Source of the DNA: a virus
IMG/VR virus record: IMGVR_UViG_3300004481_000388
Coordinates: 1 to 64,000 of that record
Length of the DNA stretch: 64,000 bases
Strand: one strand, 5' to 3'
The notes beneath the pieces were generated by a model, which ran no database searches, was not told the DNA's origin, and was given only the letters and a program-made list of their open reading frames with translations. Positions 1 through 64,000 of the stretch are shown here, piece after piece. Numbering within the stretch: position 1 is the first letter of the stretch; the number at the start of each line of letters is the position of its first letter. Made by a program: the position numbers and the translations under genes.

Positions 1-788
1 GGCCTTGGGACGATGAGGATTCCCGCCTCTTTGAGATACCCCTAAATGAAAAGGACGCATCTAACTGGTTCTACCGAGCCACTGAACCTGACCCGAATAA
101 ACGCCGCTACATCTCCATCTTAGGAGAGCACGCGGCCTACCGTGGCGCTACGTCGCTAGGCATCCCTGCGTGGTATACCACTATCGCACGTCTTATGCCT
201 CTCACCGACTCTGAAACGTTCCTCGAATCCCAGCAAGAGAACGCTATGGCAGCATTCACCCGTGGGGGAACACAATCCTTTAACTACTTCCTCCGTGGCG
301 GAACAAGTGGCCCACTCCTTCACACTGTCCCCGTCCTTCTCACAGGCGCAGAGATAGGGCTTAACGTACAACCAGACCCCGTAGGGGGTGGATTCGAGTT
401 CAAACTCTACTCCCCCGTAGCTGGTGCCCCCTTCGATGACTCCCAACTTCTCCGTCGTTTATGGGCAGCAGCAGAGGGGTTGAACGGGTTCGGTAGTAGC
501 GCCTTATCCGTTCTCGAACTCTCACACGACGACCACCGAAAGCCCGAAAACACCATCACAGCTAATTTCATAAAGATGGTGACAGGGTTAACAGCACCCC
601 ACTTCCTACGCCCACAGGAGAACCCCCAAGCTACCCGCCTAAGATTCGTACAAGCTGAGATACAGGCTATTAAGAACGCCAATCGCCCACGTATCGTAGG
701 GGATTTAGTAGACCAACAAGAGATGGAAAGATTAAAAGAGGAGTTGAACGAACTCAACAAGACTAAAGAAAAGACTAAGAGCAAGTAA
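1..788 (+). CDS. 3' part of a gene entering from upstream of the window; hypothetical protein (C-terminal ~260 aa)
   Basis: Frame 3 is open from nt 3 to TAA 786-788. The listed ORF 195..788 is only the Met-initiated tail of it. Confidence 0.55.
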   Translation, partial: PWDDEDSRLFEIPLNEKDASNWFYRATEPDPNKRRYISILGEHAAYRGATSLGIPAWYTTIARLMPLTDSETFLESQQENAMAAFTRGGTQSFNYFLRGGTSGPLLHTVPVLLTGAEIGLNVQPDPVGGGFEFKLYSPVAGAPFDDSQLLRRLWAAAEGLNGFGSSALSVLELSHDDHRKPENTITANFIKMVTGLTAPHFLRPQENPQATRLRFVQAEIQAIKNANRPRIVGDLVDQQEMERLKEELNELNKTKEKTKSK

Positions 789-846
789 CTACTACCTCCT
801 AGCCCCGATATGCTATAATACCCATAATCACCTAGAAAGGATCGTA

Positions 847-1188
847 ATGCACTTAGCTACTTTACTACTTCAACCAGCCCCTCAGGACGTTATTCACATG
901 CAGCAAATAAACCTCATCATAACCATAACGGGCTTTATTATTCTCCTAGTGACTACCTTTGGCGGGTTCTACTATACACAAGGTAAGACGCAGGAAAAGA
1001 TAAACATACTAGCTGAGCAGTTGAAAGAAGCACATACCAGGATAGATAAACAAGCTATGATGATTACAGAACATGGTAACAACACACGCATTCACATAGA
1101 CCCTGAGAGGGATGAGCGTAGACTTGTAAGGATAGAGGAGAAGTTGGAGGAGTTGGTGAAATTGTTGATTGCTAAGTTTGGTGAGTAA
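847..1188 (+). CDS. small membrane-anchored coiled-coil protein, function unknown
   Basis: ATG lies 6 nt after AAAGGA. One TM helix (INLIITITGFIILLVTTFGGFYY) is followed by a charged helical region. Confidence 0.5.
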   Translation: MHLATLLLQPAPQDVIHMQQINLIITITGFIILLVTTFGGFYYTQGKTQEKINILAEQLKEAHTRIDKQAMMITEHGNNTRIHIDPERDERRLVRIEEKLEELVKLLIAKFGE

Positions 1189-1204
1189 GCTACGTAGACT
1201 TACA

Positions 1205-1221
1205 TGTAAACTTAGTTGACG
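1205..1221 (+). repeat. 17-bp phage repeat, type A copy
   Basis: TGTAAACTTAGTTGACG, 17 nt after the stop of 847..1188. Confidence 0.9.
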
Positions 1222-1256
1222 TTTCGTAGGTGTTATGGGTAGGCGTGATGGGTAGG

Positions 1257-1289
1257 AAAGAGAAAAAGCTGGTGAGTTTCCCCACCAGC
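1257..1289 (-). terminator. intrinsic terminator closing the leftward (minus-strand) arm
   Basis: Minus strand reads GCTGGTG-GGGAAACT-CACCAGC followed by TTTTTCTCTTT. It sits at the convergence point with the plus-strand genes. Confidence 0.6.
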
Positions 1290-1371
1290 CCTGAACGACA
1301 AAGAATGATTCTTGATCTGTTTGAACCAATCGTCTAATTGGTAGTATTATAGCACAAGGAGGGAGGGTGGG

Positions 1372-1683
1372 TCAAGGTTTGGCTAGATTATCTGCCTTAG
1401 TATACTTCTCTAAAAACTCCTCACACGTATCACTGTCTGCGAACTCTACACCCATCCACTCACCAGTCTCTCTACGCTTAAACACATACTGCACATACTC
1501 CTTGCTCGTACCTAATACCTTCACGTCTATACGTTTGTTATAGGGGTTTGATGGTTGTATGTACCACTCACTTCCTATAGGTATATATTTGCACGGGGAT
1601 AAATCATCAGCGACTCTATCTGCTATCATAAGTACACCTACCACCAATAACACGACCCCCACTATCATAAACACATATTCCAT
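1372..1683 (-). CDS. small membrane protein, hypothetical
   Basis: Part of ORF 1372..1716. Internal ATG at 1683 follows AAAGGAG. N-terminal TM helix FMIVGVVLLVVGVLMIA. Confidence 0.55.
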   Translation of the reverse strand: MEYVFMIVGVVLLVVGVLMIADRVADDLSPCKYIPIGSEWYIQPSNPYNKRIDVKVLGTSKEYVQYVFKRRETGEWMGVEFADSDTCEEFLEKYTKADNLAKP

Positions 1684-1716
1684 AACTACTCCTTTCTCTC
1701 TCCTACATTCTACCAC

Positions 1717-2076
1717 TCAAAAATCAATATCCTCAACCCCGCCCACTTCCCTACTCTCTACCTTCTCCCTAGGCGGTTTAGGCAACTTCTCCCACATCAC
1801 CCCTTTCCTCTCCAACTGTCTCCAATACTTCTTCACCATCCAATAGACCTCTCGCTTATCCACATCACTCCACGCTTCCCACCTCATCCTCGACATATAC
1901 TGCCCATAGTGCGAGTCCGTTTTATTAAACCCACGCTTATTCTCTTCCGTCGCGCCATCCTCGTCATCCTCGGCTAACAGGCGTAGGGCGTATAGGAGTT
2001 CTTGCCCTATATATTGCTTAGGGATGTAGTGAGTTTTCTCGTTACTCTCGTTCTTGTCTTGTTGTTTACCATTCAT
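1717..2076 (-). CDS. hypothetical protein
   Basis: 119-aa ORF. ATG preceded by TAAGGAG. Packed in the operon. Confidence 0.6.
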   Translation of the reverse strand: MNGKQQDKNESNEKTHYIPKQYIGQELLYALRLLAEDDEDGATEENKRGFNKTDSHYGQYMSRMRWEAWSDVDKREVYWMVKKYWRQLERKGVMWEKLPKPPREKVESREVGGVEDIDF

Positions 2077-2101
2077 CTCAATTCTCCTTAATTCTATAAT
2101 A

Positions 2102-2120
2102 TGCCATACTCAAGTCCATG
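2102..2120 (-). repeat. degenerate 19-bp phage repeat, type B-like
   Basis: Plus strand TGCCATACTCAAGTCCATG compared with TGTCATACTCAAGTTTACA at 21113. Intergenic. Confidence 0.3.
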
Positions 2121-2128
2121 TTCACATT

Positions 2129-2344
2129 CTATTCACACTCTATATGCCACTGAGTCTCCCCTCCTATCTTACATAACTCCTTACCACATATCGAACATAC
2201 AAACTCCTCATATACAGGAAACCCGCAGTGCATTTTTACTCCTATGTTAGTAGGTATGCCACATACTTGACAGTATGTGGTGTAGTTGTATGACTGGCAT
2301 GGTTCGTCTCGTGACTGGCATGGTTCGTCTCGTGAATCATTCAT
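2129..2344 (-). CDS. small Cys-rich (zinc-ribbon-like) protein with an internal 7-aa tandem duplication
   Basis: CQVCG...CSICG pairs. SRDEPCQ occurs twice, encoded by a perfect 2x21-nt repeat at 2291..2332. ATGA overlap with the polymerase stop. Confidence 0.55.
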   Translation of the reverse strand: MNDSRDEPCQSRDEPCQSYNYTTYCQVCGIPTNIGVKMHCGFPVYEEFVCSICGKELCKIGGETQWHIECE

Positions 2345-4203
2345 ACAACCCCTAACTCCCTCAAATCCACCTTCTTCATATCTTTATAATTTGGCCCTAC
2401 CTCTGCCTCTACGTCACACACCAGACCGTCTAATAACTCTACCGGGCGCATCATCTCCCCTACCACTACTCTCACACATTCCTCCCACAACTCTACCTGG
2501 CACTCGAACACAAGAGAGTCATGCACGTCTAGTATGTAGTAATACCGCTCTAACGCCCCCGTCTCCTCAAGGCGTATGAGAACGTCCTTCTTTACACTAA
2601 ACGCACAGTTAGCAGGGAGAAACGCCTTAGCCTTCTCAGCATCCTCACCACCTATTAACTCCCCTCGTTGGTTATAGGTCATCGCGTCGTGGAACCTTCT
2701 CATCGCGCCAAACGGACTAATCAAGTACCCCTGCTTATAGGCAAGTCTCGTTATAAACTCCTGGTAGTGGAAGATCGCCGGGAATAGCCTCTTCACCACG
2801 TCTATAATCCCCTGTGCGTGCGCCTTTGTAGGGAAGGAGTCGGGGTAGGTTTCGCTCATCTTGTTAGCACCCATGCCGAATCCCACGCCTAGGATAGTAG
2901 GCTTAGCTATCTTACTCCTCGTGTATGTATGATTGTTTTTGATCCATGATAACTTCCCCTTCAGTGTCTTATCATCGTAACTAATCCACAAATCCAACTC
3001 TTTTAGGTGTTCTATCGTCTCTTCTCGTAACTCATCCGTCAGCACCACACTCCCTCTATCCCCATCTACATACACCATCTTATGTATCTTATCTCTCAAG
3101 ATGTACGATGCCACATAGTCGTGTACCCCAAGACGCGATAGCCTCATATACTCAGGACAATCAGCGAGGTAGCCTAACATGAGAGCGTGATACCCTGTGA
3201 AGTCACAGTTCACCAATACCCGTCCCTCTCGCGCCCTAATACATCGCTTGAACTCGTCTGCATCTTCTGTATCACGAGGGATAACCTGTACATTAGGATT
3301 CCTAGAACTAAGCTGACCAGTGGCAGGCATAAAAGTAAAAGTAGAGTGAAGCCTGCCATCCTTACCGTTCGGCATATACCCTTCTGCATACGTACTCCTT
3401 AGCTTCCCTTTCTCCCTGAGCGTACGAATGAGAGAAAATATCGGGTCGTTTGTTTCCTTGTCTAACCTCGCAAGTTCGTCATCATCTAAGCTCTCCTTCT
3501 TCTCCTTGCCCTTTGCCGTCTTCTTAGTCTTCTCTCTTATATCATACCCACATGCCTTGACGTATTCTGTGAGTTGCTGAACACTAGCTGGGTTGAACGG
3601 ATAGACCTTATGTATCCACCCTATATTCCCTTCATCCACAAACCACTCATACTTACTCCCATCCTCTAACCTAGGCCACGTCTCGATCATCTCCCTAAAC
3701 CAGTCCTCGTATTCCCATATAAGCACAGGGTACTTAGCATCGCCATTAGTAGTAAACTCCTTCTTCAACCTTGTCTCACTCGTTGTCCCATTCTTATGCT
3801 TAGTCACCTTAACCTTCCCACTCATCTCCTTTAACTTCTCTGCTATACAATCAGGTAGCTCCTTACACACTACACGCTTTGTAAACTCCCTACCTAGCTC
3901 ACTCCCTCTAAAAGTGACGTGCTCACTAATATCCTCCCTCGTCAACTCCTCATACGCCATCAACCTATACTTGAACTCCTCCAATGCTTCTACGTCTATT
4001 GGTAGCCCCCTCCTTGTCATATCATCCACTATCCCACTAAGCCTAAAGACGTGATTAAACCAGCCCCCAGTAGTCACGTTATCCATATCTCTACGTATCC
4101 TACGTGGGACATCAGGGGAGAGGGTAGTAGAGGAGAGGGGGTTGAGTTTAATGGAGGATTGTGAGGAGTGCGAGGATTGTTTGTGGAATTTTATTTTAAT
4201 CAT
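2341..4203 (-). CDS. family A DNA polymerase, polymerase domain only
   Basis: 620 aa. Motif B-like RSKIAKPTILGVGFGMG, motif C VHDSLVFE, motif A region VNCDFTGYHAL. No exonuclease motifs in this ORF. Confidence 0.8.
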   Translation of the reverse strand: MIKIKFHKQSSHSSQSSIKLNPLSSTTLSPDVPRRIRRDMDNVTTGGWFNHVFRLSGIVDDMTRRGLPIDVEALEEFKYRLMAYEELTREDISEHVTFRGSELGREFTKRVVCKELPDCIAEKLKEMSGKVKVTKHKNGTTSETRLKKEFTTNGDAKYPVLIWEYEDWFREMIETWPRLEDGSKYEWFVDEGNIGWIHKVYPFNPASVQQLTEYVKACGYDIREKTKKTAKGKEKKESLDDDELARLDKETNDPIFSLIRTLREKGKLRSTYAEGYMPNGKDGRLHSTFTFMPATGQLSSRNPNVQVIPRDTEDADEFKRCIRAREGRVLVNCDFTGYHALMLGYLADCPEYMRLSRLGVHDYVASYILRDKIHKMVYVDGDRGSVVLTDELREETIEHLKELDLWISYDDKTLKGKLSWIKNNHTYTRSKIAKPTILGVGFGMGANKMSETYPDSFPTKAHAQGIIDVVKRLFPAIFHYQEFITRLAYKQGYLISPFGAMRRFHDAMTYNQRGELIGGEDAEKAKAFLPANCAFSVKKDVLIRLEETGALERYYYILDVHDSLVFECQVELWEECVRVVVGEMMRPVELLDGLVCDVEAEVGPNYKDMKKVDLRELGVV

Positions 4204-4204
4204 A

Positions 4205-4372
4205 TTAACGAGGTGTTACGGCCTTTAGTATAGCCACTAATAGAATAATAACAGCAGCGCCGATACAGCTAACCAGCCCCACCATACCTAATGCTATAGT
4301 AATAAGATTGGTTATTAGCTTATCTATCTGTGCCAAGTTCTCGTTCAATGTATTAAATTCATCTGGTGTCAT
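4205..4372 (-). CDS. 55-aa single-pass membrane protein between the two polymerase genes (below the ORF-track size cut-off)
   Basis: ATG 4370-4372 to TAA 4205-4207. Product MTPDEFNTLNENLAQIDKLITNLITIALGMVGLVSCIGAAVIILLVAILKAVTPR. Confidence 0.45.
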   Translation of the reverse strand: MTPDEFNTLNENLAQIDKLITNLITIALGMVGLVSCIGAAVIILLVAILKAVTPR

Positions 4373-4376
4373 AATA

Positions 4377-4393
4377 TGTAAACCTAGTTGACG
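4377..4393 (+). repeat. 17-bp phage repeat, type A copy (opposite to local gene orientation)
   Basis: TGTAAACCTAGTTGACG, between the exonuclease gene stop and the 55-aa ORF. Confidence 0.85.
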
Positions 4394-4399
4394 TTTTCC

Positions 4400-5563
4400 T
4401 TATAGCCCCATAATCCCCAGTTCCTTGCACCTCTTTAACAAGGGTTCATAAATCCACCACAACGAGTCCACGTCCACAGCCCCGTAAAACTCAGGGTGCT
4501 CACTTGAATAATGTTTCCAAGGGAACGGGAAGGAGAAGAACGACGCGCTATATTGCAACCCCGCAGGTAAATCCCCCTGATACCAGTGCCATAGAGTCAT
4601 CAAGTCCCAGTCCTCCCCTTCTATCCTCACATCTGCACGGTTGAGAATGGGTTTATCAAACCTCCACCCGTTCCACGATAGCTTACGGTTAGGCCCACCC
4701 ATTAGCCTACGTATATCGGGAATATACTCGTCACTCCACGGTACCACTACCCCGCGCCTTTTCCCTTGAGAGAACTGAAACTGTGTGATCTTATCCACAC
4801 TACTATCTATCTCCTCTTCGTCCTCTGTCTTAATACTTTCACTTGTTTCAATATCGTAGGCCACTAGGGTATCTACACGAGAGAGGGCGTCACTAACAAG
4901 GTGACTGAACTCCAAAGGACTAGGATTAAGAATATAATCGTTGGTGTATTCCTCGAATGGATCAATAACATATCTCTCCCCACGTACGGCGCGTCCTTGT
5001 GCCACATCAAGTGCGAGTTTTATATCCTCACCTAACACGCCAAGTAGTTCCTTATTCCCTCGTGCTATGAAGGATGGGTGATAGGACGGCACAACAGGGA
5101 GTTGATACCTCTGACTCCAAAGTACATACCCCCTTAGTATACTCACCGTCTTTTTCTTTCCTACCATCCCAGTTAGGTACTTCAACGCTAATCCACCTAG
5201 TGCTATTAGACAATTAGGCTTGTATTTCTCTACTTCTTTATCTAGGTATTGGGAGCAATGAGTAATAGCTACTATTTCATAGGGCATTTTCTCTAGTAAG
5301 TTATTGGGGGGTTGGCAGCGACATAAATTAGTAATGCTAAGGTCACGTCTTGATACTCGCTGGTTAGCAAGAGCGCGTTCTAATACACTACCTGCTTGAG
5401 CATAAGGGCGAAAGGGTAGTCCATCCCTCTTCTCATTATCCCCACTTGCTTCTCCTACTATCATAGCACGTAGAGAGCCTGTACCCTCGACTGCTGTAAA
5501 ACCATTTGTATATTTATCAAGTGGGCAACCTTGACAGGTACTAGGATGAGGATTCAGTGCCAT
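4400..5563 (-). CDS. family-4 UDG-like domain fused to a DnaQ-type 3'-5' exonuclease (proofreading half of a split PolA)
   Basis: N-terminus: CQGC, GEASGDNEKRDGLPFRP, CRC, HC, HPSF (UDG family 4 / Fe-S pattern). C-terminus: Exo I YDIETSE, Exo II NGWRFD, Exo III YGAVDVD. Confidence 0.75.
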   Translation of the reverse strand: MALNPHPSTCQGCPLDKYTNGFTAVEGTGSLRAMIVGEASGDNEKRDGLPFRPYAQAGSVLERALANQRVSRRDLSITNLCRCQPPNNLLEKMPYEIVAITHCSQYLDKEVEKYKPNCLIALGGLALKYLTGMVGKKKTVSILRGYVLWSQRYQLPVVPSYHPSFIARGNKELLGVLGEDIKLALDVAQGRAVRGERYVIDPFEEYTNDYILNPSPLEFSHLVSDALSRVDTLVAYDIETSESIKTEDEEEIDSSVDKITQFQFSQGKRRGVVVPWSDEYIPDIRRLMGGPNRKLSWNGWRFDKPILNRADVRIEGEDWDLMTLWHWYQGDLPAGLQYSASFFSFPFPWKHYSSEHPEFYGAVDVDSLWWIYEPLLKRCKELGIMGL

Positions 5564-5697
5564 ATAGTAATTGTATGCTATTTGCTACTTCAGTGTTTGA
5601 TTGTGCTAATGCTATACCTGTTAGGATTATTACTCTAGCTGTTTTGGATTCAGGTAACGTTTGGCCTACATGCTTCTTATAGAATTTTAGTGCAGTT

Positions 5698-5961
5698 TTA
5701 TATTTGTGGGTTTACCTCACCACAATCTAAACACATCACATTCCTCCCATAGTTCCTCAATGTATTATGAGTACAGCCAGAGCAAGAATGTGTATAGGTA
5801 ACAGTAGGAAGTACGATAGAAGAGTCACTATGTAACTCCTTCATGCCATACCACAAGTTCTCCAACATCTGCGCTGTCCATTCATTAGGATTGAGATTGA
5901 ACTCCTCGGTTAAGTCTGAGATGACAGCACGTATACGGTTAGCTAGTTCTTGTTTAGTCAT
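5698..5961 (-). CDS. hypothetical Cys-rich protein
   Basis: Part of ORF 5698..6021. ATG at 5961 follows GGAGGTGGGG and avoids overlap with the dut stop. CSGC...CLDCG. Confidence 0.55.
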   Translation of the reverse strand: MTKQELANRIRAVISDLTEEFNLNPNEWTAQMLENLWYGMKELHSDSSIVLPTVTYTHSCSGCTHNTLRNYGRNVMCLDCGEVNPQI

Positions 5962-5974
5962 AACCCCACCTCCT

Positions 5975-6583
5975 TCACTCCCCACTACTCCCAAAACCCC
6001 TACCCCCCCTATTACTTCCACTCAACGCATCCCCCTCTCCCACCTCCGCGACCTCACACCTACTCGCTCTCTCAAGTATCAATTGCGCTATCTTCATCCC
6101 ATCCCTTACCTCTACCCACTCCTTCCCACAGTTCACCAACACCACCATCACTTCCCCACGATAACTGGGGTCAATCACCCCCCCAAGTACCTGCACCCCC
6201 TTACTCCCTAGTCCACTACGAGGGGCAACACGCCCATAAAACCCTTCTGGTATCTCCACACATATTCCAGTACGTACTCTTACTGGTTGGTTCTCTAGTA
6301 ACGCTAGACCCCACGTATCTACTGCATACAAGTCCAATCCTATGTCTCCCTCATTCGCGTACGCTGGGAGTTTCGCTTGAGAGTGAATACGCTTTACCTT
6401 AAGCGTTGGGAGTGGTGCTTCCTTACTACCCTCTACCCCTTTCCACGTCTCGTTAAGCGCCGCTACTCTAGCTTTCTCCTCAGGACTAATCTCCTTTGCC
6501 CTCTCCCAGTTCTCCTTCACCATCTCTACTCTCTCCTCACTACTCGCTAATACTACTCTTGGTGGTTTATTTCCTTGTGCCAT
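5975..6583 (-). CDS. dut: trimeric dUTPase with an N-terminal extension
   Basis: All five dUTPase motifs are present: DIGLDLYA, PRSGLGSKG, GVIDPSYRGE, KIAQL, RGGRGFGSSG. Confidence 0.9.
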   Translation of the reverse strand: MAQGNKPPRVVLASSEERVEMVKENWERAKEISPEEKARVAALNETWKGVEGSKEAPLPTLKVKRIHSQAKLPAYANEGDIGLDLYAVDTWGLALLENQPVRVRTGICVEIPEGFYGRVAPRSGLGSKGVQVLGGVIDPSYRGEVMVVLVNCGKEWVEVRDGMKIAQLILERASRCEVAEVGEGDALSGSNRGGRGFGSSGE

Positions 6584-6615
6584 AAATTTATCCTTTCCTT
6601 TTGTTGTATGTTATA

Positions 6616-6634
6616 TGTCAGACTCAAGTTTACA
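6616..6634 (-). repeat. 19-bp phage repeat, type B copy
   Basis: Minus strand TGTAAACTTGAGTCTGACA, 32 nt upstream of the dut start. Confidence 0.8.
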
Positions 6635-6645
6635 ATTTATACTTA

Positions 6646-9354
6646 CTACGCGAACCTTAACACACGGGGGTCACACTTCACCCTCTCAGCTAACAACTTC
6701 GGTGTCCCCTTAATCTTAATCCCCTCCAAATTCTTAGCCCTACTAAGCGCCACATATACCATCCCAGGACTTGTGAAGAAGTTATGCCCAATGTCCACCT
6801 GTATCTTCTCAAGACTCAAGCCTTGCGTATTATGAGTGACTATTCCGTTAGCTACGAATACGTGCTCATCCTCCACTGATATATCTATCATAGGAATGTC
6901 TATGCCAAGATCAGTTACGCTCTTGACGTTATCCCAGTCACCTCGTCTAAATAAGATACGGTTGGGATTTAGTTGCTCTAGCTTCTCCTTCTTATAAGGG
7001 CGTGAGAAGCCTACATAAGTCTTGAACGCATCCAACCCCTCTGCGTTAACCCTAATCTGGTAGTAGGGGTTAACGTCTCCTTGATACTCACTGCGTCTAG
7101 TTGGTATGCCTAATGACTCTAGTAATATCTGTACTTGAAGTGATAGACGCTTAGAGGATGTAGCGTATAGCACGTACGATCTACCCACGCTTCCATCAGT
7201 ATCAAACAAGCCACGAAGAAATGCACATACCCAGGACTTCTTCATAGTAACAGCAAAGGGTACTTCCTTATCTAGTCCTGTTACGTGCTTCAACCCTAAC
7301 CCTTCCAACCATTCTCTAAATGGTAGAGAGGTGGAATGTAACCCTCTATTGTCACCACGTATAGATACCTTTCTACCTAAGTCTCCGAATATACGTACTA
7401 CTTCTGCCTGTAGAAATGGGTCTATTGTAGCTATATGAAGCTGCCCCTCTTTCTTATCGGAGTAGTTACCATCACCTACTATTACCCCCAACAACCAAGC
7501 TATATCGTCTGTGATATTAGGTACGCTAGGGTGTGAGTTATGGATGAGGTTGTTCATACCAAACTGTCCTATACGAACCTTTACTCCTTGAGGTAGTTCC
7601 TTAGTAGGTATAAACCCTTCTGGCGTAAGTAATGGGTGTTCCCCACTACAGATAAGTTCAAATCCTGAATAGGTAGTTACGCGATATGCACGACGTAGGG
7701 TGTTAGTCTTGTCATACGCATTCTCCATTCCTCCTATTCCTGTCTGTACCTTATCTCCATTAACTAACTCACTAATAGGAATAAGCCCACGAGTGGTTAG
7801 CACAAGGGTTTCAGGGGCTACACACTTATGCACACTACTCGCATACGCCAACCTTAATGGCGTGAACAACACCTGCCCCTTCACATACTTCTTATTCATC
7901 GTATTGAGGTAAGGCTTCTCGTTCTCCCTATACTCCGGTTTCCCTTCCTTCCCCAACCGATCCAACGACTTCTCACTACATCCATACCAACTCTCTACCC
8001 ACTCACTCACAATATCCTCCCTTACTACTTGCCCCACTTTCACCCTAGACCCGTTCCTCGCCAGCTTCACCGTTGCTACCTTCTCCTCATCATCCCACGC
8101 CTCAAGCCAACCACAATCCCCGTTGGCGTATGAGAACCGAGGGGAGTCATTAGCTAGGATCATTACGTAACTTCCTATCTTCAAGTTAAGTTCGTAGGGG
8201 ATATTGTTCTTCCACTCGGTACTCTCCTTCCCCCCTACATACCACCTCTTACTCCCTATCTTCACCTTCTCCCCATCCACATTCATAAGAGCTACGTCGT
8301 TGAAGTTATCTACTAACCTATTCACTGGGAATATGGTAGTGCCATCAAACTTGCTATCTAAGTTATCACTAAACTCTACCCCCGCCTCTATCAAACACCT
8401 TACTCCCTCTTCCCCACGCCCCACGCGTATATGATTCAACGCGTCTAATAATAGCGGGTTACTCTGTCTCCACACCTTTGTTAACTTCACTGTGTTAGGC
8501 TCGAATAATTCCTCCCACGAATCTCCTTCAAACGCAAACTTCCCACTCATCGGGTCTTTATTATCCTTCACAGGAGGGAGTTGGAGGAAGTCACCAGTCA
8601 ACCCCAACACAAAAGGCTTCTTCCCCTCAGCATCACGATATTTGTTCATCTCCTTTACGGCTAGTATGATAGTCTCTAGTGCATCAGCCTCGAACATACT
8701 TACCTCGTCAAGTATGATCCCTCCTATCTTACTCCCAATACGTTCGAGATTACGTAGTAACTTCCCTCGAATATACGCGTCTTTGAGGGATTGTGTGTTG
8801 TAGAATCCAAGGCGTGAGTGAATCGTCGTCGTGCCTATATTCACCGCCGCTATCCCCGTAGAGGCTAGTAGTTCCACATCTGCCCCCCCTTCTATCCACT
8901 TATTTAAGAGGTAGGACTTACCACTCCCAGCCACACCCGTCAAAAAAGGCGTGTTCATATTGTTAAGCCGTGAGATCGCACCGTAAGTAGTAATGTTCCC
9001 CTCATCATCGTACTCTCTCGTATCTTCCCCACTCCCATCACACACGTACGTCGCAGGAGCTACCTCACTAACCCCTACTCGCGGCGTAAACCCTCCACCT
9101 ATATGCTCATACACATCAAAGGGCTTATCTACGTCTGGTGAAAACCCCCCCTTAATAATCTCCTCCAATTCCTCAGTAGTAACAGGATTGGTAGCCACTG
9201 GTGGGTTCTCCTCCAACTCCTTCTCCAACCCACGAATAATCGCCGCATCTTTGGCATCTAGTTCCAACTCCCCTATTGTCTTCTTACTTAACCTAATAGT
9301 CCCACCACCTCCCACGCTATCACTATCGAAACCATAATCATTCATGTCGCTCAT
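6646..9354 (-). CDS. SF1 (Pif1/RecD-like) DNA helicase interrupted by an intein
   Basis: Walker A GVAGSGKSYLL, Walker B IILDEVSMF, GDFLQLPPV. Motif V is split as SSVHK | intein | TQGLSLE. Also YVALSRAK. Confidence 0.85.
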   Translation of the reverse strand: MSDMNDYGFDSDSVGGGGTIRLSKKTIGELELDAKDAAIIRGLEKELEENPPVATNPVTTEELEEIIKGGFSPDVDKPFDVYEHIGGGFTPRVGVSEVAPATYVCDGSGEDTREYDDEGNITTYGAISRLNNMNTPFLTGVAGSGKSYLLNKWIEGGADVELLASTGIAAVNIGTTTIHSRLGFYNTQSLKDAYIRGKLLRNLERIGSKIGGIILDEVSMFEADALETIILAVKEMNKYRDAEGKKPFVLGLTGDFLQLPPVKDNKDPMSGKFAFEGDSWEELFEPNTVKLTKVWRQSNPLLLDALNHIRVGRGEEGVRCLIEAGVEFSDNLDSKFDGTTIFPVNRLVDNFNDVALMNVDGEKVKIGSKRWYVGGKESTEWKNNIPYELNLKIGSYVMILANDSPRFSYANGDCGWLEAWDDEEKVATVKLARNGSRVKVGQVVREDIVSEWVESWYGCSEKSLDRLGKEGKPEYRENEKPYLNTMNKKYVKGQVLFTPLRLAYASSVHKCVAPETLVLTTRGLIPISELVNGDKVQTGIGGMENAYDKTNTLRRAYRVTTYSGFELICSGEHPLLTPEGFIPTKELPQGVKVRIGQFGMNNLIHNSHPSVPNITDDIAWLLGVIVGDGNYSDKKEGQLHIATIDPFLQAEVVRIFGDLGRKVSIRGDNRGLHSTSLPFREWLEGLGLKHVTGLDKEVPFAVTMKKSWVCAFLRGLFDTDGSVGRSYVLYATSSKRLSLQVQILLESLGIPTRRSEYQGDVNPYYQIRVNAEGLDAFKTYVGFSRPYKKEKLEQLNPNRILFRRGDWDNVKSVTDLGIDIPMIDISVEDEHVFVANGIVTHNTQGLSLEKIQVDIGHNFFTSPGMVYVALSRAKNLEGIKIKGTPKLLAERVKCDPRVLRFA
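6829..7824 (-). mobile_element. 332-aa intein with a LAGLIDADG homing-endonuclease domain, inserted in helicase motif V
   Basis: Starts with Cys (CVAPETLVLT) and ends with VTHN followed by Thr. Block B is CSGEHPLLT. LAGLIDADG motifs are LLGVIVGDGNY and FLRGLFDTDGSV. Removing it restores VHK-TQGLS. Confidence 0.85.
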
Positions 9355-9384
9355 ATTCTTGTCCTCTCTATGTTATAAGTTAAA

Positions 9385-9401
9385 TGTAAACTAGGTTGAC
9401 A
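9385..9401 (+). repeat. 17-bp phage repeat, type A copy (opposite to local gene orientation)
   Basis: TGTAAACTAGGTTGACA, upstream of the helicase start. Confidence 0.85.
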
Positions 9402-9462
9402 CTCCATACCTCACGAAGCTTCACGAGCATCAACCTAGTCCTATTCCCCCTAATACTTCCCC

Positions 9463-9834
9463 CTAATACTTCATGAGTAGATCACTCTCACTAATCTTAC
9501 TTGCTAGATTGATGAGGAGATATACATCGTTTGTATTATAGAGGGAGGGTTCAGGAGCACGATCCCTGGTAAACTCCTTGCCAAGAAACCTAATACACAC
9601 TGCTAATGCACTACGAATGGCGCGGCCCTGTTCAGTTTGTGTCTGCCCTTCTCGGTAGTTTAGACACGTCACAGCCGCCTCTATTAACTCCTCAGTAGGC
9701 GTAAAGGGGTCATCATCTGGTGGCGTGGTAGCCAGAAGTGGAGTATCCTTTACAGAGGGTTCAGGTGGTTTCGTATCTTCAGGTGGTTTCGTATCTTCAG
9801 GGTCATTCTTAACTGTAATACTATTCTTAGCCAT
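9463..9834 (-). CDS. hypothetical protein with a duplicated EDTKPP repeat
   Basis: 123-aa ORF. SD GAGGAAATAA precedes ATG. Perfect 2x18-nt tandem repeat at 9763..9798. Confidence 0.6.
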   Translation of the reverse strand: MAKNSITVKNDPEDTKPPEDTKPPEPSVKDTPLLATTPPDDDPFTPTEELIEAAVTCLNYREGQTQTEQGRAIRSALAVCIRFLGKEFTRDRAPEPSLYNTNDVYLLINLASKISESDLLMKY

Positions 9835-9843
9835 TTATTTCCT

Positions 9844-9899
<56 letters not shown>

Positions 9900-10188
9900 C
9901 GTTAGTTAGTTAAAGAAGCAAGGAGTAGGGTGTTGTCAACGCTTTTCGCCACTCTCACCCCTTGCACGAGTGTCACGTACAGGAATCTCACAACCTATAC
10001 GTGAGAAAACTATCCACTAGCAATAACGTCAATATGGTCTTTTTTCTACTTCATACTTTTTGTCTCTGATCTATTTCTTACAAAAGACGAGACTAGAAGT
10101 TCCTTTCTAATTGATATAACTCCCTTAGGAGAAGCGTTTTTCCTGAGACGACTTCCCTCAGTTTATTACTCGTCACTCCCACCATCCT

Positions 10189-10617
10189 TCAACTTCTCCC
10201 TCTCAACCTCATCTCCCTCTCCTTCATCCTCTTAAGCACACTCTCCCTACCCCCACCCTTTCCCCCTAATCTCTCAATCAAACTCCTCATATACCAATTT
10301 TGCTTACTCGTAAAGTAGCACGTATCTCCATACTTCTCCCACTTCTCTACTACATCCTTCACAAACCCCCTGTCTCTATCCTCTAACCTATCATCCCCAC
10401 GTTCAAGTGCATCACATAAGAAACCTACTCTATCTCTCAAGTTTATAAGCACCCTTTCCTTACCCCCATCATGTCTCTTACTTCCTGCTTGTTTATTCCT
10501 AACGGTAGCCTTCTCTCTTTTCTTCTTATACTTATTGTTTATTATTGCTCTAGCTAAATGAGGCGCTAATTCTCCGATTGCTCTATATGCTTTATCGTTG
10601 TCAGTATAATTAGGCAT
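10189..10617 (-). CDS. hypothetical basic protein
   Basis: 142-aa ORF with SD GGGGAAGGAATG. Confidence 0.6.
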   Translation of the reverse strand: MPNYTDNDKAYRAIGELAPHLARAIINNKYKKKREKATVRNKQAGSKRHDGGKERVLINLRDRVGFLCDALERGDDRLEDRDRGFVKDVVEKWEKYGDTCYFTSKQNWYMRSLIERLGGKGGGRESVLKRMKEREMRLRGRS

Positions 10618-10639
10618 TCCTTCCCCTCGTTTTTTACAA

Positions 10640-10693
10640 GGGGGCTAGTCCTTCTCTCTCCCTCTTCTCTTTACCCTTAATAGACTAGCCCCC
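10640..10693. other. intergenic hairpin (11-bp perfect arms, 32-nt loop)
   Basis: GGGGGCTAGTC ... GACTAGCCCCC, between the ParB-like gene stop and the next start. Confidence 0.7.
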
Positions 10694-10718
10694 TCCTCTT
10701 TGGCGTGAATGGTTGTTA

Positions 10719-11954
10719 TTACGCTGCCGTCGCTTCTCCCTTCCCTTTAGGCGTAGGTTTCGCTGCCGCCTTCAACTCCTTCGCCTTCTCCTCCAATTTC
10801 TTCGCCTCCGCCATTCTCTTCTCCCGTGCCTCACGCTCCTTTTTCTTCGCAGCTTCTATCTTCTCCTGCTCCCGTTTTTTCGCCGCTAACTCCTTTTCCT
10901 TCTGCGCTTTCTTCGCCGCTAACTCCTTCTCCTTCTTCGCCTTCTCCTCGGCACGTTTCTTCTCCGCTTCTATCTTCTCCTTCTCTTTCGCCTTCGCCTC
11001 TGCCTCTTTCGCCTTTCTATCCTCCTCTTCCCTCTCCGCTACTGCTTCAGGTTCCACTAGATAGAGGAACGGATATTTCTCAACTATCTCCGCTCTCTCC
11101 TCCTTTGTCCCCACCTTACCCGCTAAGAACTTGAGAAGTGGCCGATACGCCTTACCCGTGTCTGGCGCTTCGATAAGGAAATTCAACTCGCTCTTACTCA
11201 ACGGGCGGAATCCCGGTATACTCTCCACCCCATCTCCTTGCTTCCCACCTTCCTTCGTCCCCGTGCTTCCACTCGTCACTCTATCACTCCCCGCCGCCGC
11301 CGCCTTTTCAAGTAAGTCGTTCAGCTTCTTGTCCTGCTTCTCGTGATTCGGCGTACCGTCCTTATTCTCAGTCGCCTTTACTATGTCAATAGCCTTTGTA
11401 CTACTGATCTTCTCATCCCGAATAGCCTGCACAAGCGTCGAACTACACCCAGTTAACTTGATGTAATCGGCGTACAACTGGCGACTACCAATATTAAACA
11501 CCTCCATCACCCGCTTAGCTGAACCGTGCGGGAGTTTCCCTGTTTCTCCATCACGTAAGAGTTCAAGGTAGTCCCGAATCTCGAACGCTACGTCAATCGG
11601 CGCTACCTGTTCTCTATCCGCATTCTCACTAATCTTCAACTCAGCCATTCCCAAGTAGTCAGTCGGCGGGATGTGGTAAACCTTAGCTACAAGACTGTCC
11701 AACACTCCCTCTGCCGCCTTCGTCCGTCGTCTCCCCGCCGCCACCAGATATGTTCCCTCTTCCGGCCCTGGCACAACGACTATATTTTGTAACTGTCCCT
11801 GCACCCGTAACTTCTCCGCGAGGTCAGCGTTACGTGGCTCTTTCACGCGACGATCCCACAGTGGGTGAGACGGGTCTTCCACAAGGATGAGTTGATCTAG
11901 TGGTATATCCAATATTTCTGTTTGATATTTGCCTGCTAGTTTTTCAATTTCCAT
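10719..11954 (-). CDS. ParB N-terminal-domain protein with a long K/E/A-rich repetitive C-terminal tail
   Basis: Part of ORF 10719..12032. ATG 11954 follows AAGGAAAGG. ParB box-like LVAAGRRRTKAAEG. Tail KEKELAAKKAQKEKELAAKK. Confidence 0.65.
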   Translation of the reverse strand: MEIEKLAGKYQTEILDIPLDQLILVEDPSHPLWDRRVKEPRNADLAEKLRVQGQLQNIVVVPGPEEGTYLVAAGRRRTKAAEGVLDSLVAKVYHIPPTDYLGMAELKISENADREQVAPIDVAFEIRDYLELLRDGETGKLPHGSAKRVMEVFNIGSRQLYADYIKLTGCSSTLVQAIRDEKISSTKAIDIVKATENKDGTPNHEKQDKKLNDLLEKAAAAGSDRVTSGSTGTKEGGKQGDGVESIPGFRPLSKSELNFLIEAPDTGKAYRPLLKFLAGKVGTKEERAEIVEKYPFLYLVEPEAVAEREEEDRKAKEAEAKAKEKEKIEAEKKRAEEKAKKEKELAAKKAQKEKELAAKKREQEKIEAAKKKEREAREKRMAEAKKLEEKAKELKAAAKPTPKGKGEATAA

Positions 11955-12011
11955 AATCTTACCTTTCCTTTTACCTTTCCTAATGTTTGTTACTATTCCC
12001 TTACTTGAATT

Positions 12012-12045
12012 GTAGGAGATACAACGTATCATTTGTATCTCCTAC
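12012..12045. other. intergenic hairpin (12-bp perfect arms)
   Basis: GTAGGAGATACA-acgtatcatt-TGTATCTCCTAC, upstream of the ParB-like gene. Confidence 0.7.
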
Positions 12046-12101
12046 GTTAATGATCTTCGCTATAGGGAGATGGGAGGGGGAGATACGATATAGGAGAGGA
12101 A

Positions 12102-12872
12102 CTATTTCCCCTTACCCTTCGCCTCTCCTCCCTCAGTAACAGGCTTGAAGTCCAGCACTACATTTCTCACGCTACTCTTCGCCGTTACCTTAATCTCCTT
12201 CACCACCTCACCTCCATCATCATCCTCCACCGTTACTCTAATCTTCATAGGCTTCTCCCACGACATCTTAGGCACGAGTTTCCCATCCTTCTCCTCCTTA
12301 GGCCAGTCACCACTACTCGTTCCCGTAATCCTCGCAGGCCCACCTTCAACAATCGCGTCATCGGTAATATTAACCGTCTGATCCCCAATCTTCGTATAGA
12401 ACGTAGCCTCGTAATCCACCGACACCCTACAAATAGCCCCGCTCCCACCAATGGTACGCTCTAAAGCCATACATTGATCCTTGTGAGTAACGCCCTTACT
12501 CTCATCACTCGCAACCACCTTACCCCCCAATGCCTTCACAATTCCCATCACCTTACTAGCACCATTCTTAAACAACATGGTAGAGACGTACCCCGAATCC
12601 AACTTCTTCGTATTCTCCTCACCCTCAATCACCTCACCACGAAGGAACGTAAACGCCCATCGCTTCTCTCCATTATCCGTCTTCTTTCTCCCCTCTCCCC
12701 AATGCTTCTTCGGTTGTTCCTCACGAAACTTCCACCGAGTAAGATACACACCAGGAGGAACGAGAGGTGGTGCTGGTGGGATAAACGCATTGGCCTCAGG
12801 GTCAGCCTTAGCCTCGTCCTCGTTCACAAAATTCTCTAAGTTATCAAGATCAAGAAATTTTTCTTCTGCCAT
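12102..12872 (-). CDS. hypothetical protein (possible ssDNA-binding role by position only)
   Basis: 256-aa ORF between the RecA-like and ParB-like genes. No motif recognised. Confidence 0.55.
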   Translation of the reverse strand: MAEEKFLDLDNLENFVNEDEAKADPEANAFIPPAPPLVPPGVYLTRWKFREEQPKKHWGEGRKKTDNGEKRWAFTFLRGEVIEGEENTKKLDSGYVSTMLFKNGASKVMGIVKALGGKVVASDESKGVTHKDQCMALERTIGGSGAICRVSVDYEATFYTKIGDQTVNITDDAIVEGGPARITGTSSGDWPKEEKDGKLVPKMSWEKPMKIRVTVEDDDGGEVVKEIKVTAKSSVRNVVLDFKPVTEGGEAKGKGK

Positions 12873-12968
12873 AATGTTACCTATTGTTACCTTTCAATTG
12901 TGCCCCCCGTTATAGTAGAGGCGGTTGTTGTTAGATGTGCCCCGTGACTAGGGCGAATTAGCGAAGTG

Positions 12969-12985
12969 TGTCAACTAAGTTTACG
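12969..12985 (-). repeat. 17-bp phage repeat, type A copy
   Basis: Minus strand CGTAAACTTAGTTGACA followed by CACTTC. Intergenic. Confidence 0.9.
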
Positions 12986-13093
12986 TATCACCCCCTTTGT
13001 AATACTTCCTTATAATCCACTTTGTACACAGGATGCTAGCTTCATAGATGATAATAGCTACTAACAAAATTAGTAGACTACTAACGAATGCCC

Positions 13094-14158
13094 TCACTTC
13101 TCACCCCCTTTCCCCCTCAACCTCTTCACCTTCTGCCTCATCCCCTCCACCCCGCTCCTCCCATACTTATCCTGATGCTCCAAGTAATCCTTAATACTCT
13201 TCCCCGCGAACTCCCCATGTTGATAGTACCCTTCCTTGTACATGTCGAACCACGTCCTCAACGCCTCTCCGTCTAATCGTGGCTTAGCAAACCAGTTAAC
13301 ATTAGGCGTCTCGGTGGGGTGTGGGGTGAAGTACATACGAAACTCTAACTTCTCCTGCGGCGTACCCTCTCCACTAACGTGCGAGGTAAGGTGAAATATT
13401 TCGCCCACAGCAGCGGGCGTATCCTTAATCAACGCCTTCCCTGCCGTAGCTGGGCCATAGATCGTAGCCCCTTCCTGATCCTCGCCCCTACTCTCTCTCG
13501 CTGTTATCAACCCTCGTGGTACTGGTAGGTTCGATAGGTCAGTAAACGTCTGTCTCGCTATGAACTGTGCTATAGTATAGTTCCCCCTCGTATAATTCGC
13601 AATCGTCTCGCCGTATGTCTTGAACCTCATCCCCCCGTCCTTCGGATCACCTGTTAAGTGCTTCCCTGTCCTCGACACTTCCTGCATGACTAAGTTACAT
13701 AGCGACGTGATACTATCCACCACGTACGCCCCCACCTCTTCCTCATCCTCATGAGAAAAGGGTAGCCATATAATCTCCCCTCCTCGTTCCCTCGGCCACA
13801 ACCCCCTCATCAGCTTACTCGCCATCGCCATCGCACTCTCCCCCTGCCCTACATATACCACGTCTATCAACCCGGCTTCCCGTGCATTCTCAACCGCCAC
13901 CGCTCCCCCTTCATCGCACGATATGTACCTAGTAATCTTCCCATACCTTTCTAGAATATAATCACAAAACTGTAACGCCTCCCACGTCTTCAACGCACCA
14001 CTAGGCCCATATAACATACTCCAATGCGCTTTCGAGTTACGTGGGATGTAGAGTTGCTTCTTCCCTACCCCCTCTCCCTCACTCGTTGTCTCTGTGGTAG
14101 TCTCGCCACCTCCTGTTACTTCCAACTTTAAATCATCGGCTGACAGTTTAATTGCCAA
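13094..14158 (-). CDS. RecA-like / AAA-type NTPase (Sak4-like recombination ATPase candidate)
   Basis: Walker A-like YGPSGALKT, Walker B-like AYVVDSITS. Lies in the replication-recombination module. Confidence 0.45.
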   Translation of the reverse strand: MAIKLSADDLKLEVTGGGETTTETTSEGEGVGKKQLYIPRNSKAHWSMLYGPSGALKTWEALQFCDYILERYGKITRYISCDEGGAVAVENAREAGLIDVVYVGQGESAMAMASKLMRGLWPRERGGEIIWLPFSHEDEEEVGAYVVDSITSLCNLVMQEVSRTGKHLTGDPKDGGMRFKTYGETIANYTRGNYTIAQFIARQTFTDLSNLPVPRGLITARESRGEDQEGATIYGPATAGKALIKDTPAAVGEIFHLTSHVSGEGTPQEKLEFRMYFTPHPTETPNVNWFAKPRLDGEALRTWFDMYKEGYYQHGEFAGKSIKDYLEHQDKYGRSGVEGMRQKVKRLRGKGGEK

Positions 14159-14633
14159 AGCTGCCTCCTTTCAAACCTAGCTTGTTTTGTGTTTTAGGTG
14201 AGGTGCTTAATGTTCTTTCTACACTCCAACCTGCTTTTATTCTATTGTGAATTATGTAGTCGGGTAGAGTTAATTCCTCTGCCCAAGCTGCCATACATTG
14301 AGTCTTGTTGTTAAAGGTAAGCAAAGTATTGTTACTACGATTCCTAGCCTGCTCCTGCTTAGTAGCCCATCTACAGTTTTCCTTACTATAATCTTTGGTA
14401 GTGTCTCTTCTATCCAAGGTATGATTTATAGAAGGTCTATCTCCCATATCTATGTGGAAATTAGCAAACTTATGCCACCTCTTACATACTCTAATACCTT
14501 TGGCCCCATAATAAGGGTAAGAGGTAGAATTTGGGTTGTAACATCTCATCATCATAGTATTCCAGCTACAATACTCTATAGTTCTACTCTTACCGTGAGT
14601 AGTAGCCGCTTGCCTCTTATTACTAATTGCCAT
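14148..14633 (-). CDS. homing-endonuclease-like DNA-binding protein (HNH/AP2-type block), paralog of 15307..16026
   Basis: HTLDRRDTTKDYSKENCRWATKQEQARN plus one KTQCMAAWAEEL helix-turn-helix repeat. Confidence 0.6.
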   Translation of the reverse strand: MAISNKRQAATTHGKSRTIEYCSWNTMMMRCYNPNSTSYPYYGAKGIRVCKRWHKFANFHIDMGDRPSINHTLDRRDTTKDYSKENCRWATKQEQARNRSNNTLLTFNNKTQCMAAWAEELTLPDYIIHNRIKAGWSVERTLSTSPKTQNKLGLKGGSFGN

Positions 14634-15069
14634 CTCTCTTAACTCCTTTCATATTATCAATGTCATCTAACATAAAACTCCTTGGAGTGGGGAGGATAGG
14701 CGTGGGGAGGATAAGTGGCGGCTTCTGTGCTTTTGATGTTTGAGAAGTGTCAACTAAGTTTACACCTCCCTCTCCCCCCTCTCCACTATCATCATCCTCA
14801 CTAAACTGTATCTCCGCAATATTTCCACTCTCGTCCGTCTCCACAATAGGGTTATTTCCTCTCATCACGCTCAAGAGGGAATGTCCACTTATCTGCGCTG
14901 CTGATAGCCCACCGTACTCACTTCTACACTCCTCGTCGCTAGGGTCTGAGGTATAGTGAACGATGATAATAGGCACGCCCATCTCTCGCATAAGGGAGAG
15001 AGTAGGGTGGGCACCTATACGTGAGTCGTCTAGGGGGATGTCCTCTAGGGTTATTGTTACTTTTGGCAT
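14623..15069 (-). CDS. hypothetical acidic protein; carries an in-frame copy of the 17-bp repeat
   Basis: Part of ORF 14623..15090. ATG 15069 follows GGAGGAG. Contains GGVNLVDTSQ. Confidence 0.55.
   Translation of the reverse strand: MPKVTITLEDIPLDDSRIGAHPTLSLMREMGVPIIIVHYTSDPSDEECRSEYGGLSAAQISGHSLLSVMRGNNPIVETDESGNIAEIQFSEDDDSGEGGEGGVNLVDTSQTSKAQKPPLILPTPILPTPRSFMLDDIDNMKGVKRDGN
14749..14765 (-). repeat. 17-bp phage repeat, type A copy, inside a CDS
   Basis: Minus strand TGTAAACTTAGTTGACA followed by CTTC. Translated as VNLVDT. Confidence 0.9.
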
Positions 15070-15070
15070 A

Positions 15071-15310
15071 CTAATCCCACTCCTCCTCATTAGCTACTTT
15101 TTGTGCCATAAACACCACCACAGCCCTCTCCTCCTTACTCAACCTAGCCCACTGATTCACCACCTGATAAGGTACGTAATTGCGCCAGTCGTGCACCATA
15201 CCAGCATTATCAAATTCAGGGTTGTCTAGGTCTACGTTTGGGGGAGGGTTACGAATAGTATTTAGTTCGTGCTCTATTACCTCTTCAGGCGTCATTTTGA
15301 TTATATTCAT
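15071..15310 (-). CDS. hypothetical protein
   Basis: 79-aa ORF, start overlaps the upstream gene end. Confidence 0.55.
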   Translation of the reverse strand: MNIIKMTPEEVIEHELNTIRNPPPNVDLDNPEFDNAGMVHDWRNYVPYQVVNQWARLSKEERAVVVFMAQKVANEEEWD

Positions 15311-16026
15311 ATCTTACTCCTCCTTCTTGGTTTAGTTAAAGCATCTTCTATTGACCAACCTAAACGTAGGCGATCTCTTATTATACTCACAGTTAAGTTA
15401 ACCTCCTTTGCCCACTCGCTTATATGTTTAGTTTCTCCTTTATACTTTAAATAGGTAGCATTATCTTTATTGAGATGTCCCTTGCCATTATCAAAGTTAA
15501 ATACATCTTCCAACACCCAGCCTGCATCTATACGCCTAGATATGGTATAAGATGGTATACCTGTTTCCTCTGCCCAAGCTGTTATAGATTGAGTCTTATT
15601 CCTATATGTCACTAGCCTCTTACTAGGCCTAACAGGAATAGTTAGTGCCTTAGCTACAGACATTTTCTTCAGTCTGCTATGTATTACAGCAGCACTTACC
15701 CCCAACTCCTCTGCCCAAGCTGCTACACATTGAGTCTTACCCTTGAATTTGAGTATTCTATTTGTAGATGTATTCCTAGCCTGCTCTATCTTAGTAGCCC
15801 ACCTAACATTCTCCTTATAGTACCCTTTGTTGTTATCTACCCTATCAAGTGAGTGCTTAGGAGAAGGAGGATCACCTACGTCTTTGTAAAATGTATTAAA
15901 ATCTAACCACTCCTCACATAGCATGCCTTTATATCTTTGATAGGCTTCGTGGTTAGGATTAAGGCAGCGTCTCTTTAGCCCTTCCCATATATGGTATATC
16001 CTGCTATTACTTAGACCGTGCTTCAT
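15307..16026 (-). CDS. homing-endonuclease-like protein (HNH/AP2-type block plus three HTH repeats)
   Basis: HSLDRVDNNKGYYKENVRWATKIEQARN, then three repeats: KTQCVAAWAEELG, KTQSITAWAEETG, ETKHISEWAKEVN. Confidence 0.65.
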   Translation of the reverse strand: MKHGLSNSRIYHIWEGLKRRCLNPNHEAYQRYKGMLCEEWLDFNTFYKDVGDPPSPKHSLDRVDNNKGYYKENVRWATKIEQARNTSTNRILKFKGKTQCVAAWAEELGVSAAVIHSRLKKMSVAKALTIPVRPSKRLVTYRNKTQSITAWAEETGIPSYTISRRIDAGWVLEDVFNFDNGKGHLNKDNATYLKYKGETKHISEWAKEVNLTVSIIRDRLRLGWSIEDALTKPRRRSKI

Positions 16027-17561
16027 TACTCTCTCCTGATTATCTGTACTAACTCAGCTTCCGCCTCATGATGGGGGATTCGAGGTTTGAATTCAAACTC
16101 AAGCATATTATCACGATAAGTAGAAGAGTTCCAGTCCTGATTAAAAAATACGCATTTGCTTGGGTAACTACAGCTATGCTCATACTGCGGGAATACTCGG
16201 TCTAAATATTTCTCTAGCTCACTTATACTCTTACCTTTGTATTGGTAAGGCTTAAAGGCATCTATTCCTATATTGGTATAGAGGTTATATTTCTGCCTCG
16301 CCCAACTCCTCAACCTCCCCTGATCCCTCCTGAACGGTGGCGCGTTCACAATAAACTCATCCAGCGCACATCCACCATCCTCCCCCACATCACTCTTCAC
16401 CGCGTTAACGAACGCCTCCACTGTCACGCCCTCAAGTTCCCATATATTCGTCCTCTTATACTTCGGCCCTAACTTCCCACTCGAACCATCTGGCTTCGTA
16501 TAGTTATAGTTCATAGCAAACTCCATCCCCCCATTCGCGTCCCTCTTCACATACGGGCGAATGAGGGAACACGACTGCTCCTTCACCCCTGTCTGATTGT
16601 TCTTCCTCCTCTCCCCCTTTATGAGAAAGATCATCTGCACCCCGGCGATTTGCCAGCACGCGTCCTTGCCTAACTTATTATACCTATCCTTAAACCATCC
16701 AGGGATACTATGATACTCACTATCTTCAGGAATAGTATTTTGCCACTCTCTGAAGTAACACGCACATAACTCTGCCCACCACCTCAATCTCTCCTGCACA
16801 CTACACACCTCACTCATCCCCTGCATGTCACTCTCCCCCGCACTGATCTTCCTCCCCTCCCACTCCGCTGCCGTCTTCCACGATAGTACGAACAAGTCAC
16901 CTGTTAGTCGCTGCTCAAGGAGTCCATCAAGTCTCGCCATCCAACCTATCTCATCCCCTCCTTCCCCACTATGCCACCCCACATCCTTTGGTATCTGCGC
17001 CATCTCCCCTAAACTCTCCAACTCCTCCCTCTCCACCTCCCTCACTTCATATTCCTCCAACAACCACGCCAACCCCTTATCACTCACATAATAGGCCCTC
17101 AGTAGCGCCTCCACTAACGCCATCTGCTCCTTCACCGTGTAATCAACCCAATAATCCCCACCTCTCGCCACCTCACTCCCACCATCCACATCAGGGAGAA
17201 AGGAGTAGTCCTGCCCGTCATTCGCGCCTTGATTAGCGCCTGAAGTGTCAACTAAGTTTACATCCTCTTGTTTGGGGGAGAGTCCTATCTCCTCAAGATC
17301 AAACTGGCTCTTCCCCACTTCCTCAACAAAACGTGCAAGTGCCTTCTCCACACATATACCTATAGGCTCGCCCTTGAGCATGTGTTCCAACCCCTCATGC
17401 ACACACGTACCTACTAACAGAGGCCACGATATGTACTCACTACTTACACCTCCCCCCTCGTGTAAGTAGGAGTAGTAGAACTTTCTAGGACATCTCTGTA
17501 ATGTCTCTGTTCTACTCCTGTCAACAAGTATCTGAAAATCTGTTGGCTTATATCTACTCAT
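16026..17561 (-). CDS. PD-(D/E)XK (RecB/Cas4-like) nuclease with a low-complexity insertion carrying the 17-bp repeat
   Basis: N-terminal CPRKFYYSY and VGTCVHEGLEH, core RLDGL...FVLSWKT, C-terminal Cys pair CSYPSKC. Confidence 0.6.
   Translation of the reverse strand: MSRYKPTDFQILVDRSRTETLQRCPRKFYYSYLHEGGGVSSEYISWPLLVGTCVHEGLEHMLKGEPIGICVEKALARFVEEVGKSQFDLEEIGLSPKQEDVNLVDTSGANQGANDGQDYSFLPDVDGGSEVARGGDYWVDYTVKEQMALVEALLRAYYVSDKGLAWLLEEYEVREVEREELESLGEMAQIPKDVGWHSGEGGDEIGWMARLDGLLEQRLTGDLFVLSWKTAAEWEGRKISAGESDMQGMSEVCSVQERLRWWAELCACYFREWQNTIPEDSEYHSIPGWFKDRYNKLGKDACWQIAGVQMIFLIKGERRKNNQTGVKEQSCSLIRPYVKRDANGGMEFAMNYNYTKPDGSSGKLGPKYKRTNIWELEGVTVEAFVNAVKSDVGEDGGCALDEFIVNAPPFRRDQGRLRSWARQKYNLYTNIGIDAFKPYQYKGKSISELEKYLDRVFPQYEHSCSYPSKCVFFNQDWNSSTYRDNMLEFEFKPRIPHHEAEAELVQIIRRE
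17246..17262 (-). repeat. 17-bp phage repeat, type A copy, inside a CDS
   Basis: Minus strand TGTAAACTTAGTTGACA followed by CTTC. Translated as VNLVDT in the nuclease. Confidence 0.9.
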
Positions 17562-17576
17562 TATAACCTCCTATAC

Positions 17577-17870
17577 TCATAAGTATTTTTGCAGCACAGA
17601 GAAGTGCGCTTTCGGGATTTCTCTGACGTTGTAGACTTTGATTGCCCGACAAGAATCAAACCAATATGATCCATCTTCTTCTTTACCCCAAGGCTCAGGC
17701 TTATCCAAGTCACCATCTGGACTACTCTCCCCCAATGGCGCATTCCAAATAGACGCCTGATACTCTGCCTCCTTTTGTGCCTCATCTAAAGTCTCTTCAA
17801 CAGCAAGTGCTAAGTGGTAATACTCAACCTCACCGTTGACTTCTAGTAGCGTTATTAACCAATAGCGCAT
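17577..17870 (-). CDS. hypothetical protein
   Basis: 97-aa ORF. The alternative-frame ORF 17561..17785 is less gene-like. Confidence 0.55.
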   Translation of the reverse strand: MRYWLITLLEVNGEVEYYHLALAVEETLDEAQKEAEYQASIWNAPLGESSPDGDLDKPEPWGKEEDGSYWFDSCRAIKVYNVREIPKAHFSVLQKYL

Positions 17871-17914
17871 ATAAGTAATTCCTTTCTAACGTACTTATCC
17901 ATACGCCCTGCACA

Positions 17915-17952
17915 AACAAATAAGAGAACGGGGGGAGTACCATTACTCCCCC
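17915..17952 (-). terminator. candidate intrinsic terminator
   Basis: GGGGGAGTA-loop-TACTCCCCC (9-bp GC-rich stem, 4-nt loop), followed on the minus strand by CGTTCTCTTATTTGTTT. Confidence 0.4.
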
Positions 17953-18142
17953 TCGCTCCGTCTCTTGCTTTAGCTTCTTAAACCGCAGTGCCCAACTTGT
18001 TAGATAAGCACTCAAACTTGTGAATTGTATGGTAGGTGTGGTAGCTCAAAGACTACCGATTAAACTCCTTGTTCAACTCTTCCCACTCTCTCACAATGGG
18101 TAAGGAGTGGGAACCATTCTTTGTCGTTCGTTCTGGAAGGAA

Positions 18143-18355
18143 TTATACCATAAGTATTTCACCTTCACAACGTTCAATTCTCATCTCATCACGTAATTTC
18201 TCAACCTCCTCTCTCACCTTAGTACAATCATTCCATCCATCTACCATCTTAGCCTCCTCAAACAACCGATTAACCCACTCCTCATCTGTCCGTAAGCTAC
18301 TAAACTTTTTACTAAAGTAGTTATTAACTACTTTATCGCTGTAATGATGTGACAT
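18143..18355 (-). CDS. hypothetical protein
   Basis: 70-aa ORF, 27 nt downstream of a repeat copy. Confidence 0.55.
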   Translation of the reverse strand: MSHHYSDKVVNNYFSKKFSSLRTDEEWVNRLFEEAKMVDGWNDCTKVREEVEKLRDEMRIERCEGEILMV

Positions 18356-18382
18356 ACTTTCTCCTCTTTGTTATGTGTTATA

Positions 18383-18415
18383 TATCAACTAAGTTTACGC
18401 CTTTAAGTTTACGCC
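18383..18415 (-). repeat. 17-bp phage repeat, type A copy, with a duplicated GTAAAC half
   Basis: Plus strand TATCAACTAAGTTTACGCC-TTT-AAGTTTACGCC. Confidence 0.85.
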
Positions 18416-18424
18416 TTCCCTCTC

Positions 18425-19273
18425 TTACTCCCACTCCCTCACTATCCCCTCATTCCTCTCCACTCTACCCACTTCCCACGGGATAAGTTCGAGTACGCGT
18501 TCTTGCTCACTACGAGCGGTAGGCCACATTCCTTCACGTACTAATACTGCACCATTCCAAACACGCCTAGCTACCTCAATCCACACCCCCTTCACCTTTC
18601 CACCAGCCTCCCCACGGTTGAATATCTGCCTCACATACAGACTCCCTCCTCGTGCCATCACCGTATCCTTCACGCTCTTCACGTTATCCTTTCCTTGAAA
18701 GTACGCACTAACTACCTCGTGTAACGTACGTAGGGTAGGAAAGTCGTTTGTCTCGAAGTCTATATAACTCTGTCGTATCACCTGTAGTATATCCTTCCAC
18801 GCATTAGTTCGTGCTAGTTCTATCACTTCAGGAATAGTAGAAAATGATGGGTGTTTGGATAGTTCGATCAACTCCCCCATGCTCACACTCCACTCCATCC
18901 TAACAATCATCTCCCCACCATCCCACACTACTCCCTTAAAGCGTTTTCGTAGTGCCTGGATAATGTGGTGATACACAGGGATTATACTTACCCGTTTCCT
19001 ATTCTCATTCACCAATTCCCCTAGACTCTTCCCTTTCTCCACCGTCATAGGTACGGAGAGTAGGTGGAACTCTATGGGGAAAGTGAGGATTAACGAATAG
19101 AGGGCGAGTTGATCCCTCTGTTGTATGGCGTCTTGTGTGAGCGCGAATATATGCTTCCTTTGCTCATCACTTGTATGTATGTGATGAATAAGGGGCGTAA
19201 GTTGGGGGTGGTGGAGGGAGTCACGAAGAGGGGGATTGGTAGTATGCTCACATTTATCGAATGATACTTTCAT
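18425..19273 (-). CDS. hypothetical protein
   Basis: 282-aa ORF in the operon. No motif recognised. Confidence 0.6.
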   Translation of the reverse strand: MKVSFDKCEHTTNPPLRDSLHHPQLTPLIHHIHTSDEQRKHIFALTQDAIQQRDQLALYSLILTFPIEFHLLSVPMTVEKGKSLGELVNENRKRVSIIPVYHHIIQALRKRFKGVVWDGGEMIVRMEWSVSMGELIELSKHPSFSTIPEVIELARTNAWKDILQVIRQSYIDFETNDFPTLRTLHEVVSAYFQGKDNVKSVKDTVMARGGSLYVRQIFNRGEAGGKVKGVWIEVARRVWNGAVLVREGMWPTARSEQERVLELIPWEVGRVERNEGIVREWE

Positions 19274-19730
19274 GTCTTACTTTCCTCCCCTTCCCCTCTC
19301 CCTCTCCCCTTTCCTCCCTTTCCTCCCTATACCCTAATATATCCAACGCCCTACTCCACAACCTTCTAGCCCCTATCTGAGCGAAATTCTGATACCCCTG
19401 TTCTATAGATATAGCAAGGCGTCTAAAACTAACCTCACTATCTCTCTCTACCATAGCCTGCGCCCTTTTTATCGCTTGTGCCTTACGTCTCTCCCTTTCC
19501 CTACTCCCCTTTCCCCACTCCTTCCTCTTCACCATCTCCCCTGTGCCTATACCACCCTCTAGCAACTCTTTATACTCCCTCTTATTACCCCGTACTAGGG
19601 GGATGAGTCTCACTCTACTCATCCCATCCTCCCCCTTCTCTACTGAATGAGGTTGCCATCTCGTTGTACTCCTGATACTAGAACCACCACTTCCCTTCGT
19701 CGTGCTACCCCCACGTTTACCTTTGCTCAT
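19254..19730 (-). CDS. hypothetical basic protein
   Basis: 158-aa ORF, R/K/E-rich. Confidence 0.55.
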   Translation of the reverse strand: MSKGKRGGSTTKGSGGSSIRSTTRWQPHSVEKGEDGMSRVRLIPLVRGNKREYKELLEGGIGTGEMVKRKEWGKGSRERERRKAQAIKRAQAMVERDSEVSFRRLAISIEQGYQNFAQIGARRLWSRALDILGYREEREERGEGEGKGRKVRHESIIR

Positions 19731-20017
19731 ACCTCTACCCCCTTTTCTACAATCTCTTTTAGTTGATCCTCTAACTCCCCCAACACTCTATACACCTCCC
19801 TATGATTCGTGCTGTACATCCCCCTCTTGAACACACTCGGAATCTTCTTCTCTAACCACGCTAGAAATAAAGATGCCATAGTAGGCGTGAAGAATTGTGA
19901 GAGTGTTATCATATCTTGTGCTAGTGACTCTTCCCCTTTTTTCACACCCACCCCCTTCCCATCATCCACGCTACCACTACTCCCACTACTCCCACACCTA
20001 CGAGAAACAACCACCAC
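19727..20017 (-). CDS. hypothetical protein (true start may be the internal ATG at 19912)
   Basis: 96-aa ORF. Its N-terminal 35 aa overlap ORF 19942..20199. Confidence 0.5.
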   Translation of the reverse strand: MVVVSRRCGSSGSSGSVDDGKGVGVKKGEESLAQDMITLSQFFTPTMASLFLAWLEKKIPSVFKRGMYSTNHREVYRVLGELEDQLKEIVEKGVEV

Positions 20018-20199
20018 GTCTTAACCCCTCCGGCGCACGATCTACAATAAACCAACTCCCCACGCCCTAGGGAACGTAATGACTCCTTCCTATAATAAGG
20101 CTTCCTCGTTGACCCCATACACCCGTGGCATAGATACGTAGCCCTCATCCTCACACGATTGTTGTTATGATTGAACATACTCATTCTCCTTACTTGCAA
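19942..20199 (-). CDS. zinc-ribbon protein with a C-terminal TM segment
   Basis: CHGC...CRSC, then WWLFLVGVGVVGVVVAWMM. Fills the gap between neighbouring genes. Confidence 0.4.
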   Translation of the reverse strand: MQVRRMSMFNHNNNRVRMRATYLCHGCMGSTRKPYYRKESLRSLGRGELVYCRSCAGGVKTWWLFLVGVGVVGVVVAWMMGRGWV

Positions 20200-20755
20200 A
20201 ATACTTCAATTGCTCTCTGGCCACTATCAACACATTCTTCCTATAATCCCCATAAAACCCCCAACAACTATCTACTACCTCACCCTCTTCATTCTCTATC
20301 TCATACCCCCATATATTTCCAGTAAGCCAGTCATCCAACGTTTCCACCTCATCCTCCACCCTCTTATTACACGCCAGCCATAAAGTCCTACCCCCATAAT
20401 TAGGAAACTCCTCCTTCGCCTTCTTCTTAGTTACATATACATACCCAGCTAACCCACAATCCCACTGTTGATCCGGCCAATTACCACAATTCCACAACCT
20501 AACTGTAATCCCACTATGAATATAGGCCATCAAAGGCGTACACCAAACCACCTCTCCCCTATCAAACGCTTCTATCACCTCCGTAGGATTACTATACACC
20601 TCCTCGCTACTGAACTCGTAATTCCTCGTCCAAGTAACCACATCGCTAAGCTGGTCATATTCCTTATAGGGGTTTTCCCTACCTATCTCATCGTTATATA
20701 TCCTAATAATAAGGCCCCTTAGAGACTCCTCATATACTGCTAATTCGTGATTCAT
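20165..20755 (-). CDS. hypothetical protein
   Basis: 196-aa ORF with ATGA coupling to the upstream gene. Confidence 0.6.
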   Translation of the reverse strand: MNHELAVYEESLRGLIIRIYNDEIGRENPYKEYDQLSDVVTWTRNYEFSSEEVYSNPTEVIEAFDRGEVVWCTPLMAYIHSGITVRLWNCGNWPDQQWDCGLAGYVYVTKKKAKEEFPNYGGRTLWLACNKRVEDEVETLDDWLTGNIWGYEIENEEGEVVDSCWGFYGDYRKNVLIVAREQLKYFASKENEYVQS

Positions 20756-21090
20756 ACCTCCACGCCCCTTTCCTTCATCACCTTCTCATAAACCTCAACC
20801 ACCTTCTCCAACCTCCTCTGATCCTCATACCACTTGGGACTCATACTCTCCCACTTAAACCCGTGTGCTATGTATACCATCTGATACAACAAATGCCGCA
20901 CTATCGCACAATCCTCCCTCGCTGGACTATCCAGCAACCATCTCAGCACTTCATTCAGCGTGTTATTCAGTGCGAGTATATTCACCGCTGACTGTGCAAA
21001 CAACGCATCTCTACACCATCTATATATCCTCAGCGCCTCTTCCTCGTGCCTCTTCTCTCTTTCCTCTTCTGTTTCTACTCTATTAGTCAT
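20752..21090 (-). CDS. hypothetical protein
   Basis: 112-aa ORF, 22 nt downstream of a type B repeat. Confidence 0.6.
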   Translation of the reverse strand: MTNRVETEEEREKRHEEEALRIYRWCRDALFAQSAVNILALNNTLNEVLRWLLDSPAREDCAIVRHLLYQMVYIAHGFKWESMSPKWYEDQRRLEKVVEVYEKVMKERGVEV

Positions 21091-21112
21091 AACTCTTGTC
21101 CTTTCAAAAAAG

Positions 21113-21131
21113 TGTCATACTCAAGTTTACA
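21113..21131 (-). repeat. 19-bp phage repeat, type B copy
   Basis: Minus strand TGTAAACTTGAGTATGACA followed by CTTTT. Confidence 0.85.
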
Positions 21132-21132
21132 T

Positions 21133-21324
21133 CTACCCAAAATAACGTTCTTCACATATATCATCACAACATCTTTGCCACCTATTCTCAGGCGTGAACG
21201 TGCTACCACACCACTTACATTCCCTCTCCTCCTCCTTCCAAGCATCAGGGCACCCTTGCTCGTGACATCTTACGCCGTCAATCATAACCACTTGGCACGA
21301 TTCACATTGTCCGTTTTCTCTCAT
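21133..21324 (-). CDS. small zinc-ribbon protein
   Basis: CESC...CHEQGC...CKWCG...CCDDIC. Confidence 0.55.
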   Translation of the reverse strand: MRENGQCESCQVVMIDGVRCHEQGCPDAWKEEERECKWCGSTFTPENRWQRCCDDICEERYFG

Positions 21325-21539
21325 AAATCCTCACTATCCAAGGTAGTCAACTCAATAACCTTAGTATTTACACTCCCCACTCTATGCTTACCTTTATCTC
21401 GCATAGATTGATAACGCCTAGGAGATAACTTAACCCAAGGCCCAGTAGCTAAGCCTGTACACCTAAACGGCTCACCATTCACTGTTATCCAAGGATCAAA
21501 CTCAAACTTTGCTCCTATTGATAGGTCTTTAAATCTCAT
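21321..21539 (-). CDS. hypothetical protein
   Basis: 72-aa ORF with 4-nt overlaps on both sides. Confidence 0.55.
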   Translation of the reverse strand: MRFKDLSIGAKFEFDPWITVNGEPFRCTGLATGPWVKLSPRRYQSMRDKGKHRVGSVNTKVIELTTLDSEDL

Positions 21540-22084
21540 AAATCCTCCTCAAACGCTTCCTCCATCTCTTCCACGAGCCTCTCAAACACCCCCTCATCCC
21601 TTGCCTCGTTCTCGTTACTTGGAAGTGGGCAGACGTATAGGCACGCCAAGACCTCGTTAGTATCGTCGTGGTAGGCTACGGCAGGCGTCACACCTCCTAC
21701 CCCCAATATCCCCATCGTATTACTATGCCTACAATAATCCAACTCCCACTTCCCTATTACCTCACAAAGCGTCTTCCACCCCACCTCTCCATAATACTTG
21801 GCGTGCCTACAGATAAGCCCATCACCTACGTCATAGTGAGAGTCATACTCAGTACACGTAAAATATTCCCCACGCCCATTAGCCTCTTTCACCACACGCT
21901 CAAGACTCCACGCCCCAAACTTCTCCCCTCTCGGCACGTTAATGTCTCCACATATACTAAACGTCCTCTCACGAACGGGAGTGGGCGTAAGCAAGTGACA
22001 CTCACACGCCCCCTCAAGGCCGGGTAAGTATCGAGAAGTGGTGAAACACGTCACTTCCTGCTCCCTTTCTAATTCTTGTATCAT
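21536..22084 (-). CDS. hypothetical Cys-rich protein
   Basis: 182-aa ORF in the operon. Confidence 0.6.
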   Translation of the reverse strand: MIQELEREQEVTCFTTSRYLPGLEGACECHLLTPTPVRERTFSICGDINVPRGEKFGAWSLERVVKEANGRGEYFTCTEYDSHYDVGDGLICRHAKYYGEVGWKTLCEVIGKWELDYCRHSNTMGILGVGGVTPAVAYHDDTNEVLACLYVCPLPSNENEARDEGVFERLVEEMEEAFEEDL

Positions 22085-22086
22085 AA

Positions 22087-22332
22087 TTACAAACCCTCTA
22101 TAACTTCTCTGAGCCTCTTATACATCTCCTCTCCACTCACCCTTTTCTTCTTATCTGGCTCAATACTATTCAGATACTTACCTGTAGTAACGCTCCATTC
22201 ATTCTCTCTACATACTAAACCTGTAGAGGAGTGATGGAAGGCTACAAGAGTAGTATAGGAGTAGTACAACCTCAACCCCCCTATTTGTACTTCTGCTGTA
22301 TTGGATGTGTAATAAATGCTAGGAATGTTCAT
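22087..22332 (-). CDS. hypothetical protein
   Basis: Part of ORF 22087..22449. ATG 22330-22332 forms an ATGA overlap with the stop of 22329..22619. Confidence 0.55.
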   Translation of the reverse strand: MNIPSIYYTSNTAEVQIGGLRLYYSYTTLVAFHHSSTGLVCRENEWSVTTGKYLNSIEPDKKKRVSGEEMYKRLREVIEGL

Positions 22333-22619
22333 ACTACACCCCCCACACCAACAACAAACAACGCTCCCAACAACACCCTCGCCTTCTCCACCTTCCCCCC
22401 TCTCTCCCGCTCTACCTCCCTCACCTTCTCCCTCCACATCTTCTCCCACTCCCTTTCCTCCTCTATAGCGTCTTTGGTGGTAGAGATGTGGGAAGTGGGT
22501 GAAGTGTCAACTAAGTTTACATTCTCCTCATTTGTGCTTTGTGATTCCCTTTCCTCATTATTAGTGGGATTAGGCGCATTCTTCTTCACGATTCGTACTT
22601 TATTAGATGACTGGTTCAT
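22329..22619 (-). CDS. hypothetical protein with a C-terminal hydrophobic segment; carries an in-frame repeat copy
   Basis: 96-aa ORF. Contains ENVNLVDTSP. C-terminus VLLGALFVVGVGGVV. Confidence 0.5.
   Translation of the reverse strand: MNQSSNKVRIVKKNAPNPTNNEERESQSTNEENVNLVDTSPTSHISTTKDAIEEEREWEKMWREKVREVERERGGKVEKARVLLGALFVVGVGGVV
22505..22521 (-). repeat. 17-bp phage repeat, type A copy, inside a CDS
   Basis: Minus strand TGTAAACTTAGTTGACA followed by CTTC. Confidence 0.9.
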
Positions 22620-22679
22620 ACTGGTGTCCTTTCATTTCTATTCCTTTTTATGTGTGTGGTTTGTGTTCTCCCTTACCCG

Positions 22680-23234
22680 TTACTCTTTATCACTCTTGGG
22701 GAGGATTATAGGCATAATATACTCTCCCTCCCCTTTCCCATTCACAGTGCGAATATGGAACACATATCCATAATATTTATCCCCCGCTTGCTTGACCGAA
22801 CACGATCTCAACCCCGCTTGCTTGACCGAACACGATCTCAACCCCGCCCTCTCTTTCTCATTACTTGCCACTCTCACCACCATCTCCTCCTCTAACACCT
22901 CCCACTGTTCATATTTTCTAATAGGTGTGCCGGGAGGAAGAGTTACGCCCTCTATCTCGTCGTCAGTTACTATAAGCACAGGCATCTTCTGCACAGCCTC
23001 GTTGTACATGCGCTCTTGCTTCAGATCATCCTCTTGGCACTTCTTCACCCTATTTTCAAGCGCCTTTTGTACCGCAAATGGGGTAATGCGAGTAGCAATG
23101 TCCGCAAGAGGACACGCAATAGGTACCCCCAATGTAGCCTTATGCTCGCCTATACGTGCCCACTTATACTCGTCCTCAGCTAAGCGAGCAGACACACTAA
23201 TCTCAATGATGATGTTTCCATTTCCACTATTCAT
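22680..23234 (-). CDS. hypothetical protein with an internal 10-aa tandem duplication
   Basis: 184-aa ORF. AGLRSCSVKQ occurs twice, encoded by a perfect 2x30-nt repeat at 22782..22841. Confidence 0.6.
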   Translation of the reverse strand: MNSGNGNIIIEISVSARLAEDEYKWARIGEHKATLGVPIACPLADIATRITPFAVQKALENRVKKCQEDDLKQERMYNEAVQKMPVLIVTDDEIEGVTLPPGTPIRKYEQWEVLEEEMVVRVASNEKERAGLRSCSVKQAGLRSCSVKQAGDKYYGYVFHIRTVNGKGEGEYIMPIILPKSDKE

Positions 23235-23240
23235 ACTTTC

Positions 23241-23290
23241 TCCTAACTTTTCCTAACTTTTCCTTACTTTTCCTTACTTTTCCTTACTTT
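23241..23290. repeat. 5 x 10-bp tandem repeat (AAAAGTWAGG on the mRNA strand) abutting the start of gene 22680..23234
   Basis: TCCTAACTTT x2 and TCCTTACTTT x3 on the plus strand, read directly. Confidence 0.95.
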
Positions 23291-23351
23291 TTGTGAAAAA
23301 TAACCCTTTTATTTCCAACAATTTACCTTATCACGCACCATCACGCACTCC

Positions 23352-23555
23352 CTAATACCACCTCATCCCTCTCTCCCCTACCCCCTTCTCCTCTTCCCCA
23401 CACACCATCCCCAACCCCTTCCTCACACCTATATCTTCCCCATAACTCACACCCACGAGGAAAGATAGCACGCACATCACGAGGCACACGATCACTACTA
23501 CCATTTCCCTTGTGAGTCGTAACCTCCACAACCGTTCATATTCCTGTTCTGTCAC
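23352..23555 (-). CDS. small membrane protein
   Basis: 67 aa. TM helix VVVIVCLVMCVLSFLVGV. ATGA overlap with the upstream gene. Confidence 0.55.
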   Translation of the reverse strand: MTEQEYERLWRLRLTREMVVVIVCLVMCVLSFLVGVSYGEDIGVRKGLGMVCGEEEKGVGERGMRWY

Positions 23556-23980
23556 AACTCACCCCCTTCCCTTTCCACCCCCGCATTCTCTCTCCTCACC
23601 CTCACCTCCCTAGCAATTTCCACATCCACCCCCATCCCAAACGCCTTCGCCCTCATATTAAACCTCATCAACCCCTCCTCCGTCGCATTCTCCAAATACA
23701 CAACCTCACCCTCTCCCGTCACGTCCCCTCCCTGATCCCTCATACTATTCCACCACGCCACAAACTCCTGCGCGTGGTACTCACTTCTCATCATACACTT
23801 ACTCGCCAAATGCCCTCTCTTCCCCACCTTTGGCCCCAATAGCCAATGAAGGGCGTGAGTCTTCTTATGCGGAGAGAGGGGGATACTCCCCACCCTTTCA
23901 GGCATTATCTCTTCAACTTCACCTACACCACCACCTACACCACCACTTACACCATTCCTACTATCACTCATATTTCCCAT
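23552..23980 (-). CDS. hypothetical protein
   Basis: 142-aa ORF, the first phage-composition gene after the foreign segment. Confidence 0.55.
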   Translation of the reverse strand: MGNMSDSRNGVSGGVGGGVGEVEEIMPERVGSIPLSPHKKTHALHWLLGPKVGKRGHLASKCMMRSEYHAQEFVAWWNSMRDQGGDVTGEGEVVYLENATEEGLMRFNMRAKAFGMGVDVEIAREVRVRRENAGVEREGGEL

Positions 23981-24074
23981 AAACTTATCCTTTCCCTTGG
24001 GGGCTGGTTATTGGATAGTTAGCGTAAGCACACTGGCCTTTCACAGTTTCCATAAGATTCTCCTAAAGTTACCT

Positions 24075-24118
24075 CTCTGCCCAACCCACATTGCAACGGA
24101 GCCCGCGCCGATGGATGT
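24075..24118. repeat. 44-nt GC-rich element, copy B
   Basis: CTCTGCCCAACCCACATTGCAACGGAGCCCGCGCCGATGGATGT, identical to 24509..24552. Confidence 0.95.
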
Positions 24119-24127
24119 GGTTGATAT

Positions 24128-24153
24128 GTGTTCACGAGGCGCCTCGTGAACAC
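24128..24153. other. perfect 26-bp palindrome adjacent to element copy B
   Basis: GTGTTCACGAGGC|GCCTCGTGAACAC. Confidence 0.9.
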
Positions 24154-24292
24154 GGCGTTATGCTGCGCTACGACCTCAGCGTCGGACAATGTTTGCAGTG
24201 TTGGCAAATCCGAAGCGGAAAGCTCCAGTGCCTAACACTGCGAGTTTCGTACTTGTGAATACCGATTGAGCAAAGAAATAAATAAAGAATTT

Positions 24293-24484
24293 TCATACGT
24301 TTTCCTCGCTTAATAGCGTATCCACTTCGTCCCAAAATTCGCCATCAAGTAGCTGTTCGCCGCCTTGTCCCTCAAACTCGAAATGCGCGTTGCGGATTTC
24401 TGCTAGCAGTTTTAGCGCGCGTTGCCCTTTGTCTTTTGTCAATATTGCGTTTTTTTGTTCTTTTAATTTTTCGTAATTATCCAT
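24293..24484 (-). CDS. 63-aa acidic protein of foreign codon usage
   Basis: Internal ATG of ORF 24293..24679. Product MDNYEKLKEQKNAIL...DGEFWDEVDTLLSEENV. AAA/GAA/CGC codons, unlike the rest of the phage. Confidence 0.45.
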   Translation of the reverse strand: MDNYEKLKEQKNAILTKDKGQRALKLLAEIRNAHFEFEGQGGEQLLDGEFWDEVDTLLSEENV

Positions 24485-24508
24485 ATCGAACTTTTTTGAA
24501 AAGTGCCG

Positions 24509-24552
24509 CTCTGCCCAACCCACATTGCAACGGAGCCCGCGCCGATGGATGT
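24509..24552. repeat. 44-nt GC-rich element, copy A
   Basis: Identical to 24075..24118. Read in different frames by the two overlapping listed ORFs, so conservation is at the nucleotide level. Confidence 0.95.
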
Positions 24553-24684
24553 TGTGGTTTACGAGTGCGCGACGGCGCAACTCGTTGAACTTTGTGTTAA
24601 ACCTCCGCACTTGCAAACATCCGTTCGCCCCTTCGATGAGATGGGGCGAACTTTCTCTATTATTCTCCACCAAATACACCCCCC

Positions 24685-24752
24685 AAAAAACAAAAAAAGA
24701 GCGAGTTACAAATGAGGGGAAAGGACATTAACCCCCAAATATAACTCGCTCT
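24685..24752 (-). terminator. intrinsic terminator (minus strand)
   Basis: AGAGCGAGTTA-33 nt-TAACTCGCTCT followed by TTTTTTTGTTTTTT on the minus strand. Confidence 0.65.
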
Positions 24753-24816
24753 TTCTCTGGCACTACTCCTATTAGTCCGGTAGTCTTGGAGTGTGCAAAC
24801 TCTAAGGCGTGAAATG

Positions 24817-24833
24817 TGTCAACTAAGTTTACT
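24817..24833 (-). repeat. 17-bp phage repeat, type A copy
   Basis: Minus strand AGTAAACTTAGTTGACA followed by CATTTC. Its TAA is the stop codon of ORF 24829..24978. Confidence 0.9.
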
Positions 24834-24978
24834 CTTCATGAAATATCCTTATATCATAGATACTTCCTGGGTTATCTTCCCTCCATCTTTTAGCTATGGA
24901 GAAATCTTTCGTACAACCTATTACTCTCCTCACGCCCATAAAATCCGTAACTAGCACGTAATAGATTATAGTACACAT
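24829..24978 (-). CDS. 49-aa hypothetical protein (below the ORF-track cut-off)
   Basis: ATG 24976-24978 follows AAAGGAAAGAGG. Product MCTIIYYVLVTDFMGVRRVIGCTKDFSIAKRWREDNPGSIYDIRIFHEE. Confidence 0.45.
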   Translation of the reverse strand: MCTIIYYVLVTDFMGVRRVIGCTKDFSIAKRWREDNPGSIYDIRIFHEE

Positions 24979-25133
24979 AAATTTACCTCTTTCCTTTCTT
25001 GTTACTTAGTTCATTTTCGTACTTTAATATCTACTCAGTTAGCCTTTGTGCCTCTTGGGGAGTTATATTTATTACCCCACCAAACCTACAACCATTGTTA
25101 ATAGTTAAACGCCACGTTTGATCACTATGAATA

Positions 25134-25179
25134 TACTGCTTATTACTTATCATTGCCTAATAATAAGTAATAAGCAGTA
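25134..25179. other. 17-bp perfect AT-rich inverted repeat with a 12-nt loop
   Basis: TACTGCTTATTACTTAT-cattgcctaata-ATAAGTAATAAGCAGTA. Confidence 0.9.
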
Positions 25180-25277
25180 AGATCATGTAAACCTATTACA
25201 TTATTTATGCTTACAATTAAGCCTTCGTTTATAAAAACGAAATGAGGCAATACTTCATTAGTTTATTTCATATTACG

Positions 25278-25790
25278 CTATCCTCTCTTCCCCTTCCCAA
25301 ACAACTCCCTCGGCACTCTCCCTTCCCTATACTCCCTCCACACATAATTCCCACTACTCGTCTTTTTCCACCTACCATCTACGCGCTTAGAGAACTCCCG
25401 CTCTATACGCCTCTCGTACTCCTCTTTCTCCCTCCCCTCACAGGCACGAATGGCCTCGTTCAATCGCTCCCCTTTCCTCTCCCTTGTACGAACTTCCAAC
25501 AATCGTGCCCCTAAATAGTTCAGTAGGGACAGCCCGCAAGAGAACGTGAGAAAGTACGTCCTGTTCCCGTATGTGAGTCGTGATACACTCACGCCGTTGA
25601 TACGCTTTTGCTTTTCTATCTTTACACTCTTTTCGTGCCTAAGTATCTCAGCGTAACACTTGGCACAGCGCGGCTCCCCTTTCCATATAGTTATGGCATA
25701 TTCCTTACACCGTAACTTTACTTGGTTAGTGGGAGACGTACGCCAGCCCGTGCAAGTGTGCGCGTTAATTGGTAGGTTTTCGTTTTGCAT
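25278..25790 (-). CDS. first gene of the leftward arm; hypothetical Cys-containing basic protein
   Basis: 170-aa ORF, CAKC plus additional Cys, K/R/E-rich C-terminus. Confidence 0.6.
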   Translation of the reverse strand: MQNENLPINAHTCTGWRTSPTNQVKLRCKEYAITIWKGEPRCAKCYAEILRHEKSVKIEKQKRINGVSVSRLTYGNRTYFLTFSCGLSLLNYLGARLLEVRTRERKGERLNEAIRACEGREKEEYERRIEREFSKRVDGRWKKTSSGNYVWREYREGRVPRELFGKGKRG

Positions 25791-25837
25791 AGTGGTTTAG
25801 TGGGGTGCGCGCTAAGTGTGCGCGTTAATTGGTAGGT
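25754..25837. repeat. pair of perfect 24-bp direct repeats (25754..25777 and 25814..25837)
   Basis: AAGTGTGCGCGTTAATTGGTAGGT occurs twice, 60 bp apart. One copy codes residues 5-12 of gene 25278..25790 and the other lies upstream of it. Confidence 0.95.
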
Positions 25838-25841
25838 AGGA

Positions 25842-25858
25842 TGTAAACTTAGTTGACA
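25842..25858 (+). repeat. 17-bp phage repeat, type A copy (plus orientation at the head of the leftward arm)
   Basis: TGTAAACTTAGTTGACA followed by GTTTAC. Confidence 0.9.
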
Positions 25859-25883
25859 GTTTACGTGATTGTTTGTGTGTTTG

Positions 25884-25918
25884 GGAAATAAAAAAGGCTA
25901 GTCATTTGTGACTAGCCT
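25884..25918 (-). terminator. intrinsic terminator of the foreign 26-27 kb transcription unit
   Basis: Minus strand AGGCTAGTCA-caaa-TGACTAGCCT followed by TTTTTTATTT. Confidence 0.75.
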
Positions 25919-26060
25919 ATTGTTTATGTGTGAGTGGTACGCCCTAAAATGATAAGACAGGCTTATCACTTAAGCTAAATACTGCGCTGGAATAAACAGA
26001 GCAAAGATTGCCTGTTTCGAGTAAGACAAGAAACGTGGTGGGCGTATCTTGCATTATTAC

Positions 26061-26297
26061 CTATCCTTTGCAATAGACTTTATTGCAGAGGAAATCGGTA
26101 AACTTGCCTGCCATAGCGCGTTGATTGTCAAGTAACCAATTCATAGCTTGGATTTGTGGCCTTGTGATATTCATTAGATTGTCCTTTCTTGTGTTCGTAC
26201 ATTTGGAGTTTAGCTCAATGTAAAGTCGCTTTTGTAGCTTGACTGTGGGGTTGCCAGTGAGTCGTAACTTGTCGTAACTTGTTGTGATTATTGACAC
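26061..26297 (-). CDS. small hypothetical protein (GTG start, uncertain)
   Basis: 78-aa ORF downstream of the 281-aa gene. An internal Met gives a 37-aa alternative. Confidence 0.3.
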   Translation of the reverse strand: MSIITTSYDKLRLTGNPTVKLQKRLYIELNSKCTNTRKDNLMNITRPQIQAMNWLLDNQRAMAGKFTDFLCNKVYCKG

Positions 26298-26330
26298 TTA
26301 GGGAGTGTCAAGTAAATTCGTGGTCATTCG

Positions 26331-27176
26331 TTAGTCATTCTTCTTTGCGGCTGCTTTATCCCAGTCTTCAATAGCGGAAGACTGGCGGCGTTGAATGGCG
26401 CGGATGGTACGCCCGTAGACGCCGACTTGGACGACTTTCCTCAGATACTCACGCGATAGTTTGCCCTCAAAGAAGTCCACTTCTTCGTCAATTAGCTTAG
26501 TGGCTAATTGTTGCTTGCGTTCGTAGGCAGCAGTGATAATGTCGTCTAGCTTTGCCGCCAGACGTTCCATCGCGCCGTCTTTGTCAAAGCCCGTGAAATT
26601 AACATTGGCAAACCCTCGACGGCCTTCTGTTTCCCAAGGGAGTAATTCAGAAGTCCATTTAGTGGCTTTTTTAGCACCTTGTTCGGTGAAAGCCTTGCGC
26701 TCGTTTTTGGATTTACCATCGGCCAATTCGTTCAGGGCTAACAAGAACGTTGACCCGTTCAATTTGCTAACGTCAAACTTGAGTGGCGCAGTTAGAAATC
26801 TACTGCGCTCGTTATTGATTGATGCTTCAGTATCGGAACTAGCGGAGAAACTATCTGCTAGTTCCACCAGAGATACAAATAAGGTGTCTGTGTCTTTCTC
26901 ATCGCCATTCAAGCGTTCTTTTTTCCATTTGTCGCGTGTATCGGTTAGCAACGAACTGAGTGCCTGTTTGTAGTCACTCAAAGCGTTCTGGGATTCACGT
27001 TCGAGAATACTTTCGGGCGTTGGGATGGTAACCCAAGTAAATCTTAGTAACTCTCTCCTGCCATCCTTAGCCTTACCAGTCGCTTTTTGAGCATTGGCAG
27101 ATGCTTGAGTGTCCTTTGTTGTGAAAGTCGCGTTATTCGTTGAATTTGCCGTTGTGTTGCTTGTTACTTGTGTCAT
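26331..27176 (-). CDS. 281-aa orphan protein of foreign composition
   Basis: Long ORF without the purine-rich coding bias of the phage genes. N-terminus is T/N/S/A-rich. No catalytic motif recognised. Confidence 0.65.
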   Translation of the reverse strand: MTQVTSNTTANSTNNATFTTKDTQASANAQKATGKAKDGRRELLRFTWVTIPTPESILERESQNALSDYKQALSSLLTDTRDKWKKERLNGDEKDTDTLFVSLVELADSFSASSDTEASINNERSRFLTAPLKFDVSKLNGSTFLLALNELADGKSKNERKAFTEQGAKKATKWTSELLPWETEGRRGFANVNFTGFDKDGAMERLAAKLDDIITAAYERKQQLATKLIDEEVDFFEGKLSREYLRKVVQVGVYGRTIRAIQRRQSSAIEDWDKAAAKKND

Positions 27177-27756
27177 ATAGATTGTCCTTTCGTGTGGGGG
27201 TCATTATCCCACATTAGATGATGATTCAAACAGATGCCCTAGGCCAGCCCTTAACACACGCTATGGGCAGGACTAGGAAAATAGAGGACAAGCTACAAAA
27301 GCGGCTTTACATTCAACTAAACTCGAATCTATGTGTGTAACATTACCGCGATATGCACTAGGCGCGAAAGTCGAGGGTTATTCTCTCCTTTGCTTCGGTA
27401 CTGCGACCTGCTACCAGTCGCCTCAAGCCTCCTAAAAGATCATCTTAGGCTTTGCTATTCCCCAGCATACAGAGGTCGCACGAAGCTTTCTATATGTGGT
27501 CTGGGAAACCTAATGCACTCATAAGCCATACAAAGTACGCTTATGAGTATCGCTACGGATTATCAAAGATCATATCCCGCCAGGTAAGGCGTATTACCTG
27601 GCTAGCACCATTGCACGAAGCACCAAAAGCACCAATCCCAAAATGGGACGGCGGCACGATACTATAAAATCCGTATCTGTCAAGTGATGTTTTGAAGAAA
27701 AAGTGAGAAAAGTGCGTAATTACTAGGGAATAAAGGGGTTATGGGCGTGGAACACT

Positions 27757-27854
27757 CAACTGTCCGTGAAACTATCCAACTGTCAGGAAAAGACTCCAAC
27801 TGTCAGAAAAATCTGACACTTAGGTTGTCTAGTGCAAGAAAAATCTGGCGCTTA
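27757..27854. repeat. phased direct repeats (iteron-like)
   Basis: CAACTGTC at 27757, 27777 and 27797 (exact 20-bp period). AGAAAAATCTGRCRCTTA at 27805 and 27837. Confidence 0.85.
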
Positions 27855-27879
27855 ACGTATGATGTACGTTAAGCTGCAT

Positions 27880-27985
27880 TATATTGCGTATGCTTGAGGG
27901 ATATATTGCGCATATAGCAACGCACTATAACGCACACTCATTAACGCATTATATTTCCCATGTCGTACGCAATATATTGCGCATA
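27880..27985. repeat. AT-rich repeat/palindrome cluster
   Basis: ATATATTGCGCATA at 27901 and 27972, a related TATATTGCGTATGC near 27880, the 14-bp palindrome CGCAATATATTGCG at 27968..27981, and TAACGCA repeats. Confidence 0.85.
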
Positions 27986-28178
27986 ACATATACCAGCACC
28001 TCCCACTACCTACCACGTTTGACCACTACCACACACTAGCCGCACACACCCCACGCCCCACGCCACGCCACAAGGGGAGGGGAATAGTGCGATAATTGTC
28101 TCAAGGGTAGCCCCCAACCCCCCATAAAAAAGTGACCTGACACCACACTCTAATTTTTTTTTATTTTTTCTAACCCCA

Positions 28179-28195
28179 CGTCAACTTAGTTGGCT
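28179..28195 (+). repeat. degenerate 17-bp phage repeat
   Basis: CGTCAACTTAGTTGGCT. Confidence 0.5.
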
Positions 28196-28238
28196 CGTTA
28201 AAACTTCCTAATGTACTCTCACCGTATTAGGGGGCAGT

Positions 28239-28579
28239 GGTACAGGTGGTACAGCCTCGGTACAGCCCTTTTTACATACCTGTACCACCCTTATCCCCTT
28301 TATTTTCTTCTATTTATCTCTCTTTTGGTACAGGTGGTACAAGGAAAAGTAATATAATAAGGTAGAATAATGGAGTTTTCCACAGATAGGGGGTAAAATG
28401 GGGATGTTAAAGAGTGTCAAACTGTGGAAATGTGGAAAAACTGTGGAAAACCGATAAATCGAGAGAAGCACAATAGGGGCCGATCTGTACCAGAAAGGCA
28501 AAAAATAGGCTAAATATAGGTAAATAGGGAGGTTAGGGTGGTGCAGAGGGCTGGTACAGGGGTTGTACCAGTGGTACAG
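28239..28579. repeat. GGTACAG iteron cluster (about 10 copies, both orientations)
   Basis: GGTACAG at 28239, 28248, 28259, 28327, 28553 and 28573. CTGTACC at 28280 and 28485. Variants at 28336 and 28563. TGGTACAGGTGGTACA occurs twice. Confidence 0.9.
28421..28450. repeat. TGTGGAAA x3 direct repeats
   Basis: Copies at 28423, 28431 and 28443. Confidence 0.85.
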
Positions 28580-28657
28580 GGGAGAGGTTGAGGAGGCTAA
28601 AGGAGTAGATTTGTTAAAATAGCCTAATAAATAGAGGATGAGAGGGGTAGTTAGTAC

Positions 28658-28684
28658 CCCGTCCGGTATCCTCGACGGGTTTTT
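28658..28684 (+). terminator. candidate intrinsic terminator (plus strand)
   Basis: CCCGTC-10 nt-GACGGG followed by TTTTT. Confidence 0.45.
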
Positions 28685-28802
28685 GGTAGGTTTCAGCTAG
28701 TTTTTGGCATCATTATATATACAAAACCACCAAAACCCCCCCCCAAAACCACCAAAATCATCCCCCAATCCTACCCATAACCATCCTAAACCTAGAAATG
28801 CC

Positions 28803-28831
28803 TTGACTTTACAGTTTAAAAGGCGTAAAAT
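28803..28831 (+). promoter_or_regulatory. sigma70-type promoter for the rightward arm
   Basis: TTGACT (28803-28808), 17-nt spacer, TAAAAT (28826-28831). Confidence 0.6.
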
Positions 28832-28838
28832 AGGTGAG

Positions 28839-28905
28839 TTCGTCGCTCCCTGACTCGGCTTTCAGGACTTCGCACAACCTAAAACGTGCCTCAGGGAGCG
28901 ACGAA
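28839..28905 (+). other. leader hairpin with 15-bp perfect arms and a 37-nt loop
   Basis: TTCGTCGCTCCCTGA ... TCAGGGAGCGACGAA. Starts about 8 nt after the -10 element and ends 1 nt before a repeat copy. Confidence 0.85.
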
Positions 28906-28922
28906 TGTAAACTTAGTTGACA
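28906..28922 (+). repeat. 17-bp phage repeat, type A copy
   Basis: TGTAAACTTAGTTGACA followed by CATTTC, 30 nt before ATG 28953. Confidence 0.9.
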
Positions 28923-28952
28923 CATTTCACAAAAAGGAGAGAGAGGGAGAAT

Positions 28953-29510
28953 ATGAACACATTAGGATATGCACGAAGACCTACTAAGCAAAAGGGTAGG
29001 ACTATTGAACGGGTGATACGTATTGAGGTTAAGCCCCACGCGCCTATTATCTCATTAGGTTCCTTATGTAGTATGTTTGGCGTGAGTAGGAAAACGGTAA
29101 GAGACGTATGCACCGAGCTATGTAAGGAGGAATGTACGAATGAGGGGACTACGGTGTGGTTCCGTGGGGCGTTTTGGGACTATACCTATCATAAGCCGAA
29201 CAAGATGCGTGAGGAGTTATACCTGTCCCCCACGGCATTAGACATACTCACAAGCCCATATACGTTAGATGAGGGAGAGGCAGGGGTAGGGGGGGAAGGG
29301 TATGAGGTGCCTGACGACCCTGAATCCCCTGAAAGTATCACCCCCATTTACCCCTTCACCGAGCTATTAGTAAAAGGCTTTCCTGCAAACGTACGCCCCA
29401 ATCGCCTACAAGGACGTGGGAAGGGGGAGTTCATAGAGGATTGTGACAGGATATTAGACTTCCTTGCCTCACAACTTGACGTAATAAAAAATAAGCCTCC
29501 TGTAGTATAG
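28953..29510 (+). CDS. helix-turn-helix DNA-binding protein, first rightward gene
   Basis: Part of ORF 28917..29510. ATG 28953 follows GGAGAGAGAGGGAG. HTH-like ISLGSLCSMFGVSRKTVRDV. Confidence 0.55.
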   Translation: MNTLGYARRPTKQKGRTIERVIRIEVKPHAPIISLGSLCSMFGVSRKTVRDVCTELCKEECTNEGTTVWFRGAFWDYTYHKPNKMREELYLSPTALDILTSPYTLDEGEAGVGGEGYEVPDDPESPESITPIYPFTELLVKGFPANVRPNRLQGRGKGEFIEDCDRILDFLASQLDVIKNKPPVV

Positions 29511-29596
29511 CGACTCGTTTTGCCCCGGCGTTTGGTGCGTAGGATTCCCCCATAGGGAATAATCCTCACACCTCTTCCCCCATTTTGAGAGGTTAT

Positions 29597-31336
29597 ATGT
29601 CAATTGACGTACTAGCTGGTATAGAACGTGTTTATACTTCCCTAATAGACCGTGCTTGTGAAGAAAGTGGGAGGCCGGGGAAGTGGCTATCCCGCATCCT
29701 CCTAGACCTAAACATTAGCGCCTTAGAACGACCTACCATAGACTCTCTTGCCCACATATTCGCGTATATATATAAAGACGAGCTTAGACATGTTATTAAC
29801 GACGGGGTAGGGAGATTTGTGTGGTGGGACGGGGAGAAGTGGACGATGGGAGAGCAGAAGAAGGTGGCAGAAGGGGTATATGTGAGATTTAGCGCGTTGG
29901 GTAAGTTCTTTCGAGAGGTAGCGAGAAAGGGATGTGGGCCTGATAGTGAGGGGGAGTTTAACCCTGAAACCTCATCAGGGCAGTGGAAGTGGTTAAACCG
30001 TGCCATTGACCGCGTAGGGAGTCCTAAGGATATTAAGGAAATCATCTCCCTCGTTTCACTACAGGGATTACTTAACTCATACGAATACTCTCCTAAGGAA
30101 CATGAACTCGTGGTACGTGTAAAAGAGGGGGGGTATGGTGTACTTGATTTATACGAGGGGGAGGTGCGTGCGTGTAGAAAGGATGAGATGGTGCTTACGT
30201 CAACTAGGTTTACACTTCCTCTAGGGCGTGTAGGAGCGTACGTAGATGAGGGGAGGGTAAGGGGGAGTAAGTTTTATGACTCGCTATCGTATCTTATGGG
30301 GAAGGATGAGAGAGATATGGAGTTTATGGTGAGATTGTTGGGGTATGTGTGTAGTGGGAGCGTGAGTGGGCAGTGGTTTTTTTGGATAGAGGGGGAGACG
30401 AGGAATGGGAAGAGTGTGGTGACTGATCCGTTTTTGGAGTTATTGGGTATAGAAGATGGTGGGTTGGCGATAGGGTTGAATAGCAATACGTTTACAGCTA
30501 GGAGTAATAGCGCGAACGACTTTGCATTAGCGAGGGTAGAGGGGAAGAGGTTTATTAAAGTTAGTGAGCCGCCAGGGAAGGAAGGCGTGGGGTTTATGTT
30601 AGACGAGGAGTTGATTAAGAAGCTGACGGGGGATGGGGCGATGATGGTGAAAGGGTTTTATCAAGCGCCGAAGATGATAAGGGTGACGGGGAAGGTGGTA
30701 TTTGTGTGTAATCACGCGCCTAAGGTTAAGGATTCAAGCGGGGCGGTGAATAGCAGGATGATTAGGGTGAGAACTGCGGGAAAGACAATAGAGGCGGGGG
30801 ATAGGGAAGAGGGAAGAGTGGATCATATCGTGGAATTTGAGCAGGATGTATTAGCGTGGGTTATGTGTAAGGGATATAGGGAGTATAGGTTGAAGGGACT
30901 AGGGGTGCCGGAGAAGTATAGAGGGTGGAATGGAGATAATATGGTAGGGGCACTGTGTAATAATGACACAGTGGAGTTTGTTGAGGATTGCTTAGGATTT
31001 GTGCCGCGTGAGGATAGGGGGCAGGGAGAGAAGGGGAGCGGTAGGAGTTATCCAACGCCGGGGGATGTTTATAGGCTGTATGAGGCGTGGGTGAGTGAGA
31101 CGAAGGTTAAGAAGTCACATTATAGTAGTACGACTCTCATAGACGACGTGATGAGACTCTTGCCGGGGGTGGAGAAAAGACGCGTGAACGGGACGAGGTT
31201 AGTGGGTTTGGTGATGAGGAAGAGGGTGAGTAATAGGGGCGTGTGGATGGAGGAGTTGCGGGTGGAGGATAACAAGGGCGTGGGTAGTGAGATAAGTGAA
31301 GGTAAGGACGAAAAGGAGGCTGATTTATGCAAATAA
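29597..31336 (+). CDS. D5/P4-family SF3 helicase (primase-helicase C-terminal domain)
   Basis: Part of ORF 29585..31336. Walker A GETRNGKS, Walker B-like RFIKVSEP. Adjacent to the iteron region. Confidence 0.7.
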   Translation: MSIDVLAGIERVYTSLIDRACEESGRPGKWLSRILLDLNISALERPTIDSLAHIFAYIYKDELRHVINDGVGRFVWWDGEKWTMGEQKKVAEGVYVRFSALGKFFREVARKGCGPDSEGEFNPETSSGQWKWLNRAIDRVGSPKDIKEIISLVSLQGLLNSYEYSPKEHELVVRVKEGGYGVLDLYEGEVRACRKDEMVLTSTRFTLPLGRVGAYVDEGRVRGSKFYDSLSYLMGKDERDMEFMVRLLGYVCSGSVSGQWFFWIEGETRNGKSVVTDPFLELLGIEDGGLAIGLNSNTFTARSNSANDFALARVEGKRFIKVSEPPGKEGVGFMLDEELIKKLTGDGAMMVKGFYQAPKMIRVTGKVVFVCNHAPKVKDSSGAVNSRMIRVRTAGKTIEAGDREEGRVDHIVEFEQDVLAWVMCKGYREYRLKGLGVPEKYRGWNGDNMVGALCNNDTVEFVEDCLGFVPREDRGQGEKGSGRSYPTPGDVYRLYEAWVSETKVKKSHYSSTTLIDDVMRLLPGVEKRRVNGTRLVGLVMRKRVSNRGVWMEELRVEDNKGVGSEISEGKDEKEADLCK

Positions 31337-31641
31337 TTAGCACGCTACTAGGCACGCTACTAGATATGTACTACGCATCTCGTCGTGCTTATTGTTTTCT
31401 CACGCACAACCCTCAAGGCGCGTGGGTGCGCGTCCCAGGGAGAGTTCATGTAGAGAGGGTAGAAGATGGTGTTATGGCTAAGGATATACGCTATACGTGC
31501 AATATATGTGACTGTGAACACACTATACGAATAACGTGGAAGTGTGATACATTGGCGTGGGCTGGGAGTGAGACTATGACGTGGGAGGGGGTGGTGGTGG
31601 AGGGAGGTGTAAACTTAGTTGACACTTCTAATAAACGATAA
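31327..31641 (+). CDS. hypothetical Cys-rich protein ending in an in-frame repeat copy
   Basis: 104-aa ORF. CNICDC. C-terminus GGVNLVDTSNKR. Confidence 0.55.
   Translation: MQIISTLLGTLLDMYYASRRAYCFLTHNPQGAWVRVPGRVHVERVEDGVMAKDIRYTCNICDCEHTIRITWKCDTLAWAGSETMTWEGVVVEGGVNLVDTSNKR
31608..31624 (+). repeat. 17-bp phage repeat, type A copy
   Basis: TGTAAACTTAGTTGACA followed by CTTC. Confidence 0.9.
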
Positions 31642-31682
31642 TCAAGAAAGGTTAATCAAGAAACGTTAATCAAGAAGAAAGG
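31639..31682. repeat. 3 x 14-bp tandem repeat in the leader of gene 31690..31929
   Basis: TAATCAAGAAAGGT, TAATCAAGAAACGT, TAATCAAGAAGAAAGG. Confidence 0.9.
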
Positions 31683-31689
31683 AATAGTT

Positions 31690-31929
31690 ATGCCAAGAGG
31701 AATAGGTAGTGAAGTTATCGTGAGACAAGGCGTAGTGCGGGATATGACGAGGAGTGGGGGGAGACGGTTGGATGAGTTGACGCCGCAAGAGGTGCAGGAG
31801 GAGGTAGAGAAGATGCGGGTGGAAGGGACAGATGTGATGTTAGGGAGTCAGACACAGCCTATTGCGTATGATGGGAGTTTTGAGGTGGCGAAGAGTGCGG
31901 CGAGGGATGCGCTGAGTGGGAAGTATTAG
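31690..31929 (+). CDS. hypothetical protein
   Basis: 79-aa ORF. Confidence 0.55.
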   Translation: MPRGIGSEVIVRQGVVRDMTRSGGRRLDELTPQEVQEEVEKMRVEGTDVMLGSQTQPIAYDGSFEVAKSAARDALSGKY

Positions 31930-31943
31930 GGGGTGAGGGGATT

Positions 31944-32543
31944 ATGAGTAGTGAGAACGAGAGAGAGCAAGACAAGGACGTAACACAACAAGACGTGAAT
32001 ATAACCATTTCACGTAATATCAAAGGGGCGAGGAGTGAGGAGGAGTGGCGCTCTACTCTCACTCCCAAACCCCCTAGCGTCATCCCCATAGTGGTAGAGA
32101 AGGATGGCGTGCTTGAGGTGGACGGGGTGAGGTTTGATCTCTCATCCATCGTGAGGATACATACGCCGATGAAAACGGAGGAGGTAATTGAGGCGATAGG
32201 GGAGCATGTGAAGGCGCAGATGAGGAAATCCCGCACCTTTAGTACGAATCGTGCGTTTGAGTTGGTGGTGTGGAGAGTGGCTGGGGAGGTAACGTGGAAG
32301 AGTTACGGGGAGAATAGGGCATTCATCGGGGCGAACGGTGGGGTGGTACTGGCTAACGAGGGAGGGGATGTGTGCGTGGAAGGAGAAGGTGAGGGGGGGA
32401 AGGAGTTAGTTAAGGCTATTCATCAAGATAAGGATATGCCGCCAGATGAGGTGAGGAGACGGACAGGGCAGGGGATTCCAGTGCATACAGGGAAGGGGAA
32501 GACGAGAGTGGTGATGGTTCCCTCAGAGCGTATTAAGGAGTGA
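31944..32543 (+). CDS. hypothetical protein
   Basis: 199-aa ORF, SD GGGGTGAGGGG. Confidence 0.6.
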   Translation: MSSENEREQDKDVTQQDVNITISRNIKGARSEEEWRSTLTPKPPSVIPIVVEKDGVLEVDGVRFDLSSIVRIHTPMKTEEVIEAIGEHVKAQMRKSRTFSTNRAFELVVWRVAGEVTWKSYGENRAFIGANGGVVLANEGGDVCVEGEGEGGKELVKAIHQDKDMPPDEVRRRTGQGIPVHTGKGKTRVVMVPSERIKE

Positions 32544-32555
32544 AGGAGGGGGAGT

Positions 32556-32987
32556 ATGTTAGCAAATGGGTTTAAGGTAAAAGAGGGAGATGTGTTTGTT
32601 AATGGGCATAAGAGTTATGTTGCCAAAAATTTTAACTGGTGGTTAGAGAGTAAACACATAAGGGTAACGCCTGAGGAGGCTATGAGTATGACAGAAGTAG
32701 AAAAGGCGATAGATAAGGCCAATAATAACGTCCTACAAGCCATAGAAGAGAGCATTACCTTACATGAGTCTATAGGGGGAGTGGTGACAGCGGAGATTAA
32801 CTGTACCGTTCATTGCCCTACATGCACACAAGTTATGTATAGGTATCAGGATAACACTCTCGCGTGCATTAACCACAAGTGTGATAAGTTCAGGGTGCTA
32901 TATCACCTCCCTCGCGTAATCCTAACCCCAGTCCCACAAAACGCCAAGGAGCAAACTAATGAACATGAAAAAGAACCGAACGTCTAA
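32556..32987 (+). CDS. hypothetical zinc-ribbon protein
   Basis: 143 aa, CPTC...CINHKC. Confidence 0.55.
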   Translation: MLANGFKVKEGDVFVNGHKSYVAKNFNWWLESKHIRVTPEEAMSMTEVEKAIDKANNNVLQAIEESITLHESIGGVVTAEINCTVHCPTCTQVMYRYQDNTLACINHKCDKFRVLYHLPRVILTPVPQNAKEQTNEHEKEPNV

Positions 32988-33711
32988 GAAGCGTATTACC
33001 CGTGGTGTAGAGGGCGTGCTAGAGATAAACGAGCCACGCCTATCCCGCCGCGCCCTTCTCTCCCTCGTCTCTAAACCCATCACCTTCTTCCTCGACCAAT
33101 CAGGCGTAGAGGAGGAGGATGTAGCGATATACTTGGGGATGCATCTTGAAGAGGGCGTGAGGGACGTGGCTAGTGGGAAGAAGACGAACATACGGAAGAT
33201 GCTAGAGGCATTCCTGATAGCGCGGGAGAAGGGCACGTTTGTCTCGTGGGATTTGTTAGCGAGTAAGTACGACGTGAAGCCTAGTCAGTTTATCGCGGCG
33301 GTCACATCGGGCGCGAGTCTGGCGAATATGTCTACGGCAAAGATGACTATTAACATGAATATTAGAGGGGTAGTGAGTAAGGTAGCGGAAAGGGCGCAAG
33401 GGGATGGGAGGAGCGCGAGTCTCGACGCTAAGTTATTCGCGGAGATGGCGGGGCTGACACAGGACGCGCCACAGGTAGTCGTTAACACTAACCAGACGAA
33501 CACGACGAATATGGCGCTAATTGGGGGGTTGCCTCCTAGGGGGGTGGGGAGCGTGCTTAGTGAGGAGGAGTTACGTGGGGTGCATGTGAGGAGTGTAAGG
33601 GAGGCTAGGGAAGCGAGGATGCTACCGGAGAGTGTTGAGGGAGGTGGTGTGGTGATTGAAGGGGAGGTGGTAGAGACACCTATCCTCGACCCCGTTAAGA
33701 GAGATGCGTAA
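32959..33711 (+). CDS. candidate small terminase subunit (by position)
   Basis: 250-aa ORF immediately upstream of the large terminase, with a basic N-terminus. Its stop TAA lies inside a repeat copy. Confidence 0.35.
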   Translation: MNMKKNRTSKKRITRGVEGVLEINEPRLSRRALLSLVSKPITFFLDQSGVEEEDVAIYLGMHLEEGVRDVASGKKTNIRKMLEAFLIAREKGTFVSWDLLASKYDVKPSQFIAAVTSGASLANMSTAKMTINMNIRGVVSKVAERAQGDGRSASLDAKLFAEMAGLTQDAPQVVVNTNQTNTTNMALIGGLPPRGVGSVLSEEELRGVHVRSVREAREARMLPESVEGGGVVIEGEVVETPILDPVKRDA

Positions 33712-33723
33712 ACTTAGTTGACA
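33707..33723 (+). repeat. 17-bp phage repeat, type A copy
   Basis: CGTAAACTTAGTTGACA. Contains the upstream stop codon and the TTG used as the ORF-track start of the terminase gene. Confidence 0.9.
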
Positions 33724-36120
33724 TTTTCACGTCCCACTAGCCTCCACTCCCCACCTACCTACCTTATGTACTCATTCAAATTACTAGAATCGCAACTCTC
33801 CCACTTAAAAGCGTCGTACCACTCTAAAGGCGTAAAGGACTGGAACGTAACCTTCTACTCCCCATCGTATGTACGTGACGCCACTACTCATCTCGAAACG
33901 CTATATGATCGTGAAAAAGGGTGTCAACTACGCCCTCTAACCCCTGATGAACGGGCGTTTGTGGATAATGAACGCCTCCTATCCCGCCTCTATTACCCAT
34001 ACTTTGCCGAACGTTATTGGCACATAGCAGGGACACAGAAGTTCCCTTCCCTCTACCAGCCGAACAAGACGCAGAAGGTAATGAATGCTGTGAGAGCGGA
34101 GATGGAGGAGAAGAGTCAGGCGATAATGATTCAACAGTTGAAGCTACGGCAATTGGGGAGTTCGACGGATACAGAGGCGTGTATAGGGCATAGAAAGGTG
34201 TTTTATGGGGGGTGTGATGCGTTAGTGGCGTCTAGTGACCCGAAGAAGACGAGAAAGTTAGCTGATGAGATGATAAAGGTAGGGTTGAATTGTCTCCCGT
34301 GGTGGATGTTTTTGTGGGAGAAAGACATACGAGAGAGGGGAGAGTTTAATGGGAGGTCTAATGAGTTAGGGATAGTGGGGACGAAGGAGTATGCCAGTGA
34401 TGAACCGTGGATTGTTACGCCGGGGGAGAGAATAGATAGTAAGATCACGCTGCAACACGGGGCGATGATGACGGGTATATCTCGCGGCTCGACTCCTAAC
34501 CCCATCCACTTAACCGAACTCCCCGACTTTGCCAACCCAAGTAGTATCGTCGAAGGTAGTATGTTCAACGCCATACACGAGGACGAGTTCACCTTCGTTA
34601 TCCTTGAGAGTACAGCCGCGATGGCAGGGGACTGGTGGCACGGGTTTTGGAATACGAACGTGGACTTGTGGCCTGATGGGAAGAGTCGTTGGAGGCCGTT
34701 ATTTCTCCCGTGGTATTTGGGGACGGATATATGGCCTACTCCGTTTTGGGTAGAACAGAGAAGGGATATATTAGACAGGTACACGCCCAATGAGAAGACG
34801 ATAGCTCATGCGGAGAGGGCAAGGGTGTACGTGCATAACGACCCACTATTACGTTCGGTGTTGGGGAGTAGGTGGGAGATGCCCAAGGAACAGATGATGT
34901 ATTGGGAGTTCTCAAGGGAGATGGCTATTAAGCAGAACACGGTGAAGGACTGGTTACAGGAGGTAGGGGCGGCTGATCCTGACGAGTGCTTTCAGACAGG
35001 GGGGATGGGGATATTTCCGTATGAGCTTATCACGGATTATAAGAGTAAGAGGCGGGAGGGGATGGAGGTGTTTGTGGTGCAGGGGGAGGACATTCCCGAA
35101 CGCCTCTCATACGTACCCAAAGATATGCGTGAGGGAGGGGAGGAGAAGTCACGACGTATAGTTCGCATCACTCATGCGCATAGTAAGGGTGAGTTCACTA
35201 CGACCCTCATCCCCCTACGTATAGATTCGCCGGATAATATCTCGCCTAATGGGAAGTTGCTTGTGTGGGAGAGGCCACAGGAGGGAGCGAGGTATATCGT
35301 GTCGTACGATGACGCTAAGGGGGTAGAGAAGGATAACGTAGCGATAGAGGTTATTCGAGAGGCCACACTTTATACGAAAGCCGAACAGGTAGCTGAGTGG
35401 GCGGCGAATAACTACTCAGCGTACGATGCGTGGCCTATCCTCCTAACCCTACTCCTATGGTACGGATCACACGCGAAAGATGAGAAGGACAAACCCCTAG
35501 CTGTTGTGGAGTTAGCGTGCCAAGGGGCGATAGTGCAACGTAACATTCAAGAGCGTGGGTGGAAACGCCTGTTTAAGCGCCTAGGGATGAGTCAGGGAAA
35601 GACGACGTTCTTGGGGCTGGGATGGGAGACGACGCCACATAACCGGGAGATTATGATGGCAACACTAGAGAAGTGTGTGTTGGATGAGTGGGTGCAGGTT
35701 AACTCGAAGTGGCTAGTGAGTGAGTTGGATACGCTAGAGAGGAGAAAGGGGGATGGGAAGGTTCAAGCACGCCCTAATGCTCACGACGATAGGGCTATGG
35801 CGTTTACTATTGCCGTCAGTGCCTCCCTCTCCTCTATAGCCCCCCTCTCGTCAAAAACGCAAGGGGAGAAGTATGAGCAGATGCAACGCGCCAAGTTACG
35901 ACGAAAAGACCCCACGAACGAGGACGCAGAGAGAGAGGCTATACTTACGCACTTCACGCCAGGGAGGAGGATAGAGTTGCCAAGCTACTCATCTCCCCCT
36001 ATAATGGCACCCGTAGATAGGGGGAAGAGGGGAGTGAGGGTGAGTGTTGAGGATTATTTACAACAACTCCCCACGAGAACAGGTAAAGGGAGTGGGGAAA
36101 AGGGAGAGAGTAATTTATGA
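33718..36120 (+). CDS. terL: terminase large subunit
   Basis: 800 aa. T4-type Walker A-like LRQLGSST, Walker B-like FVILES, nuclease-domain acidic residues IVSYDDAKG and HDDRAMAFTIAV. The first in-frame ATG is at 33766. Confidence 0.7.
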   Translation: MTFSRPTSLHSPPTYLMYSFKLLESQLSHLKASYHSKGVKDWNVTFYSPSYVRDATTHLETLYDREKGCQLRPLTPDERAFVDNERLLSRLYYPYFAERYWHIAGTQKFPSLYQPNKTQKVMNAVRAEMEEKSQAIMIQQLKLRQLGSSTDTEACIGHRKVFYGGCDALVASSDPKKTRKLADEMIKVGLNCLPWWMFLWEKDIRERGEFNGRSNELGIVGTKEYASDEPWIVTPGERIDSKITLQHGAMMTGISRGSTPNPIHLTELPDFANPSSIVEGSMFNAIHEDEFTFVILESTAAMAGDWWHGFWNTNVDLWPDGKSRWRPLFLPWYLGTDIWPTPFWVEQRRDILDRYTPNEKTIAHAERARVYVHNDPLLRSVLGSRWEMPKEQMMYWEFSREMAIKQNTVKDWLQEVGAADPDECFQTGGMGIFPYELITDYKSKRREGMEVFVVQGEDIPERLSYVPKDMREGGEEKSRRIVRITHAHSKGEFTTTLIPLRIDSPDNISPNGKLLVWERPQEGARYIVSYDDAKGVEKDNVAIEVIREATLYTKAEQVAEWAANNYSAYDAWPILLTLLLWYGSHAKDEKDKPLAVVELACQGAIVQRNIQERGWKRLFKRLGMSQGKTTFLGLGWETTPHNREIMMATLEKCVLDEWVQVNSKWLVSELDTLERRKGDGKVQARPNAHDDRAMAFTIAVSASLSSIAPLSSKTQGEKYEQMQRAKLRRKDPTNEDAEREAILTHFTPGRRIELPSYSSPPIMAPVDRGKRGVRVSVEDYLQQLPTRTGKGSGEKGESNL

Positions 36121-36323
36121 TTAACGCTGAGAGAGGGGATTGGTTAGAGCTAAGCATAGGACACCAACACTTCACAACAGAGATACTTGAGGTAGAAATC
36201 TGTAAGTATGGGAAGATATTCAAACTCAGACAAATTGCGTATGAGATAGATGCTTGGGTTACTGAAGCATTCTTAGACGCATTGTTTGGGGTAAAGATTA
36301 GAAAAGGTAGACTTGACGAGTAA
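36117..36323 (+). CDS. hypothetical protein
   Basis: 68-aa ORF with ATGA overlap with the terL stop. Confidence 0.5.
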   Translation: MINAERGDWLELSIGHQHFTTEILEVEICKYGKIFKLRQIAYEIDAWVTEAFLDALFGVKIRKGRLDE

Positions 36324-36326
36324 TCT

Positions 36327-37046
36327 ATGAAACCAACAAGACGCATCACACAAGCCGAACTACAAGAACGTTACTCTTCCCTCGCGCCTAAACCTATGCG
36401 CTCCTACGAGGAGAGGCAGGAGCATTGGCGCGAGGAAGTGGGGAGGATATGGAATAGAGACACCACCAATGACACCACCAATGACACCACCAATGACCAA
36501 GAGGAGAATGTAAACCAAGTTGACACCCCCACTACTTGCGACTCCTGTGGCGCTACCCTCGTGCGTGGCTCCTACCCCTACTGCCAAGGTTCTCCTGAAG
36601 ACCATACCACACGTCGTTCCCGATGGGCAGCACAGGTAAAGACGATCATCTACACCAACGCTCAAGGGCAGGTCTACTTCCCCACCTCCGCCGACGACGT
36701 TCCCCACGGCAACTACGAGCGCCACGAACTCACCTCTCTCCAACAAGTAGACGCCCTCTCCACTCGCATAGGTATGCACGAGAAGGACAAATACCTAGCC
36801 TCACAGGAACTCGAAAAGCTACAATTCGATAGTGCGATGAAACGTAACATGAAGGAGTTACGAGAGGGGTTCTTTACGGAAGACGCCGAAGGGAATAGGG
36901 TGTATATCGAACCACTCCACCACCAACCACAGTACGTACAAGACGCCGTGAGACAGGCGTATGAGAGGGAGAAGGATTTCTCGTATAACAGGAATTACGA
37001 ACCCATGACGGTACTAAAGGCGGCTCATTGGGATAATGTAAAATAA
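36327..37046 (+). CDS. hypothetical protein with a TTND x3 repeat and an in-frame repeat variant
   Basis: 239 aa. 3x12-nt repeat at 36459..36494. Contains ENVNQVDTPT. CDSCG...YCQG. Confidence 0.6.
   Translation: MKPTRRITQAELQERYSSLAPKPMRSYEERQEHWREEVGRIWNRDTTNDTTNDTTNDQEENVNQVDTPTTCDSCGATLVRGSYPYCQGSPEDHTTRRSRWAAQVKTIIYTNAQGQVYFPTSADDVPHGNYERHELTSLQQVDALSTRIGMHEKDKYLASQELEKLQFDSAMKRNMKELREGFFTEDAEGNRVYIEPLHHQPQYVQDAVRQAYEREKDFSYNRNYEPMTVLKAAHWDNVK
36509..36525 (+). repeat. 17-bp phage repeat, type A variant, inside a CDS
   Basis: TGTAAACCAAGTTGACA. Confidence 0.85.
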
Positions 37047-37052
37047 CATATC

Positions 37053-37069
37053 TGTAAACTTAGTTGACA
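37053..37069 (+). repeat. 17-bp phage repeat, type A copy
   Basis: TGTAAACTTAGTTGACA followed by TAT, 40 nt before ATG 37110. Confidence 0.9.
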
Positions 37070-37109
37070 TATCTCTCTAATCCCTAGCCCCTAAGGAACA
37101 TCACAACTC

Positions 37110-39341
37110 ATGTACTCCATCTACTCGGATCACACTCTCCCTCTAGCCTTACGTAACTGCTTCACGCCTCCAAGTAACGAGCAGGAGACTACTATTCTCA
37201 AATGGCTACGTGAAATGAGGATTAACTACTTGAAGAGTATTGAGGACTCTCCTAACTATAGAAAGTATCAGGAGGCCATGTCACTACTTGCGGGGAAAAG
37301 GGAAGCAGATGATAGGCAGAACCAGAAGCAAGAGGGGGATGGGGAGACAGCGGGGGATATGTCCCCCCTTAGGTTCGAGGCTACAAAGCGAAATATGTTA
37401 GAGATGGTGGCTACATTATCGGACGTAAACCCCGAAGCCTCGTTTTCTACCGAAGACGAATCCTACAAGCCACAGGTGAAGATACTTGATGGGTATTATG
37501 ATGGTTCGTGGAACCACCCTGACACCCGTATTCGTAAGGTGATGTGTGAGCTTATGACATACGCGATATGTAGTGAGGCGTATCTAGAAACGGTGTGGGA
37601 GAGTGACCCTTTTCGGCGTAAACTCCCAGGGCTGAAGTATAACGCGTATAGTATTGAGGAGGTTTATTTCTCAGAGGTGCCGAAGGGAAAGGATATACAG
37701 CAGATACATTGCACGACTATACGACGAGAGGTGCCACTCACTATCGCGTGTATGCTCTACCCCAAGCACGCTTCTCATTTCGTCGTGGATAATACTAAGC
37801 CGTCGTGGATTCGACGTGCCATTGCGGGGGCCCAGAAGTATACGTCGTGGGCACTCCAAGCGTCGTTTGAGGATGAACAAAGGCGTGGGGAGATGAGCCC
37901 CCTATCTACGAAGAGTGGCACAGTGAATATATACTATTCGTATGTGTTAGATATTTCGTATAACAACACAGGCAAGGTGGTAACGATGGGGAGGGGGACG
38001 CCAGGGGAGTATGACGTACCATTCGAGGGGCAGGAGTTAGATACAGGACTGGTAGACCCTACTACACGTACTCCCATAACACGCAAAGCTGACTGTAGTG
38101 ACGCGATGCTATACCCCTACCGTCGTCTCATCATCCACACCGACAAACACATCATATCAGATGGGCCTTCTCCTTGGGCGCACGGCATGACTCCTCTTAC
38201 CCGTCTCGCTCTAGAGGATTGGCCTGTTGACTCTCTAGGGAATTGTACTGCGCTAGAGGGACGTGGACTGGATGACTCCATTGAACGCCTTTATCGTGCT
38301 TTTGAGGACACTATTCTCAACCGCTTATCTCCTAATCTCGAACTCCCTGAAGACTGGGGCGATGACACCATTCGCGCCTTTAACCCCCGCGCCCGTGGGA
38401 AACACATGAAGTCTTCTGGAATAGCAGCGGGGAAGCCTACTCCTATCCTCCCGTATCAATTATACGAGTTACGCCAATATGACTTAGAAGTAGTGAGGAT
38501 GATGAAGGAGGAGCGTGATTTTGTGCAAGGGAAGCCACAGATGCAGGCACTAGCACAAGCTGCTCAAATCCCCTCTACCAAGACGTTCGAGCAGTTTCTC
38601 CAACTAGCAGGCCCATACACTACCCACATCTCCAAGAACGTAGAGGATAGTATACAAGAGAGTGGGATGATGTCGGCGTATCTCATATTCCAATACGCTA
38701 CTGCTAAGAGACGGTTTGACGTGTTAGGGAAGAAGGGGCTCACACAACAGGACTTCTACTACGATCCTAGCATGTTAGAACCCCCCAAAGTCCCATCCCC
38801 CAATGCCCCCTCTCACATGTCCATCTTTCCCACTACCACGATTCAACGCGCTTCGGAGCACGCCAAACGGTTTTACTTCCGTGTGCGTACAGGTTCGGCT
38901 TATAAGTTAACGGACAAGTCTCGCCAACTCCTGATCCTTAACCTCTCTCGTGATCCCCGCTTCCCCATGTCCCCGTGGTTTCTAGCTCGTGCTATGGACA
39001 TAGACCTAGGGGGTGAGCCTAACCTCCCGAATGACTACGAAAAGTACCTCTATCATCTAAAACGTATGAGTGAGTTCCAGGCGCTTATTCAAGCACAAGC
39101 GGCGATGATTCAGGCACAGACGCAGATGGAGATTCAGGAGCAGATGCAGGCGAGACAGGCGATGAATATGATGAGTGGGTTAGGGATGATGGGGGCTATG
39201 GAAGGGGAAGGGGAGCAACCACCCTACCCCCCACCTCCACAAGACCCGACGCAACGAGTAGGTAGACCATCCTCTTACCAAGATAATCCACGACTTGAGG
39301 AGAAAGATGGTGGGGGTAGGACTACGGTGAGTACGTCATAA
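37110..39341 (+). CDS. portal protein (candidate)
   Basis: 743 aa. Sits after the terminase module and before scaffold and capsid. Q/M-rich C-terminal tail. Confidence 0.55.
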   Translation: MYSIYSDHTLPLALRNCFTPPSNEQETTILKWLREMRINYLKSIEDSPNYRKYQEAMSLLAGKREADDRQNQKQEGDGETAGDMSPLRFEATKRNMLEMVATLSDVNPEASFSTEDESYKPQVKILDGYYDGSWNHPDTRIRKVMCELMTYAICSEAYLETVWESDPFRRKLPGLKYNAYSIEEVYFSEVPKGKDIQQIHCTTIRREVPLTIACMLYPKHASHFVVDNTKPSWIRRAIAGAQKYTSWALQASFEDEQRRGEMSPLSTKSGTVNIYYSYVLDISYNNTGKVVTMGRGTPGEYDVPFEGQELDTGLVDPTTRTPITRKADCSDAMLYPYRRLIIHTDKHIISDGPSPWAHGMTPLTRLALEDWPVDSLGNCTALEGRGLDDSIERLYRAFEDTILNRLSPNLELPEDWGDDTIRAFNPRARGKHMKSSGIAAGKPTPILPYQLYELRQYDLEVVRMMKEERDFVQGKPQMQALAQAAQIPSTKTFEQFLQLAGPYTTHISKNVEDSIQESGMMSAYLIFQYATAKRRFDVLGKKGLTQQDFYYDPSMLEPPKVPSPNAPSHMSIFPTTTIQRASEHAKRFYFRVRTGSAYKLTDKSRQLLILNLSRDPRFPMSPWFLARAMDIDLGGEPNLPNDYEKYLYHLKRMSEFQALIQAQAAMIQAQTQMEIQEQMQARQAMNMMSGLGMMGAMEGEGEQPPYPPPPQDPTQRVGRPSSYQDNPRLEEKDGGGRTTVSTS

Positions 39342-39367
39342 CCCACAATAGGCAGTGGTGCGGGGAA

Positions 39368-39386
39368 TGTACCACCTTAGTTGACA
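39368..39386 (+). repeat. 17-bp phage repeat variant with a divergent left half
   Basis: TGTACCACCTTAGTTGACA. Its TTGACA is followed at 18 nt by TCTAAT. Confidence 0.7.
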
Positions 39387-39417
39387 CATCCCCACTCCCT
39401 ATGCTCTAATCCCCCAC

Positions 39418-39499
39418 GGGGAAGCGTTGTTGTTATTGCCGTAGTTTTAGTTGGGTTGTTCAGCGACAATAATACATAGGTCACAACGCTTCTCCTTTT
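39418..39499 (+). terminator. long imperfect hairpin followed by TTTT (terminator, attenuator or small RNA)
   Basis: GGGGAAGCGTTGT ... ACAACGCTTCTCC with an inner stem TTATTG/CAATAA, then TTTTAG. Confidence 0.4.
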
Positions 39500-39508
39500 A
39501 GTAACCCT

Positions 39509-39856
39509 TTGACCTCCAATAAGCACGATGACACAACACGACGAAACGAGAAAAGTATGACACCTTACACTACCCCTCCTCCTCCAATGCCCCCCAAACG
39601 TGGCACCTACTCCCAAAGTACGCCACTCGAACAGGACGCACAAGAAGAGGACGAACTTGCTCTAGGTGTTTCCCGTATCATGAACGCGACTACTTCAGTG
39701 GGTGAGATGGCGGCATCTCTAGCCTCCCTAACCCCTGGAATAGACATATCGAACGAGGTACAGGGCATACTACAACTCGTACAGTCAATAAACGCGAAAG
39801 TCGTAACCCAAGCACCGGAGATGAATGCCAACCCATCGTACCCCTACCAAGGCTAG
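39509..39856 (+). CDS. hypothetical protein
   Basis: 115-aa ORF. Confidence 0.55.
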   Translation: MTSNKHDDTTRRNEKSMTPYTTPPPPMPPKRGTYSQSTPLEQDAQEEDELALGVSRIMNATTSVGEMAASLASLTPGIDISNEVQGILQLVQSINAKVVTQAPEMNANPSYPYQG

Positions 39857-39858
39857 TG

Positions 39859-40164
39859 ATGTTTCCTTTTTATACTACAACGAACACGTTTAATCGTCCT
39901 ACTCTTGGATCATGTACGCTGGAAGCGCGAGTTTCTAATGACTCGATTTTCTTACACATCAACGATCAATTGCCAACCCCCTTATACCCATTCCTTAGCG
40001 AACCTCCTAAAGTAAACTTAGTTGACGTTTGGGAGAAGCTATATGTTGAGGGGAAGCAAGAAAGGAAAAGGCTGGAATATGCCCAAGTTATCGGTAAAGC
40101 GTGCTTCTCTACTCTCACAGGTAAAAGAGAAGGCAGGAGCACGGGCGAAGAAGGAAGACGTTGA
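39859..40164 (+). CDS. hypothetical protein reading through a repeat copy and overlapping the scaffold gene
   Basis: Part of ORF 39856..40164. Contains KVNLVDVWE. Its 3' part overlaps 40022..41254 in another frame. Confidence 0.35.
   Translation: MFPFYTTTNTFNRPTLGSCTLEARVSNDSIFLHINDQLPTPLYPFLSEPPKVNLVDVWEKLYVEGKQERKRLEYAQVIGKACFSTLTGKREGRSTGEEGRR
40011..40027 (+). repeat. 17-bp phage repeat, type A copy
   Basis: AGTAAACTTAGTTGACG. Confidence 0.85.
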
Positions 40165-41254
40165 AGCGTTTGAACGTCTCCTAAGTGAAGACTCCTCTAT
40201 TGGTGACTTTCTTCAGCAACTAATGATGACCACTCCTGACTATACGAAAAGGATGGCACAGGTTGGTGAGCAAATGAAGGCGCTGGAAAAAAGGGAGTCA
40301 GAGTTAGAGTCTTGGAAGGAAAAGACAGAGGCACACTATAACAAGTCCCTCTCATCCTTACAGCAAGTAATCAATACTCACTTAACCACGCTAGAAGCGG
40401 TGAAGAAAAAGGCGTTGACTGAGGGAGGGGCATCAGTGGAAGAGTTGACCGTCCCGGCACAGTTATTGGCTTTTGCTGCTATGCCGATAGACTCCTCAAG
40501 TTCCCTGGGCGAGGGGGGTAAGGGTGGTGAAGGTGGTAGTGGTAAGGAATCTTCCAAGTCTCAATCTCAAGCGCCACAGTCACAAGCTCCACAGTCACAA
40601 GAGAAACAAACGCAAAAAATAGGGGATATGGGAAATAACGAAATAACCGAACAAACCGTACTAAACGCTGCTATTAGTGGCTTTGGTGCTATGTATGACC
40701 TCGAACGTATGCACAGGAAGTTATTCGCGGGGACTGAGCATGAGGACGTGAATTTCTCTGACATCGTGTCTCAAGCACAACAAGAGGGGGTTAGTGTTGC
40801 TGATATATATAACCGCCTCTACAACCCTCAGGCACGCAAAGCCGAACTAGACTCCATAGAACTAGAAAAGGCCATAGAAGCGCGTGCGGAAAAACTCTAT
40901 CAAGAACGTATTTCCAAACACGACCCGTTAACAGGGCAAGGTGGGTTTAATGATTTCACCTCTCTTCTCAATCGTGCTAGTGGAGGGATCAATATGGAAT
41001 CCGTGGCACTAAAGAATAGTGGGTTAGGGAGTACGGTTGTAGGTTCTCAGACTAATTCTCAGACTAACGGGCAGAACGGACAAGGGAGTGGAGAGCAAGT
41101 CACCCACAATATCAACCCATACGGCAACCACGTATTCATTCCCCCCTCTCTTGCTGGGGCTAAAGGACACAATCAACGCAACGCAGAGATACAAGCAGGA
41201 GCGAATGAACTTATGGCTCAACTAGCCGCGTTAACTAACGACGGTAAGGGCTAA
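40022..41254 (+). CDS. scaffolding protein (candidate)
   Basis: 410 aa, coiled-coil and low-complexity Q/S/G-rich (SQAPQSQAPQSQ), directly upstream of the capsid gene. Likely true start is ATG 40043 or 40079. Confidence 0.5.
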   Translation: MTFGRSYMLRGSKKGKGWNMPKLSVKRASLLSQVKEKAGARAKKEDVEAFERLLSEDSSIGDFLQQLMMTTPDYTKRMAQVGEQMKALEKRESELESWKEKTEAHYNKSLSSLQQVINTHLTTLEAVKKKALTEGGASVEELTVPAQLLAFAAMPIDSSSSLGEGGKGGEGGSGKESSKSQSQAPQSQAPQSQEKQTQKIGDMGNNEITEQTVLNAAISGFGAMYDLERMHRKLFAGTEHEDVNFSDIVSQAQQEGVSVADIYNRLYNPQARKAELDSIELEKAIEARAEKLYQERISKHDPLTGQGGFNDFTSLLNRASGGINMESVALKNSGLGSTVVGSQTNSQTNGQNGQGSGEQVTHNINPYGNHVFIPPSLAGAKGHNQRNAEIQAGANELMAQLAALTNDGKG

Positions 41255-41276
41255 CCATGGCAAAGGGGGGATGTGA

Positions 41277-41292
41277 CGTAAAACTGTTGACA
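41277..41292 (+). repeat. phage repeat, degenerate type A
   Basis: CGTAAAACTGTTGACA. Its TTGACA is followed at 18 nt by TCTAAT. Confidence 0.6.
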
Positions 41293-41364
41293 CCCCCCTC
41301 TTCCCTATGGTCTAATCCCACTTTCACGAGCTTCCCCCCACCTTTGCCGGTCAACGGGGGAATT

Positions 41365-41418
41365 GGTTAGGTAAGGGGCACGAGCTAAACGGGGCTGGCT
41401 CACCCCCCTTACCTAACC
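41365..41418 (+). other. hairpin with 14-bp perfect arms in the capsid-gene leader
   Basis: GGTTAGGTAAGGGG-26 nt-CCCCTTACCTAACC. Confidence 0.85.
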
Positions 41419-41528
41419 TCCAAAATCAGCCCCCTCCTACCCCACCTTTAGTAGTCTCCAACCTCCACGCCTTCCACGTCCGAGAAGAGGCTATTTATTC
41501 CCATAAAACTATATTTATAGTCTTTTTA

Positions 41529-41547
41529 CGTAAACCTGAGTATGACA
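41529..41547 (+). repeat. 19-bp phage repeat, type B copy
   Basis: CGTAAACCTGAGTATGACA followed by CTTCC, 49 nt before ATG 41597. Confidence 0.85.
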
Positions 41548-41596
41548 CTTCCAATCTACTAGGTACGTACGAACCCTAACAGAAAAGGATCAAAAC

Positions 41597-42742
41597 ATGG
41601 ATGCAATAAATAATCTAATCTCGGCAGCATCGGCTACCACGTTGAAGGTGCTCTATCCTGGTGCTATGCGTGACTTCTACTTCCGCAACTCCCCTTGGAT
41701 GGCGAGACTACGTGCCTTTGCCACTCAAGCATGGACAGGTGGCTTGTTCCTTGAACTCCCATTTGCATATCAACCCCTTATCGGTGACGCCTATGCTAAG
41801 GGAGGGACGTTCATCACGGATAAGGTGGATGTGATCGCGTCAAATCGCTTCTTCCCTCGCTTTTACTACGTCAACCTGACCCAATTCCTTGCTGACTTAG
41901 CTGTGTTTAATCGTGGCCCCGCAGCTATCGTTGATCGTCTCTCGATTGACTCGAAAGTGGGCGTTAATACGATGAACGAAATGTTGGCGATTGACTTCTG
42001 GCGTCATGGGCAAGGCGTGAGTGGTGGTACAACAGGTAACTCCACAGACCGCTCGCTACGTACTAATGGCGTTGCTGAAGCGGTTAATAACGGTGTAGAC
42101 CCTAGTTGGACTGGTGAATACTTCCAAGTATACGGTGAAACAGATCGTCGTACTACCTCGGCTTATGGGGATTATCAGACCTCTACTCCCATCTTCTGCG
42201 GCAACAGCGATGGGTCAGTAGGCTCCCTTGACTACCTCAAGCTGGATCGTGGCTATAATAACTGCCGCATCAACGCGAAAGAACCTGACATCGGTGTGGG
42301 GAATAAGGAAGTCATTACCCTTATTGAGAACCGCGTCCAACCCATGCAGCGGTTTGAAACTGTCACCGATTTTGTCCTTGGCGTTAGTGGGTTACGCATG
42401 AAGAACGCTATCATTGTGCAGGATGATTACTGCCCCTCACTGGCTAACGGTAAGAGCAAGCCCACGGGTTCCTTCCTCACTAGCACCTTCTCCTCCCCTG
42501 CGACCGTCACAACCTCTTCACGCCTTCCTGCAAGCACAACCATCACAGTAGGAGAAACCTTCTGGTGGTTCACTACCCAGTCATGGAAAGTCACGATGCC
42601 TGATGGTATCTATGGCTTCAACTTTACGGGTTATCAACGCCCGCCTAACGCTGATGTGGTAGTGGGGCAAATTCTTCTAGCTATTACGATGTACTGCGAA
42701 GATGTACGTCTCAACCAGCAATACTATGGTATTGGCTCATAA
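41597..42742 (+). CDS. major capsid protein (candidate)
   Basis: 381 aa, follows the scaffold-like gene, SD AAAAGGA. Confidence 0.55.
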   Translation: MDAINNLISAASATTLKVLYPGAMRDFYFRNSPWMARLRAFATQAWTGGLFLELPFAYQPLIGDAYAKGGTFITDKVDVIASNRFFPRFYYVNLTQFLADLAVFNRGPAAIVDRLSIDSKVGVNTMNEMLAIDFWRHGQGVSGGTTGNSTDRSLRTNGVAEAVNNGVDPSWTGEYFQVYGETDRRTTSAYGDYQTSTPIFCGNSDGSVGSLDYLKLDRGYNNCRINAKEPDIGVGNKEVITLIENRVQPMQRFETVTDFVLGVSGLRMKNAIIVQDDYCPSLANGKSKPTGSFLTSTFSSPATVTTSSRLPASTTITVGETFWWFTTQSWKVTMPDGIYGFNFTGYQRPPNADVVVGQILLAITMYCEDVRLNQQYYGIGS

Positions 42743-42762
42743 CCCCTCCTTCTAGTGGAGTG

Positions 42763-42793
42763 AACGTAAACTTAAACGTAAACTTAGTTGGCA
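42763..42793 (+). repeat. 17-bp phage repeat, type A variant, with a duplicated left half
   Basis: AACGTAAACTTA-AACGTAAACTTA-GTTGGCA. Confidence 0.85.
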
Positions 42794-42827
42794 TTTAACA
42801 CGTAACTAATGGAAAGGATCAAACGAT

Positions 42828-43481
42828 ATGAATAGAATAGTTCACAGAGGGAGTAAGTTCTATCTCAATCAAACGATAGGTACCCTTATTGGCACCACTG
42901 GCCCCTCATCCCCCACAGCAGCAGACCTCGCACAAGGGTTTACTGGACTTCTTGGCGAGAAACATACGTATACGAGGGCGCAGGCACAGGCAGCAACGGA
43001 TACTACCGTGACTGGGTATGGCGCAACTACTAAGTTGGAAGGCGGGACGTATCAGCTAGTCAAGGTAGCGTCTACCATTACAGGTACGCCTGTTCGTGGC
43101 TGTCTTGCGTATTGGCACACCACATCTGCTAACTTAGATACGTTCCAGGTAACGCCTGATGCTGATGCAGGCACCTCTCTCTTCGCAGGCGTATTTATTA
43201 ACGCCCCAGCAGCAGGGGAGTATTGCTGGATTCAAACAGGAGGGCTGGCGTGGTTCCTTGGTGTAGCGGCACCTACAAAGACGGCAGCGGTAGGTGATCT
43301 CCTATTTGCCAGTGTCGTGTCGAATGTGTCCCGCGTGGACAACAAGGCCGATGCTACGGCGATTACGAGCGGGAATTTACGGGGACTTGTGGGGCGTGCT
43401 TATGACGCTCTCCCAGGTTCGGGGGTGTCTCGTGGCTTCCTAATTGCCGTATGTGACTTCCCTGGGGATTTGTTAGCCTAA
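42828..43481 (+). CDS. hypothetical structural-module protein
   Basis: 217-aa ORF, SD GGAAAGGA. Confidence 0.6.
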   Translation: MNRIVHRGSKFYLNQTIGTLIGTTGPSSPTAADLAQGFTGLLGEKHTYTRAQAQAATDTTVTGYGATTKLEGGTYQLVKVASTITGTPVRGCLAYWHTTSANLDTFQVTPDADAGTSLFAGVFINAPAAGEYCWIQTGGLAWFLGVAAPTKTAAVGDLLFASVVSNVSRVDNKADATAITSGNLRGLVGRAYDALPGSGVSRGFLIAVCDFPGDLLA

Positions 43482-43530
43482 TGTACGAGTGCCCCGTCTC
43501 CTACTATTCGCTTAACAGAAAGGAATAAAT

Positions 43531-43845
43531 ATGGCAGTATCATTTACAGCAGAACCAGCCCTGATGGATTATTCAGGAGCTAGGCACAAGGTGGTAATAT
43601 TAGACGGTAACTTAGGAGCATACGCAACTAACGGGGTCGCTATTACCCCGGCACAGTTTGGCCTAGCAGAGTTTACTAGCGTTCGTATTACTCCCAAGGC
43701 AGCGGCTAACATCCTGCTCTACTCGTTTGAGTACGTATGGAGTACAGGGAAAGTAGTGGGTTTGACGAATGCTGATGGGGCGGAGATTGCTAATGCTACT
43801 GATCTAAGTGGCGTGTCTCTCAGGTTTGAGGTAAAGGGAGTCTAA
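43531..43845 (+). CDS. hypothetical structural-module protein
   Basis: 104-aa ORF, SD GAAAGGA. Confidence 0.6.
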   Translation: MAVSFTAEPALMDYSGARHKVVILDGNLGAYATNGVAITPAQFGLAEFTSVRITPKAAANILLYSFEYVWSTGKVVGLTNADGAEIANATDLSGVSLRFEVKGV

Positions 43846-43903
43846 CCCCCCTCCCCCCAAGCAACGGGGCTGATAAACAAGGAACAAATAGGAGGACTAG
43901 GAC

Positions 43904-44953
43904 GTGTCTACTTTTGAATCTCTCTCTCGGCGCTTCCAAGCCCGACTACCTAGTATCAGCCCCGTTCTCGCTGAAGACTTCATATCTAACGCGTGGAAGA
44001 GGATACAAGGGGAGCGGCAGTGGAGTTTTATGCGGCGTCTAGGTACCGTGAACTTCCCCTCATCCCTTACCACAGGTACGTGCTCGGTAACTCGCGGCTC
44101 AACCACTCTCACATTTAACGCAGCAGCTATAGCGGCTATACAAGCAGATACGTCCCTTCCCCTATTAGCATACCGTCAAATTCGCCTCCCTGGTGAGCCT
44201 GACCGCATCTTTCGTATCTCTTTCGTAGACGCCGATTTTGCCACTAACGGGATAGTTACGTTAGAAGACGTGTACCTAGGCACGACCAACACCACTTCAA
44301 CCTATCAACTCTACAACGCCTACAATATCCACCTTAAAGGGGATGGAGGGGTAGAGCAGCGTGTAGGTGCTGTCCTCTACTACCGCTCTCGTTATCTATC
44401 CGCCTCTTATCTCACGGCTAAACACAAGGTAGATCAAGCAAGACTTCACCTAAACGACCCTGGGCGTACGTCTATGGGTATCCCTCGTAACTTTGCCTTC
44501 TCCCATGTTAAGCAGGTAGATATGGGGGACTATACATACGACATACCGTTTTTGGAGTTTTGGCCTCACTGCACCTCTGCACTAACCCTAGAGACGCAAT
44601 ATCTCGTCACCCCTACCTCATTTCGAGAAGACGAAACACAACTAACCCCCTCTCACATAGACGACGAACTAATCTTCCGCGCTGCACTAATAGAGGCATA
44701 TTCGTGGTGTGAGGCTAATAAGATGAACAATCCTGAACTGCGAGGGGTTAATTGGGTATTCCTAAAATCGCAACTCGTAGGCGGGGTGAACGCTATGCAC
44801 GACCCCTCTACCTACTCCCACCTCCTCCATAAGTGCAAGAAAAGGGATGACTCGTATATAAACGACACACTTATCCCGGCTGAACTCTACCGTCGTACCT
44901 TGATAGATGGTAATATGTATCCTACGAGCGTGGTGGTGGGGATTAGGAGTTAA
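43904..44953 (+). CDS. hypothetical structural-module protein
   Basis: 349-aa ORF, GTG start after AGGAGGA. Confidence 0.6.
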   Translation: MSTFESLSRRFQARLPSISPVLAEDFISNAWKRIQGERQWSFMRRLGTVNFPSSLTTGTCSVTRGSTTLTFNAAAIAAIQADTSLPLLAYRQIRLPGEPDRIFRISFVDADFATNGIVTLEDVYLGTTNTTSTYQLYNAYNIHLKGDGGVEQRVGAVLYYRSRYLSASYLTAKHKVDQARLHLNDPGRTSMGIPRNFAFSHVKQVDMGDYTYDIPFLEFWPHCTSALTLETQYLVTPTSFREDETQLTPSHIDDELIFRAALIEAYSWCEANKMNNPELRGVNWVFLKSQLVGGVNAMHDPSTYSHLLHKCKKRDDSYINDTLIPAELYRRTLIDGNMYPTSVVVGIRS

Positions 44954-44973
44954 CCCTCCCTCCCCACGAGAAA

Positions 44974-44990
44974 CGTAAACTTAGTTGACA
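44974..44990 (+). repeat. 17-bp phage repeat, type A copy
   Basis: CGTAAACTTAGTTGACA, 16 nt before ATG 45007. Confidence 0.9.
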
Positions 44991-45006
44991 GATAAGGAGA
45001 AAAGAT

Positions 45007-45306
45007 ATGTCTTGGTCACTCTCAATAGGCCCAACAAAAAAAGAGAACTTACGTGAGGCTATCAACGCTACTTCTATTACTGACTATATTGCTAATTCTG
45101 GCCCGATGCTAGACCAACTCCACGCTGCCTTTGACGCAGCGGAGTTATTAGCAAAGTCCGTCCCTGGCCCCTACATTATCTTGGGGCTATCAGGACACGC
45201 GAATGGCGTAGGATGGCAAAAGAAGGAAGGCACTGCTAATGATACTATTGATGTAAGAGTTACGCAGGTTACTGAAGAAGACTTACATTATTATAAGCAA
45301 ACATAA
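45007..45306 (+). CDS. hypothetical protein
   Basis: 99-aa ORF, SD AAGGAGAA. Confidence 0.6.
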   Translation: MSWSLSIGPTKKENLREAINATSITDYIANSGPMLDQLHAAFDAAELLAKSVPGPYIILGLSGHANGVGWQKKEGTANDTIDVRVTQVTEEDLHYYKQT

Positions 45307-45328
45307 CACAAAACAGAAAGGAAACTTT

Positions 45329-45628
45329 ATGGCACAAGGAAATATGGACTCTCCAATGACCCCAGCGTGGGGGTGTTCGATGACCCCCTCAAACACAGCT
45401 AACCATCTCCCCTCTGGCATTACCCCCCAAAAGCCGATGGAACCAATTGGCACACTCGAAACAGGCGTATCCCTCTCTCCCAAGGAAGGGAATTTCACGC
45501 CATTTCTCGAACAGGATGGGATGCAGAAGTCTAACCTCCCTACACACAAGGCAGGAAGTGTGGGAGGGAAGATGACAAATCTCGACTCCCCTATGACCGA
45601 CACACTCTTGGGGGGCTTGAAAATCTAA
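45329..45628 (+). CDS. hypothetical protein
   Basis: 99-aa ORF, SD GAAAGGAAA. Confidence 0.55.
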   Translation: MAQGNMDSPMTPAWGCSMTPSNTANHLPSGITPQKPMEPIGTLETGVSLSPKEGNFTPFLEQDGMQKSNLPTHKAGSVGGKMTNLDSPMTDTLLGGLKI

Positions 45629-45716
45629 CCTCTCCTCCTCTTTACTAGCCTCTTCACGCCTTTACTAGCCCCGTCAATTCCTTAGCCCCCTCTACTCTAG
45701 CCCCCACTTAGAGAAT

Positions 45717-48700
45717 ATGAAACGTCAACTTAGTTTACACTTCCCCCTATTCCTTATACTTCTCATCTCTTCGCTTTTACTCTCTACTCCCTCCTTAGCA
45801 CAGTCAGTGGTTAAGTACCAAGACTACGCGTCTAAGGGTGGGGTGAGTGCAGTGGTGCAAGGAACCCCCTCCACCAACAAATTCCCGCAAGTGTTTCCAG
45901 GGTGCACTGTAACCGTATATCTAACAGGCACAACGACACTAGCTACGATATACACGAACTCGTCTCTAACCCCTAAAAGTAACCCTTTCACGGCTGATAG
46001 TGAGGGAAGAGTAGAGTTTTATATAGCGCCGGGTAGTTATGATATACGCTATAGTGGGACAGGGATAACTACACCATTTACTAGATCGGCGGTTAATATT
46101 GGGTCAGGCAGCGGAGGAGGGGGCAGTGGTGTAACTACTACACTATATAATCCTCTTCTATATACTTGCGTAGGAGATGGTGTTACAGATGATCGTAACT
46201 GTCTTAACACCCTTGTTAATACGACTATACAACCAGCAGGAGGAAGGCTACTCCTCTCTGCTACATTTCTCATAAACTCTAATCTCAGCATTCCAGCAAA
46301 CGTTCACATAGATGGGCAATCCGTGGGATACATTAAGGTAGCTACGGGCAAGACGCTGACTGTGCTGGGCAGTATGCCACGCTTCCCCTTGCAATATTTC
46401 ACGAACTGCGGGCCAAGTCTCGGCACCGTTGATTTCACTGGTAATTACAAAATCGTCGAAGTGTTTCCCGAATGGTTCGGCGCAGATGCGAGCCTGGCTG
46501 ACAGTGCAGGCTACACCACGAACTATCGGGCGCTTTATGCGGCGATTCATTCGGCGTTTGGTAATCGGGCATCCATATCTGCCGCGACTAATGCCGCGAC
46601 GGTGCAGTTCACCTACACGGGGGCGAAAATCTCTACGGGTGATACGATCCTGATTTCCGGGGCAACGGGGAATTGGGATAATGGTGGTAATACGATTAAC
46701 GGGAGTTGGACGGCTACTGCGACGGGGGATCACACCTTTACAATTCCGAGAGATTCCACCACGTTTGGCCCGCTCACGGGCACGGTCGTCGCACACACCA
46801 GAAAGAACGGCGTCAATACGCAGTTCAACCGCACGCTGGTGCTAAACGGCGAATATTCGATTAACGATGAAATCCCGCTCTATCACGTCCTGGGGTTCTC
46901 AATGCAGGGGGGGAACCAACTCAATCACGGCATCCGGCAGCGCGTCAATGACAAGCGGATATTCGCCGGGGAATCGGTTGCCTACGGAACTTTTAAAAAT
47001 CTGCGGTTCTCAACTTCAGGTACGTTATCTGGTGGGGGGTTACTAGAGATCAACTACGGCGCAACCCAGGGCGACGATCTCAGGCCACAGAATATCACTT
47101 TTCAGGATTGCGTCTTTGATGGGAACTCCTCGGCGCTTGTAGGGGTTTGGATTGCGAAGAGTGGAGGCGGCAGTCAGGGCGACAATATCCGCTTTCTCTA
47201 TTGCTATGGGCGTTCCTTCACGCACTCAGCTATATTACTAGGCGGAAATGGCATTGCCCCCCTGACAGGCTCCTCCTATGCAACCAATGCGATTCAAGTC
47301 ATTGTCGAAGGTGGAGATTATCAAAACAACCCTAAGTACGCACACGCCGGGTATGGCGGTAGCTTCATCATATCCAACGTTTCATACGAGAATCAGGTAC
47401 TAGGGTCGAATGGACGCCCAACGCAGACTGGGGCAGATGTTCACTGCGAAGGGAACTCCTTCCGTTGCAAACTCCTCAATTCCCGCTCTGAATCCTTGCG
47501 CGTCGTGGAGGGCGAGGTGGACATCGAAAATCTCCTCATGTCCTCTAACGGATGGTTGCAAAACTGGTACGACTCAAACGCTGCTACCACGCTCACTGGC
47601 ACCGAAGCCTACGTTGGGCAACTGGTCAGCGGCTCGAAATCGGGCGGGGATGGGAAAGTCTATCGCGTCACGAGAGCCGATAACGTCAACACCGGATACC
47701 GCACGATGACCTCGATCACATTGCCTAATGTCATTGGGGATTCCACTGGTACCTATACAGTCAACGAACTGGCGGGTTTAAAGATTTATGCCCAATTCCA
47801 GAGCAACCTTTTCGTCGCCTTCGCGGGCACAGTCGTATCCAACACCGCGACGACGATCACCGTAGACACCACAGGCAGTGCGTACACGCTCTCGGATTAC
47901 ACTGCCGGGAACACGAAATATATTGTCTATTACCAGCTACCTATCTGGGGCGGCGTAGCGAAGACCACAGCAACAGGGGGGAGTGGCACAGGCAGCGGCG
48001 CGACGATTACGAAAACGGGCGCAGGGTGGACGGTGAACGCCTTCACGGGCTGGCGCGTGTCTCTCCTGGGCAATATTAGTAGTCAAAAGGGAGCCTTACA
48101 ATGGGGCATCATCGCCTCCAATACTGCCGACACGATTACCCTTGATGCAACAGGGTGGCGCTGCGACTATCCGCTCGACTATCTCCATCCTGATTATCAA
48201 ATTGTTGCGGCGGATAACACCTCTGAGTTCTGCGTTGAGCCGAACTGGGGCACGACGACGACCAGCGGCACGCTGATTGACTTTGCCGCGTATGACTACT
48301 ATGCCATTGATGGGGCGAGTCCTGGCACGAATTATCATGTCGGCTACATAAAGAACTCGAACGTGGGCAGTGGGGCGATGGTGCGTACCCTGAGTACAGA
48401 CATTGACGGCTTACAGGTGTCTCGTGCGGATTGGAACCCTGCGGCGGGTCTTTGGGATGACGGATTCCATAGGCGTCATTGGAAGGGCATTGAGGTCATT
48501 CGAGAACGTGGGTTTCAAAAGCCTCTTCCCTGGGTGCCAACGCGCAACGGGTCAACCTCTCCGCTTGGCCCTACCCCGAAAGTCGTTACGTTTGGCACCG
48601 ACTTTATCACCTGGAACCGGGGACTCTACGGAGGTGGTTCAACGCTCACCGATCTAGGGATTGGCCCCGGTGATGGAGCCAACGCGAATAGCACTCTCAA

Positions 48701-49586
48701 CAAAGACATCCTCGCGTTCGCTGGTGGGATGTTCGGCAAACGTAGTGCGCGCGGCACCAATCAAACGGGACTTGATCTCAATCTCGCTCCTGGCGCAGGT
48801 ACGGGTTCAGCCAACGGAGGCAACCTTAACTTCTACTACTTCCCCGCAGGTTCTTCTGGCGTCACCGAGAACACTCGCGCCAATGCTTGGAGAATATCAG
48901 GCTCGGCGGGGCATCTCTTAGGGGTCACGGACAACACCTTCGACATCGGTGCCAACGGTGCCACCAGACCCCGCACAGGTTACTTCGGGACATCTATCGT
49001 CAGTCCTATCGGCACCTTCGCTACATCCATCTCTAGTCCCAAGATCACGAATCTCACCACCAATGGCCTTATCACGACCTCTAGCGGCGACGGAACCCTT
49101 GGGATCACAGTCCCAGCCACGGGCATTCTTACGTTCCTCGCAACCTCCTCTAGCGCGAACCTGGCTTCTGCCCTGACCGACGAAACCGGCACCGGAGCAA
49201 CAGTGTTCGCGGGAAGTCCGACCTTCACGGGCACGACTACGATGGCAACAGCCGCCCCAACAAACATAGTCTCAACCCCTAGTGCCCCGGCTCAACTTAC
49301 AGCCAACACAAACGACTGGGCACCTACTCTTACCCTAATCATCCGTGCCTCTAGTGATGCTGCTAGGAACGTGACTGGGCTGGTAGCGGGGACAAGTGGG
49401 CAAGTCATTTATCTATGGAACGTGGGGGCACAGAACATCGTCCTCATTCATGAGTCTGCTTCTTCTACTACCGCTAATAGGTTCCTCACATCCACTGGGG
49501 TAGACCTAACCCTAGCTGCTAATAAATGTGCGTTGATGTTCTACGACGGCACTACAGCAAGATGGAGAGTGGCGTTGTTGCCCTAA
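45717..49586 (+). CDS. large tail fibre/tailspike-like protein with a pectate-lyase-type beta-helix region and an N-terminal Sec-type signal peptide
   Basis: 1289 aa. N-terminus MKRQLSLHFPLFLILLISSLLLSTPSLAQS. CVGDGVTDDRNC beta-helix signature. Fibre-type motif LASALTDETGTGATVFAGSPTFTG. Confidence 0.7.
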   Translation: MKRQLSLHFPLFLILLISSLLLSTPSLAQSVVKYQDYASKGGVSAVVQGTPSTNKFPQVFPGCTVTVYLTGTTTLATIYTNSSLTPKSNPFTADSEGRVEFYIAPGSYDIRYSGTGITTPFTRSAVNIGSGSGGGGSGVTTTLYNPLLYTCVGDGVTDDRNCLNTLVNTTIQPAGGRLLLSATFLINSNLSIPANVHIDGQSVGYIKVATGKTLTVLGSMPRFPLQYFTNCGPSLGTVDFTGNYKIVEVFPEWFGADASLADSAGYTTNYRALYAAIHSAFGNRASISAATNAATVQFTYTGAKISTGDTILISGATGNWDNGGNTINGSWTATATGDHTFTIPRDSTTFGPLTGTVVAHTRKNGVNTQFNRTLVLNGEYSINDEIPLYHVLGFSMQGGNQLNHGIRQRVNDKRIFAGESVAYGTFKNLRFSTSGTLSGGGLLEINYGATQGDDLRPQNITFQDCVFDGNSSALVGVWIAKSGGGSQGDNIRFLYCYGRSFTHSAILLGGNGIAPLTGSSYATNAIQVIVEGGDYQNNPKYAHAGYGGSFIISNVSYENQVLGSNGRPTQTGADVHCEGNSFRCKLLNSRSESLRVVEGEVDIENLLMSSNGWLQNWYDSNAATTLTGTEAYVGQLVSGSKSGGDGKVYRVTRADNVNTGYRTMTSITLPNVIGDSTGTYTVNELAGLKIYAQFQSNLFVAFAGTVVSNTATTITVDTTGSAYTLSDYTAGNTKYIVYYQLPIWGGVAKTTATGGSGTGSGATITKTGAGWTVNAFTGWRVSLLGNISSQKGALQWGIIASNTADTITLDATGWRCDYPLDYLHPDYQIVAADNTSEFCVEPNWGTTTTSGTLIDFAAYDYYAIDGASPGTNYHVGYIKNSNVGSGAMVRTLSTDIDGLQVSRADWNPAAGLWDDGFHRRHWKGIEVIRERGFQKPLPWVPTRNGSTSPLGPTPKVVTFGTDFITWNRGLYGGGSTLTDLGIGPGDGANANSTLNKDILAFAGGMFGKRSARGTNQTGLDLNLAPGAGTGSANGGNLNFYYFPAGSSGVTENTRANAWRISGSAGHLLGVTDNTFDIGANGATRPRTGYFGTSIVSPIGTFATSISSPKITNLTTNGLITTSSGDGTLGITVPATGILTFLATSSSANLASALTDETGTGATVFAGSPTFTGTTTMATAAPTNIVSTPSAPAQLTANTNDWAPTLTLIIRASSDAARNVTGLVAGTSGQVIYLWNVGAQNIVLIHESASSTTANRFLTSTGVDLTLAANKCALMFYDGTTARWRVALLP
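45723..45739 (+). repeat. 17-bp phage repeat with swapped half-sites, inside the first codons of the fibre gene
   Basis: CGTCAACTTAGTTTACA followed by CTTCC. Encodes RQLSLHF of the signal peptide. Confidence 0.75.
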
Positions 49587-49587
49587 A

Positions 49588-49604
49588 CGTAAACTTAGTT
49601 GACA
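49588..49604 (+). repeat. 17-bp phage repeat, type A copy
   Basis: CGTAAACTTAGTTGACA followed by TAT, 20 nt before ATG 49625. Confidence 0.9.
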
Positions 49605-49624
49605 TATTGCACTAAAGGAGAACC

Positions 49625-51361
49625 ATGAAGAGATTTATATTAACTATTATCTTACTCCCACTTTTACTCATCCTTCTACTTACTACGTCTTTATGGGCAC
49701 AAGGTAGTTCTTCGTCTCACCCTGTTCGTAAAGTAACGTCATTACCTGCTACGTGTACTGCGGTGGGTAGTAGTAATAGTAGTGATTCTGTACTCTACCA
49801 GGGTAGGCTTTATCTATGCACAAGTACGAATACATGGACAGCCGTATCAACAGGCGCAATGGGGATCACTAGCTTGGGAGGGCAGACAGGCGCGACTCAG
49901 ACCTTTGCAAATGATACAAATGTCACTATCTCAAGTAGCGGCGATACTCATACGTTGGGGTGGGCTGGAACACTAGCAGCGGGCAGGCTGAACAGTAATG
50001 TTGTTCAGGCAATCACCAATGATACTAATATTCAAGGCTCAATTACCGCACAGAATTTGACACTAGCTTGGGCTGGAACACTCGCCAAAGCCCGACAGCA
50101 CACAGCAACCGTATATAACGATGCGGCCAATGTCTGGTCAACTGGGTTGCAGGACTTTAATGCAGCTACCATAAAGGTACCTATTAGTATTGGGTATGCC
50201 CCAACGGTAAGCGGCTTGTTTGGCTATGACTCCACGGCGAATGTGTTCACGGGCGGTGCGAATGGGACGAATCGCATCTTCGTGACTCGTGATGCGACAG
50301 AAGCCTTGGCGAACAAAACCCTGGGAGCGACCACCTTCACAGGGAAGCTCTCTGGCTCAGGAGCAGCCCTGGAATTGGATGATGTGAACGGCGTGCAGGC
50401 GTCAGGCGGGATTCGGATGGGTTCAGCGGCCAATAATCACACAAGTCTTGGTTGGGTAGCGGGGCTTATAGGTGTACGAACAACGGGAAAATATGGTTTC
50501 ACATCCTCAGCTACAGATGCCACTGGTACGCAGGATACCTCTTGGTGTCGCAATGCTGCTGGGGTTCACGAATTTAATAGAGGGGCTTGTGGTTCAAATT
50601 TAGGGTTAAAAGTAACCGCTACAGCAAGCGGAGTAAATAACCTCAACATCGCTAGTGCAGCTACTACTGGACACCCTACAATCACAGCAGAGGGCAGTGA
50701 TACTAATATCAACGTGAATCTAGTTCCTAAAGGCTCAGGCGTTGGGCAGGTTAACGGGTCAACAATAGTCACTTCTGACAACACGATCACGAAAACCAAT
50801 CTAACCCTCGACGCCGAAGGGACGGGTAATGTACTCGCGATCCCCGTGAAATTCGGCGTGGCGGCGGCGGGGTGCAATGGAACCACGGCAGGGAACGTCT
50901 TGAACCTGCCCACGTCCGCCGCGCCAACGGCGGCGTGTATCGGCACCACAGTCACGACAGGCTTTTTGGATTACGCTGATGGTTCCACCACAGCCGCGCA
51001 CGGGATTTTTACTCTGCCTAGTGATTGGACTTCGACAGGCGGGGTAGACATTACGCTCTACTACACAGGATCAACCAGTTCCACGAATAACTTTCGGGCG
51101 CAGGTGTCCACGGGATGCGTGGCGGACGGTGAAGATTTAACCGCCCCAACATTCAACACGGCCAGCGCCTCTAACACGGCTGGCCCAACCACAGCAGCGC
51201 AACGCAAGAGCGTGACGTTTACAGGCGTAGCTGTAACGAACTGCGCAGCCTCAGAAACCATGTACGTGAAAATTGAGCGTGTAGGTGCCGATGCAGGCGA
51301 TGCAAATACAGGGAATTTCCGGCTGTTAGAGATGATTGTCACGATTCGGAGGTCAATGTAA
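49625..51361 (+). CDS. second fibre-like protein with an N-terminal Sec-type signal peptide
   Basis: 578 aa. N-terminus MKRFILTIILLPLLLILLLTTSLWAQGSS. G/T/S/A-rich fibre-like composition. Confidence 0.65.
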   Translation: MKRFILTIILLPLLLILLLTTSLWAQGSSSSHPVRKVTSLPATCTAVGSSNSSDSVLYQGRLYLCTSTNTWTAVSTGAMGITSLGGQTGATQTFANDTNVTISSSGDTHTLGWAGTLAAGRLNSNVVQAITNDTNIQGSITAQNLTLAWAGTLAKARQHTATVYNDAANVWSTGLQDFNAATIKVPISIGYAPTVSGLFGYDSTANVFTGGANGTNRIFVTRDATEALANKTLGATTFTGKLSGSGAALELDDVNGVQASGGIRMGSAANNHTSLGWVAGLIGVRTTGKYGFTSSATDATGTQDTSWCRNAAGVHEFNRGACGSNLGLKVTATASGVNNLNIASAATTGHPTITAEGSDTNINVNLVPKGSGVGQVNGSTIVTSDNTITKTNLTLDAEGTGNVLAIPVKFGVAAAGCNGTTAGNVLNLPTSAAPTAACIGTTVTTGFLDYADGSTTAAHGIFTLPSDWTSTGGVDITLYYTGSTSSTNNFRAQVSTGCVADGEDLTAPTFNTASASNTAGPTTAAQRKSVTFTGVAVTNCAASETMYVKIERVGADAGDANTGNFRLLEMIVTIRRSM

Positions 51362-52038
51362 TGCTACGACGAGAGTTTATCAAATCTGCTGCGGCAGGAT
51401 TATTCCTGCCTACATATTCCTGGGGGCAGGATCGCTATGGCGCGAGCATCGGGCGACGCCCGCAGGTAGGGACAGGACTTACGGTGGCCTTCGATGCTGC
51501 GACGAGCAGCACCACCACATCTTTCAGCCATACCTGTACCGGGTCGAACCGACTTTTAATTCTATTTATCAAAACCAAAGACCTGTCAGGCGGTATATCA
51601 GCAACTTACAATAGCGTTAGTTTTAGCGCCAGCGGCAACACTGCTGATATTCAAGGCACAGATTTATCTTTATACCGGGTTTATCTGATGAGCCTAGTAG
51701 CGCCAGCGAGCGGCACCAATACCGTAGCAGTGACCGGCACCGGACTGGTATCGTTTATCACTGCCAGCTTTACGGACGTGCATCAAACTACGGCGCTTGG
51801 AACCATATCAGCACAAACCGCCACCGCTACTGTATCTCCAAGTGGGTACACTTCGGGGGATATGATTATCGGGGCTTCCATAGACACTAGCACAGGAACT
51901 TTGAGTTCCAGCAATACCGCAATCGGTACCTCGACCTCAGGTTTGCTTGGTGGCCGCCGCAGCGATTCCGGTAGCTTAACCTGGACAGGGCACGCAGATG
52001 AAAAAGCAGTTATTGGTGTAGTGGTTAAGCACGCATAG
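51361..52038 (+). CDS. hypothetical protein with a twin-arginine (Tat) signal
   Basis: 225 aa. N-terminus MLRREFIKSAAAGLFLPTYSWGQ. TAATG overlap with the upstream stop. GC-rich composition. Confidence 0.6.
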   Translation: MLRREFIKSAAAGLFLPTYSWGQDRYGASIGRRPQVGTGLTVAFDAATSSTTTSFSHTCTGSNRLLILFIKTKDLSGGISATYNSVSFSASGNTADIQGTDLSLYRVYLMSLVAPASGTNTVAVTGTGLVSFITASFTDVHQTTALGTISAQTATATVSPSGYTSGDMIIGASIDTSTGTLSSSNTAIGTSTSGLLGGRRSDSGSLTWTGHADEKAVIGVVVKHA

Positions 52039-52173
52039 GCAGACGACCGCCTGTCTCACTGTAACGCCCAAAGCCCGCTGATTCCGGCGGGAAGCCAAGC
52101 GCGACTGCCTACGTTGCTATCACGCACCTACTCTTTGCCCCATCAACCTAGCCCTTATAGGACATACACATAT

Positions 52174-52407
52174 ATGAGCAAACAAATTACTTTTCTAATA
52201 GGCGCACTAGGAGTTATCGCAGGAGTGTTGGATAAATTCTCTGACACCTTTGCTGGCTACCCCACAATATCAAAATTCCTTCCCGTAGCTATCGCCATAA
52301 CCCTAGCACTTGTGGCATACTATAACCTCTACTGGAACCCTGATGGCACCCATGCTTCTGAAGCCTATAAGCCAAAAGGTAAGGATGACGAGAATAACGA
52401 GGAGTAA
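52174..52407 (+). CDS. two-TM small membrane protein (holin-like topology)
   Basis: Part of ORF 52114..52407, starting at ATG 52174. TM helices ITFLIGALGVIAGVL and FLPVAIAITLALVAYYNLYW, with a charged C-terminus. Confidence 0.45.
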   Translation: MSKQITFLIGALGVIAGVLDKFSDTFAGYPTISKFLPVAIAITLALVAYYNLYWNPDGTHASEAYKPKGKDDENNEE

Positions 52408-52425
52408 ACGTAAACCAAGTTGACA
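52403..52425 (+). repeat. 17-bp phage repeat, type A variant, with a duplicated GTAAAC
   Basis: AGTAAAC-GTAAACCAAGTTGACA followed by CTTC. The first TAA is the stop codon of the holin-like gene. Confidence 0.85.
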
Positions 52426-52460
52426 CTTCTACTAACACGTAGAAATAAGGAGTCCCAAAT

Positions 52461-53117
52461 ATGTTAGATCGTAGAACTTTTCTTTTAGGTACTATTCCTA
52501 TTACCTTAGCCTTTGTCGCACCTTTATGTGACAAGAGGGGTGGAGTTAAGCCTAGCGAACAACTCACAGCCGCTCGTGCATTTGCTATATTCCCTGTAGC
52601 TCTAGGCGCAGCGAGTGAGGTCATTGAGGTATTGGAGGGGGATAAGGATTGGACAGCCACACAAGCTAGTAAGGCTAATAGGCTGTTAGATGGTGTGTTG
52701 GTGAAGATGGACACGGCTTTTTCTCTCATTACAAGTGGGAAGTTTGATGTTGATACAGTGAGACAACTACTCACAAGTATCCTGGATACGCTTGAGCAGG
52801 GGGTGAAGGATGGAACGTTAGGGGTGAAGAACCCCACTAAGCAACTCTACTTCTCCTCTCTCATTACAGCAGCTAGATCAGTTATCACAAGTATCTATAC
52901 GGTAGCTGATGCACTACAGCCATTACCAAAGGAGATGGAGACGGCACGGGCGCAGGAATCCCTCACGGCAGGGGGTGTGGCGGCTATCGTATCTATCATA
53001 GCCGCAGCGACGGTTGAGATTAAAATTACTCGTGATGAAACGAACGTGAAAGAGTTACAACGTAGGACTAAGGAGAAAAGTGAGGGTGTGCACGCGGTGT
53101 TGAGAAGTCGGTTTTAA
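52461..53117 (+). CDS. hypothetical exported protein (Tat-type signal, possible lipoprotein)
   Basis: 218 aa. N-terminus MLDRRTFLLGTIPITLAFVAPLCDK. Confidence 0.55.
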   Translation: MLDRRTFLLGTIPITLAFVAPLCDKRGGVKPSEQLTAARAFAIFPVALGAASEVIEVLEGDKDWTATQASKANRLLDGVLVKMDTAFSLITSGKFDVDTVRQLLTSILDTLEQGVKDGTLGVKNPTKQLYFSSLITAARSVITSIYTVADALQPLPKEMETARAQESLTAGGVAAIVSIIAAATVEIKITRDETNVKELQRRTKEKSEGVHAVLRSRF

Positions 53118-53229
53118 GGTGGATAATACTACCCGTTTGTGGTAGTATCTCATTGGCAAGCAGACAAAGCAGATACCATACGATGCTTTTTTATCATCTC
53201 CAAAACTCCTTACGGGGAGACTCCTTACG

Positions 53230-53260
53230 GGGAGGAGGAATAAAACCCTCCTCCCTTTTT
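53230..53260 (+). terminator. intrinsic terminator
   Basis: GGGAGGAGG-aataaaac-CCTCCTCCC followed by TTTTT, preceded by the tandem ACTCCTTACGGGGAG x2. Confidence 0.7.
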
Positions 53261-53285
53261 CTTACCCATATATAGGTATAGAAAT

Positions 53286-54719
53286 ATGCAAGGCTACACA
53301 TTCACTCAAACAGTCTCCCAAGTACGTGCCTTACTAGCGGAACGCCTTAATGACCCTTCAATGACTTTCTTCTCTAGTGAGGAATTGACGTTCTATCTAC
53401 AAGAGGCATTAGAGACGTTCAATACACACGCACGCTACTTTCGTACCTTCTCTTCCCTCTCTGTAGCTGCTAATACACAATTCACGTCTCTCCAACTCGC
53501 TAGTTCCTTGGACGAGACTAACGCGCCCTTTATTCCACTAGACAACTACCAATTCTCAGGGCAGCAAGTTCTCAAGTCCCTCCTCTTACATTTAATGGAG
53601 TCACAATCTACCTCTACCATCCCCACACGCACTGGGCACATCTCTGATAACCAGCTTATCTCATGCCTAAACCAAGCGTGTGACAGATTCGCCCAAGAAT
53701 CCCAAGCGTTCATCTATCGTACTGCTACCATATCTACAGTAGCAGGGGTAAGGCGTGTCACTCTCCCTGCTGACGTACACGACGTTCAGCGTATCGAACT
53801 CACTACCATTGACGCTAACGCTCCCATATACATAGTACAGCGGATTACTAAGGACGAGTTAGACAAACTCCTACCCTCTCTCAACACACAAGTAGGGAGG
53901 CCACGTTACTTTACCGTCTCCAATACCCCGGTGCGTAACCTCGATCTCTACCCCACGCCTGATGATACCTACCCCTTAGGTATCTATAGCGTAAACAATC
54001 TAACACACCTAACCCCATATACAACAGGGCTATTCACAGCCGATGAAACCCTTACCTATCCCCGTCAGTGGTGGCCTGCTGTGAAGTTCCTAACCCTCCA
54101 CCTTATATACTCCTTTGACGGCCCACTAAAACACCCTCAACTCTCTGACTACTGCCGTCAAAGATACGAACAATACCTCCTTCTATCGCGCTCGTGGCAC
54201 CCTATCGAACACGCTTATCACAACGGCGCACTCCTCGACGTATGTGGGGTGGAGGAACTGGACTTCCTAGACCCACGGTGGCGCAACCCTACAAACTCCA
54301 CTAGCCCCGTCAAAAAACTCGCGCTACTAGGGCAGAACCTTGTCTTCTTACGTCGCAAGAACGGTGCAACCCCAATCACCCTAACCTTTGACCTAATCCC
54401 CCTAGCTCCCTCACTTACAGCTAACGATCAAATGTTCCCAGTCGGGGAAGACTATCTCTCCTACGTCTTAGACTATGCACAACACATCGCCACTATAAAG
54501 ATGGGAGGTGTGGAGTTCACTACCACCCTACCCCTCTATCAAAACTTCCTTCGTGGATGTGCGAGAGTTAACGACAAGCTCCAACTTGGCGCACTCAGGA
54601 AGGTGATGAATAGTGAGGTAGCGGTAGGACAAAAGCCCCGTAGAACAGATGGACGTGAGGGGTTAGTTCCCACAACCACGTCACAGGAGCAAGATAGCCC
54701 TCAATACGCCCCTCAATAG
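53286..54719 (+). CDS. hypothetical virion/tail-module protein
   Basis: 477-aa ORF. Confidence 0.6.
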   Translation: MQGYTFTQTVSQVRALLAERLNDPSMTFFSSEELTFYLQEALETFNTHARYFRTFSSLSVAANTQFTSLQLASSLDETNAPFIPLDNYQFSGQQVLKSLLLHLMESQSTSTIPTRTGHISDNQLISCLNQACDRFAQESQAFIYRTATISTVAGVRRVTLPADVHDVQRIELTTIDANAPIYIVQRITKDELDKLLPSLNTQVGRPRYFTVSNTPVRNLDLYPTPDDTYPLGIYSVNNLTHLTPYTTGLFTADETLTYPRQWWPAVKFLTLHLIYSFDGPLKHPQLSDYCRQRYEQYLLLSRSWHPIEHAYHNGALLDVCGVEELDFLDPRWRNPTNSTSPVKKLALLGQNLVFLRRKNGATPITLTFDLIPLAPSLTANDQMFPVGEDYLSYVLDYAQHIATIKMGGVEFTTTLPLYQNFLRGCARVNDKLQLGALRKVMNSEVAVGQKPRRTDGREGLVPTTTSQEQDSPQYAPQ

Positions 54720-54740
54720 CCCCTAGCCTGCCCCACAATA

Positions 54741-54757
54741 TGTAAACTAGGTTGACA
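54741..54757 (+). repeat. 17-bp phage repeat, type A copy
   Basis: TGTAAACTAGGTTGACA, only 3 nt before ATG 54761 with no SD in between. Confidence 0.9.
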
Positions 54758-54760
54758 CTT

Positions 54761-57700
54761 ATGGCACAGTTTAACGATACTCCTCCTCAAAGTTACCGTT
54801 TTGGTGTTGGTGGAATGCAAGTCTCCCGTGCTCTCGAATTACTAGAGGAGCATAAGATAGCTTACGGGCGTAATATTCGTAACTACAAAACTGGGGAGAT
54901 ACGCCCCCGTCCAGGGTTAGGCACTTCTCTTTTCAACGGTGCATTAGGAACCACTACCATCCATACGCTACGACGGTTTAATGATCCTACGAGTAACGCC
55001 TACTTTTACATCATCGGCGCGGGAGATAAACTCTATACGCTAAATGAATCTGCTATCCCAGGTGCAGAGTTAGCTAGTGGGTTTAGTGGCTTGCCCTTAC
55101 AACTAGCTTTCATACGCCCCTATCGTAGTGCGTATAACTGGGCGTACATCTCCGACTCTGCTCGTATGGTAAAGATTGGCCCAGCACAGCAGCTACAAAA
55201 CTGGTCTATCCAACCCCTCACTACCCCCCTGAGCGTTCTCTTGGGCACGTTAAACTTCAAAACCATCTCTGATTTTGACAGTACGGGGTCATGGGCGAAT
55301 ACAGGTACAGCGGGGGCGCTAAGCGTGTCTACTCGCATCTCTTTCACCATCCCAGCCTCGTCTATCCTATACGACGTGGGCTCGACAGGGTGGGCGAATA
55401 TAATCCCCACAACCCTAGATGATAACTTCCAACCCGGTGTCTCACTCGTTTATAACAGCGGAGGAGGTACAGAAGAGCGTGCACTTATCTCTCAGGTGTT
55501 TAAGGCTAGTGGCTCGACTACCGTAAAAGCGATACGATATGACTCAGGATCAACGGGACGATGTATTATCCAACTCGAAAACCCGTATGACATGGTTCTC
55601 GAAAAGGACGGTACGGTTAAGCTCACTACCTCAGGAGGCGCGTCTAGTGAGTTCTGCCGGATTATAGACGTAATCTCATCTCCCATAAATAAACCAGCGA
55701 TAATTGTGTCAACCACGTTGACGCATACTACCTCATCTACGTGTGAGGCTGTACGCTCCTATCGCACATACCTACAAAACACGCACGCGGCGGGGGAAAC
55801 AGTAGCAGGGAGTTATATGAGGTCTACAGTGAGTAGTGGGACTGGGTATATTACGCTCACTACCTCTCTCGACCTCTCAACCTCTTCTACGCCCGCTGTC
55901 TCCCCCTTTTGTGACCGTGACACAATACACTTATCTATTAGGGTAAGTAACCCTGCGAATATTACTGAAATCATTCTACAGTTAGACGTTGATAGGGCGA
56001 CTAATGACTTCACGAAGAACTACTATCAATATACGATTCAGCCAGCCGCGTTAACAACAAGCGCGACGGCACTAACGGCAGCACAGGTGGATTTACAAAG
56101 AGAGCAGATACTTGTAGGGTATAGGGTACCTGATAACTACTCATCCTATTACGATTACGATAGGAGTTATGGGTATGATGGGAATAATTACTACTCAGGG
56201 TCGCCTGGGCAAGTAGACTACTCTCTTCGCTCCCCCCAAGGCGCGTATCAGGAACCAGTCTACGAATACGGCACGATCTCTAACCCATCAGGTGTGAGTG
56301 ACGCGGCTACGGGAAGTAGTCAGTGGACGGAACTTGTAGTGCGCCTATCGGACTTCAAGCGTATTGGTAGTGACACGTCTCGTGGGTGGAAGGATGTAGC
56401 AGCGTTACAGGTTAAGGTGGTGTGTACTGCGAGTGTAGACGTGGATATAGACTCGTGGTATATCGGGGGAACGGGGCAACTCAATAACGCGAATATAGGG
56501 CAACCTATTAACTACGTAGCGACGTGCTATAACGACCTCACTGGCGATGAGTCCCTACCCTGCCCACCACTTCGTAGCGGGTTGAAGGTGAATCTCGCTA
56601 CTGCCACCCTCACTATTACACAATCACTAGACACACAAGTAACGAGGTATAAGTTCTATCGTATTGGAGGGCTACTTAACCAATTTACATACATAGGGAG
56701 CGTACCTCATAAGAACGCATCTTCCACCACTACGTTCATAGATAACTTCCCTGATGAGGACGTAGTAGCTAACCCCCCACTGTCTCGTGACAATTACCCC
56801 GTCTTTCCCCAACTAGACATTCCTCGTAGTGGCACAGCTACCATCGTAGGTAACATCCTCACTAGAACAGGAGGCACAGACACTTTCAACACTTCATGGG
56901 CGGCAGGCTCACGTATTACCATTACAGACGAATCAACTGGCCTTTCATTCGACACCAACCTATACTCCTCCCCTATCTCCACTACTCTCGTGGAACTAGA
57001 AGAGAGCTTACCATTCACATCTGCTACGTCTCTGAAATGGAAAATAAATGAGCCTGTCTTACTTGGGCAACCTGTGCGTGCGATCTTTGGCCCCTACACC
57101 TCAGGGCTAGACCTCCCTGTTATATTCGGCCTAGGGTGTATGTATCAGGCAGGTACGCTGTTTTGGACGAACAAGGGAATGCCTGGAAGCGCGTCTCTCA
57201 ATAACCAAGTAGAGGTAACTACGCCCGAAGAACCACTAATAGGTGGCTTTTTGTATGATACACAAGCATTCGTCTTCTCCACCGAACGACTCTTTCATAT
57301 CACGCAAGTTCCTACCGAGGATGGGTCGCTGATGTTCCAGCCGAACGAGGTGGCTAATTCTAAGGGGCTTATCTCCCCTTCATGTGTATCGGTAGGTCAA
57401 GTAGCAGTGTTCGTAGGGAAGGATGGAGTTTACGTAACTACCGGGGGGCAACCTCGTAGTATCACAGACCGTGATCTCTACACCATATTCCCACATGACT
57501 CACAAGCGGGTGTTGCTAGTGGCCCACAGAATGAACTCCTCCCACTAGACCTCTCTCTAGCCTCATCGTTCCATCTCACTCATCATAACGACTTCTTCTA
57601 CCTATCGTACATAAACACGTCTGCCCAGCGCCGCATCCTCGTGTTCGACGTATCCAAAATAATCAGTGGGCTGGCTACGACGGATGATGTAGGGGGATGG

Positions 57701-58804
57701 GTGAGTATTGACGACTACACTCCACAAGTTAACTTCCTCTATTCCGAAGAAGGTGTCACTAACCCACTACTCCTAGCCGCTGGGAACGACGGGAAGGTGT
57801 ATGTACTAAACGCTTCTACTGACGTTGGTGGCGCGTTCACTTGGGAGGTAGAGTCACGAGGGTTCAACCTTGGCGCTCCTGACACCATCAAAACCTTATC
57901 AGCAGTGGGTGTGAAGGCTAAACCTAACGGCGCTACTATCACTACTAGAGTACGTATCAACAACCTCACTACTACGACTTCTCTGGGTACGTTCACAGGC
58001 ACGGACGATGCCTGGTACAAGGTATCTACTGACACAACTGATGGAGATATAGTATGTGATTCTTACTCCATCCGTCTAAGTGGAACCTCACACGCTACAC
58101 AAGTCCCTACCCTCCTGGCTCTCTCCTTTGGTGTAGAGTTAGGTGGGGAAGTTACGGGGGTAGCGTGGACTCAGAGGGATAACTTAGGGGATAGTGGGGC
58201 GAAATGGGTACAAGGGGTAGAGGTTGAGGCGAATACTAATGGCGTGAATAAACAATACACGATCATCTATGACGATAATCAAACAGGCCCTACGATCACA
58301 CTTAACCACGCTTCACGGTCAATCAAGCCCTACACCTTCACGCCCTTTATCGCTCATACCATACGTCTCCAACCCCTCACTGCCACAAAGATAGAGTTGT
58401 ATGATATGCGCTGGATATGGGAACCGGAACCAGATTTAGCACGTAATTGGGTGCCACAACCCACTTCCTTCGACATCCCCGGCTGGCATCATATACGCTC
58501 GTGCTTCATCGCTCTACGTAGCACCTCTACCGTAACTCTCACAATCGTAGTAAAGGGGGATAACGACTCCTCCCGTACATATACCTACGACATTCCCTCC
58601 ACTTCGGGCGAACATTTACGTGTATATCTCCCGCTTAACTCCATAAAGGGTACTATCACCTCCCTCTCTCTCTCTTCCTCTACTGGCTTTCGTGTGTATC
58701 AAAAGGATATAGAGTTTCACGTAAAACCTTGGGGAAGCAACTCTTCGTATGGTATAATTAAGCCCTTCGGACAAATTAGTAGGATTAAGGGAGCAACTAT
58801 TTAA
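54761..58804 (+). CDS. very large virion structural protein (tail/baseplate-like)
   Basis: Part of ORF 54752..58804, about 1347 aa, T/S/G-rich. No enzymatic motif recognised. Confidence 0.6.
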   Translation: MAQFNDTPPQSYRFGVGGMQVSRALELLEEHKIAYGRNIRNYKTGEIRPRPGLGTSLFNGALGTTTIHTLRRFNDPTSNAYFYIIGAGDKLYTLNESAIPGAELASGFSGLPLQLAFIRPYRSAYNWAYISDSARMVKIGPAQQLQNWSIQPLTTPLSVLLGTLNFKTISDFDSTGSWANTGTAGALSVSTRISFTIPASSILYDVGSTGWANIIPTTLDDNFQPGVSLVYNSGGGTEERALISQVFKASGSTTVKAIRYDSGSTGRCIIQLENPYDMVLEKDGTVKLTTSGGASSEFCRIIDVISSPINKPAIIVSTTLTHTTSSTCEAVRSYRTYLQNTHAAGETVAGSYMRSTVSSGTGYITLTTSLDLSTSSTPAVSPFCDRDTIHLSIRVSNPANITEIILQLDVDRATNDFTKNYYQYTIQPAALTTSATALTAAQVDLQREQILVGYRVPDNYSSYYDYDRSYGYDGNNYYSGSPGQVDYSLRSPQGAYQEPVYEYGTISNPSGVSDAATGSSQWTELVVRLSDFKRIGSDTSRGWKDVAALQVKVVCTASVDVDIDSWYIGGTGQLNNANIGQPINYVATCYNDLTGDESLPCPPLRSGLKVNLATATLTITQSLDTQVTRYKFYRIGGLLNQFTYIGSVPHKNASSTTTFIDNFPDEDVVANPPLSRDNYPVFPQLDIPRSGTATIVGNILTRTGGTDTFNTSWAAGSRITITDESTGLSFDTNLYSSPISTTLVELEESLPFTSATSLKWKINEPVLLGQPVRAIFGPYTSGLDLPVIFGLGCMYQAGTLFWTNKGMPGSASLNNQVEVTTPEEPLIGGFLYDTQAFVFSTERLFHITQVPTEDGSLMFQPNEVANSKGLISPSCVSVGQVAVFVGKDGVYVTTGGQPRSITDRDLYTIFPHDSQAGVASGPQNELLPLDLSLASSFHLTHHNDFFYLSYINTSAQRRILVFDVSKIISGLATTDDVGGWVSIDDYTPQVNFLYSEEGVTNPLLLAAGNDGKVYVLNASTDVGGAFTWEVESRGFNLGAPDTIKTLSAVGVKAKPNGATITTRVRINNLTTTTSLGTFTGTDDAWYKVSTDTTDGDIVCDSYSIRLSGTSHATQVPTLLALSFGVELGGEVTGVAWTQRDNLGDSGAKWVQGVEVEANTNGVNKQYTIIYDDNQTGPTITLNHASRSIKPYTFTPFIAHTIRLQPLTATKIELYDMRWIWEPEPDLARNWVPQPTSFDIPGWHHIRSCFIALRSTSTVTLTIVVKGDNDSSRTYTYDIPSTSGEHLRVYLPLNSIKGTITSLSLSSSTGFRVYQKDIEFHVKPWGSNSSYGIIKPFGQISRIKGATI

Positions 58805-58832
58805 CCTCCCTCACGATAAAAGGAACTAGAAA

Positions 58833-59204
58833 ATGCCAACATCACTCATCACATTCGCTAACGATGCCACGGTACTAGACGTAACCGCAAATACCTTCAA
58901 CCTCTATTCCCTCCTCACAGTAGCAGGGGCTAACCGTGGCTACTCTGCCTCTAAGACGTTTAGTGAGGACGAGATAGGCAAACTAGCCTCTATGGTATTC
59001 CTGGGATGTCCTGATGATTCAGTAAACCTTATCTACGTAGCCGATGACTCAGGGGTAGCCACTACGCACTACTTTAAGAAGCTCAAACCAGATGGGGATA
59101 TGTGGGACGTTACACAATTAGCCAACGCCATCTCACTCAAGAACCTATGGTTTCGCCCAGCAGCTACAGGGAGTAAACTAGCCGTCTATTTTCGTTTCTT
59201 CTAA
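58833..59204 (+). CDS. hypothetical virion-module protein
   Basis: 123-aa ORF, SD AAAGGAA. Confidence 0.6.
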   Translation: MPTSLITFANDATVLDVTANTFNLYSLLTVAGANRGYSASKTFSEDEIGKLASMVFLGCPDDSVNLIYVADDSGVATTHYFKKLKPDGDMWDVTQLANAISLKNLWFRPAATGSKLAVYFRFF

Positions 59205-59229
59205 GCCTATTCACACGTTATTTGTTATC

Positions 59230-59246
59230 TGTAAACTTAGTTGACA
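59230..59246 (+). repeat. 17-bp phage repeat, type A copy
   Basis: TGTAAACTTAGTTGACA followed by TAT, 10 nt before ATG 59257 with no SD. Confidence 0.9.
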
Positions 59247-59256
59247 TATTCTCTAT

Positions 59257-59724
59257 ATGAGTACCTATATTCCCCCCAAACACGGCTTTACTGACGAAAC
59301 ATACCGCGTCATCTTAGAGTTGTCGAAGAGGGTAGGTGAGTTGGAGAATAGGTTAAGGGCGCAGGGAAGTGGGGGTGGGAAGGGTGGTGAAAGGGTAGGG
59401 GGGTTGAGTGATAGAGTTAGTATTCCAGCGGCTAGTGATCCTAACGCACAGGCAGCGGTATATGGTATAGGGATCAATCCTAATGTGCCGAATATTAGCA
59501 TTAGTGGTACAGGGGTGGGGGCGGCGTTTGGCACCTCCCCTTCGTTCTCTATGTCTATTAGTAACGCGTCTACGTTTCGTGGTGCTATTAGTGCAGCGGC
59601 TAAGGCGAATCCGGCAATAGTGGCGGCGACTATACCACTGGCGAAGATTACAGGTGGGGGAGTAGATGGAAGTATTACGGTTAATGCAGAGGGGATAGTT
59701 ACGGCGTATGTAGCGCCGACATAA
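59257..59724 (+). CDS. hypothetical G/A-rich virion-module protein
   Basis: 155-aa ORF. Confidence 0.55.
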   Translation: MSTYIPPKHGFTDETYRVILELSKRVGELENRLRAQGSGGGKGGERVGGLSDRVSIPAASDPNAQAAVYGIGINPNVPNISISGTGVGAAFGTSPSFSMSISNASTFRGAISAAAKANPAIVAATIPLAKITGGGVDGSITVNAEGIVTAYVAPT

Positions 59725-59773
59725 CACCTAAAACAATATAGACCCTAAAACAGTATAGATAGGAGTAGATGAA

Positions 59774-59917
59774 ATGATTACATTACACGTACTAAATGAA
59801 TTGTGGTATAGACTGTCTGTAGACAGTGAAAAACCTAATTTATTATTGGTAGATAAAGATGAGATAAGTAAGAGATTGTGCCCTGATACTATAGGTATAG
59901 ATGGGCAGTTTAGATAG
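59774..59917 (+). CDS. 47-aa ORF in an AT-rich insert (below the ORF-track cut-off)
   Basis: ATG follows TAGGAGTAG. Product MITLHVLNELWYRLSVDSEKPNLLLVDKDEISKRLCPDTIGIDGQFR. Confidence 0.35.
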   Translation: MITLHVLNELWYRLSVDSEKPNLLLVDKDEISKRLCPDTIGIDGQFR

Positions 59918-59923
59918 GCAACT

Positions 59924-60034
59924 ATGATAGCAATACCTAAGTTGTGTGAGTTAACTGGTATGGAGGCTATGATGGTTAATTATAAAGCTAACAAAACTGG
60001 CGGCATTAAGAATGGTGATGTAATAGTAATTTAA
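59924..60034 (+). CDS. 36-aa ORF in an AT-rich insert
   Basis: Product MIAIPKLCELTGMEAMMVNYKANKTGGIKNGDVIVI. Confidence 0.25.
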   Translation: MIAIPKLCELTGMEAMMVNYKANKTGGIKNGDVIVI

Positions 60035-60039
60035 GTTCT

Positions 60040-60540
60040 ATGACATACGCACAAGCAGATATGCAACAACCAAAGCCCGAAGTTCTGAAGGTAAGTAATG
60101 GGGTACGATACGTCCTACTCCCAGGCTCATTGAATCACCTAGCCCAGTTCCCCGATGACCCCATCATCTTCCCACAGGAGTTCCTTATACTCGCGGCGTT
60201 TAATGAAGTGGGCGAGTTATTAGGGAGGACAATGTGGGTTAACCTTCCTCATATTGAGGGGACACAGGTGAGGGAGGATATGGAGGGGACTAGGGTAGCG
60301 TATAATCTAGTCTCTTTGATTGAGGAGCAGATAAAGAGTAGCGGTAGAGATTATACGTGGGCATTTGTGCAGGATGGGGACTTGGACGTAGAGAATTATA
60401 TGTCACGATTAGGATACTTAAAAGTACCTATTCAAGTATGGGTAAAAAATAATAGAGATGAGGGAAATGAGGAAGTGAAGAAGATGATACGTGATGCTAA
60501 TAAAGCTATAAGGAAAAAACGTAAGAAAGAGGGTAGATAA
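60040..60540 (+). CDS. GNAT-like acetyltransferase-fold protein (tentative)
   Basis: 166 aa. Beta4-motif A-like IEGTQVREDMEGTRVAYNLV and a C-terminal ENYMSRLGYLKV pattern. AT-rich, unlike its neighbours. Confidence 0.4.
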   Translation: MTYAQADMQQPKPEVLKVSNGVRYVLLPGSLNHLAQFPDDPIIFPQEFLILAAFNEVGELLGRTMWVNLPHIEGTQVREDMEGTRVAYNLVSLIEEQIKSSGRDYTWAFVQDGDLDVENYMSRLGYLKVPIQVWVKNNRDEGNEEVKKMIRDANKAIRKKRKKEGR

Positions 60541-60542
60541 TC

Positions 60543-61256
60543 ATGCCAGTTTTACCATTCATTCCAGCAATCGTAGGAGGAGTTACTTCCGTCGTTAGTG
60601 CGGTGAAGAACTCGAACGCACAGAAGAAGCAACTCGCACTACAGCAACAGGCAGTTGATAAGCAGAACCAAGTGATAGATCAACAGATGGAAGGCTCTAA
60701 GTTAGCATACGACTACGCTAAAGAGTTCTTTCCTAAGATCAACGAATACCTCTCCCCTGTAGGTAATCGCGCTAAACGTATCTTCACTGGGGACGCTACA
60801 GCGATTAACGAAGAGATACGCCCTGAAATGGACAACTATCTCAATTCGGTGAGGCAACAGGAACAATATCTCAACGCTTACTCCTCTCGTGGCACTACAG
60901 GCACGAGACTTATTGATTCGTTCTTTCGTAAAAGTGCTGATGTAGCAAATATGCGCTCACAAGCACGTTCAAACGCCGGGAACACGCTACAGAACTTAGG
61001 CTCTATCTATGCCAACATCGCTAGTGCTAACCTTGCCAACGCTAGTGGTTCATCGGCTAGTGCTAGTAACGCCTTAACCGCGCAACAGTCTATTGCAGCG
61101 GGGCAACTAAACTCGCTCAGGAGTGAGGGGCAAGGAATTGGTAGGTCTATAGGCCAGCTACTAGGCTTGTTTAACTGGCGAGCGAAATCCCTAGGGGACT
61201 TCTTCGGTACGAGTGGGAGTAGTGGACGGCCAAGAGTGGTGGGTAGTGGTGGGTAG
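60543..61256 (+). CDS. internal virion/ejection-type protein (candidate)
   Basis: 237 aa. Hydrophobic N-terminus MPVLPFIPAIVGGVTSVVSAV, then Q/N/S/A-rich. Confidence 0.5.
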   Translation: MPVLPFIPAIVGGVTSVVSAVKNSNAQKKQLALQQQAVDKQNQVIDQQMEGSKLAYDYAKEFFPKINEYLSPVGNRAKRIFTGDATAINEEIRPEMDNYLNSVRQQEQYLNAYSSRGTTGTRLIDSFFRKSADVANMRSQARSNAGNTLQNLGSIYANIASANLANASGSSASASNALTAQQSIAAGQLNSLRSEGQGIGRSIGQLLGLFNWRAKSLGDFFGTSGSSGRPRVVGSGG

Positions 61257-61301
61257 TGGTGGTGGTATAGATAATGGTGGGGTGTATGTCGGGGAGTAAA
61301 A

Positions 61302-61320
61302 CGTAAACTTGAGTATGACA
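61302..61320 (+). repeat. 19-bp phage repeat, type B copy
   Basis: CGTAAACTTGAGTATGACA followed by CTTTT, 20 nt before ATG 61341. Confidence 0.85.
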
Positions 61321-61340
61321 CTTTTGTAAGGTAGGTAGAG

Positions 61341-61550
61341 ATGGAACAAGTAAGAGAGAAGATAGATTTGAGTAATAAGGGTAGAGAGGACTGGACAAGT
61401 GAGGAGAAAGCGACTGTCTCCTCGTGGAGTATATCTAAGTGTAGTCATTGTAGCTGTCCCTATCTACGAGTTAACTATATGGGGCCAACCTACCTCAGAT
61501 ACGCGTGTAATAATTGTCACAACCTTACTGTGTTGGTAGGTAACGAATAG
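61341..61550 (+). CDS. small zinc-ribbon protein
   Basis: 69 aa, CSHCSC...CNNCHN. Confidence 0.5.
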   Translation: MEQVREKIDLSNKGREDWTSEEKATVSSWSISKCSHCSCPYLRVNYMGPTYLRYACNNCHNLTVLVGNE

Positions 61551-61564
61551 AATAGGAGAAATTT

Positions 61565-62854
61565 ATGGGCATATTAGGTGGTATTGCGGAAGGAATACTT
61601 GAACGCCCTCTACAAGAACGATCCCAGCAGGACGCGTTTAACCTCCAAAAGCGTCAGGCTAGGTATAAGCACGCGTTTGACACCTTAGACGATATACGCG
61701 AGGAGGATTTACCCCTTGCTATACAGGCACTAGATGAGCTAACGCAAGCTAAAACGCCTGAGAAGGAAGACGCGGCGTATGGGAGATTCGTCTCTCTCCT
61801 TCGTACTGAGGATTATGGGAGGGAGCAACAAACGGGCGAGCATAACGCAGCGGTGGGGGGACAAGTGGGTGCGAGTAGTCGTCCTCGTATTGCTATGGAT
61901 GAGGGTATGAACGCCGAACTCTCTAACCCCCAGGGACTCATAACGCGTCCTACTAATGACTACGCACAGGGGGGGATACGGTTGAAGAGTAGTGAGGGAG
62001 AGATGGGAAGGAAGCTGAAGTTTTACGAGGCACAGCAGGAGGCGCAGACTCGTCGTGCGTTATTAGTAGAGCAAGAACGTCGCCGTACCACTCTCGACAA
62101 ACTCCAAGCACAGTCTGAGCAGTTAGGGGTTCAAGGCGTGAAGGAAGGGGTAGATGATAACGGGAATCAGGTGATTACGTACTTCGATAAGAAGACAGGG
62201 CAGCATCATTCCTTTACTAACAACGGTGTCACTCCTGCCCAGAAAATGATTAGTGATAACCGCTTGGCGTATCAGGAGGAACGGGATACTGAGTTACTTA
62301 GAGAGCATGCAAGACAGTTTAACGCCAATCTTAATCTCAAGAACCGCGAACTCGCAGTAGACACGAGGTTCAAGGAAGCGCAGATGGAGGATATGAAACA
62401 GAAACTCCTTCTCCAACAAACAGGCGCTAATCGTGACACTACTGAACGTGAGATAGACTCTCTCTTTGACCAGTACAAACTAGCCAACTCCACCATTCTT
62501 GACGAGATTAAGAGTACATTTGAGCAGGAAAAGGCGGTACAAGCGAATCTTATCTTGCCAGACGCGCAGAAGATTCAACAACTCCAAGCTCTACAGACAA
62601 GGCGTGAGGAGTTGGAGAAGAAGAGGGTGGAGATATGGAGACGGGTGGAACAAGAGGCTGATAAGTTGCGCAAGGGTAAGGCAGAAACGAAGAAGAAGGT
62701 GGGGCAGATAACCAGCACTCCTACTCCCAAGGCGTCCTCCTCGTCTACAGGGGGGAACAAGGCCACGACTCCGCAACTCGCTACCCCACAGCTTAACAAG
62801 GGGGAGTATCGTAATATCTTCAAACGCCTCGACAAGAGCATACCTAAAAAGTAA
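61565..62854 (+). CDS. coiled-coil internal virion protein (candidate)
   Basis: 429 aa, Q/E/K/R-rich helical. Confidence 0.55.
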   Translation: MGILGGIAEGILERPLQERSQQDAFNLQKRQARYKHAFDTLDDIREEDLPLAIQALDELTQAKTPEKEDAAYGRFVSLLRTEDYGREQQTGEHNAAVGGQVGASSRPRIAMDEGMNAELSNPQGLITRPTNDYAQGGIRLKSSEGEMGRKLKFYEAQQEAQTRRALLVEQERRRTTLDKLQAQSEQLGVQGVKEGVDDNGNQVITYFDKKTGQHHSFTNNGVTPAQKMISDNRLAYQEERDTELLREHARQFNANLNLKNRELAVDTRFKEAQMEDMKQKLLLQQTGANRDTTEREIDSLFDQYKLANSTILDEIKSTFEQEKAVQANLILPDAQKIQQLQALQTRREELEKKRVEIWRRVEQEADKLRKGKAETKKKVGQITSTPTPKASSSSTGGNKATTPQLATPQLNKGEYRNIFKRLDKSIPKK

Positions 62855-62862
62855 GCCTAGTC

Positions 62863-62879
62863 TGTAAACTAAGTTGACA
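62863..62879 (+). repeat. 17-bp phage repeat, type A copy
   Basis: TGTAAACTAAGTTGACA followed by CTTC, 42 nt before ATG 62922. Confidence 0.9.
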
Positions 62880-62921
62880 CTTCAGCCCCTCCTTTCCTCT
62901 AGCCCCTCCTAGTATAAAGTT

Positions 62922-64000
62922 ATGACTCCACAAACATCCACTCCCGCTCGCCCCCGTCGTACAGCTAACCCTAAGGTATATACGCTTGACCCTCAAGCCG
63001 CATTGGACTTACAAGAGGGGGATGAGGTTGATCTTGAGAAGTTCACGGACGATCTTATTTCCCAATCTCCTATGACGAAGGAGATGGGGCAGGATAAGGC
63101 GCGTAGGTTATTTCGTGCGATGTTTGAGACGGAGAGTAATAACGACCCTAACGTGCGGGATAGCCAAAAGGGGGCGAGGGGGATGGAACAGGTGATGGAG
63201 TCTCTAGCTGATGAGTACGGGCTAGATAGGAACGATCCAGTTCAACGCCGCTTCATCGCCATAGACTATCTCTCGCGGGGGTGGAAGTACGCATCTCGTT
63301 ACACCGAAGACCCGATTGAGCGGGCAGGGGTGGCCGTGAGTTTTTATCACGGGGGAGAGGGTGCGCTCAAGAACCTTATCAAGCAAGATGGGTTACTATC
63401 GCGTACAAGTGATGGTGGAATTACGACGAATGACCATGTTATGAAGGTGTTGGGGGAGTGGGATAGGTTAGAGGGAGAGGCGTTAGGGGAGATGTCAGGG
63501 GAGGAGACGGATGATTCTAACTACATCATGAAGGGGGATGAGCCTATTCTAAAGATGGAAGGATTAGCTGACTCCACTATTCCTATCTCGAAAATGGAGG
63601 GCACAGACTCCCCACTCGTAGCCTCACCTCTCACTCCCGAAGAAGTACGCATGAGGAAGGAGACGAATCGTGGAATACAAGTACGGAATTTATGGCTCAA
63701 GGCCGACAACCCCAACGCCTACCCCGACGCACAGCAATTAACCTCCCTCATCCGTCGCACCTTTCCTGTGGAGAAGCGCGCGGCGTTTGACCGTGCTCTA
63801 CAGACATATTATGAAGAGGGAGTGGAGACATGGGCACACACTTCCCCTGAAGCAGTAGCACGGCATTCTAAGATCACCAAAGATGAGCAAGGTAACGATC
63901 AACTCTTAGTTAACGCCGTAGTCTATCCTGATTTCGATAAGGTGGTGGATACGTTCTACTCTCAGGGGGATGAGGCAGGGAGGGAGATGATACGTGCGAA
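62922..64000 (+). CDS. internal virion protein with an N-terminal lytic transglycosylase (SLT) domain; truncated by the window edge
   Basis: Absent from the ORF track because it has no stop. Translated by hand from ATG 62922, open to nt 64000. SLT motifs FETES, GARGMEQVM, SFYHGGEG. Confidence 0.7.
   Translation, partial: MTPQTSTPARPRRTANPKVYTLDPQAALDLQEGDEVDLEKFTDDLISQSPMTKEMGQDKARRLFRAMFETESNNDPNVRDSQKGARGMEQVMESLADEYGLDRNDPVQRRFIAIDYLSRGWKYASRYTEDPIERAGVAVSFYHGGEGALKNLIKQDGLLSRTSDGGITTNDHVMKVLGEWDRLEGEALGEMSGEETDDSNYIMKGDEPILKMEGLADSTIPISKMEGTDSPLVASPLTPEEVRMRKETNRGIQVRNLWLKADNPNAYPDAQQLTSLIRRTFPVEKRAAFDRALQTYYEEGVETWAHTSPEAVARHSKITKDEQGNDQLLVNAVVYPDFDKVVDTFYSQGDEAGREMIRA

Follow-up and report, generated by a model that had tools for sequence, protein, structure and literature searches.

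A dispersed dyad repeat at gene junctions of a novel tailed phage as a possible multi-site operator

In Cluster O mycobacteriophages, a 17-bp palindrome of 7-3-7 layout occurs in 34 copies, which the authors considered to be sites for dimeric proteins (PMC4351075), and Cluster A phages have more than 20 repressor sites located in short intergenic spaces (PMC9283540). The phage analysed here, represented by a 64-kb window (the whole stretch of 64,000 nt), harbors a dispersed repeat that resembles the 17-bp repeats of Corndog and, as a multi-site operator-like set, the stoperators of mycobacteriophages (Table 1).

The repeat is real and its over-representation is strong. The sequence GTAAACTTAGTTGACA has 13 exact matches in the window and 0 in 100 dinucleotide shuffles, and 41 strand-hits were obtained when up to 3 mismatches were allowed, against 0.76 expected. 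A search with the pattern GT[AC]AAC-N3-GTT[GT]AC (up to 1 mismatch) recovered 27 type-A sites, the number reported in the first-pass annotation of this DNA, which had also counted 13 copies of an identical 16-mer. An 18-nt variant, type B (GTAAACYTGAGTMTGACA), is found at 4 sites against 0.22 expected; the fifth copy initially claimed, at 2102, is a degenerate relative only. Twenty of the 27 type-A sites are intergenic or located at gene edges, non-coding DNA making up 10.8% of the window (p = 2e-14). The copies had been described as lying almost exclusively in gene gaps, but several are intragenic, and the in-frame copies 14748, 17246, 31608 and 36509 encode VNLVD(TS) or VNQVD. At copies 33709, 24829 and 52405, the gene upstream does end in a stop codon provided by the repeat, as described. 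Half-site orientation tracks the gene strand (24:5 in the window), and the centre base is T on the sense strand in 18 cases against 2, again following gene orientation. When the arms are considered separately, the minus arm has 9 of its 12 copies on the minus strand, as previously counted, but the right arm is not plus throughout, since it contains an antisense copy, 30198(-), in the primase gene; the orientation of 45723, formerly listed as the right-arm exception, is ambiguous.

The element was at first presented as a 17-mer with a one-sided 3' extension, (C)CTTC or TAT. This extension mirrors the 5' flank A-W-R, which makes the element a longer dyad and not a tailed 17-mer. Its core is an 8-1-8 dyad, TGT[A]AACT-T-AGTT[G]ACA, and the A/T-rich flanks are mirror-symmetric as well, for an overall length of about 23-25 bp; flank positions -3..-1 (A, W, R) mirror +17..+19 (Y, W, T), and T7 and A9, which flank the dyad centre, are mutually complementary. 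The site consensus including half variants is TGT[A/C]AACT-N-AGTT[G/T]ACA. Asymmetry is confined to position 3/13 and the centre base, with 25 hetero pairings (one A-type and one C-type half) and 2 homo pairings. In type B, GTAAAC and TGACA are 2 bp further apart, and the duplicated GTAAAC half reported for copies 18383, 42763 and 52403 is present in all three.

Selection has kept the sites in L035, a relative whose DNA is 72-92% identical to the window. The 17-nt core is 92% identical between the two, against 68-72% for the 20-nt flanks, and in diverged intergenic regions the core persists while the flanks look unrelated. In L036 (TerL 60% identical), a different dyad, AGT[GC]AGT-C-ACT[TT]AC, occurs before the same genes: before the first right-arm gene, in the region after primase, and before TerL, portal, the next gene, the capsid gene and the gene after capsid. 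Three further, more distant lineages carry dispersed dyads of their own, present in 13-16 exact copies on contigs of 59.5 kb. Specificity is lineage-dependent and positions are fixed, other dyads replacing this one at the same junctions.

Table 1. Coordinates and context of the dyads and associated features in the window
Position	Strand	Feature	Context
1205..1221	+	type-A dyad TGTAAACTTAGTTGACG	after last plus-strand gene of left block; faces terminator hairpin 1265-1292, downstream gene absent
2102..2126	-	degenerate type-B relative TGTGAACATGGACTTGAGTATGGCA	upstream of ATG 2076
4377..4393	+	type-A dyad	fills 27-nt gap between halves of split DNA polymerase region; half-sites anti-oriented to genes
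6616..6633	-	type-B site GTAAACTTGAGTCTGACA	dUTPase start 6583 lies 32 nt downstream
9385..9401	+	type-A dyad, centre TAG	anti-oriented; 30 nt upstream of helicase start
10719..11954	-	candidate binder, ParB/Noc-like	GxxRxxA box, helix-turn-helix, K/E-rich tail
12969..12985	-	type-A dyad	intergenic; start 12872 after 96 nt
14748..14764	-	type-A dyad	3' part of ORF 14623-15090, in-frame VNLVD; 114 nt before start 14633
17246..17262	-	type-A dyad	within PD-(D/E)XK nuclease ORF 16026-17561, in-frame VNLVD
18383..18399	-	type-A dyad, GTTGATA variant	extra GTAAAC half 14 nt upstream; 27 nt before start 18355
21113..21130	-	type-B site	start 21090 after 22 nt
22505..22521	-	type-A dyad	intergenic; start 22449 after 55 nt
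24817..24833	-	type-A dyad	stop codon of ORF 24829-24978; abutted by a 460-bp insertion or deletion relative to L035
25842..25858	+	type-A dyad with third half (GTTTAC)	anti-oriented; between bidirectional terminator 25895-25918 and gene start 25790
28179..28195	.	variant dyad CGTCAACTTAGTTGGCT, both halves C-type	divergent control region; conserved in L035
28803..28831	+	predicted sigma-70-type early promoter	TTGACT-17-TAAAAT
28906..28922	+	type-A dyad	first right-arm gene (ATG 28953) after 30 nt
28953..29510	+	candidate binder, 185 aa	weak GntR/YvoA-like helix-turn-helix
30198..30214	-	type-A dyad	antisense within primase gene; retained in L035
31608..31624	+	type-A dyad	last codons of ORF 31327-31641 (VNLVD); 65 nt before ATG 31690
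33707..33723	+	type-A dyad	stop codon of ORF 32959-33711; large terminase ATG 33766 after 42 nt
36509..36525	+	type-A dyad, centre CAA	hypervariable linker within ORF 36327-37046; absent from L035
37053..37069	+	type-A dyad	portal ATG 37110 after 40 nt
39370..39410	+	half-degenerate dyad	TTGACA (39381-39386) is the -35 of conserved sigma-70 promoter TTGACA-18-TCTAAT
40011..40027	+	type-A dyad	ATG 40043 after 15 nt
41277..41316	+	degenerate dyad CGTAAAACTGTTGACA	TTGACA is the -35 of second TTGACA-18-TCTAAT promoter, upstream of major capsid gene
41530..41547	+	type-B site	major capsid ATG 41597 after 49 nt; identical in L035
42777..42793	+	type-A dyad, GTTGGCA variant	extra GTAAAC half 12 nt upstream; 34 nt before ATG 42828
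44974..44990	+	type-A dyad	ATG 45007 after 16 nt; L035 counterpart is a symmetric double variant (TATAAAC..GTTGATA), next gene missing in L035
45723..45739	-	dyad with swapped half types	first codons of tailspike gene; centre and flanks read plus
49588..49604	+	type-A dyad	1 nt past stop codon; ATG 49625 after 20 nt
52409..52425	+	type-A dyad, centre CAA	duplicated GTAAAC half supplies stop codon 52405-52407; 35 nt before ATG 52461
54741..54757	+	type-A dyad, centre TAG	3 nt before ATG 54761
55707..55723	.	weak dyad, both halves C-type	within 1350-aa virion protein gene; may be a chance match
59230..59246	+	type-A dyad	ATG 59257 after 10 nt
61303..61320	+	type-B site	ATG 61341 after 20 nt
62863..62879	+	type-A dyad, centre TAA	ATG 62922 (SLT-domain internal virion protein) after 42 nt

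Of the three roles proposed in the first-pass annotation, an operator set is the best supported, by the dyad symmetry, the selection in L035 and the presence of other dyads at the same junctions. A promoter read by a phage polymerase or by a redirected one would account for how densely the copies lie, for their location directly 5' of leaders and ribosome-binding sites and for the orientation that they share with the genes, and these features are still promoter-like. This role is weakened by the two-fold symmetry of the element and by the lack, correctly noted before, of a -10 element 16-19 nt past TTGACA in most copies, as well as by Pfam and PHROGs scans that revealed an RNA polymerase or sigma factor in 0 of 78 ORFs. 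Additionally, copies 1205 and 25842 each point at a terminator and have no gene downstream, and copy 54741 occupies the ribosome-binding region, since the nearby ATG 54761 is supported by homology. A polymerase is not among the annotations of Tunturi_1, a cultured distant relative with the same architecture.

The repeat could also act in its transcribed copy, as an RNA element. Two symmetric double substitutions (L035 21259, TATAAAC..GTTGATA, and L315 21710) are as compatible with base pairing as with protein binding, and on the sense strand the few single stem changes of the window and of L035 allow wobble pairs, which also suits pairing. However, the sense-strand hairpin reaches 0 to -3.2 kcal/mol, equal to shuffled sequence at best, type-B RNA does not fold, and in 5 of 5 lineages with such repeats the symmetry extends to the innermost bases, which are unable to pair in a hairpin. 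Symmetry reaching this far inward, together with the weakness of the hairpin, points to double-stranded DNA probably bound by a symmetric dimer.

ParB loading sites are another rival, and the protein encoded at 10719..11954 is a real ParB/Noc relative, but no ParB homolog is detectable in distant relatives with dispersed dyads of their own. The copies might also be read as cassette boundaries. The polar replication or packaging signal, the third of the initial proposals, is the weakest, because copy 1205(+) tracks the local plus-strand genes and not the expected fork direction, and strand polarity is absent from two relatives with dispersed dyads.

Our best reading, a tentative one with a confidence of 0.4, is the multi-site operator of a phage-encoded regulator. 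Some thirty double-stranded DNA sites would dock one phage-encoded, two-fold symmetric dimer, which, when bound at gene junctions in both arms, would act on the host RNA polymerase genome-wide. Sites coinciding with a -35 hexamer would make the protein a repressor, and those within long transcription units may serve as a stoperator-like roadblock, silencer or timing device. The counterpart of 39370 in L035 is a full dyad that provides the -35 hexamer of a promoter conserved in four phages. Between early promoter 28803 and the first gene, whose product is a helix-turn-helix protein, lies dyad 28906, about 65 nt past the predicted start of this promoter. A symmetric dimer leaves unexplained the hetero pairing of the halves and the co-orientation of half type and centre base with genes, and the additional spacing of type B is awkward for a rigid one.

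From sequence we infer protein binding at these sites, the identity of the binder (candidates 28953-29510 and 10719-11954) and the direction of its effect on transcription. Both proteins had been named earlier; the ParB-like identity holds, but neither is tied to the sites. The winged helix-turn-helix match of 28953-29510 (E = 0.0027) is below the Pfam cutoff, and the AF2 model of the protein has a pLDDT of 36. Its L036 ortholog aligns locally with query residues 41-102 (64-residue match, 31% identity), and the putative recognition helix is not the same in the two. A role in lysogenic silencing finds no support, because neither an integrase nor a recognisable immunity repressor was found in the phage. 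If the operator reading is true, one phage protein would control the whole genome of a novel tailed phage.

The repeat proved to be real and non-random. The exact 16-mer described in the first-pass annotation occurs in 13 copies against 0 expected, and 41 strand-hits were obtained with up to three mismatches against 0.76 expected. A search with a dyad pattern (GT[AC]AAC-N3-GTT[GT]AC, up to one mismatch) yielded 27 sites of type A. To these come four sites of type B (0.22 expected), an 18-nt variant with 2 extra bp between GTAAAC and TGACA, and three degenerate ones; the copy at 2102, which had been counted as its fifth member, is just a degenerate relative. Copies occur about once per 2 kb and, as had been stated, favour the gaps between genes: although 89% of the window is coding, 20 of the 27 are found between genes or at a gene edge (p = 2e-14), the intergenic ones lying 3-137 nt from a start codon. 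The overlap of some copies with a stop codon, the duplicated GTAAAC halves at 18383, 42763 and 52403 and the missing -10 element at most copies were likewise confirmed. Four copies are intragenic and in frame, where they encode VNLVD or VNQVD, and the claim that every right-arm copy lies on the plus strand fails at 30198, an antisense copy inside the primase gene. The exact 16-mer was encountered as single chance copies in IMG/VR, GTDB genomes and JGI metagenomes, among the matches listed for genomes and metagenomes; one unrelated Romboutsia record held two, no host or prophage signal was present among the matches listed, and a literature search on the motif string found nothing.

An alignment of 25 copies with their flanks revealed conservation from position -3 to +20, with positions 1-6 and 10-13 invariant and a variable central triplet, most often TTA (19 copies). 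The flanks are mirror-symmetric (A, W, R upstream; Y, W, T downstream) and T7 and A9 are complementary about the centre base; this makes the element an 8-1-8 dyad, TGT[A]AACT-T-AGTT[G]ACA, within a symmetric unit of about 23-25 bp, and what had been taken for a one-sided 3' extension is the right-hand mirror image of the left flank. Symmetry is broken only at positions 3/13 and at the centre base. Two half types, TGTAAAC and TGTCAAC, can be distinguished; 25 sites contain one of each (hetero-dyads) and two sites contain two alike. The half type follows the gene strand in a ratio of 20:5 for type A (p = 0.004) and of 24:5 when type B is included, and the sense strand bears the centre T in a ratio of 18:2. 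Purine loading was rejected as the cause of this orientation bias: it predicts an independent choice at positions 3 and 13, against the 25 hetero and 2 homo sites seen, and a sense-strand TAA rather than TTA, the opposite of the centre-base ratio.

The window covers the greater part of a novel tailed-phage genome. When 20 kb of it were compared with GenBank phages by Megablast, no nucleotide match was returned, and the protein matches reach only phage groups other than Cluster O. Two divergent arms are present, a minus-strand left arm carrying the replication genes and a plus-strand right arm, a layout shared with Tunturi_1, a distant, cultured 63-kb phage of Tunturiibacter. Comparison with Tunturi_1 suggests that only a few kb of the genome lie outside the window. 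When used as queries toward this part, the SLT-protein fragment had no homolog and the protein at 195-788 a single match, a 1.2-kb contig; an exact look-up of the DNA polymerase returned no record and a single-protein IMG/VR scan with the large terminase (TerL) no match. Neither RNA polymerase, sigma factor, integrase nor recognisable repressor was found in the 78 called ORFs of the window, and the ParB-like protein stands alone among them, with no ParA. The two halves of the split DNA polymerase are separated by a 55-aa ORF and by the dyad copy at 4377, which fills a 27-nt gap. Inteins, one of which resides in the helicase gene, are also carried by several TerL homologs of the same phage family (P0012, P0073, P0080, P0093).

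Genes and local repeats of the window (positions in the window; strand where assigned)
Feature	Position	Strand	Remarks
Family-A DNA polymerase, split: polymerase part	2341-4203	-	
Family-A DNA polymerase, split: UDG-like/exonuclease part	4400-5563	-	
Pif1/Dda-like helicase with LAGLIDADG intein	6646-9354	-	Pfam Intein_splicing, LAGLIDADG_3, Hom_end
ParB-like protein	10719-11954	-	
Sak4-like protein, HNH endonucleases, PD-(D/E)XK nuclease, dUTPase		-	
Two paralogous HNH endonuclease genes	14148-14633, 15307-16026		Repeats common to both within 14275-15767
ORF with perfect 30-nt tandem duplication	22680-23234		Duplication at 22782-22841; AGLRSCSVKQ repeated
57-nt direct repeat	24065-24121, 24499-24555		91% identity
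Small helix-turn-helix protein	28953-29510	+	First right-arm gene
Primase	29597-31336	+	
Large terminase, portal, capsid, tailspike, SU10-type adaptor, 1350-aa virion protein, SLT-domain protein		+	Rest of right arm
T7 gp14-like protein		+	Weak match
Tail-fibre/tailspike-like proteins	45717-49586, 49625-51361, 51361-52038		Consecutive; each with a signal-peptide-like N-terminus, unusual on virion proteins; two Sec-like (LLL...AQS/AQG), the third (MLRREFIKSAAAG) Tat-like

Related contigs were reached through TerL homologs, and syntenic conservation of the motif was borne out in a close relative. L035, from a 62.6-kb Logan contig whose DNA is 72-92% identical to the window, retains 13 sites, each at the corresponding junction. 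Identity between the two phages is 92% in the 17-nt core, against 68-72% in the neighbouring 20-nt flanks, and in the diverged early region the core persists while the flanks appear unrelated. L036, a relative whose TerL is 60% identical, lacks the window motif and carries eight copies of another dyad, AGT[GC]AGT-C-ACT[TT]AC (0.05 strand-matches expected), preceding orthologs of genes that carry the window motif. Further lineages were obtained by an IMG/VR scan with a TerL alignment followed by a k-mer screen: L315 has TTGCGGA-A-TCCGCAA at nine sites in 22 kb (0.08 strand-matches expected), L291 a dispersed CCGCAAA-A-TTTGCGG, and L324 and L331 share AGTC[C]AAC-GTT[A]GACT, with 10 sites in 20 kb against 0 expected and 16 and 13 exact 14-mers in their contigs of 59.5 and 59.7 kb, respectively. 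Many of the relatives' copies lie directly 5' of a ribosome-binding site and start codon. No such repeat was detected by the k-mer screen in more than 30 other loci of the phage family.

Dispersed operator-like repeats are known from few phage groups, all of them actinobacteriophages. What is new here is that the arrangement turns up again in a family of uncultivated phages unrelated to these, in at least five lineages with dyads of their own, two of them at matching junctions. The lineage-specific replacement of the dyad at conserved junctions is equally new, as is the directional asymmetry at a single position in this genome. Our best reading is that of a dispersed operator-like dyad, to which we assign a probability of roughly 0.4.

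By the features compared, the closest match is the repeat of Cluster O mycobacteriophages (Corndog), 34 copies of a 17-bp 7-3-7 palindrome, 5'-TGTTCGGNNNCCGAACA, proposed by its authors as sites for a dimeric DNA-binding protein (PMC4351075). Both repeats are 17 bp long, with near-invariant 7-bp arms, TGT...ACA ends and a variable, A/T-rich 3-bp centre; both are present in more than 30 copies in genomes of roughly similar size, mainly intergenic with an intragenic minority and unlinked to predicted sigma-70-type (SigA) promoters, and both phages lack an integrase and encode a ParB-domain protein. They belong to different kinds of phage, a Mycobacterium siphovirus and an uncultivated podovirus-like phage, and neither the sequence TGTTCGGNNNCCGAACA nor homology to Cluster O was found in the window. 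Corndog has perfectly symmetric arms and shows hardly any orientation signal, whereas one asymmetric position follows the gene strand here and 25 of 27 sites are hetero-dyads; the relatives of the window, moreover, have different dyads at the same junctions. Start-associated sequences of Cluster K, with which the Cluster O repeat has been contrasted (PMC4351075), lie at a fixed short distance from the start, unlike the 3-137 nt observed here.

The closest functional model is that of the Cluster A stoperators (L5 gp71 and relatives), more than 20 asymmetric 13-bp sites in short intergenic spaces that block elongation (PMC9283540). Their likenesses to the dyads comprise the number of sites (more than 20, genome-wide), the location in short intergenic spaces and additionally at promoters, the orientation with transcription, the action (for the dyads, presumed) on host RNA polymerase and a site sequence that differs by phage lineage. 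The stoperator, however, is a 13-bp asymmetric site for a monomer with two DNA-binding domains, as opposed to a dyad of 17-25 bp, and the phages of Cluster A are temperate and have a known immunity repressor, whereas no lysogeny genes (recognisable repressor, integrase or ParA) were found in the window. The element combines Corndog geometry with stoperator-like polarity and fails one defining feature of each. KorB/ParB/Noc systems and PeSL cassettes are more distant analogies.

The symmetry of the sites bears on whether they are read as DNA or as RNA. In 5/5 lineages it extends to the innermost bases, which are unable to pair in a hairpin; by a rough estimate, the probability of coincidental innermost symmetry in all five is ~2e-4. 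Predicted sense-strand RNA hairpins have energies of 0 to -3.2 kcal/mol (z-scores between -0.7 and +0.8), not better than shuffled sequences, type B has no predicted fold, and no Rfam match was obtained at the gathering threshold. Taken together, these results speak for duplex DNA being recognised by a protein of two-fold symmetry. Intrinsic terminators and REP-like hairpins have a stable G+C-rich stem, which the weak predicted hairpins do not match; the copies also lack a following T-run, and none of them is among the terminator predictions. We regard as unlikely the opposite view, in which the transcribed copy is a small hairpin with a conserved internal mismatch, located in 5' leaders and read by a phage RNA-binding protein or nuclease for the processing, stabilisation or translational control of many cistrons. 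Such an element would suit the position of copies 3-65 nt 5' of start codons inside apparent long polycistronic units and the sense-strand orientation of half type and centre base, as well as the fact that positions 3 and 13 are never complementary (A.G, or C.T in swapped copies), a fixed mismatch contrary to what is expected of a simple homodimer. On the sense strand, the few single substitutions seen in the stems of the window and L035 would still allow wobble pairs (18383 G.T, 42777 T.G, 28179 T.G), pairing would be retained by a symmetric double substitution at L035 21259 and another at L315 21710, and the variable position of type B (A or C) coincides with the would-be bulge. Besides the marginal stability and the symmetry of the would-be loop, it is opposed by the symmetry of the flanks, by an invariance of sequence and not of pairing alone, and by conserved copies that are antisense (30198) or located in control DNA that does not look transcribed (28179).

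It is also unlikely that the ~30 copies are middle or late promoters, to which a sigma-like or recruiting phage factor would bring the host RNA polymerase, transcription starting at or just past the 3' edge. The density of one copy per ~2 kb is promoter-like, and promoters of T4-type phages are comparably dense. The co-orientation with genes, the perfect sense-strand TTGACA in the element and the A/C-rich leaders with a ribosome-binding site after the copies all point in this direction, and in long intergenic regions the copy is found close to the next start (15-51 nt at 40011, 49 nt at 41530, 30 nt at 28906). Several leaders downstream of dyad copies have in common ATAACACGTAACTAA and then GGAAAGGA; separately, the dUTPase gene and ORF 45329-45628, on opposite strands, are 80% identical over leader, ribosome-binding site and first codons (MAQGN) (6568-6612 and 45300-45344).

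Several observations argue against a promoter. No -10 element occurs at any fixed spacing: none is conserved at 16-19 bp after the 25 full copies, and only the degenerate copies 39370 and 41277 have TCTAAT at 18 bp. Sigma-70-like promoter matches in the window are at chance level. The two-fold symmetry includes the flanks, the dyads of the relatives contain no TTGACA, and in two dyad-bearing relatives orientation is unrelated to gene strand. The absence of an RNA polymerase or sigma factor from the called ORFs extends to single-subunit enzymes, with no PF00940 or PHROG polymerase match in any ORF; all ORFs of at least 400 aa have other functions assigned or are structural, and no RNA polymerase is annotated in Tunturi_1. 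Because the unseen part of the genome is probably a few kb only, a polymerase gene should not fit in it. Copy 54741 ends 3 nt 5' of an ATG that an alignment to Tunturi gp31 supports as the start, and its TAGG centre is the sole Shine-Dalgarno-like sequence, so the mRNA would start upstream of the copy. Copies 1205(+) and 25842(+) are directed towards terminator hairpins, beyond which there is no gene. These strong hairpins, at 1265-1292 (the convergent junction at the left end) and 25895-25918 (bidirectional, after the unit of a 281-aa gene), end transcription blocks, and each has a dyad copy 37-44 nt away.

Particular promoter classes were rejected as well. TTAGTTGACACT agrees at 11/12 positions with the SP6 promoter, TTAGGTGACACT, but a T7/SP6-type mechanism was dismissed since there is no polymerase gene and the element is a dyad; the bases after the element are weakly conserved and no asymmetric ~23-bp consensus runs through a start site. 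For an ECF-sigma-like promoter with GTAAAC as -35, nothing is conserved 16-18 bp downstream; a class II activator site would put the start point inside coding sequence for the eight copies less than 30 nt from an ATG; and an N4-type DNA-hairpin promoter finds no virion polymerase and a symmetry that enters the would-be loop.

Judged from its sequence, then, the element is not a promoter in the usual sense. At a few places its TTGACA appears to be a real -35, a classic overlap of operator and promoter. Two near-identical sigma-70-type promoters, TTGACA-N18-TCTAATCCC, lie at 39381-39410 after the portal gene and at 41287-41316 before the capsid gene, and their dyad left halves are degenerate. 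The former is conserved in L035, L036 and L037 (four phages with the window), and in L035 the -35 of this TTGACA-18-TCTAAT promoter, downstream of the portal gene, comes from a full dyad; a further TCTAATCCC lies 6 nt 3' of dyad 37053. Canonical TTGACA-N17/18-TATAAT-type promoters are present in the relatives L036, L037 and L038, in the structural-gene region of the last two; the host polymerase is therefore of the ordinary sigma-70 type. Site 28906 is located between an early promoter at 28803 and the gene of the helix-turn-helix protein. The predicted leader between this promoter and the dyad holds a long inverted repeat (28840-28904), TCGTCGCTCCCTGA ... TCAGGGAGCGACGA, with a loop of ~37 nt.

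Two proteins had been named as candidate binders in the first-pass annotation; further candidates are the protein at 25278-25790 and the small zinc-ribbon proteins at 31327-31641 and 32556-32987. The small helix-turn-helix protein has a sub-threshold GntR/YvoA-like match. Its ortholog in L035, which has the same motif, is 88% identical with an identical helix-turn-helix region, while for that in L036, which has another motif, identity is 31% in a local match of 64 residues and the putative recognition helix is different. This pattern is consistent with, though not diagnostic of, a role as the binder; AlphaFold2 run without alignment gave an unusable model (pLDDT 36.5). The ParB-like protein is a real relative of ParB/Noc: it aligns with chromosomal ParB and Noc over the N-terminal domain and helix-turn-helix (4umk E = 8e-6; 6t1f; 7ol9), and its GRRRTKA fits the GxxRxxA box. 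No ParB homolog was found by phmmer (E <= 10) in any of the fetched loci of the phage family, among them the fetched parts of c12926 and c35111 (near-complete genomes with 13-16 exact dyad copies), L315, L291 and L036. XRE-type helix-turn-helix proteins are encoded in L324 (7954-8259), L331 (about 6895-7431) and L291 (2560-2811); in L324 and L331, which share one dyad, the gene ends at a dyad copy and the proteins are 51% identical over 72 aligned residues. With no ParB found in these dyad-bearing relatives and an XRE-type gene in the two near-complete ones, the family of the regulator behind the repeats may differ between lineages.

KorB-OB of plasmid RK2 and the ParB/Noc-parS/NBS systems use dispersed palindromic sites, some adjoining -35 regions and others far from promoters. 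By spreading from such sites, KorB acts on RK2 and Noc on the chromosome, and the dyads could likewise be ~30 parS-like loading sites from which the phage CTPase spreads, condensing, positioning, protecting or silencing the phage genome. We hold this to be quite unlikely. ParB-family sites are palindromes of 13-16 bp, and RK2 has 12 KorB sites in 60 kb; these figures count in its favour, palindrome length and density being similar, as do the location of some sites by -35 regions and of others at a distance from promoters, the ParB/Noc alignment with its helix-turn-helix and GxxRxxA-type box, and the ParB-domain protein encoded by Corndog, whose repeat is the closest analogous one (PMC4351075). 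On the other side, relatives with analogous repeats have no detectable ParB, ParA was looked for without success, the site sequence bears no relation to parS, NBS or OB, and the hetero-dyad composition and strand bias, absent from those systems, are unexpected for parS. The Corndog authors themselves deem a genome-stability role for their ParB-like protein unlikely (PMC4351075).

Short identical repeats could also mark cassette boundaries, as substrates for the swap or insertion of genes, or could have been spread by a mobile process. All three gene-scale indels between the window and L035 adjoin a copy (24817, 28906 and 44974). At 28906, L035 carries two inserted genes (4642-5173) immediately behind the dyad located upstream of the first right-arm gene, and at 44974 the window has an extra gene. 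One of the inserted genes matches the Pfam Acb2/Tad1 hairpin family, whose members are anti-defence sponges. The half-site duplications and the in-frame intragenic copies would fit as well, some indels are flanked by Corndog repeats (PMC4351075), and a precedent exists in the PeSLs of T4-type phages, composites of a sigma-70 early promoter and a stem-loop (PMC2839356, PMC4122927). Like the dyads, PeSLs are dozens of short conserved intergenic repeats just 5' of genes that are tied to gene gain and loss between close relatives. This explanation is nonetheless very unlikely: with copies at ~13 of 25 junctions, three indels out of three at copy-bearing ones are expected by chance in an estimated ~14% of cases, an exact lineage-specific dyad under selection is not needed for recombination alone, and the absence of a -10 and of a stable stem-loop leaves the dyad without two defining parts of a PeSL.

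Least probable, and only remotely so, is a polar signal for replication or packaging, to be recognised either on the template of the lagging strand or by the packaging motor. The flip of dyad orientation in the divergent region (~25.8-28.9 kb), which would reflect fork direction, coincides with the minimum of cumulative GC skew and with iteron-like repeats, and the ~2 kb spacing agrees with such a role; but 1205(+) follows the local plus-strand genes despite the leftward fork expected there, a preference for gene junctions is unneeded, two dyad-bearing relatives lack strand polarity, and dyad symmetry speaks against a strand-specific reader. The iteron-like arrays, at 27750-27815 and 28235-28590 in the non-coding DNA of this region, consist one of three copies of CCAACTGTC(C/A)G and the other of many copies of GGTACAG, and are a candidate replication origin. 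A 39-nt inverted repeat of 90% complementarity (26203-26241 and 27289-27327) flanks a 281-aa gene (26331-27176) that has no family match, a strand skew far below that of its neighbours and homologs in L035 and L036; the bracketed gene could be a mobile or invertible module.

These phages appear to have no polymerase, sigma factor or lysogeny genes of their own, and in this genome the near-symmetric site runs in a consistent direction. The lineage-specific dyads allow a co-variation test, half-site changes against recognition-helix changes, to find the binder. A further proposal, which we consider doubtful, is that in this uncultivated podovirus-like phage family (~60-70 kb) a fast-evolving small DNA-binding protein and ~30 hetero-dyad sites just 5' of ribosome-binding sites amount to a genome-wide switch of host RNA polymerase in a lytic phage. 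The switch might take the form of a new promoter class without -10 and -35, nucleated by a dimeric recruiter, or of a polar roadblock timing every operon; in either form the asymmetry at a single position would confer direction on a symmetric site. If the dyads are polar roadblocks or an unusual class of promoter, they would provide orthogonal protein-operator pairs and would show how a lytic phage programs the host RNA polymerase.

Follow-up and report, generated by a model that had tools for sequence, protein, structure and literature searches.

A CALIN-like pair of integron attC-type sites without an integrase in the early arm of a novel phage, bounding a 434-bp unit most likely exchanged by short-homology recombination

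Clusters of integron attC sites that lack an integrase are known as CALINs (Cury et al. 2016, PMC4889954). Integrons or their components have been reported in 21 phages, 17 of which carry CALINs, and one of these, in phage TJE1, is located directly behind a terminator (Qi et al. 2023, PMC9892861). Such cassette sites are a rare though documented finding in phages, and their route of entry has so far only been guessed at. Small modules bounded by repeats are also known from T4-type phages as PeSL cassettes (Arbiol et al. 2010, PMC2839356; Comeau et al. 2014, PMC4122927), a PeSL being defined as a strong sigma-70-like early promoter plus a stem-loop terminator, repeated across T4-type hyperplastic regions. 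The locus described here was found in a 64-kb stretch of viral DNA, hereafter the window, where it follows closely on a terminator within the leftward early arm of a novel phage. We read it as a two-site, CALIN-like cluster of integron attC-type sites without an integrase, with a 434-bp unit that most likely moved by short-homology recombination, and give this reading a probability of about 0.72. What is new is a natural pair of phages with and without the unit, from which the crossover can be placed inside an attC-type repeat.

An exact 44-nt duplication reported by a first-pass annotation of the window was borne out at 24509..24552 (copy 1) and 24075..24118 (copy 2), where no such repeat is expected by chance, and the repeat extends to 57 nt at 91% identity. 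The annotation had taken the element for structured RNA of no assignable family; the repeats are not a new RNA family and are instead members of an extensive family of integron attC-type recombination sites, which work at the DNA level. This membership was established with a covariance model, R1, which was built from bacterial and metagenomic sequences only and matched the 64-kb window exactly twice, on the minus strand only. Site B (24513..24602, minus strand; 47.9 bits, E ~1e-10) is a complete attC-type site of 90 nt with the boxes GTTTAAC ... GTTGGGC. Site A (24079..24163, minus strand; 29.2 bits with many non-canonical pairs) is a chimeric attC-type site of 85 nt with the boxes GCATAAC...GTTGGGC, its R box being off RYYYAAC at one position. 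The 5′ arm and tip of site A are of a type found in the sites of a cassette contig, L001 (TAACGCCGTGTTCACG...), with the 5′ arm matching L001 1797-1834 at 90%, while its 3′ arm repeats that of site B exactly and pairs poorly with the site A 5′ arm. The duplicated element is this 3′ arm common to both sites together with part of the tip, copy 1 comprising the site B 3′ arm (minus strand), part of the site B tip and 4 nt of flank. The two sites are 434 bp apart with an interior of 349 bp between them, and no tyrosine recombinase or integrase was found in the 64-kb window by tblastn, phmmer or motif search. A CALIN is defined by two or more attC sites separated by less than 4 kb and by the lack of an integron integrase close by; the pair counts as one, provided that the sites would pass the IntegronFinder thresholds.

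The two different hairpins that had been described beside the repeat copies are local pairings, of 5′ arm with tip, within each attC-type site. One is a perfect 26-bp palindrome at 24128..24153, confirmed as 13+13, which lies inside site A and in which the L-box part of the 5′ arm pairs with a GTGAAC motif in the tip; this motif is also present in the tip of several other family members, e.g., L007_9452 and L014_510. The second hairpin, near 24562-24586, was present in the folds, and the proposed AACCAC/GTGGGTT outer stem with its inner stem appeared in the minimum-energy folds. Neither local hairpin has a T-run on its 3′ side. The canonical attC hairpin is the minimum-energy fold (MFE) in nearly all bacterial members of the family. 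In the window sites it lies 2.8-3.2 kcal/mol above the MFE (2.8 kcal/mol in site A), with an R-box pairing probability of 0.00 in both, and the bulge geometry is kept in site B with one A.C mismatch and is not kept in site A. Both window sites are thus structurally degraded.

Outside the window, a degenerate 3′ arm pattern, needed because the exact 30-nt core had no match in GTDB genomes, recovered the 3′ arm motif from MAGs of Acidobacteriota/Blastocatellia and from metagenomes of soil and other sources. Alignment of 19 non-window members gave an RNAalifold consensus in which an R box and an internal loop are followed by a bulged L box and a covarying stem. Across the family, whose sites are 58-97 nt long (attC sites in general being imperfect palindromes of ~57-141 nt with an unpaired central spacer), the architecture combines RYYYAAC/GTTRRRY boxes and an internal loop with a pair of bulged bases, spaced 6 bp apart, a covarying stem and a tip that varies, and the AAC/GTT triplets are invariant in 39/39 sites. 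Paired cells amounted to 95.3% vs 30-44% when slid, and compensatory change was seen in 17 of the 23 pairs, counts that derive from an alignment fitted to the model. This covariation among homologs supports the earlier claim that in the bounding repeats structure is conserved more than sequence. Both bulges are on the arm that faces RYYYAAC, with 6 bp between them and a T in the distal position, and to this extent they agree with the bottom-strand criteria of Nivina 2016, in which the first extrahelical base is usually G and the last a conserved T with a 6-bp stem between; the first bulged base in the family consensus (...GCGCGC-T-CCGGTG-C-AAT...) is C.

Dense arrays of these sites, with one ORF per unit, were seen in Acidobacteriota and in a Planctomycetota-like contig, the arrays counting 12 sites in 7.4 kb (L007), 5 sites (L004) and 6 sites (L011). 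In nearly all of the bacterial units compared, the longer ORF is on the strand opposite the bottom strand. Because of the bulge geometry and the bacterial arrays, the phage coding (minus) strand would be the attC bottom strand. On contig L012 a bona fide integron integrase (TIGR02249, 417 bits) adjoins cassettes whose sites have the same L/R arm, the sites of this contig themselves matching model R1 weakly. No integrase directly adjoining an array of the exact family was found, and the L007 contig ends on its intI side. A bacterial origin of the window sites appears probable from these occurrences.

The cargo between the two sites is a 63-aa ORF, ORF63, confirmed on the minus strand at 24293..24484 with its start at 24484, which encodes an acidic helix-loop-helix protein. 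It lies on the putative attC bottom strand and is therefore "inverted" relative to ordinary integron cassettes. A 98% identical homologue, P0001, is encoded on L001, and four distant relatives share a conserved core; the AF2 model has a pLDDT of 87.8, and no match was found in Pfam, in PHROGs or with the model in Foldseek. A 42-codon ORF (24168..24296, minus strand) has an ATG that overlaps the ORF63 stop (ATGA) and ends 5 nt before site A. It is identical in L001, a family search returned no match, and its standing as a gene is uncertain; that it represents the split-off C-terminus of an ancestral protein was considered and was not significant. Just after site A, a 22-codon ORF (23985..24053, minus strand) has the strong Shine-Dalgarno sequence that had been noted for it, AGGAG-N6-ATG with the ATG at 24053. 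It is present in L025, a related phage contig, lacks its 5′ part in a second one, L026, and is probably not a conserved gene. The repeat had been said to be read in different frames by the ORFs that cover it, which holds for two minus-strand ORFs and fails for two plus-strand ORFs, which read it in the same frame; the ORF frames indicate no coding role of the repeat either way.

Upstream, the intrinsic terminator at 24685..24752 (minus strand) is as strong as had been claimed, folding at -38.6 kcal/mol (z = -6.7) with a U-run behind it, and is conserved in alignments of both related contigs. It closes the transcription unit upstream and forms the boundary of the variable region on that side. 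The local shift in composition is real, with a GC skew of ~-0.04 within the region vs -0.66 in the flanking gene, and the description of the segment as foreign and cassette-like is supported. Inverted copies of 16-18 nt reported at 24181-24198 and 24607-24622 were not significant, an equal or higher score being obtained in 74 of 1000 shuffles. Elsewhere, the phage encodes a Sak4-like annealase and has a weak PD-(D/E)XK/exonuclease-like match. Searches of deposited phages (megablast and blastn of the region, tblastn of the window ORF 49625-51361) gave no match or noise, a search of plasmids gave no match, scans of IMG/VR with exact and degenerate patterns and with two flanking proteins as queries found nothing, and exact-product look-ups of three window proteins found none on record. 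An origin of the element from a tRNA fragment or att site was rejected, with no tRNA found in the window and no resemblance.

Comparison of the window with the two related phage contigs revealed three states of the locus: no site (L026), one site (L025) and two sites plus cargo (window). The more distant relative, L026, gave no model match and so has no attC-type site. The block 24018..24689 is absent from it, as defined by alignment and by blastn HSP boundaries at 24690 and 24017, and its place is taken by ~160 nt of unrelated sequence that includes TGAACGATAC four times. L025, which is 94-96% identical to the window phage, has a single site that is identical to site B at 90/90 positions, and site B is the resident site of this phage lineage. 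The 434-bp unit at 24075..24508, a position that is one of several equivalent placements within the repeat, is carried by the window and missing in L025, bearing out the mobility that the first-pass annotation had suspected, and the two L025 HSPs overlap exactly across the repeat. Removing the unit from the window in silico yielded L025 at 309/317 positions. As deletion of these 434 bp regenerates L025, the crossover lay inside the repeat, and both the presence/absence polymorphism and the crossover interval are directly demonstrated by this pair. Seven of the eight differences fall in the loop of a hairpin at 24623..24651, an inverted repeat with a 9-bp stem and an 11-nt loop inside the block missing from L026; in L025 this loop has the opposite orientation to that in the window (29-nt reverse-orientation HSP, 100% identity).

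In the one event that could be reconstructed, window vs L025, the exchange took place elsewhere than at the canonical IntI cleavage point of the bottom strand, RYYYAA|C (G|TT of the top-strand R′). Exchange at that point is excluded because the upstream site in the window retains the resident 5′ arm and tip, and the L025 comparison thereby rules out that IntI inserted a circular cassette in the canonical way at the RYYYAA|C of the resident site. The 434-bp unit was instead gained or lost by a crossover within the 44-57-nt identical stretch (3′ arm plus flank), most likely by short-homology recombination, by insertion of a circle of Campbell type, by pop-out or by switching of template between attC-derived repeats, and the annealase of the phage itself may have helped. 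The homology route is supported by the chimeric sites, by the disfavoured canonical hairpin in the window sites and by the presence of the Sak4-like annealase and of the weak exonuclease-like match. Short-homology recombination is our best guess, the enzyme or pathway and the direction of the event (gain vs loss) being what we infer from the pattern. The sites may still be active today.

The cassette contig L001, from a sample that also yielded a related phage, closes on assembly into a 1.8-kb circle in which each of the four units has its ORF on the attC bottom strand. It contains the ORF63 module at ~99% identity with different flanking site halves, and chimeric sites occur in both L001 and the window, the only two phage-context examples of this site family. 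It is a decidedly speculative idea that some phages may run an integrase-independent cassette system of attC-derived repeats, with small early genes on the attC bottom strand and modules moving between co-infecting phages by short-homology recombination via multi-cassette mini-circles. L001 could be the vehicle of such a system.

The alternative that fares best, although doubtful, is that the locus is a passive relic, a fragment of a bacterial array captured once by illegitimate recombination and now decaying, its sites having no role in recombination at present and the difference between L025 and the window being due to a simple replication-slippage deletion between direct repeats. The degraded state of the sites, with a fold penalty of ~3 kcal/mol and no R-box pairing, would fit decay, as would the chimeric site A; 44-nt direct repeats are classic slippage substrates, and folded attC sites are easily deleted by slippage (Loot et al.). 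However, the occurrence of a nearly identical ORF63 module in the independent context of L001, between other site halves, points to recent mobility, and two phages with ~5% difference elsewhere have exactly the same site B.

We consider it unlikely that a host integron integrase inserted or excised the unit site-specifically at G|TTGGGC, either by recombination of the top strand or by host IntI treating the phage coding strand as top, which would make site B a phage-borne landing pad for trading cassettes with host integrons. A site-specific crossover at this box is indistinguishable from homologous recombination because the identity spans it, and the order of the product (resident body upstream, incoming body downstream) fits exchange there. 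On the coding strand, moreover, the unit has the canonical cassette format, TTGGGC followed by the ORFs and then attC. Top-strand recombination is documented in the literature, and IntI1 recombined phage attC sites in five of six tested cases, top strands less often (PMC9892861). Yet IntI needs no homology, and here the 37 nt upstream of the box are identical while the 5′ halves are unrelated, which is the pattern predicted by homology-driven exchange. The poor folding of both window sites into the canonical hairpin, the bulge geometry and bacterial arrays that make the coding strand the bottom strand, and the lack of an integrase in the window also argue against this explanation.

The original proposal of structured RNA elements was examined by several routes. 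The 44-nt core folded no better than shuffled sequence in either copy (z = -0.04 and +1.2), nor did the 121-nt contexts (z from -1.6 to +1.2 over core and contexts), and an Rfam scan of 20-29 kb at E <= 10 returned no relevant match, Rfam containing no attC family. The related idea of a mobile promoter was not upheld, no sigma-70-type promoter being found on the transcribed (minus) strand at 24060-24700. That the repeats are RNA elements in 5′ UTRs (riboregulators, processing sites or stabilisers) whose likeness to attC is incidental or co-opted would suit their position on the transcribed strand, 25-30 nt ahead of ORF starts, their preference for a two-hairpin fold over the attC hairpin and the genes on the element's own strand in the window and L001, but it is highly improbable given the fold and Rfam results, the bacterial arrays, which place the family antisense to genes and at gene 3′ ends, and L026, which has the same downstream gene without any such element.

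The exchange within the repeat points to homology-driven shuffling rather than integrase chemistry. The association of an environmental attC family of Acidobacteriota/Planctomycetota type with a novel phage hints at the likely range of hosts and at a path by which cassettes could pass between integrons and phages. For annotation, "mystery" GC-rich hairpin repeats of phage early regions are worth checking against attC models.

Among known systems, the PeSL cassettes of T4-type phages are similar in that short structured repeats flank small ORFans in an early or hyperplastic region, close relatives differ by indels of repeat-bounded modules, and recombination between repeats can yield mini-circles, comparable to the four-unit circle of L001. 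They differ in that the window repeats have no sigma-70-type promoter and, instead of combining a promoter with a terminator, share homology with integron attC sites, and in that the window phage is not T4-type and has two copies only in 64 kb; the comparison suggests a functional likeness in module shuffling, not membership. Insertion of cassettes by IntI at attG (Loot et al., bioRxiv 10.1101/2022.09.11.507474) likewise places an integron cassette outside an integron platform, but the target here is an attC-type site and the junctions are within 44 nt of identity, not in a short GTT-type motif in unrelated DNA. With sedentary chromosomal integron arrays, whose attC types are specific to a taxon or an environment (Ghaly et al. 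2021, PMC8352920), the site family shares its dense MAG arrays of one ORF per unit and its distribution over several phyla, in line with the clustering of attCs by environment, whereas the window has two sites only, no integrase, a phage context and a reversed gene orientation. The closest counterparts are the phage CALINs (PMC9892861), which have the same arrangement of two attC-type sites less than 4 kb apart around a small ORF with no integrase nearby, the same boxes, internal loop, bulged bases and variable tip and, in TJE1, the same position in a phage genome directly downstream of a terminator. The present locus differs from them in having a conserved 63-aa ORF on the putative attC bottom strand, in having two sites that are each chimeric or degraded and favour other folds over the canonical hairpin, in belonging to an attC family of Acidobacteriota/Planctomycetota environmental type, and in coming with a pair of phages, with and without the unit, that places the exchange inside the site body and not at the canonical cleavage point.

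A 44-nt sequence occurs exactly twice in the 64 kb of the window, at 24,075–24,118 and 24,509–24,552 (0 copies expected by chance), as the first-pass annotation had reported, and the similarity continues out to 57 nt at 91%. The surrounding features it described were also present: a perfect 26-bp palindrome (24,128–24,153), a second GC-rich hairpin (~24,562–24,586), an AACCAC/GTGGGTT outer stem, a 63-aa ORF on the minus strand (ORF63, 24,484..24,293), AGGAG-N6-ATG ahead of a 22-codon ORF, and, upstream of the segment, a strong minus-strand terminator (24,685–24,752; fold of −38.6 kcal/mol, z = −6.7, with a U-run directly after it). A shift in composition was likewise borne out, with a GC skew of ~0 in the segment vs −0.66 in the adjoining gene. 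Claimed inverted copies of 16–18 nt were not significant, as 74 of 1000 shuffles reached the same score; the 44-nt core folded as RNA no better than shuffled sequence, and an Rfam check of the region gave no match. That annotation had proposed a cassette of structured RNA elements of no assignable family; mobile, foreign and structured remain apt, whereas RNA and unassignable do not.

ORF63 has one close homologue only, P0001 (98% identical), encoded on the 1.85-kb contig L001, in which four short ORFs are separated by imperfect palindromes of ~58–90 nt with RYYYAAC at the start and GTTRRRY at the end. A degenerate pattern of the conserved arm retrieved members from Acidobacteriota/Blastocatellia MAGs and from many metagenome contigs. 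The family alignment from which covariance model R1 was built holds 19 members, none of them from the window, and its fold comprises a 7-bp box at the terminus, an internal loop, another box in which one base is bulged, a stem that covaries and a variable tip. In the window, R1 hit two minus-strand sites and no others: site B at 24,513–24,602 (47.9 bits, E about 1e-10) and site A at 24,079–24,163 (29.2 bits, E about 2e-5). Elsewhere it detected arrays of 12 sites in 7.4 kb (L007, spaced ~430–1080 bp, each unit having a single small ORF), 6 sites (L011), 5 (L004) and 3 (L013). Over 39 sites, in an alignment fitted to the model, standard pairs filled 95.3% of pair cells vs 30–44% with slid partners, and 17 of the 23 pairs showed compensatory change; AAC/GTT was invariant. 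These repeats have the architecture of integron attC sites and are not a new RNA family. A metagenome contig, L012, encodes an authentic integron integrase (TIGR02249, 417 bits vs a cut-off of 265) adjoining cassettes whose sites have the same TCCGGTGCAAT-N4-GTTAGGC arm and whose ORFs lie on the opposite strand. No integrase was shown adjoining an array of exactly the window-site family; the L007 contig stops on the side where intI would lie, and its other flank carries Planctomycetota-like genes. Taxon- and environment-specific attC types are known, including Acidobacteria and Planctomycetes types (PMC8352920). A small EamA/DMT-like membrane-protein gene (L002 2076–2651; L004 5599–6592) has attC-type sites on both sides in L004; in L002 one site lies downstream of it and no model search gave a second there. 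Site-flanked in L004 and followed by different cassettes in the two contigs, the gene is a cassette common to variable arrays.

On the recombinogenic bottom strand, attC sites have their extrahelical bases on the arm opposite 5′-AAC, the first usually a G, the final one a conserved T, with a 6-bp stem between them (Nivina et al. 2016). The strand on which our model was written, here called X, has RYYYAAC in its 5′ arm, and its 3′ arm reads ...GCGCGC-T-CCGGTG-C-AAT-N4-GTTRGGC, with two bulges 6 bp apart, the distal one a T and the first a C rather than a G. This geometry, the position of the longer ORF opposite X in nearly all bacterial units compared, and the integrase of L012, divergent from the cassette ORFs, together indicate that X is the bottom strand. 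In the window X is the minus, coding strand, and since the ORFs lie on X here and in every L001 unit, the cassettes are "inverted". The elements of the first-pass annotation (REINTERPRETED) can be placed in this structure: the 44-nt repeat, exactly common to sites A and B, consists of the X-strand 3′ arm together with some of the tip and 4 flanking nt, and the two "different hairpins" arise where the 5′ arm of a site pairs locally with that site's tip. Several family members carry a tip GTGAAC motif complementary to the L-box GTTCAC. For ssDNA, the minimum-energy fold is the canonical hairpin in nearly all bacterial members, with R-box pairing probabilities mostly of 0.5–1.0; sites A and B prefer a two-hairpin fold, the canonical one costing ~3 kcal/mol more, with an R-box pairing probability of 0.00. 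Site A is chimeric: it joins a 5′ arm of a type found in two L001 sites to the 3′ arm of site B, and the two arms do not match.

Two related phage contigs were found through homologues of the phage gene just downstream (23,552–23,980): L025, with 94–96% nucleotide identity to the window, and L026, from the same sample as L001, with about 70–97% over aligned blocks (mostly 72–86%). L025 has a single site, 90/90 identical to site B, and L026 has no attC-type site, so that related phages exist in three states, without a site, with one, or with two plus cargo. Blastn of the window against L025 gave two alignments whose overlap is exactly the repeat, and the 120 nt past the L025 site are identical (120/120) to those past site A. 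With 434 bp removed, the window matches L025 at 309 of 317 positions; of the 8 differences, 7 trace to a small inversion polymorphism in a hairpin loop, in which the 11-nt loop of a hairpin with a 9-bp stem is flipped between window 24,623–24,651 and L025 3349–3377 (coding strand ATCTCATCGAA and TTCGATGAGAT, respectively). At about 5800–5959, L026 carries unrelated sequence with a TGAACGATAC ×4 tandem repeat in place of the attC-type block. Its divergent arm encodes, near the primase, a small protein that carries an Acb2/Tad1-hairpin domain (PF24729, 1725–1940) of the anti-CBASS/Thoeris sponge family.

The crossover lies within the 44–57-nt identity, and the 434-bp difference may reflect a gain or a loss. 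From these comparisons we favour homology-driven exchange within the repeat (probability about 0.5–0.6), which could proceed by Campbell-type circle insertion, pop-out or template switch. Such exchange would account for sites that are identical over exactly the repeat stretch and unrelated in their other halves, and for chimeric sites in the window as well as in L001; the block common to the two (~99% identical) begins halfway through the upstream site and ends a few nt short of the AAC box of the next. It would also fit the gene content of the phage, which includes a Sak4-like annealase and a protein weakly matching PD-(D/E)XK/exonuclease-like enzymes. Exchange catalysed by IntI at the G|TTGGGC box would, by the Nivina criteria, be top-strand recombination, and we consider it unlikely. 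Canonical IntI exchange at RYYYAA|C on the bottom strand is excluded, as it would place the incoming site body upstream, where the window retains the resident 5′ arm and tip. L001 (1–1852; Logan SRR28401841) has ~29 nt identical at both ends and thus assembles as a ~1.82-kb circle of four units and as many attC-type sites, every ORF lying on the attC bottom strand; a genuine mini-circle, a tandem array and a graph artefact are all candidate explanations. That phages shuffle attC-derived cassettes independently of integrase, with L001 as a four-unit mini-circle, seems improbable.

The ORF63 family is tiny, with four distant representatives among 1.8 billion proteins and a conserved core (...IRxAHxEFxGxGGExxLxxEFWDxVD...). 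Two contigs looked up, carrying relatives P0005 and P0006, have these genes in compact same-strand clusters of small genes with no attC-type sites around them, which suggests that the gene came from a phage or a mobile element. AF2 gave ORF63 a confident helix-loop-helix model (pLDDT 87.8), for which BFVD and PDB contained no informative match. A candidate 42-codon ORF (MKILYLFLCSIGIHKYE...CQHCKHC...; 24,168–24,296, minus strand) overlaps the ORF63 stop through ATGA, fills the remainder of the unit and stops 5 nt ahead of site A. Distant ORF63 relatives have a C-terminal tail (..LDFFCLIP..) to which the start of this ORF bears a weak likeness, one that was not significant.

The window is a novel phage-like genome, encoding a DNA polymerase, primase, PIF1-type helicase with intein, structural protein, Sak4-like annealase and HNH endonuclease, and it showed no similarity to deposited phages or IMG/VR contigs. 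The intein, with a LAGLIDADG homing-endonuclease domain, splits the PIF1-like helicase gene (6646–9354, minus strand). Three minus-strand genes (13,094–14,158, 15,307–16,026 and 16,026–17,561), encoding the ssDNA-annealing Sak4-like protein, a free-standing HNH endonuclease (phrog_3377, 5.9e-66) and the protein with the weak PD-(D/E)XK/exonuclease-like match, form a candidate phage recombination module. The leftward arm (2000–24,000) shows extreme strand asymmetry (plus-strand GC skew −0.3 to −0.8, the coding strand being very G-rich), which collapses exactly across the inserted block. In the AT-rich spacer from the 170-aa gene to the terminator lies a near-perfect 28-nt inverted repeat (25,127–25,186; 86% complementary, 4-nt gap) with weak, sub-threshold Rfam matches only (mir-9413, potC).

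Qi et al. (2023) described 17 CALINs, attC-site clusters without an integrase, in phage genomes, one directly downstream of a terminator; IntI1 recombined 5 of the 6 phage attC sites tested, and off-target homologous or illegitimate recombination was suggested as the route of entry (PMC9892861). The present locus is one more phage-borne integron-component locus of this documented kind, and adds a natural with/without phage pair that confines the exchange to the interior of the site, genes lying on the bottom strand of attC, and an environmental attC family with no earlier tie to a phage within the searches made. The repeats differ from the promoter-early stem-loop (PeSL) cassettes of T4-type phages, and are not members by definition, since the search for a promoter-like site found none and no T-run follows the hairpins. 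By analogy, homology-driven exchange here would be functionally like the module shuffling and mini-circle formation of T4-type phages (PMC2839356).

Follow-up and report, generated by a model that had tools for sequence, protein, structure and literature searches.

Long-range pairing between the 5' and 3' parts of bacterial mRNAs has been found in a handful of single-gene cases, such as hok, icaR and hbs. A related geometry occurs in the RNase III processing stalks of 16S and 23S rRNA, in which sequences on both sides of a long product form a long duplex. In hok, a 5' element pairs with either the mRNA's own 3' end or a local partner, and this choice decides whether the Shine-Dalgarno (SD) sequence is sequestered; a metastable structure of the nascent RNA blocks co-transcriptional translation, the state of the 3' end sets translatability, and the 5'-3' stem locks the mRNA off. 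[quoted passage not shown] Similarly, a 14-bp 5'/3'-UTR interaction forms a long-range helix around the ORF of the hbs mRNA of Bacillus subtilis and modulates the access of ribonuclease to the structured leader (PMC5737220).

A much longer helix, drawn around a full-length ORF, was found in 64,000 nt of phage DNA (positions 1 to 64,000 of IMG/VR virus record IMGVR_UViG_3300004481_000388; hereafter, the window). On its minus strand, a 39-nt segment in the leader of a gene for a 281-aa protein (5' arm, 27289-27327) is 90% complementary to a segment past the stop codon (3' arm, 26203-26241). The two arms, with 1047 nt between them, enclose the whole ORF (26331-27176, minus strand), and the helix that they form is referred to here as the clamp. 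The 39-nt inverted repeat is absent from an earlier note on this DNA, which was made from the letters alone.

As in the other 5'/3'-UTR-pairing mRNAs, the complementary segments lie in the 5' leader and the 3' UTR. As in the rRNA stalks, flanking sequences form a long duplex, which at 31-59 bp across the family amounts to about two helical turns or more; the enclosed product, however, is a protein-coding ORF in a phage mRNA, and cleavage is putative. An ORF of about 850 nt (276-318 aa) inside a 31-59 bp helix also sets the locus apart from hok with its toxin peptide of about 50 aa, and the small toxic peptide ORF, overlapping leader ORF and cis-antisense RNA that define hok were not found here, the protein having 281 aa and no antisense RNA being identified. 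In contrast to icaR, the 3' arm pairs over 31-59 bp with an arm that itself bears an anti-SD segment, and the arrangement is conserved across the entire protein family. The hbs helix has the same long-range layout, but it is shorter (14 bp against 31-59 bp), belongs to a cellular housekeeping gene and has no described anti-SD overlap.

Equivalent arms were recognized in the related contigs L001, L002, L003, L004 and L010, and the clamp is present in six of six family members. In L003 it measures 31 nt at 94% complementarity and its sequence differs from that of the window; in L004 (58 nt) and L010 (59 nt) the sequences differ again. Overall, arm sequences are unrelated among four independent lineages, two of which are known from contigs of about 1.3 kb only. 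The RNAduplex energy between 160-nt flanks did not discriminate (background mean -52 kcal/mol), and an ungapped helix score over the same flanks was therefore used. The six members scored 18.9-33.7, while 75 other genes of these phages gave 8.6 +/- 1.4 with a maximum of 16. With unrelated arms in four lineages and all six members above the 75 control genes, the pairing itself is under selection, and the sequences indicate that it is kept by compensatory turnover as far back as the protein family is traceable.

The strand on which the pairing acts was read from the positions in the arms that depart from Watson-Crick pairing. On the gene's strand, these comprise 18 G.U against 8 A.C (p = 0.038). 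The sense duplex is more stable than that of the opposite strand in L001, L002, L004 and L010 (in L010, -71.7 vs -50.2 kcal/mol). The opposite-strand duplex is the slightly more stable one in the window and L003; thus, wobble counts alone still allow a DNA-level repeat.

In minus-strand order, the locus consists of a promoter, a leader of about 475 nt without a credible ORF, the 281-aa ORF, a hairpin and an intrinsic terminator. This agrees with the self-contained leftward unit that the earlier note had described, with its own promoter, long structured non-coding leader, orphan protein and terminator. A promoter scan found a sigma-70-like promoter at 27656-27683 (TTGACA, 16-nt spacer, TATCGT), from which transcription probably starts near 27649-27652. 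The -35 element and TTTATAGTATCGT are identical across the window, L001 and L002, and the spacer differs in L001. The terminator (25884-25918), already noted from the letters, has a 10-bp stem (25895-25918) followed by TTTTTTATTTC on the minus strand and is kept in L001 and L002; in L003 and L010, a terminator directly follows the 3' arm of the clamp. Promoter-like and terminator-like hits in the unit region are no more frequent than in shuffles. From the positions of promoter and terminator, we infer that both arms lie on one transcript. Between the ORF and the 3' arm, the perfect 8-bp hairpin at 26291-26311 (minus strand, 20 nt past the stop codon), also seen earlier, is indeed present and kept in L001 and L002, where it includes a U.G pair on the gene's strand. 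On the opposite strand, the lone promoter-like hit in the unit (26291-26318) coincides with the palindrome of this hairpin, in keeping with the negative result for an antisense RNA.

The inner end of the 5' arm overlaps an anti-SD segment, UAGCUUGUCCUC (27284-27295, minus strand), which is complementary to the ribosome-binding site in the translation initiation region (27174-27192, minus strand; SD AAGGA at 27185-27189 and AUG at 27174-27176). In minimum-free-energy folds from the arm to 25 nt past the ATG, the initiation region pairs with the inner end of the 5' arm only, at six of six loci, and the RNAalifold consensus of the full leader contains this helix as well (helix 18). The observed value was reached in 22, 4, 9 and 115 of 500 shuffling trials in the four independent lineages, or roughly p = 7e-4 when combined by Fisher's method (hand calculation). 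The motif GAAAGGAC recurs at several other sites in these contigs and may be their common ribosome-binding site; if so, part of the complementarity between arm and ribosome-binding site is less specific than it appears. The effect of adding the 3' arm was a weak thermodynamic test: the probability that the SD is unpaired rises by 0.04-0.34 at five of the six loci and falls in the window, from 0.57 to 0.43.

A helix that encloses its ORF points to an unusual built-in control over the timing of translation or processing. On balance, and with moderate confidence, we favour reading the clamp as an mRNA-level 5'/3' device that acts on an early gene under tight control, either by gating its translation or by serving as an RNase III processing site. 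During transcription, the 5' arm would pair locally with the ribosome-binding site and keep it closed; the 3' arm, once made, would pair with the 5' arm's outer part, still free, and displace the ribosome-binding site, with the outcome that complete transcripts only would be translated. Because the 5' arm doubles as anti-SD, it is a natural candidate for such a 'translate only when complete' switch. The proposed device would resemble hok in that a 5' element pairs with either the 3' end or a local partner to decide SD sequestration, and in that nascent structure blocks premature translation until the state of the 3' end permits it. Its logic would be inverted, however: since the 5' arm is here the anti-SD itself, 5'-3' pairing should open the ribosome-binding site rather than lock it. 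The long duplex is also a good candidate substrate for RNase III. Cleavage within it would separate the ORF mRNA, its ends still paired, from the leader RNA on one side and a variable small ORF on the other, in the manner of an rRNA-style processing stalk placed on a phage mRNA. Either way, the locus offers a clean system in which to test co-transcriptional RNA switching.

The leader (27177-27652, minus strand) is a folded RNA on the gene's strand. RNAalifold gave -106.6 kcal/mol with 28 compensated pairs on this strand, compared with -65.1 kcal/mol and 16 pairs on the opposite one. Shuffled alignments gave 11.6 +/- 2.5 compensated pairs, none of 500 reaching 28, and slid controls gave 0-4; the fold z-score on the gene's strand is modest (-2.9). 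The local stems pointed out earlier are real and several of them covary. The GTGGG/CCCAC hairpin just 5' of the ribosome-binding site (27193-27211, helix 20) has three compensated pairs, as does a hairpin at 27518-27547 (helix 7). Another at 27579-27602 (helix 5) has four and reads GGUAA/UUACC, GACGU/ACGUC and GGUGA/UCACC in three phages. A CTTCGG tetraloop-like motif that had also been listed lies on the strand opposite the transcript; the RNA reads CCGAAG there and has no tetraloop. The leader begins with a hairpin, GCCGUCCCA-UUU-UGGGAUUGGUG (27630-27653, helix 2). Its first 58 nt or so are identical between the window and L001 and differ at three positions in L002, which keeps the terminal hairpin through U.G and G.U pairs that fit the gene's strand only. 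Synonymous sites are near saturation (pS 0.59-0.65), yet the clamp arms too are largely conserved between the window and L001.

Within the conserved stretch, TGGTGCT occurs three times in 31 nt (27604-27634, minus strand), out of 13 copies in the 64 kb. A role as a Chi-like genome-wide motif was considered and set aside: 13 copies compare with 6.8 expected, 5 of 100 shuffles reach 13 and there is no clear overall enrichment. The region 27177-27655 holds ORFs of 34-71 aa only, and their lengths and starts are not conserved in the relatives, which bears out the claim that it contains no credible ORF. A leader peptide or opposite-strand ORF in the identical stretch was rejected as well; neither starts nor lengths are kept, an SD is lacking, and substitutions track stem complementarity rather than codon position. 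A retron or a defence-associated reverse-transcriptase unit would carry a reverse-transcriptase domain next to its ncRNA; no such domain was found by Pfam or PADLOC in any of the six members, in line with the lack of a YxDD motif noted earlier.

These features raise the question of whether the leader is itself the main product, a stand-alone non-coding RNA (protein sponge, regulatory or counter-defence RNA) with the clamp mainly its RNase III maturation site, comparable to the stalks of rRNA operons, and the protein a co-transcribed partner. The identity of the 58 nt with their three TGGTGCT copies despite saturated synonymous sites is what such an RNA would display, as is covariation across several helices. 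The leader of L003 holds a comparable cluster, six GGTG[AC] in 80 nt, which is the top cluster of that contig, and all contigs with sufficient upstream sequence have long leaders (about 475, 610 and more than 600 nt; at least 380 nt in L005). Yet the 5' domain is unrecognizable beyond three close relatives: a covariance model of the first 150 nt (R1) matched these only and found nothing in L003 or L005. No Rfam 15 family matched the window or the six loci at the gathering score, and a search to E 10 returned only chance-level microRNA and snoRNA hits (E>=3.5). ARAGORN detected no tRNA or tmRNA, and no extended complementarity that could mark a trans target was seen elsewhere in the window. Moreover, the clamp goes with the ORF and not with the leader, being present in L010, for which the known upstream sequence amounts to a few bases. 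We therefore regard the leader as main product as unlikely, while ranking it first among the alternatives to a device that controls the ORF.

The 281-aa protein is under purifying selection, with a dN/dS of 0.12-0.15 and synonymous sites near saturation (pS 0.59-0.65). Its ORF is present where it had first been placed, and the family to which it belongs is new and, in a set of about 15 billion proteins, is represented by six sequence clusters. Its orphan status, without a recognizable motif, was upheld by domain, profile and structure searches, and no routine phage protein family matched. Single sequences and profiles had no match in Pfam, PHROGs, NCBIfam, PADLOC or PDB. The models from two AlphaFold2 runs were poor (pLDDT 38.5 and 49.4), and Foldseek returned nothing for them at E<=0.001 in PDB and BFVD. 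A double-stranded-RNA-binding domain (hhalign against the E. coli RNase III dsRBD, probability 0.1%) and paralogy with the phage's 282-aa protein were both rejected. The INPHARED phage collection contained no DNA or protein match, IMG/VR, JGI metagenomes and GTDB genomes yielded no further relatives by DNA pattern or protein, and two further profile searches added no family members. The locus also draws attention to an entirely uncharacterized early protein under strong constraint, from a phage lineage that the reference phage collections searched here do not contain. Control this tight and this well conserved suggests an early function in which dose or timing is critical, for example host takeover, counter-defence or replication; were the protein to serve in counter-defence or takeover, the clamp would account for the restraint on its dose.

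A bolder proposal, and a fairly long shot, is that leader RNA, clamped mRNA and orphan protein form a new kind of phage RNA-protein module. The duplex, or an excised ORF RNA with its ends paired and possibly joined, would then be functional in itself, for example as a decoy for, or trigger of, host systems that sense or cleave RNA, and the protein would act in cis on the mRNA that encodes it. If this were true, the clamp would be more than a gene-expression switch.

The genomic setting is best explained by an early gene that is resident in a little-known lineage of phages and probably has its own leftward transcript. The earlier note had called it a foreign, accessory moron, a view that it held to be incompatible with carriage of the segment by related phages. 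With its own promoter and terminator, the unit does have the makings of a moron. However, the relatives carry it in the same place: its position is unchanged in each of the four related phage contigs whose flanks are long enough for the comparison, L001, L002 and L003 among them, and only the small ORF past the 3' arm is patchy. An ordinary unconserved spacer upstream, which the note had named as another refuting outcome, is contradicted by the covariation and conservation of the leader. The unit is 72-74% identical at the nucleotide level to L001 and L002, against 94-96% in the flanks. It differs in composition from its neighbours, as had been claimed, and also lies in a mosaic, deeply diverged block. 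The ORF's coding-strand GC skew (-0.005) does stand out from the +0.13 to +0.66 of 18 other leftward genes; the late genes (37-59 kb) are also near 0, so the strand bias does not extend over 'the rest of the phage' in the way that had been stated. In contrast to the unit's shared position, L001 has a truly patchy segment: a stretch at 7313-7970 holds two genes with no counterpart in the window, one of which is an Acb2/Tad1-domain gene (7759-7974).

This setting also bears on a possible replication module, in which the protein would bind the origin or act in the manner of an initiator. In plasmid Rep genes, dose is held down by RNA structure, and the clamp would do the same here. The unit is the first gene beside an iteron-rich, gene-free region (27750-28350 in the window, 8090-9050 in L003), and all the long contigs place it across from the primase-helicase arm. 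The block diverged from L001 (23.5-31.3 kb) takes in small genes from about 23.5 kb, the unit, the iteron region and the primase. On the other hand, divergence from L002 is limited to about 25.3-27.5 kb, with promoter-proximal DNA at 88-100% identity, and no DNA-binding or Rep-like domain was detected in the protein. Adjacency being the sole positive evidence, we consider a replication role improbable.

Even less probable, by a little, is that the arms act at the DNA level, as the terminal inverted repeats that bound an IS-like cassette (about 1.1 kb) whose 281-aa protein is a new transposase, the pairing of 5' arm and ribosome-binding site being a fold-back inhibition of the type found in IS10. 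The geometry fits, the element measuring 1.0-1.15 kb between repeats of 31-59 bp and being filled by one ORF, and so do the mosaic block and a composition unlike that of the neighbours. Against this, searches of Pfam, NCBIfam and PHROGs turned up no transposase or recombinase domain, and no fold matched; the family has six clusters only among about 15 billion proteins, with never more than one copy per contig. The arms lack flanking direct repeats (target duplications were not seen), and G.U exceeds A.C on the coding strand. The unit also holds the same position in four phages, and its divergence tracks that of the primase (in L003, 35% identity for the protein homologue and 34% for the primase). 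That an ordinary spacer and an ordinary hypothetical gene came by these repeats and stems through chance, as the shuffle-level frequency of promoter-like and terminator-like hits and the fold z-score might allow, has a nearly negligible probability given a clamp in six of six members and 0 of 75 controls, compensatory changes in the leader and non-coding segments more conserved than saturated synonymous sites.

Downstream of the clamp lies a variable slot (26061-26189, minus strand). The 78-aa ORF proposed there earlier (26061-26297) would begin with a translated 3' arm; a typical ribosome-binding site (26175-26189) instead precedes an internal ATG at 26174, which opens a 37-aa ORF. The small ORF has no Pfam match. 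In the relatives, the slot holds unrelated ORFs of 51 aa (L001) and 101 aa (L002), and none in L003 and L010. The effect of the clamp on downstream genes is not uniform, because the ribosome-binding site of the next gene lies within the 3' arm in L004 and outside it in the window.

The genes of the window, which looks like a phage genome, form two divergent arms, leftward below ~25.8 kb and rightward above ~28.9 kb. The unit is encoded on the minus strand, where the leftward arm comes closest to the rightward one. In the direction of transcription, and with all features on the minus strand, it comprises a sigma-70-like promoter located by promoter scan (TTGACA-16 nt-TATCGT, 27683-27656), a leader of ~475 nt (~27652-27177), a ribosome-binding site (RBS; AAGGA, 27189-27185), the 281-aa ORF (27176-26331), a perfect 8-bp hairpin (26311-26291), a short ORF of 37 aa with its ATG at 26174 and a typical RBS in front, and an intrinsic terminator, whose 10-bp stem (25918-25895) precedes a run of T. 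The coordinates of the earlier note were correct, as were most of the stems it listed; its CTTCGG motif belongs to the other strand and not to that of the transcript. What it had read as a possible 78-aa ORF is reduced to the 37-aa frame and its RBS, the first part being merely a translated repeat arm. The note set the unit apart from the rest of the phage by its missing purine-rich coding-strand bias; measured as G-over-C skew, the difference holds against the 18 other leftward genes (-0.005 versus +0.13 to +0.66) and not against the late genes, which lack the skew likewise. Early and replication genes (window 2-36 kb) carry a strong coding-strand G-over-C excess (skew +0.13 to +0.66) and late structural genes (37-59 kb) have a skew near 0; thus, skew tracks gene class, not replication arm.

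The 281-aa protein had no match in a reference phage collection. A word-indexed search of 5.8 billion proteins returned only two relatives (82% and 75% identity), and when 1.84 billion cluster representatives were searched exhaustively with a HMMER profile, three members joined them, P0004 (E = 6e-42) and P0005 and P0006 (E about 1e-7 to 1e-6), the last two known solely from contigs of 1.0-1.5 kb; further searches added none. Homologues are encoded at loci L001 (62.7-kb contig) and L002 (12.5-kb contig), from close relatives of the window phage, at L003 (46.7-kb contig), from a distant relative, and at L004 and L010. The family evidence comes from only four independent lineages, two of them on very short contigs.

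The ORF is a real gene, with dN/dS of 0.12-0.15 and synonymous sites near saturation (pS 0.51-0.65) among three close relatives, and the motifs LSDY, NELADG, GxDxDGxM and QVxxYGR are conserved as far as the distant members. Sequence searches of Pfam, PHROGs, NCBIfam, PADLOC and PDB gave no match. AlphaFold2 models were poor (pLDDT 38.5 from a 3-sequence and 49.4 from a 6-sequence alignment), and with these Foldseek returned nothing significant. Secondary-structure prediction gives a disordered T/N-rich N-terminus and then helices, a single beta-hairpin and, towards the C-terminus, long helices; a test for a dsRNA-binding domain was negative. The first 90 nt of the ORF (window 27087-27176, minus strand; also in L001, L002 and L003), which encode the disordered N-terminus, are C-rich and G-poor (C 28-31%, G 13-14%), a bias that is weaker in L004 and L010. 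This stretch could be an unstructured aid to initiation, or Rho-loading-like.

In every family member the ORF is bracketed by the arms of a long-range helix (the clamp), with a 5' arm in the leader and a 3' arm past the stop codon. In the window, the arms at 27289-27327 and 26203-26241 (90 nt past the stop codon) are 90% complementary over 39 nt. The corresponding arms lie at 9893-9938/10919-10963 in L001 (two overlapping segments, 28 nt at 82% and 22 nt at 86%), 885-907/1931-1953 in L002 (23 nt, 87%), 9897-9927/10924-10954 in L003 (31 nt, 94%), 139-196/1089-1146 in L004 (58 nt, 74%) and 14-72/1102-1160 in L010 (59 nt, 75%). Arm sequences are unrelated, or nearly so, across the four lineages; complementarity was kept, and sequence was not, as the protein diverged to 23-35% identity. 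When each gene was scored for the best ungapped helix that its upstream and downstream 160-nt flanks could form (124 nt for L010, set by the contig end), the six family members reached 18.9-33.7, against 8.6 +/- 1.4 (maximum 16) for 75 other genes of the window, L001 and L003. The ORF-enclosing complementarity is conserved and specific to the 281-aa protein family.

The 5' arm also overlaps an anti-Shine-Dalgarno sequence. In folds of the RNA spanning the 5' arm through 25 nt beyond the start codon, 9-12 of the 17 nt of the initiation region were paired at all six loci, always with the inner end of the 5' arm; in the window, UAGCUUGUCC pairs with GGACAAUCUA. This helix is also present, as helix 18, in the consensus that RNAalifold gives for the whole leader. 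In 500 trials each with dinucleotide-shuffled arms, the observed arm-to-RBS energy was reached 22 times for the window, 4 times for L003, 9 times for L010 and 115 times for L004, the last of which has a further 19-nt match across codons 1-6; combined over the four independent lineages by Fisher's method, these tests give roughly p = 7e-4. The RBS and the 3' arm pair with overlapping stretches of the 5' arm, so that the two helices largely exclude each other. Addition of the 3' arm to partition-function calculations raised the unpaired probability of the Shine-Dalgarno (SD) sequence at five of six loci and lowered it in the window, which argues only weakly for release of the site.

During transcription, the 5' arm would close the RBS, and once the 3' arm was made the long-range helix, much the more stable of the two (-40 to -75 kcal/mol; arm-to-RBS helix, about -13 to -17), would form and free it, so that the mRNA would be translated only once complete, with its 3' end intact. 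Alternatively or additionally, the 31-59 bp duplex may be cut by RNase III, which would split off the leader RNA on one side and the variable ORF downstream on the other, so that the ORF mRNA remained with its ends paired. As a family, these RNA-level explanations, gating of translation by the clamp and/or RNase III cleavage, are the ones we favour, at slightly better than an even chance.

Known systems offer partial parallels. In rRNA processing stalks, sequences on both sides of the product form a long duplex, as here, although they enclose rRNA and not a protein-coding ORF. The hok mRNA combines a 5'-3' stem (tac/fbi) with alternative SD sequestration (PMC9841398), as in the unit; however, its polarity is opposite, its size is very different and it has an antisense RNA, none being evident in the unit. 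[quoted passage not shown] Similarly, a 5'/3' UTR helix modulates RNase access in hbs mRNA (PMC5737220), although that helix is only 14 bp. We see in the unit a variation on such known mRNA control, coupled to a protein family that is new.

On the gene's strand, the leader is a folded RNA. In an alignment of the window, L001 and L002 (A5), the consensus fold has 128 pairs, 28 of them with compensatory double changes, a number reached in 0 of 500 column shuffles (11.6 +/- 2.5) and falling to 0-4 when 3' partners were slid by 1-3 columns. The alignment folds at -106.6 kcal/mol (covariation term -8.7) on this strand and at -65.1 kcal/mol (covariation term positive) on the opposite one. The first ~58 transcribed nt, identical in the window and L001 and differing at three positions in L002, hold a hairpin at their 5' end and, within 31 nt, TGGTGCT three times (window 27604-27634, minus strand), and the central domain differs by ~130 nt between the window and L001/L002. 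L003 has a long leader of its own, predicted to be structured (z = -3.4), which a covariance model of the window clade's 5' domain did not detect; it carries six GGTG[AC] in 80 nt (9334-9400), the densest cluster on that contig. These repeats could be protein-binding sites on RNA or on DNA. UGGUGC would be complementary to GCACCA, the sequence at the tRNA 3' end. A single-stranded motif, AAUCAUCUAAU, is conserved in window-clade leaders (window 27211-27230, minus strand) and L003 (~9878-9890), at a different place relative to the 5' arm. An Rfam search of the leader, a check named in the earlier note, matched no family, and the unit is outside every described RNA and protein family. With such compensation, the leader might be a stand-alone RNA and the clamp its maturation site; we think this unlikely.

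The position of the unit does not vary among the window, L001, L002 and L003: on one side is the leftward early arm, on the other a gene-free region rich in iterons that faces the primase-helicase arm. Identity with L001 is 73% for the 281-aa protein and 56% for primase, and with L003 35% and 34%, respectively, the protein having diverged about as much as primase or less. Thus, the unit is a resident gene of the lineage and not a sporadic moron. The window and L001/L002 share 94-96% identity over long stretches and 72-74% across the unit, which makes it an old, diverged allele in a mosaic block; since synonymous sites are saturated, the identical leader start and conserved arms are themselves under selection. 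A replication-module protein under RNA dose control would suit this position; the protein matched no family, and we consider the idea quite improbable.

The arms may instead be DNA-level terminal repeats of an IS-like cassette. Non-Watson-Crick arm positions on the coding strand are G.U in 18 cases and A.C in 8 (one-sided binomial p = 0.038), and duplex stability favours the coding strand in L001, L002, L004 and L010 (in L010, -71.7 versus -50.2 kcal/mol, with 9 G.U pairs) and slightly favours the other strand in the window and L003. This evidence favours mRNA pairing over a purely DNA-level repeat only moderately; set beside the fixed position of the unit, a cassette seems very unlikely. Chance, given the scores of the control genes, is scarcely credible.

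What is truly variable in the region is the small ORF past the 3' arm and a stretch of L001 (7313-7970) with two genes, of 104 and 71 aa, and no counterpart in the window. The slot between 3' arm and terminator (window 26061-26189; L001 about 10981-11151; L002 1969-2287) holds mutually unrelated ORFs of 37, 51 and 101 aa, respectively, with a similar RBS in front and no Pfam match; in L003 and L010 it holds no ORF. In the L001 71-aa product (7759-7974, minus strand), an Acb2/Tad1 hairpin domain passes Pfam's cut-off (E = 2.9e-11); this seems to be a true counter-defence moron between the same two arms.

Several repeats were also seen. Between the hairpin that follows the stop codon and the 3' arm, the window has a tandem 10-nt duplication (TCGTAACTTG x2, plus strand, 26262-26281), which L001 and L002 lack. 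Just past the terminator of the unit and ahead of the next leftward gene, AAGTGTGCGCGTTAATTGGTAGGT forms a perfect direct repeat of 24 nt (25754-25777 and 25814-25837, 60 nt apart), and the adjoining TAAACTGTCAACTAAGTTTACATCC is conserved in L001 and L002. Short direct repeats and palindromes (such as AGAAAAATCTGRCRCTTA, ATATATTGCGCATA and TGGTACAGGTGGTACA, each x2) crowd the gene-free region between the divergent arms (window 27750-28350), which also has an A/T tract at 28155-28172 and is probably an origin or operator; L003 has an analogous gene-free region (1.5-2.4 kb) with GGAACTTTGGAACTTT repeats. Further, a hairpin-forming element of ~85 nt (AACCCACATTGCAACGGAG...CGGCGCAACTCGTTGAAC), without an Rfam match, occurs twice in the window (24517-24598 and about 24085-24165, plus strand) and once, at 88% identity, in L003 (2276-2356), a distant phage with just ~34% protein identity; there it belongs to another arm, and its orientation to the unit is not the same.
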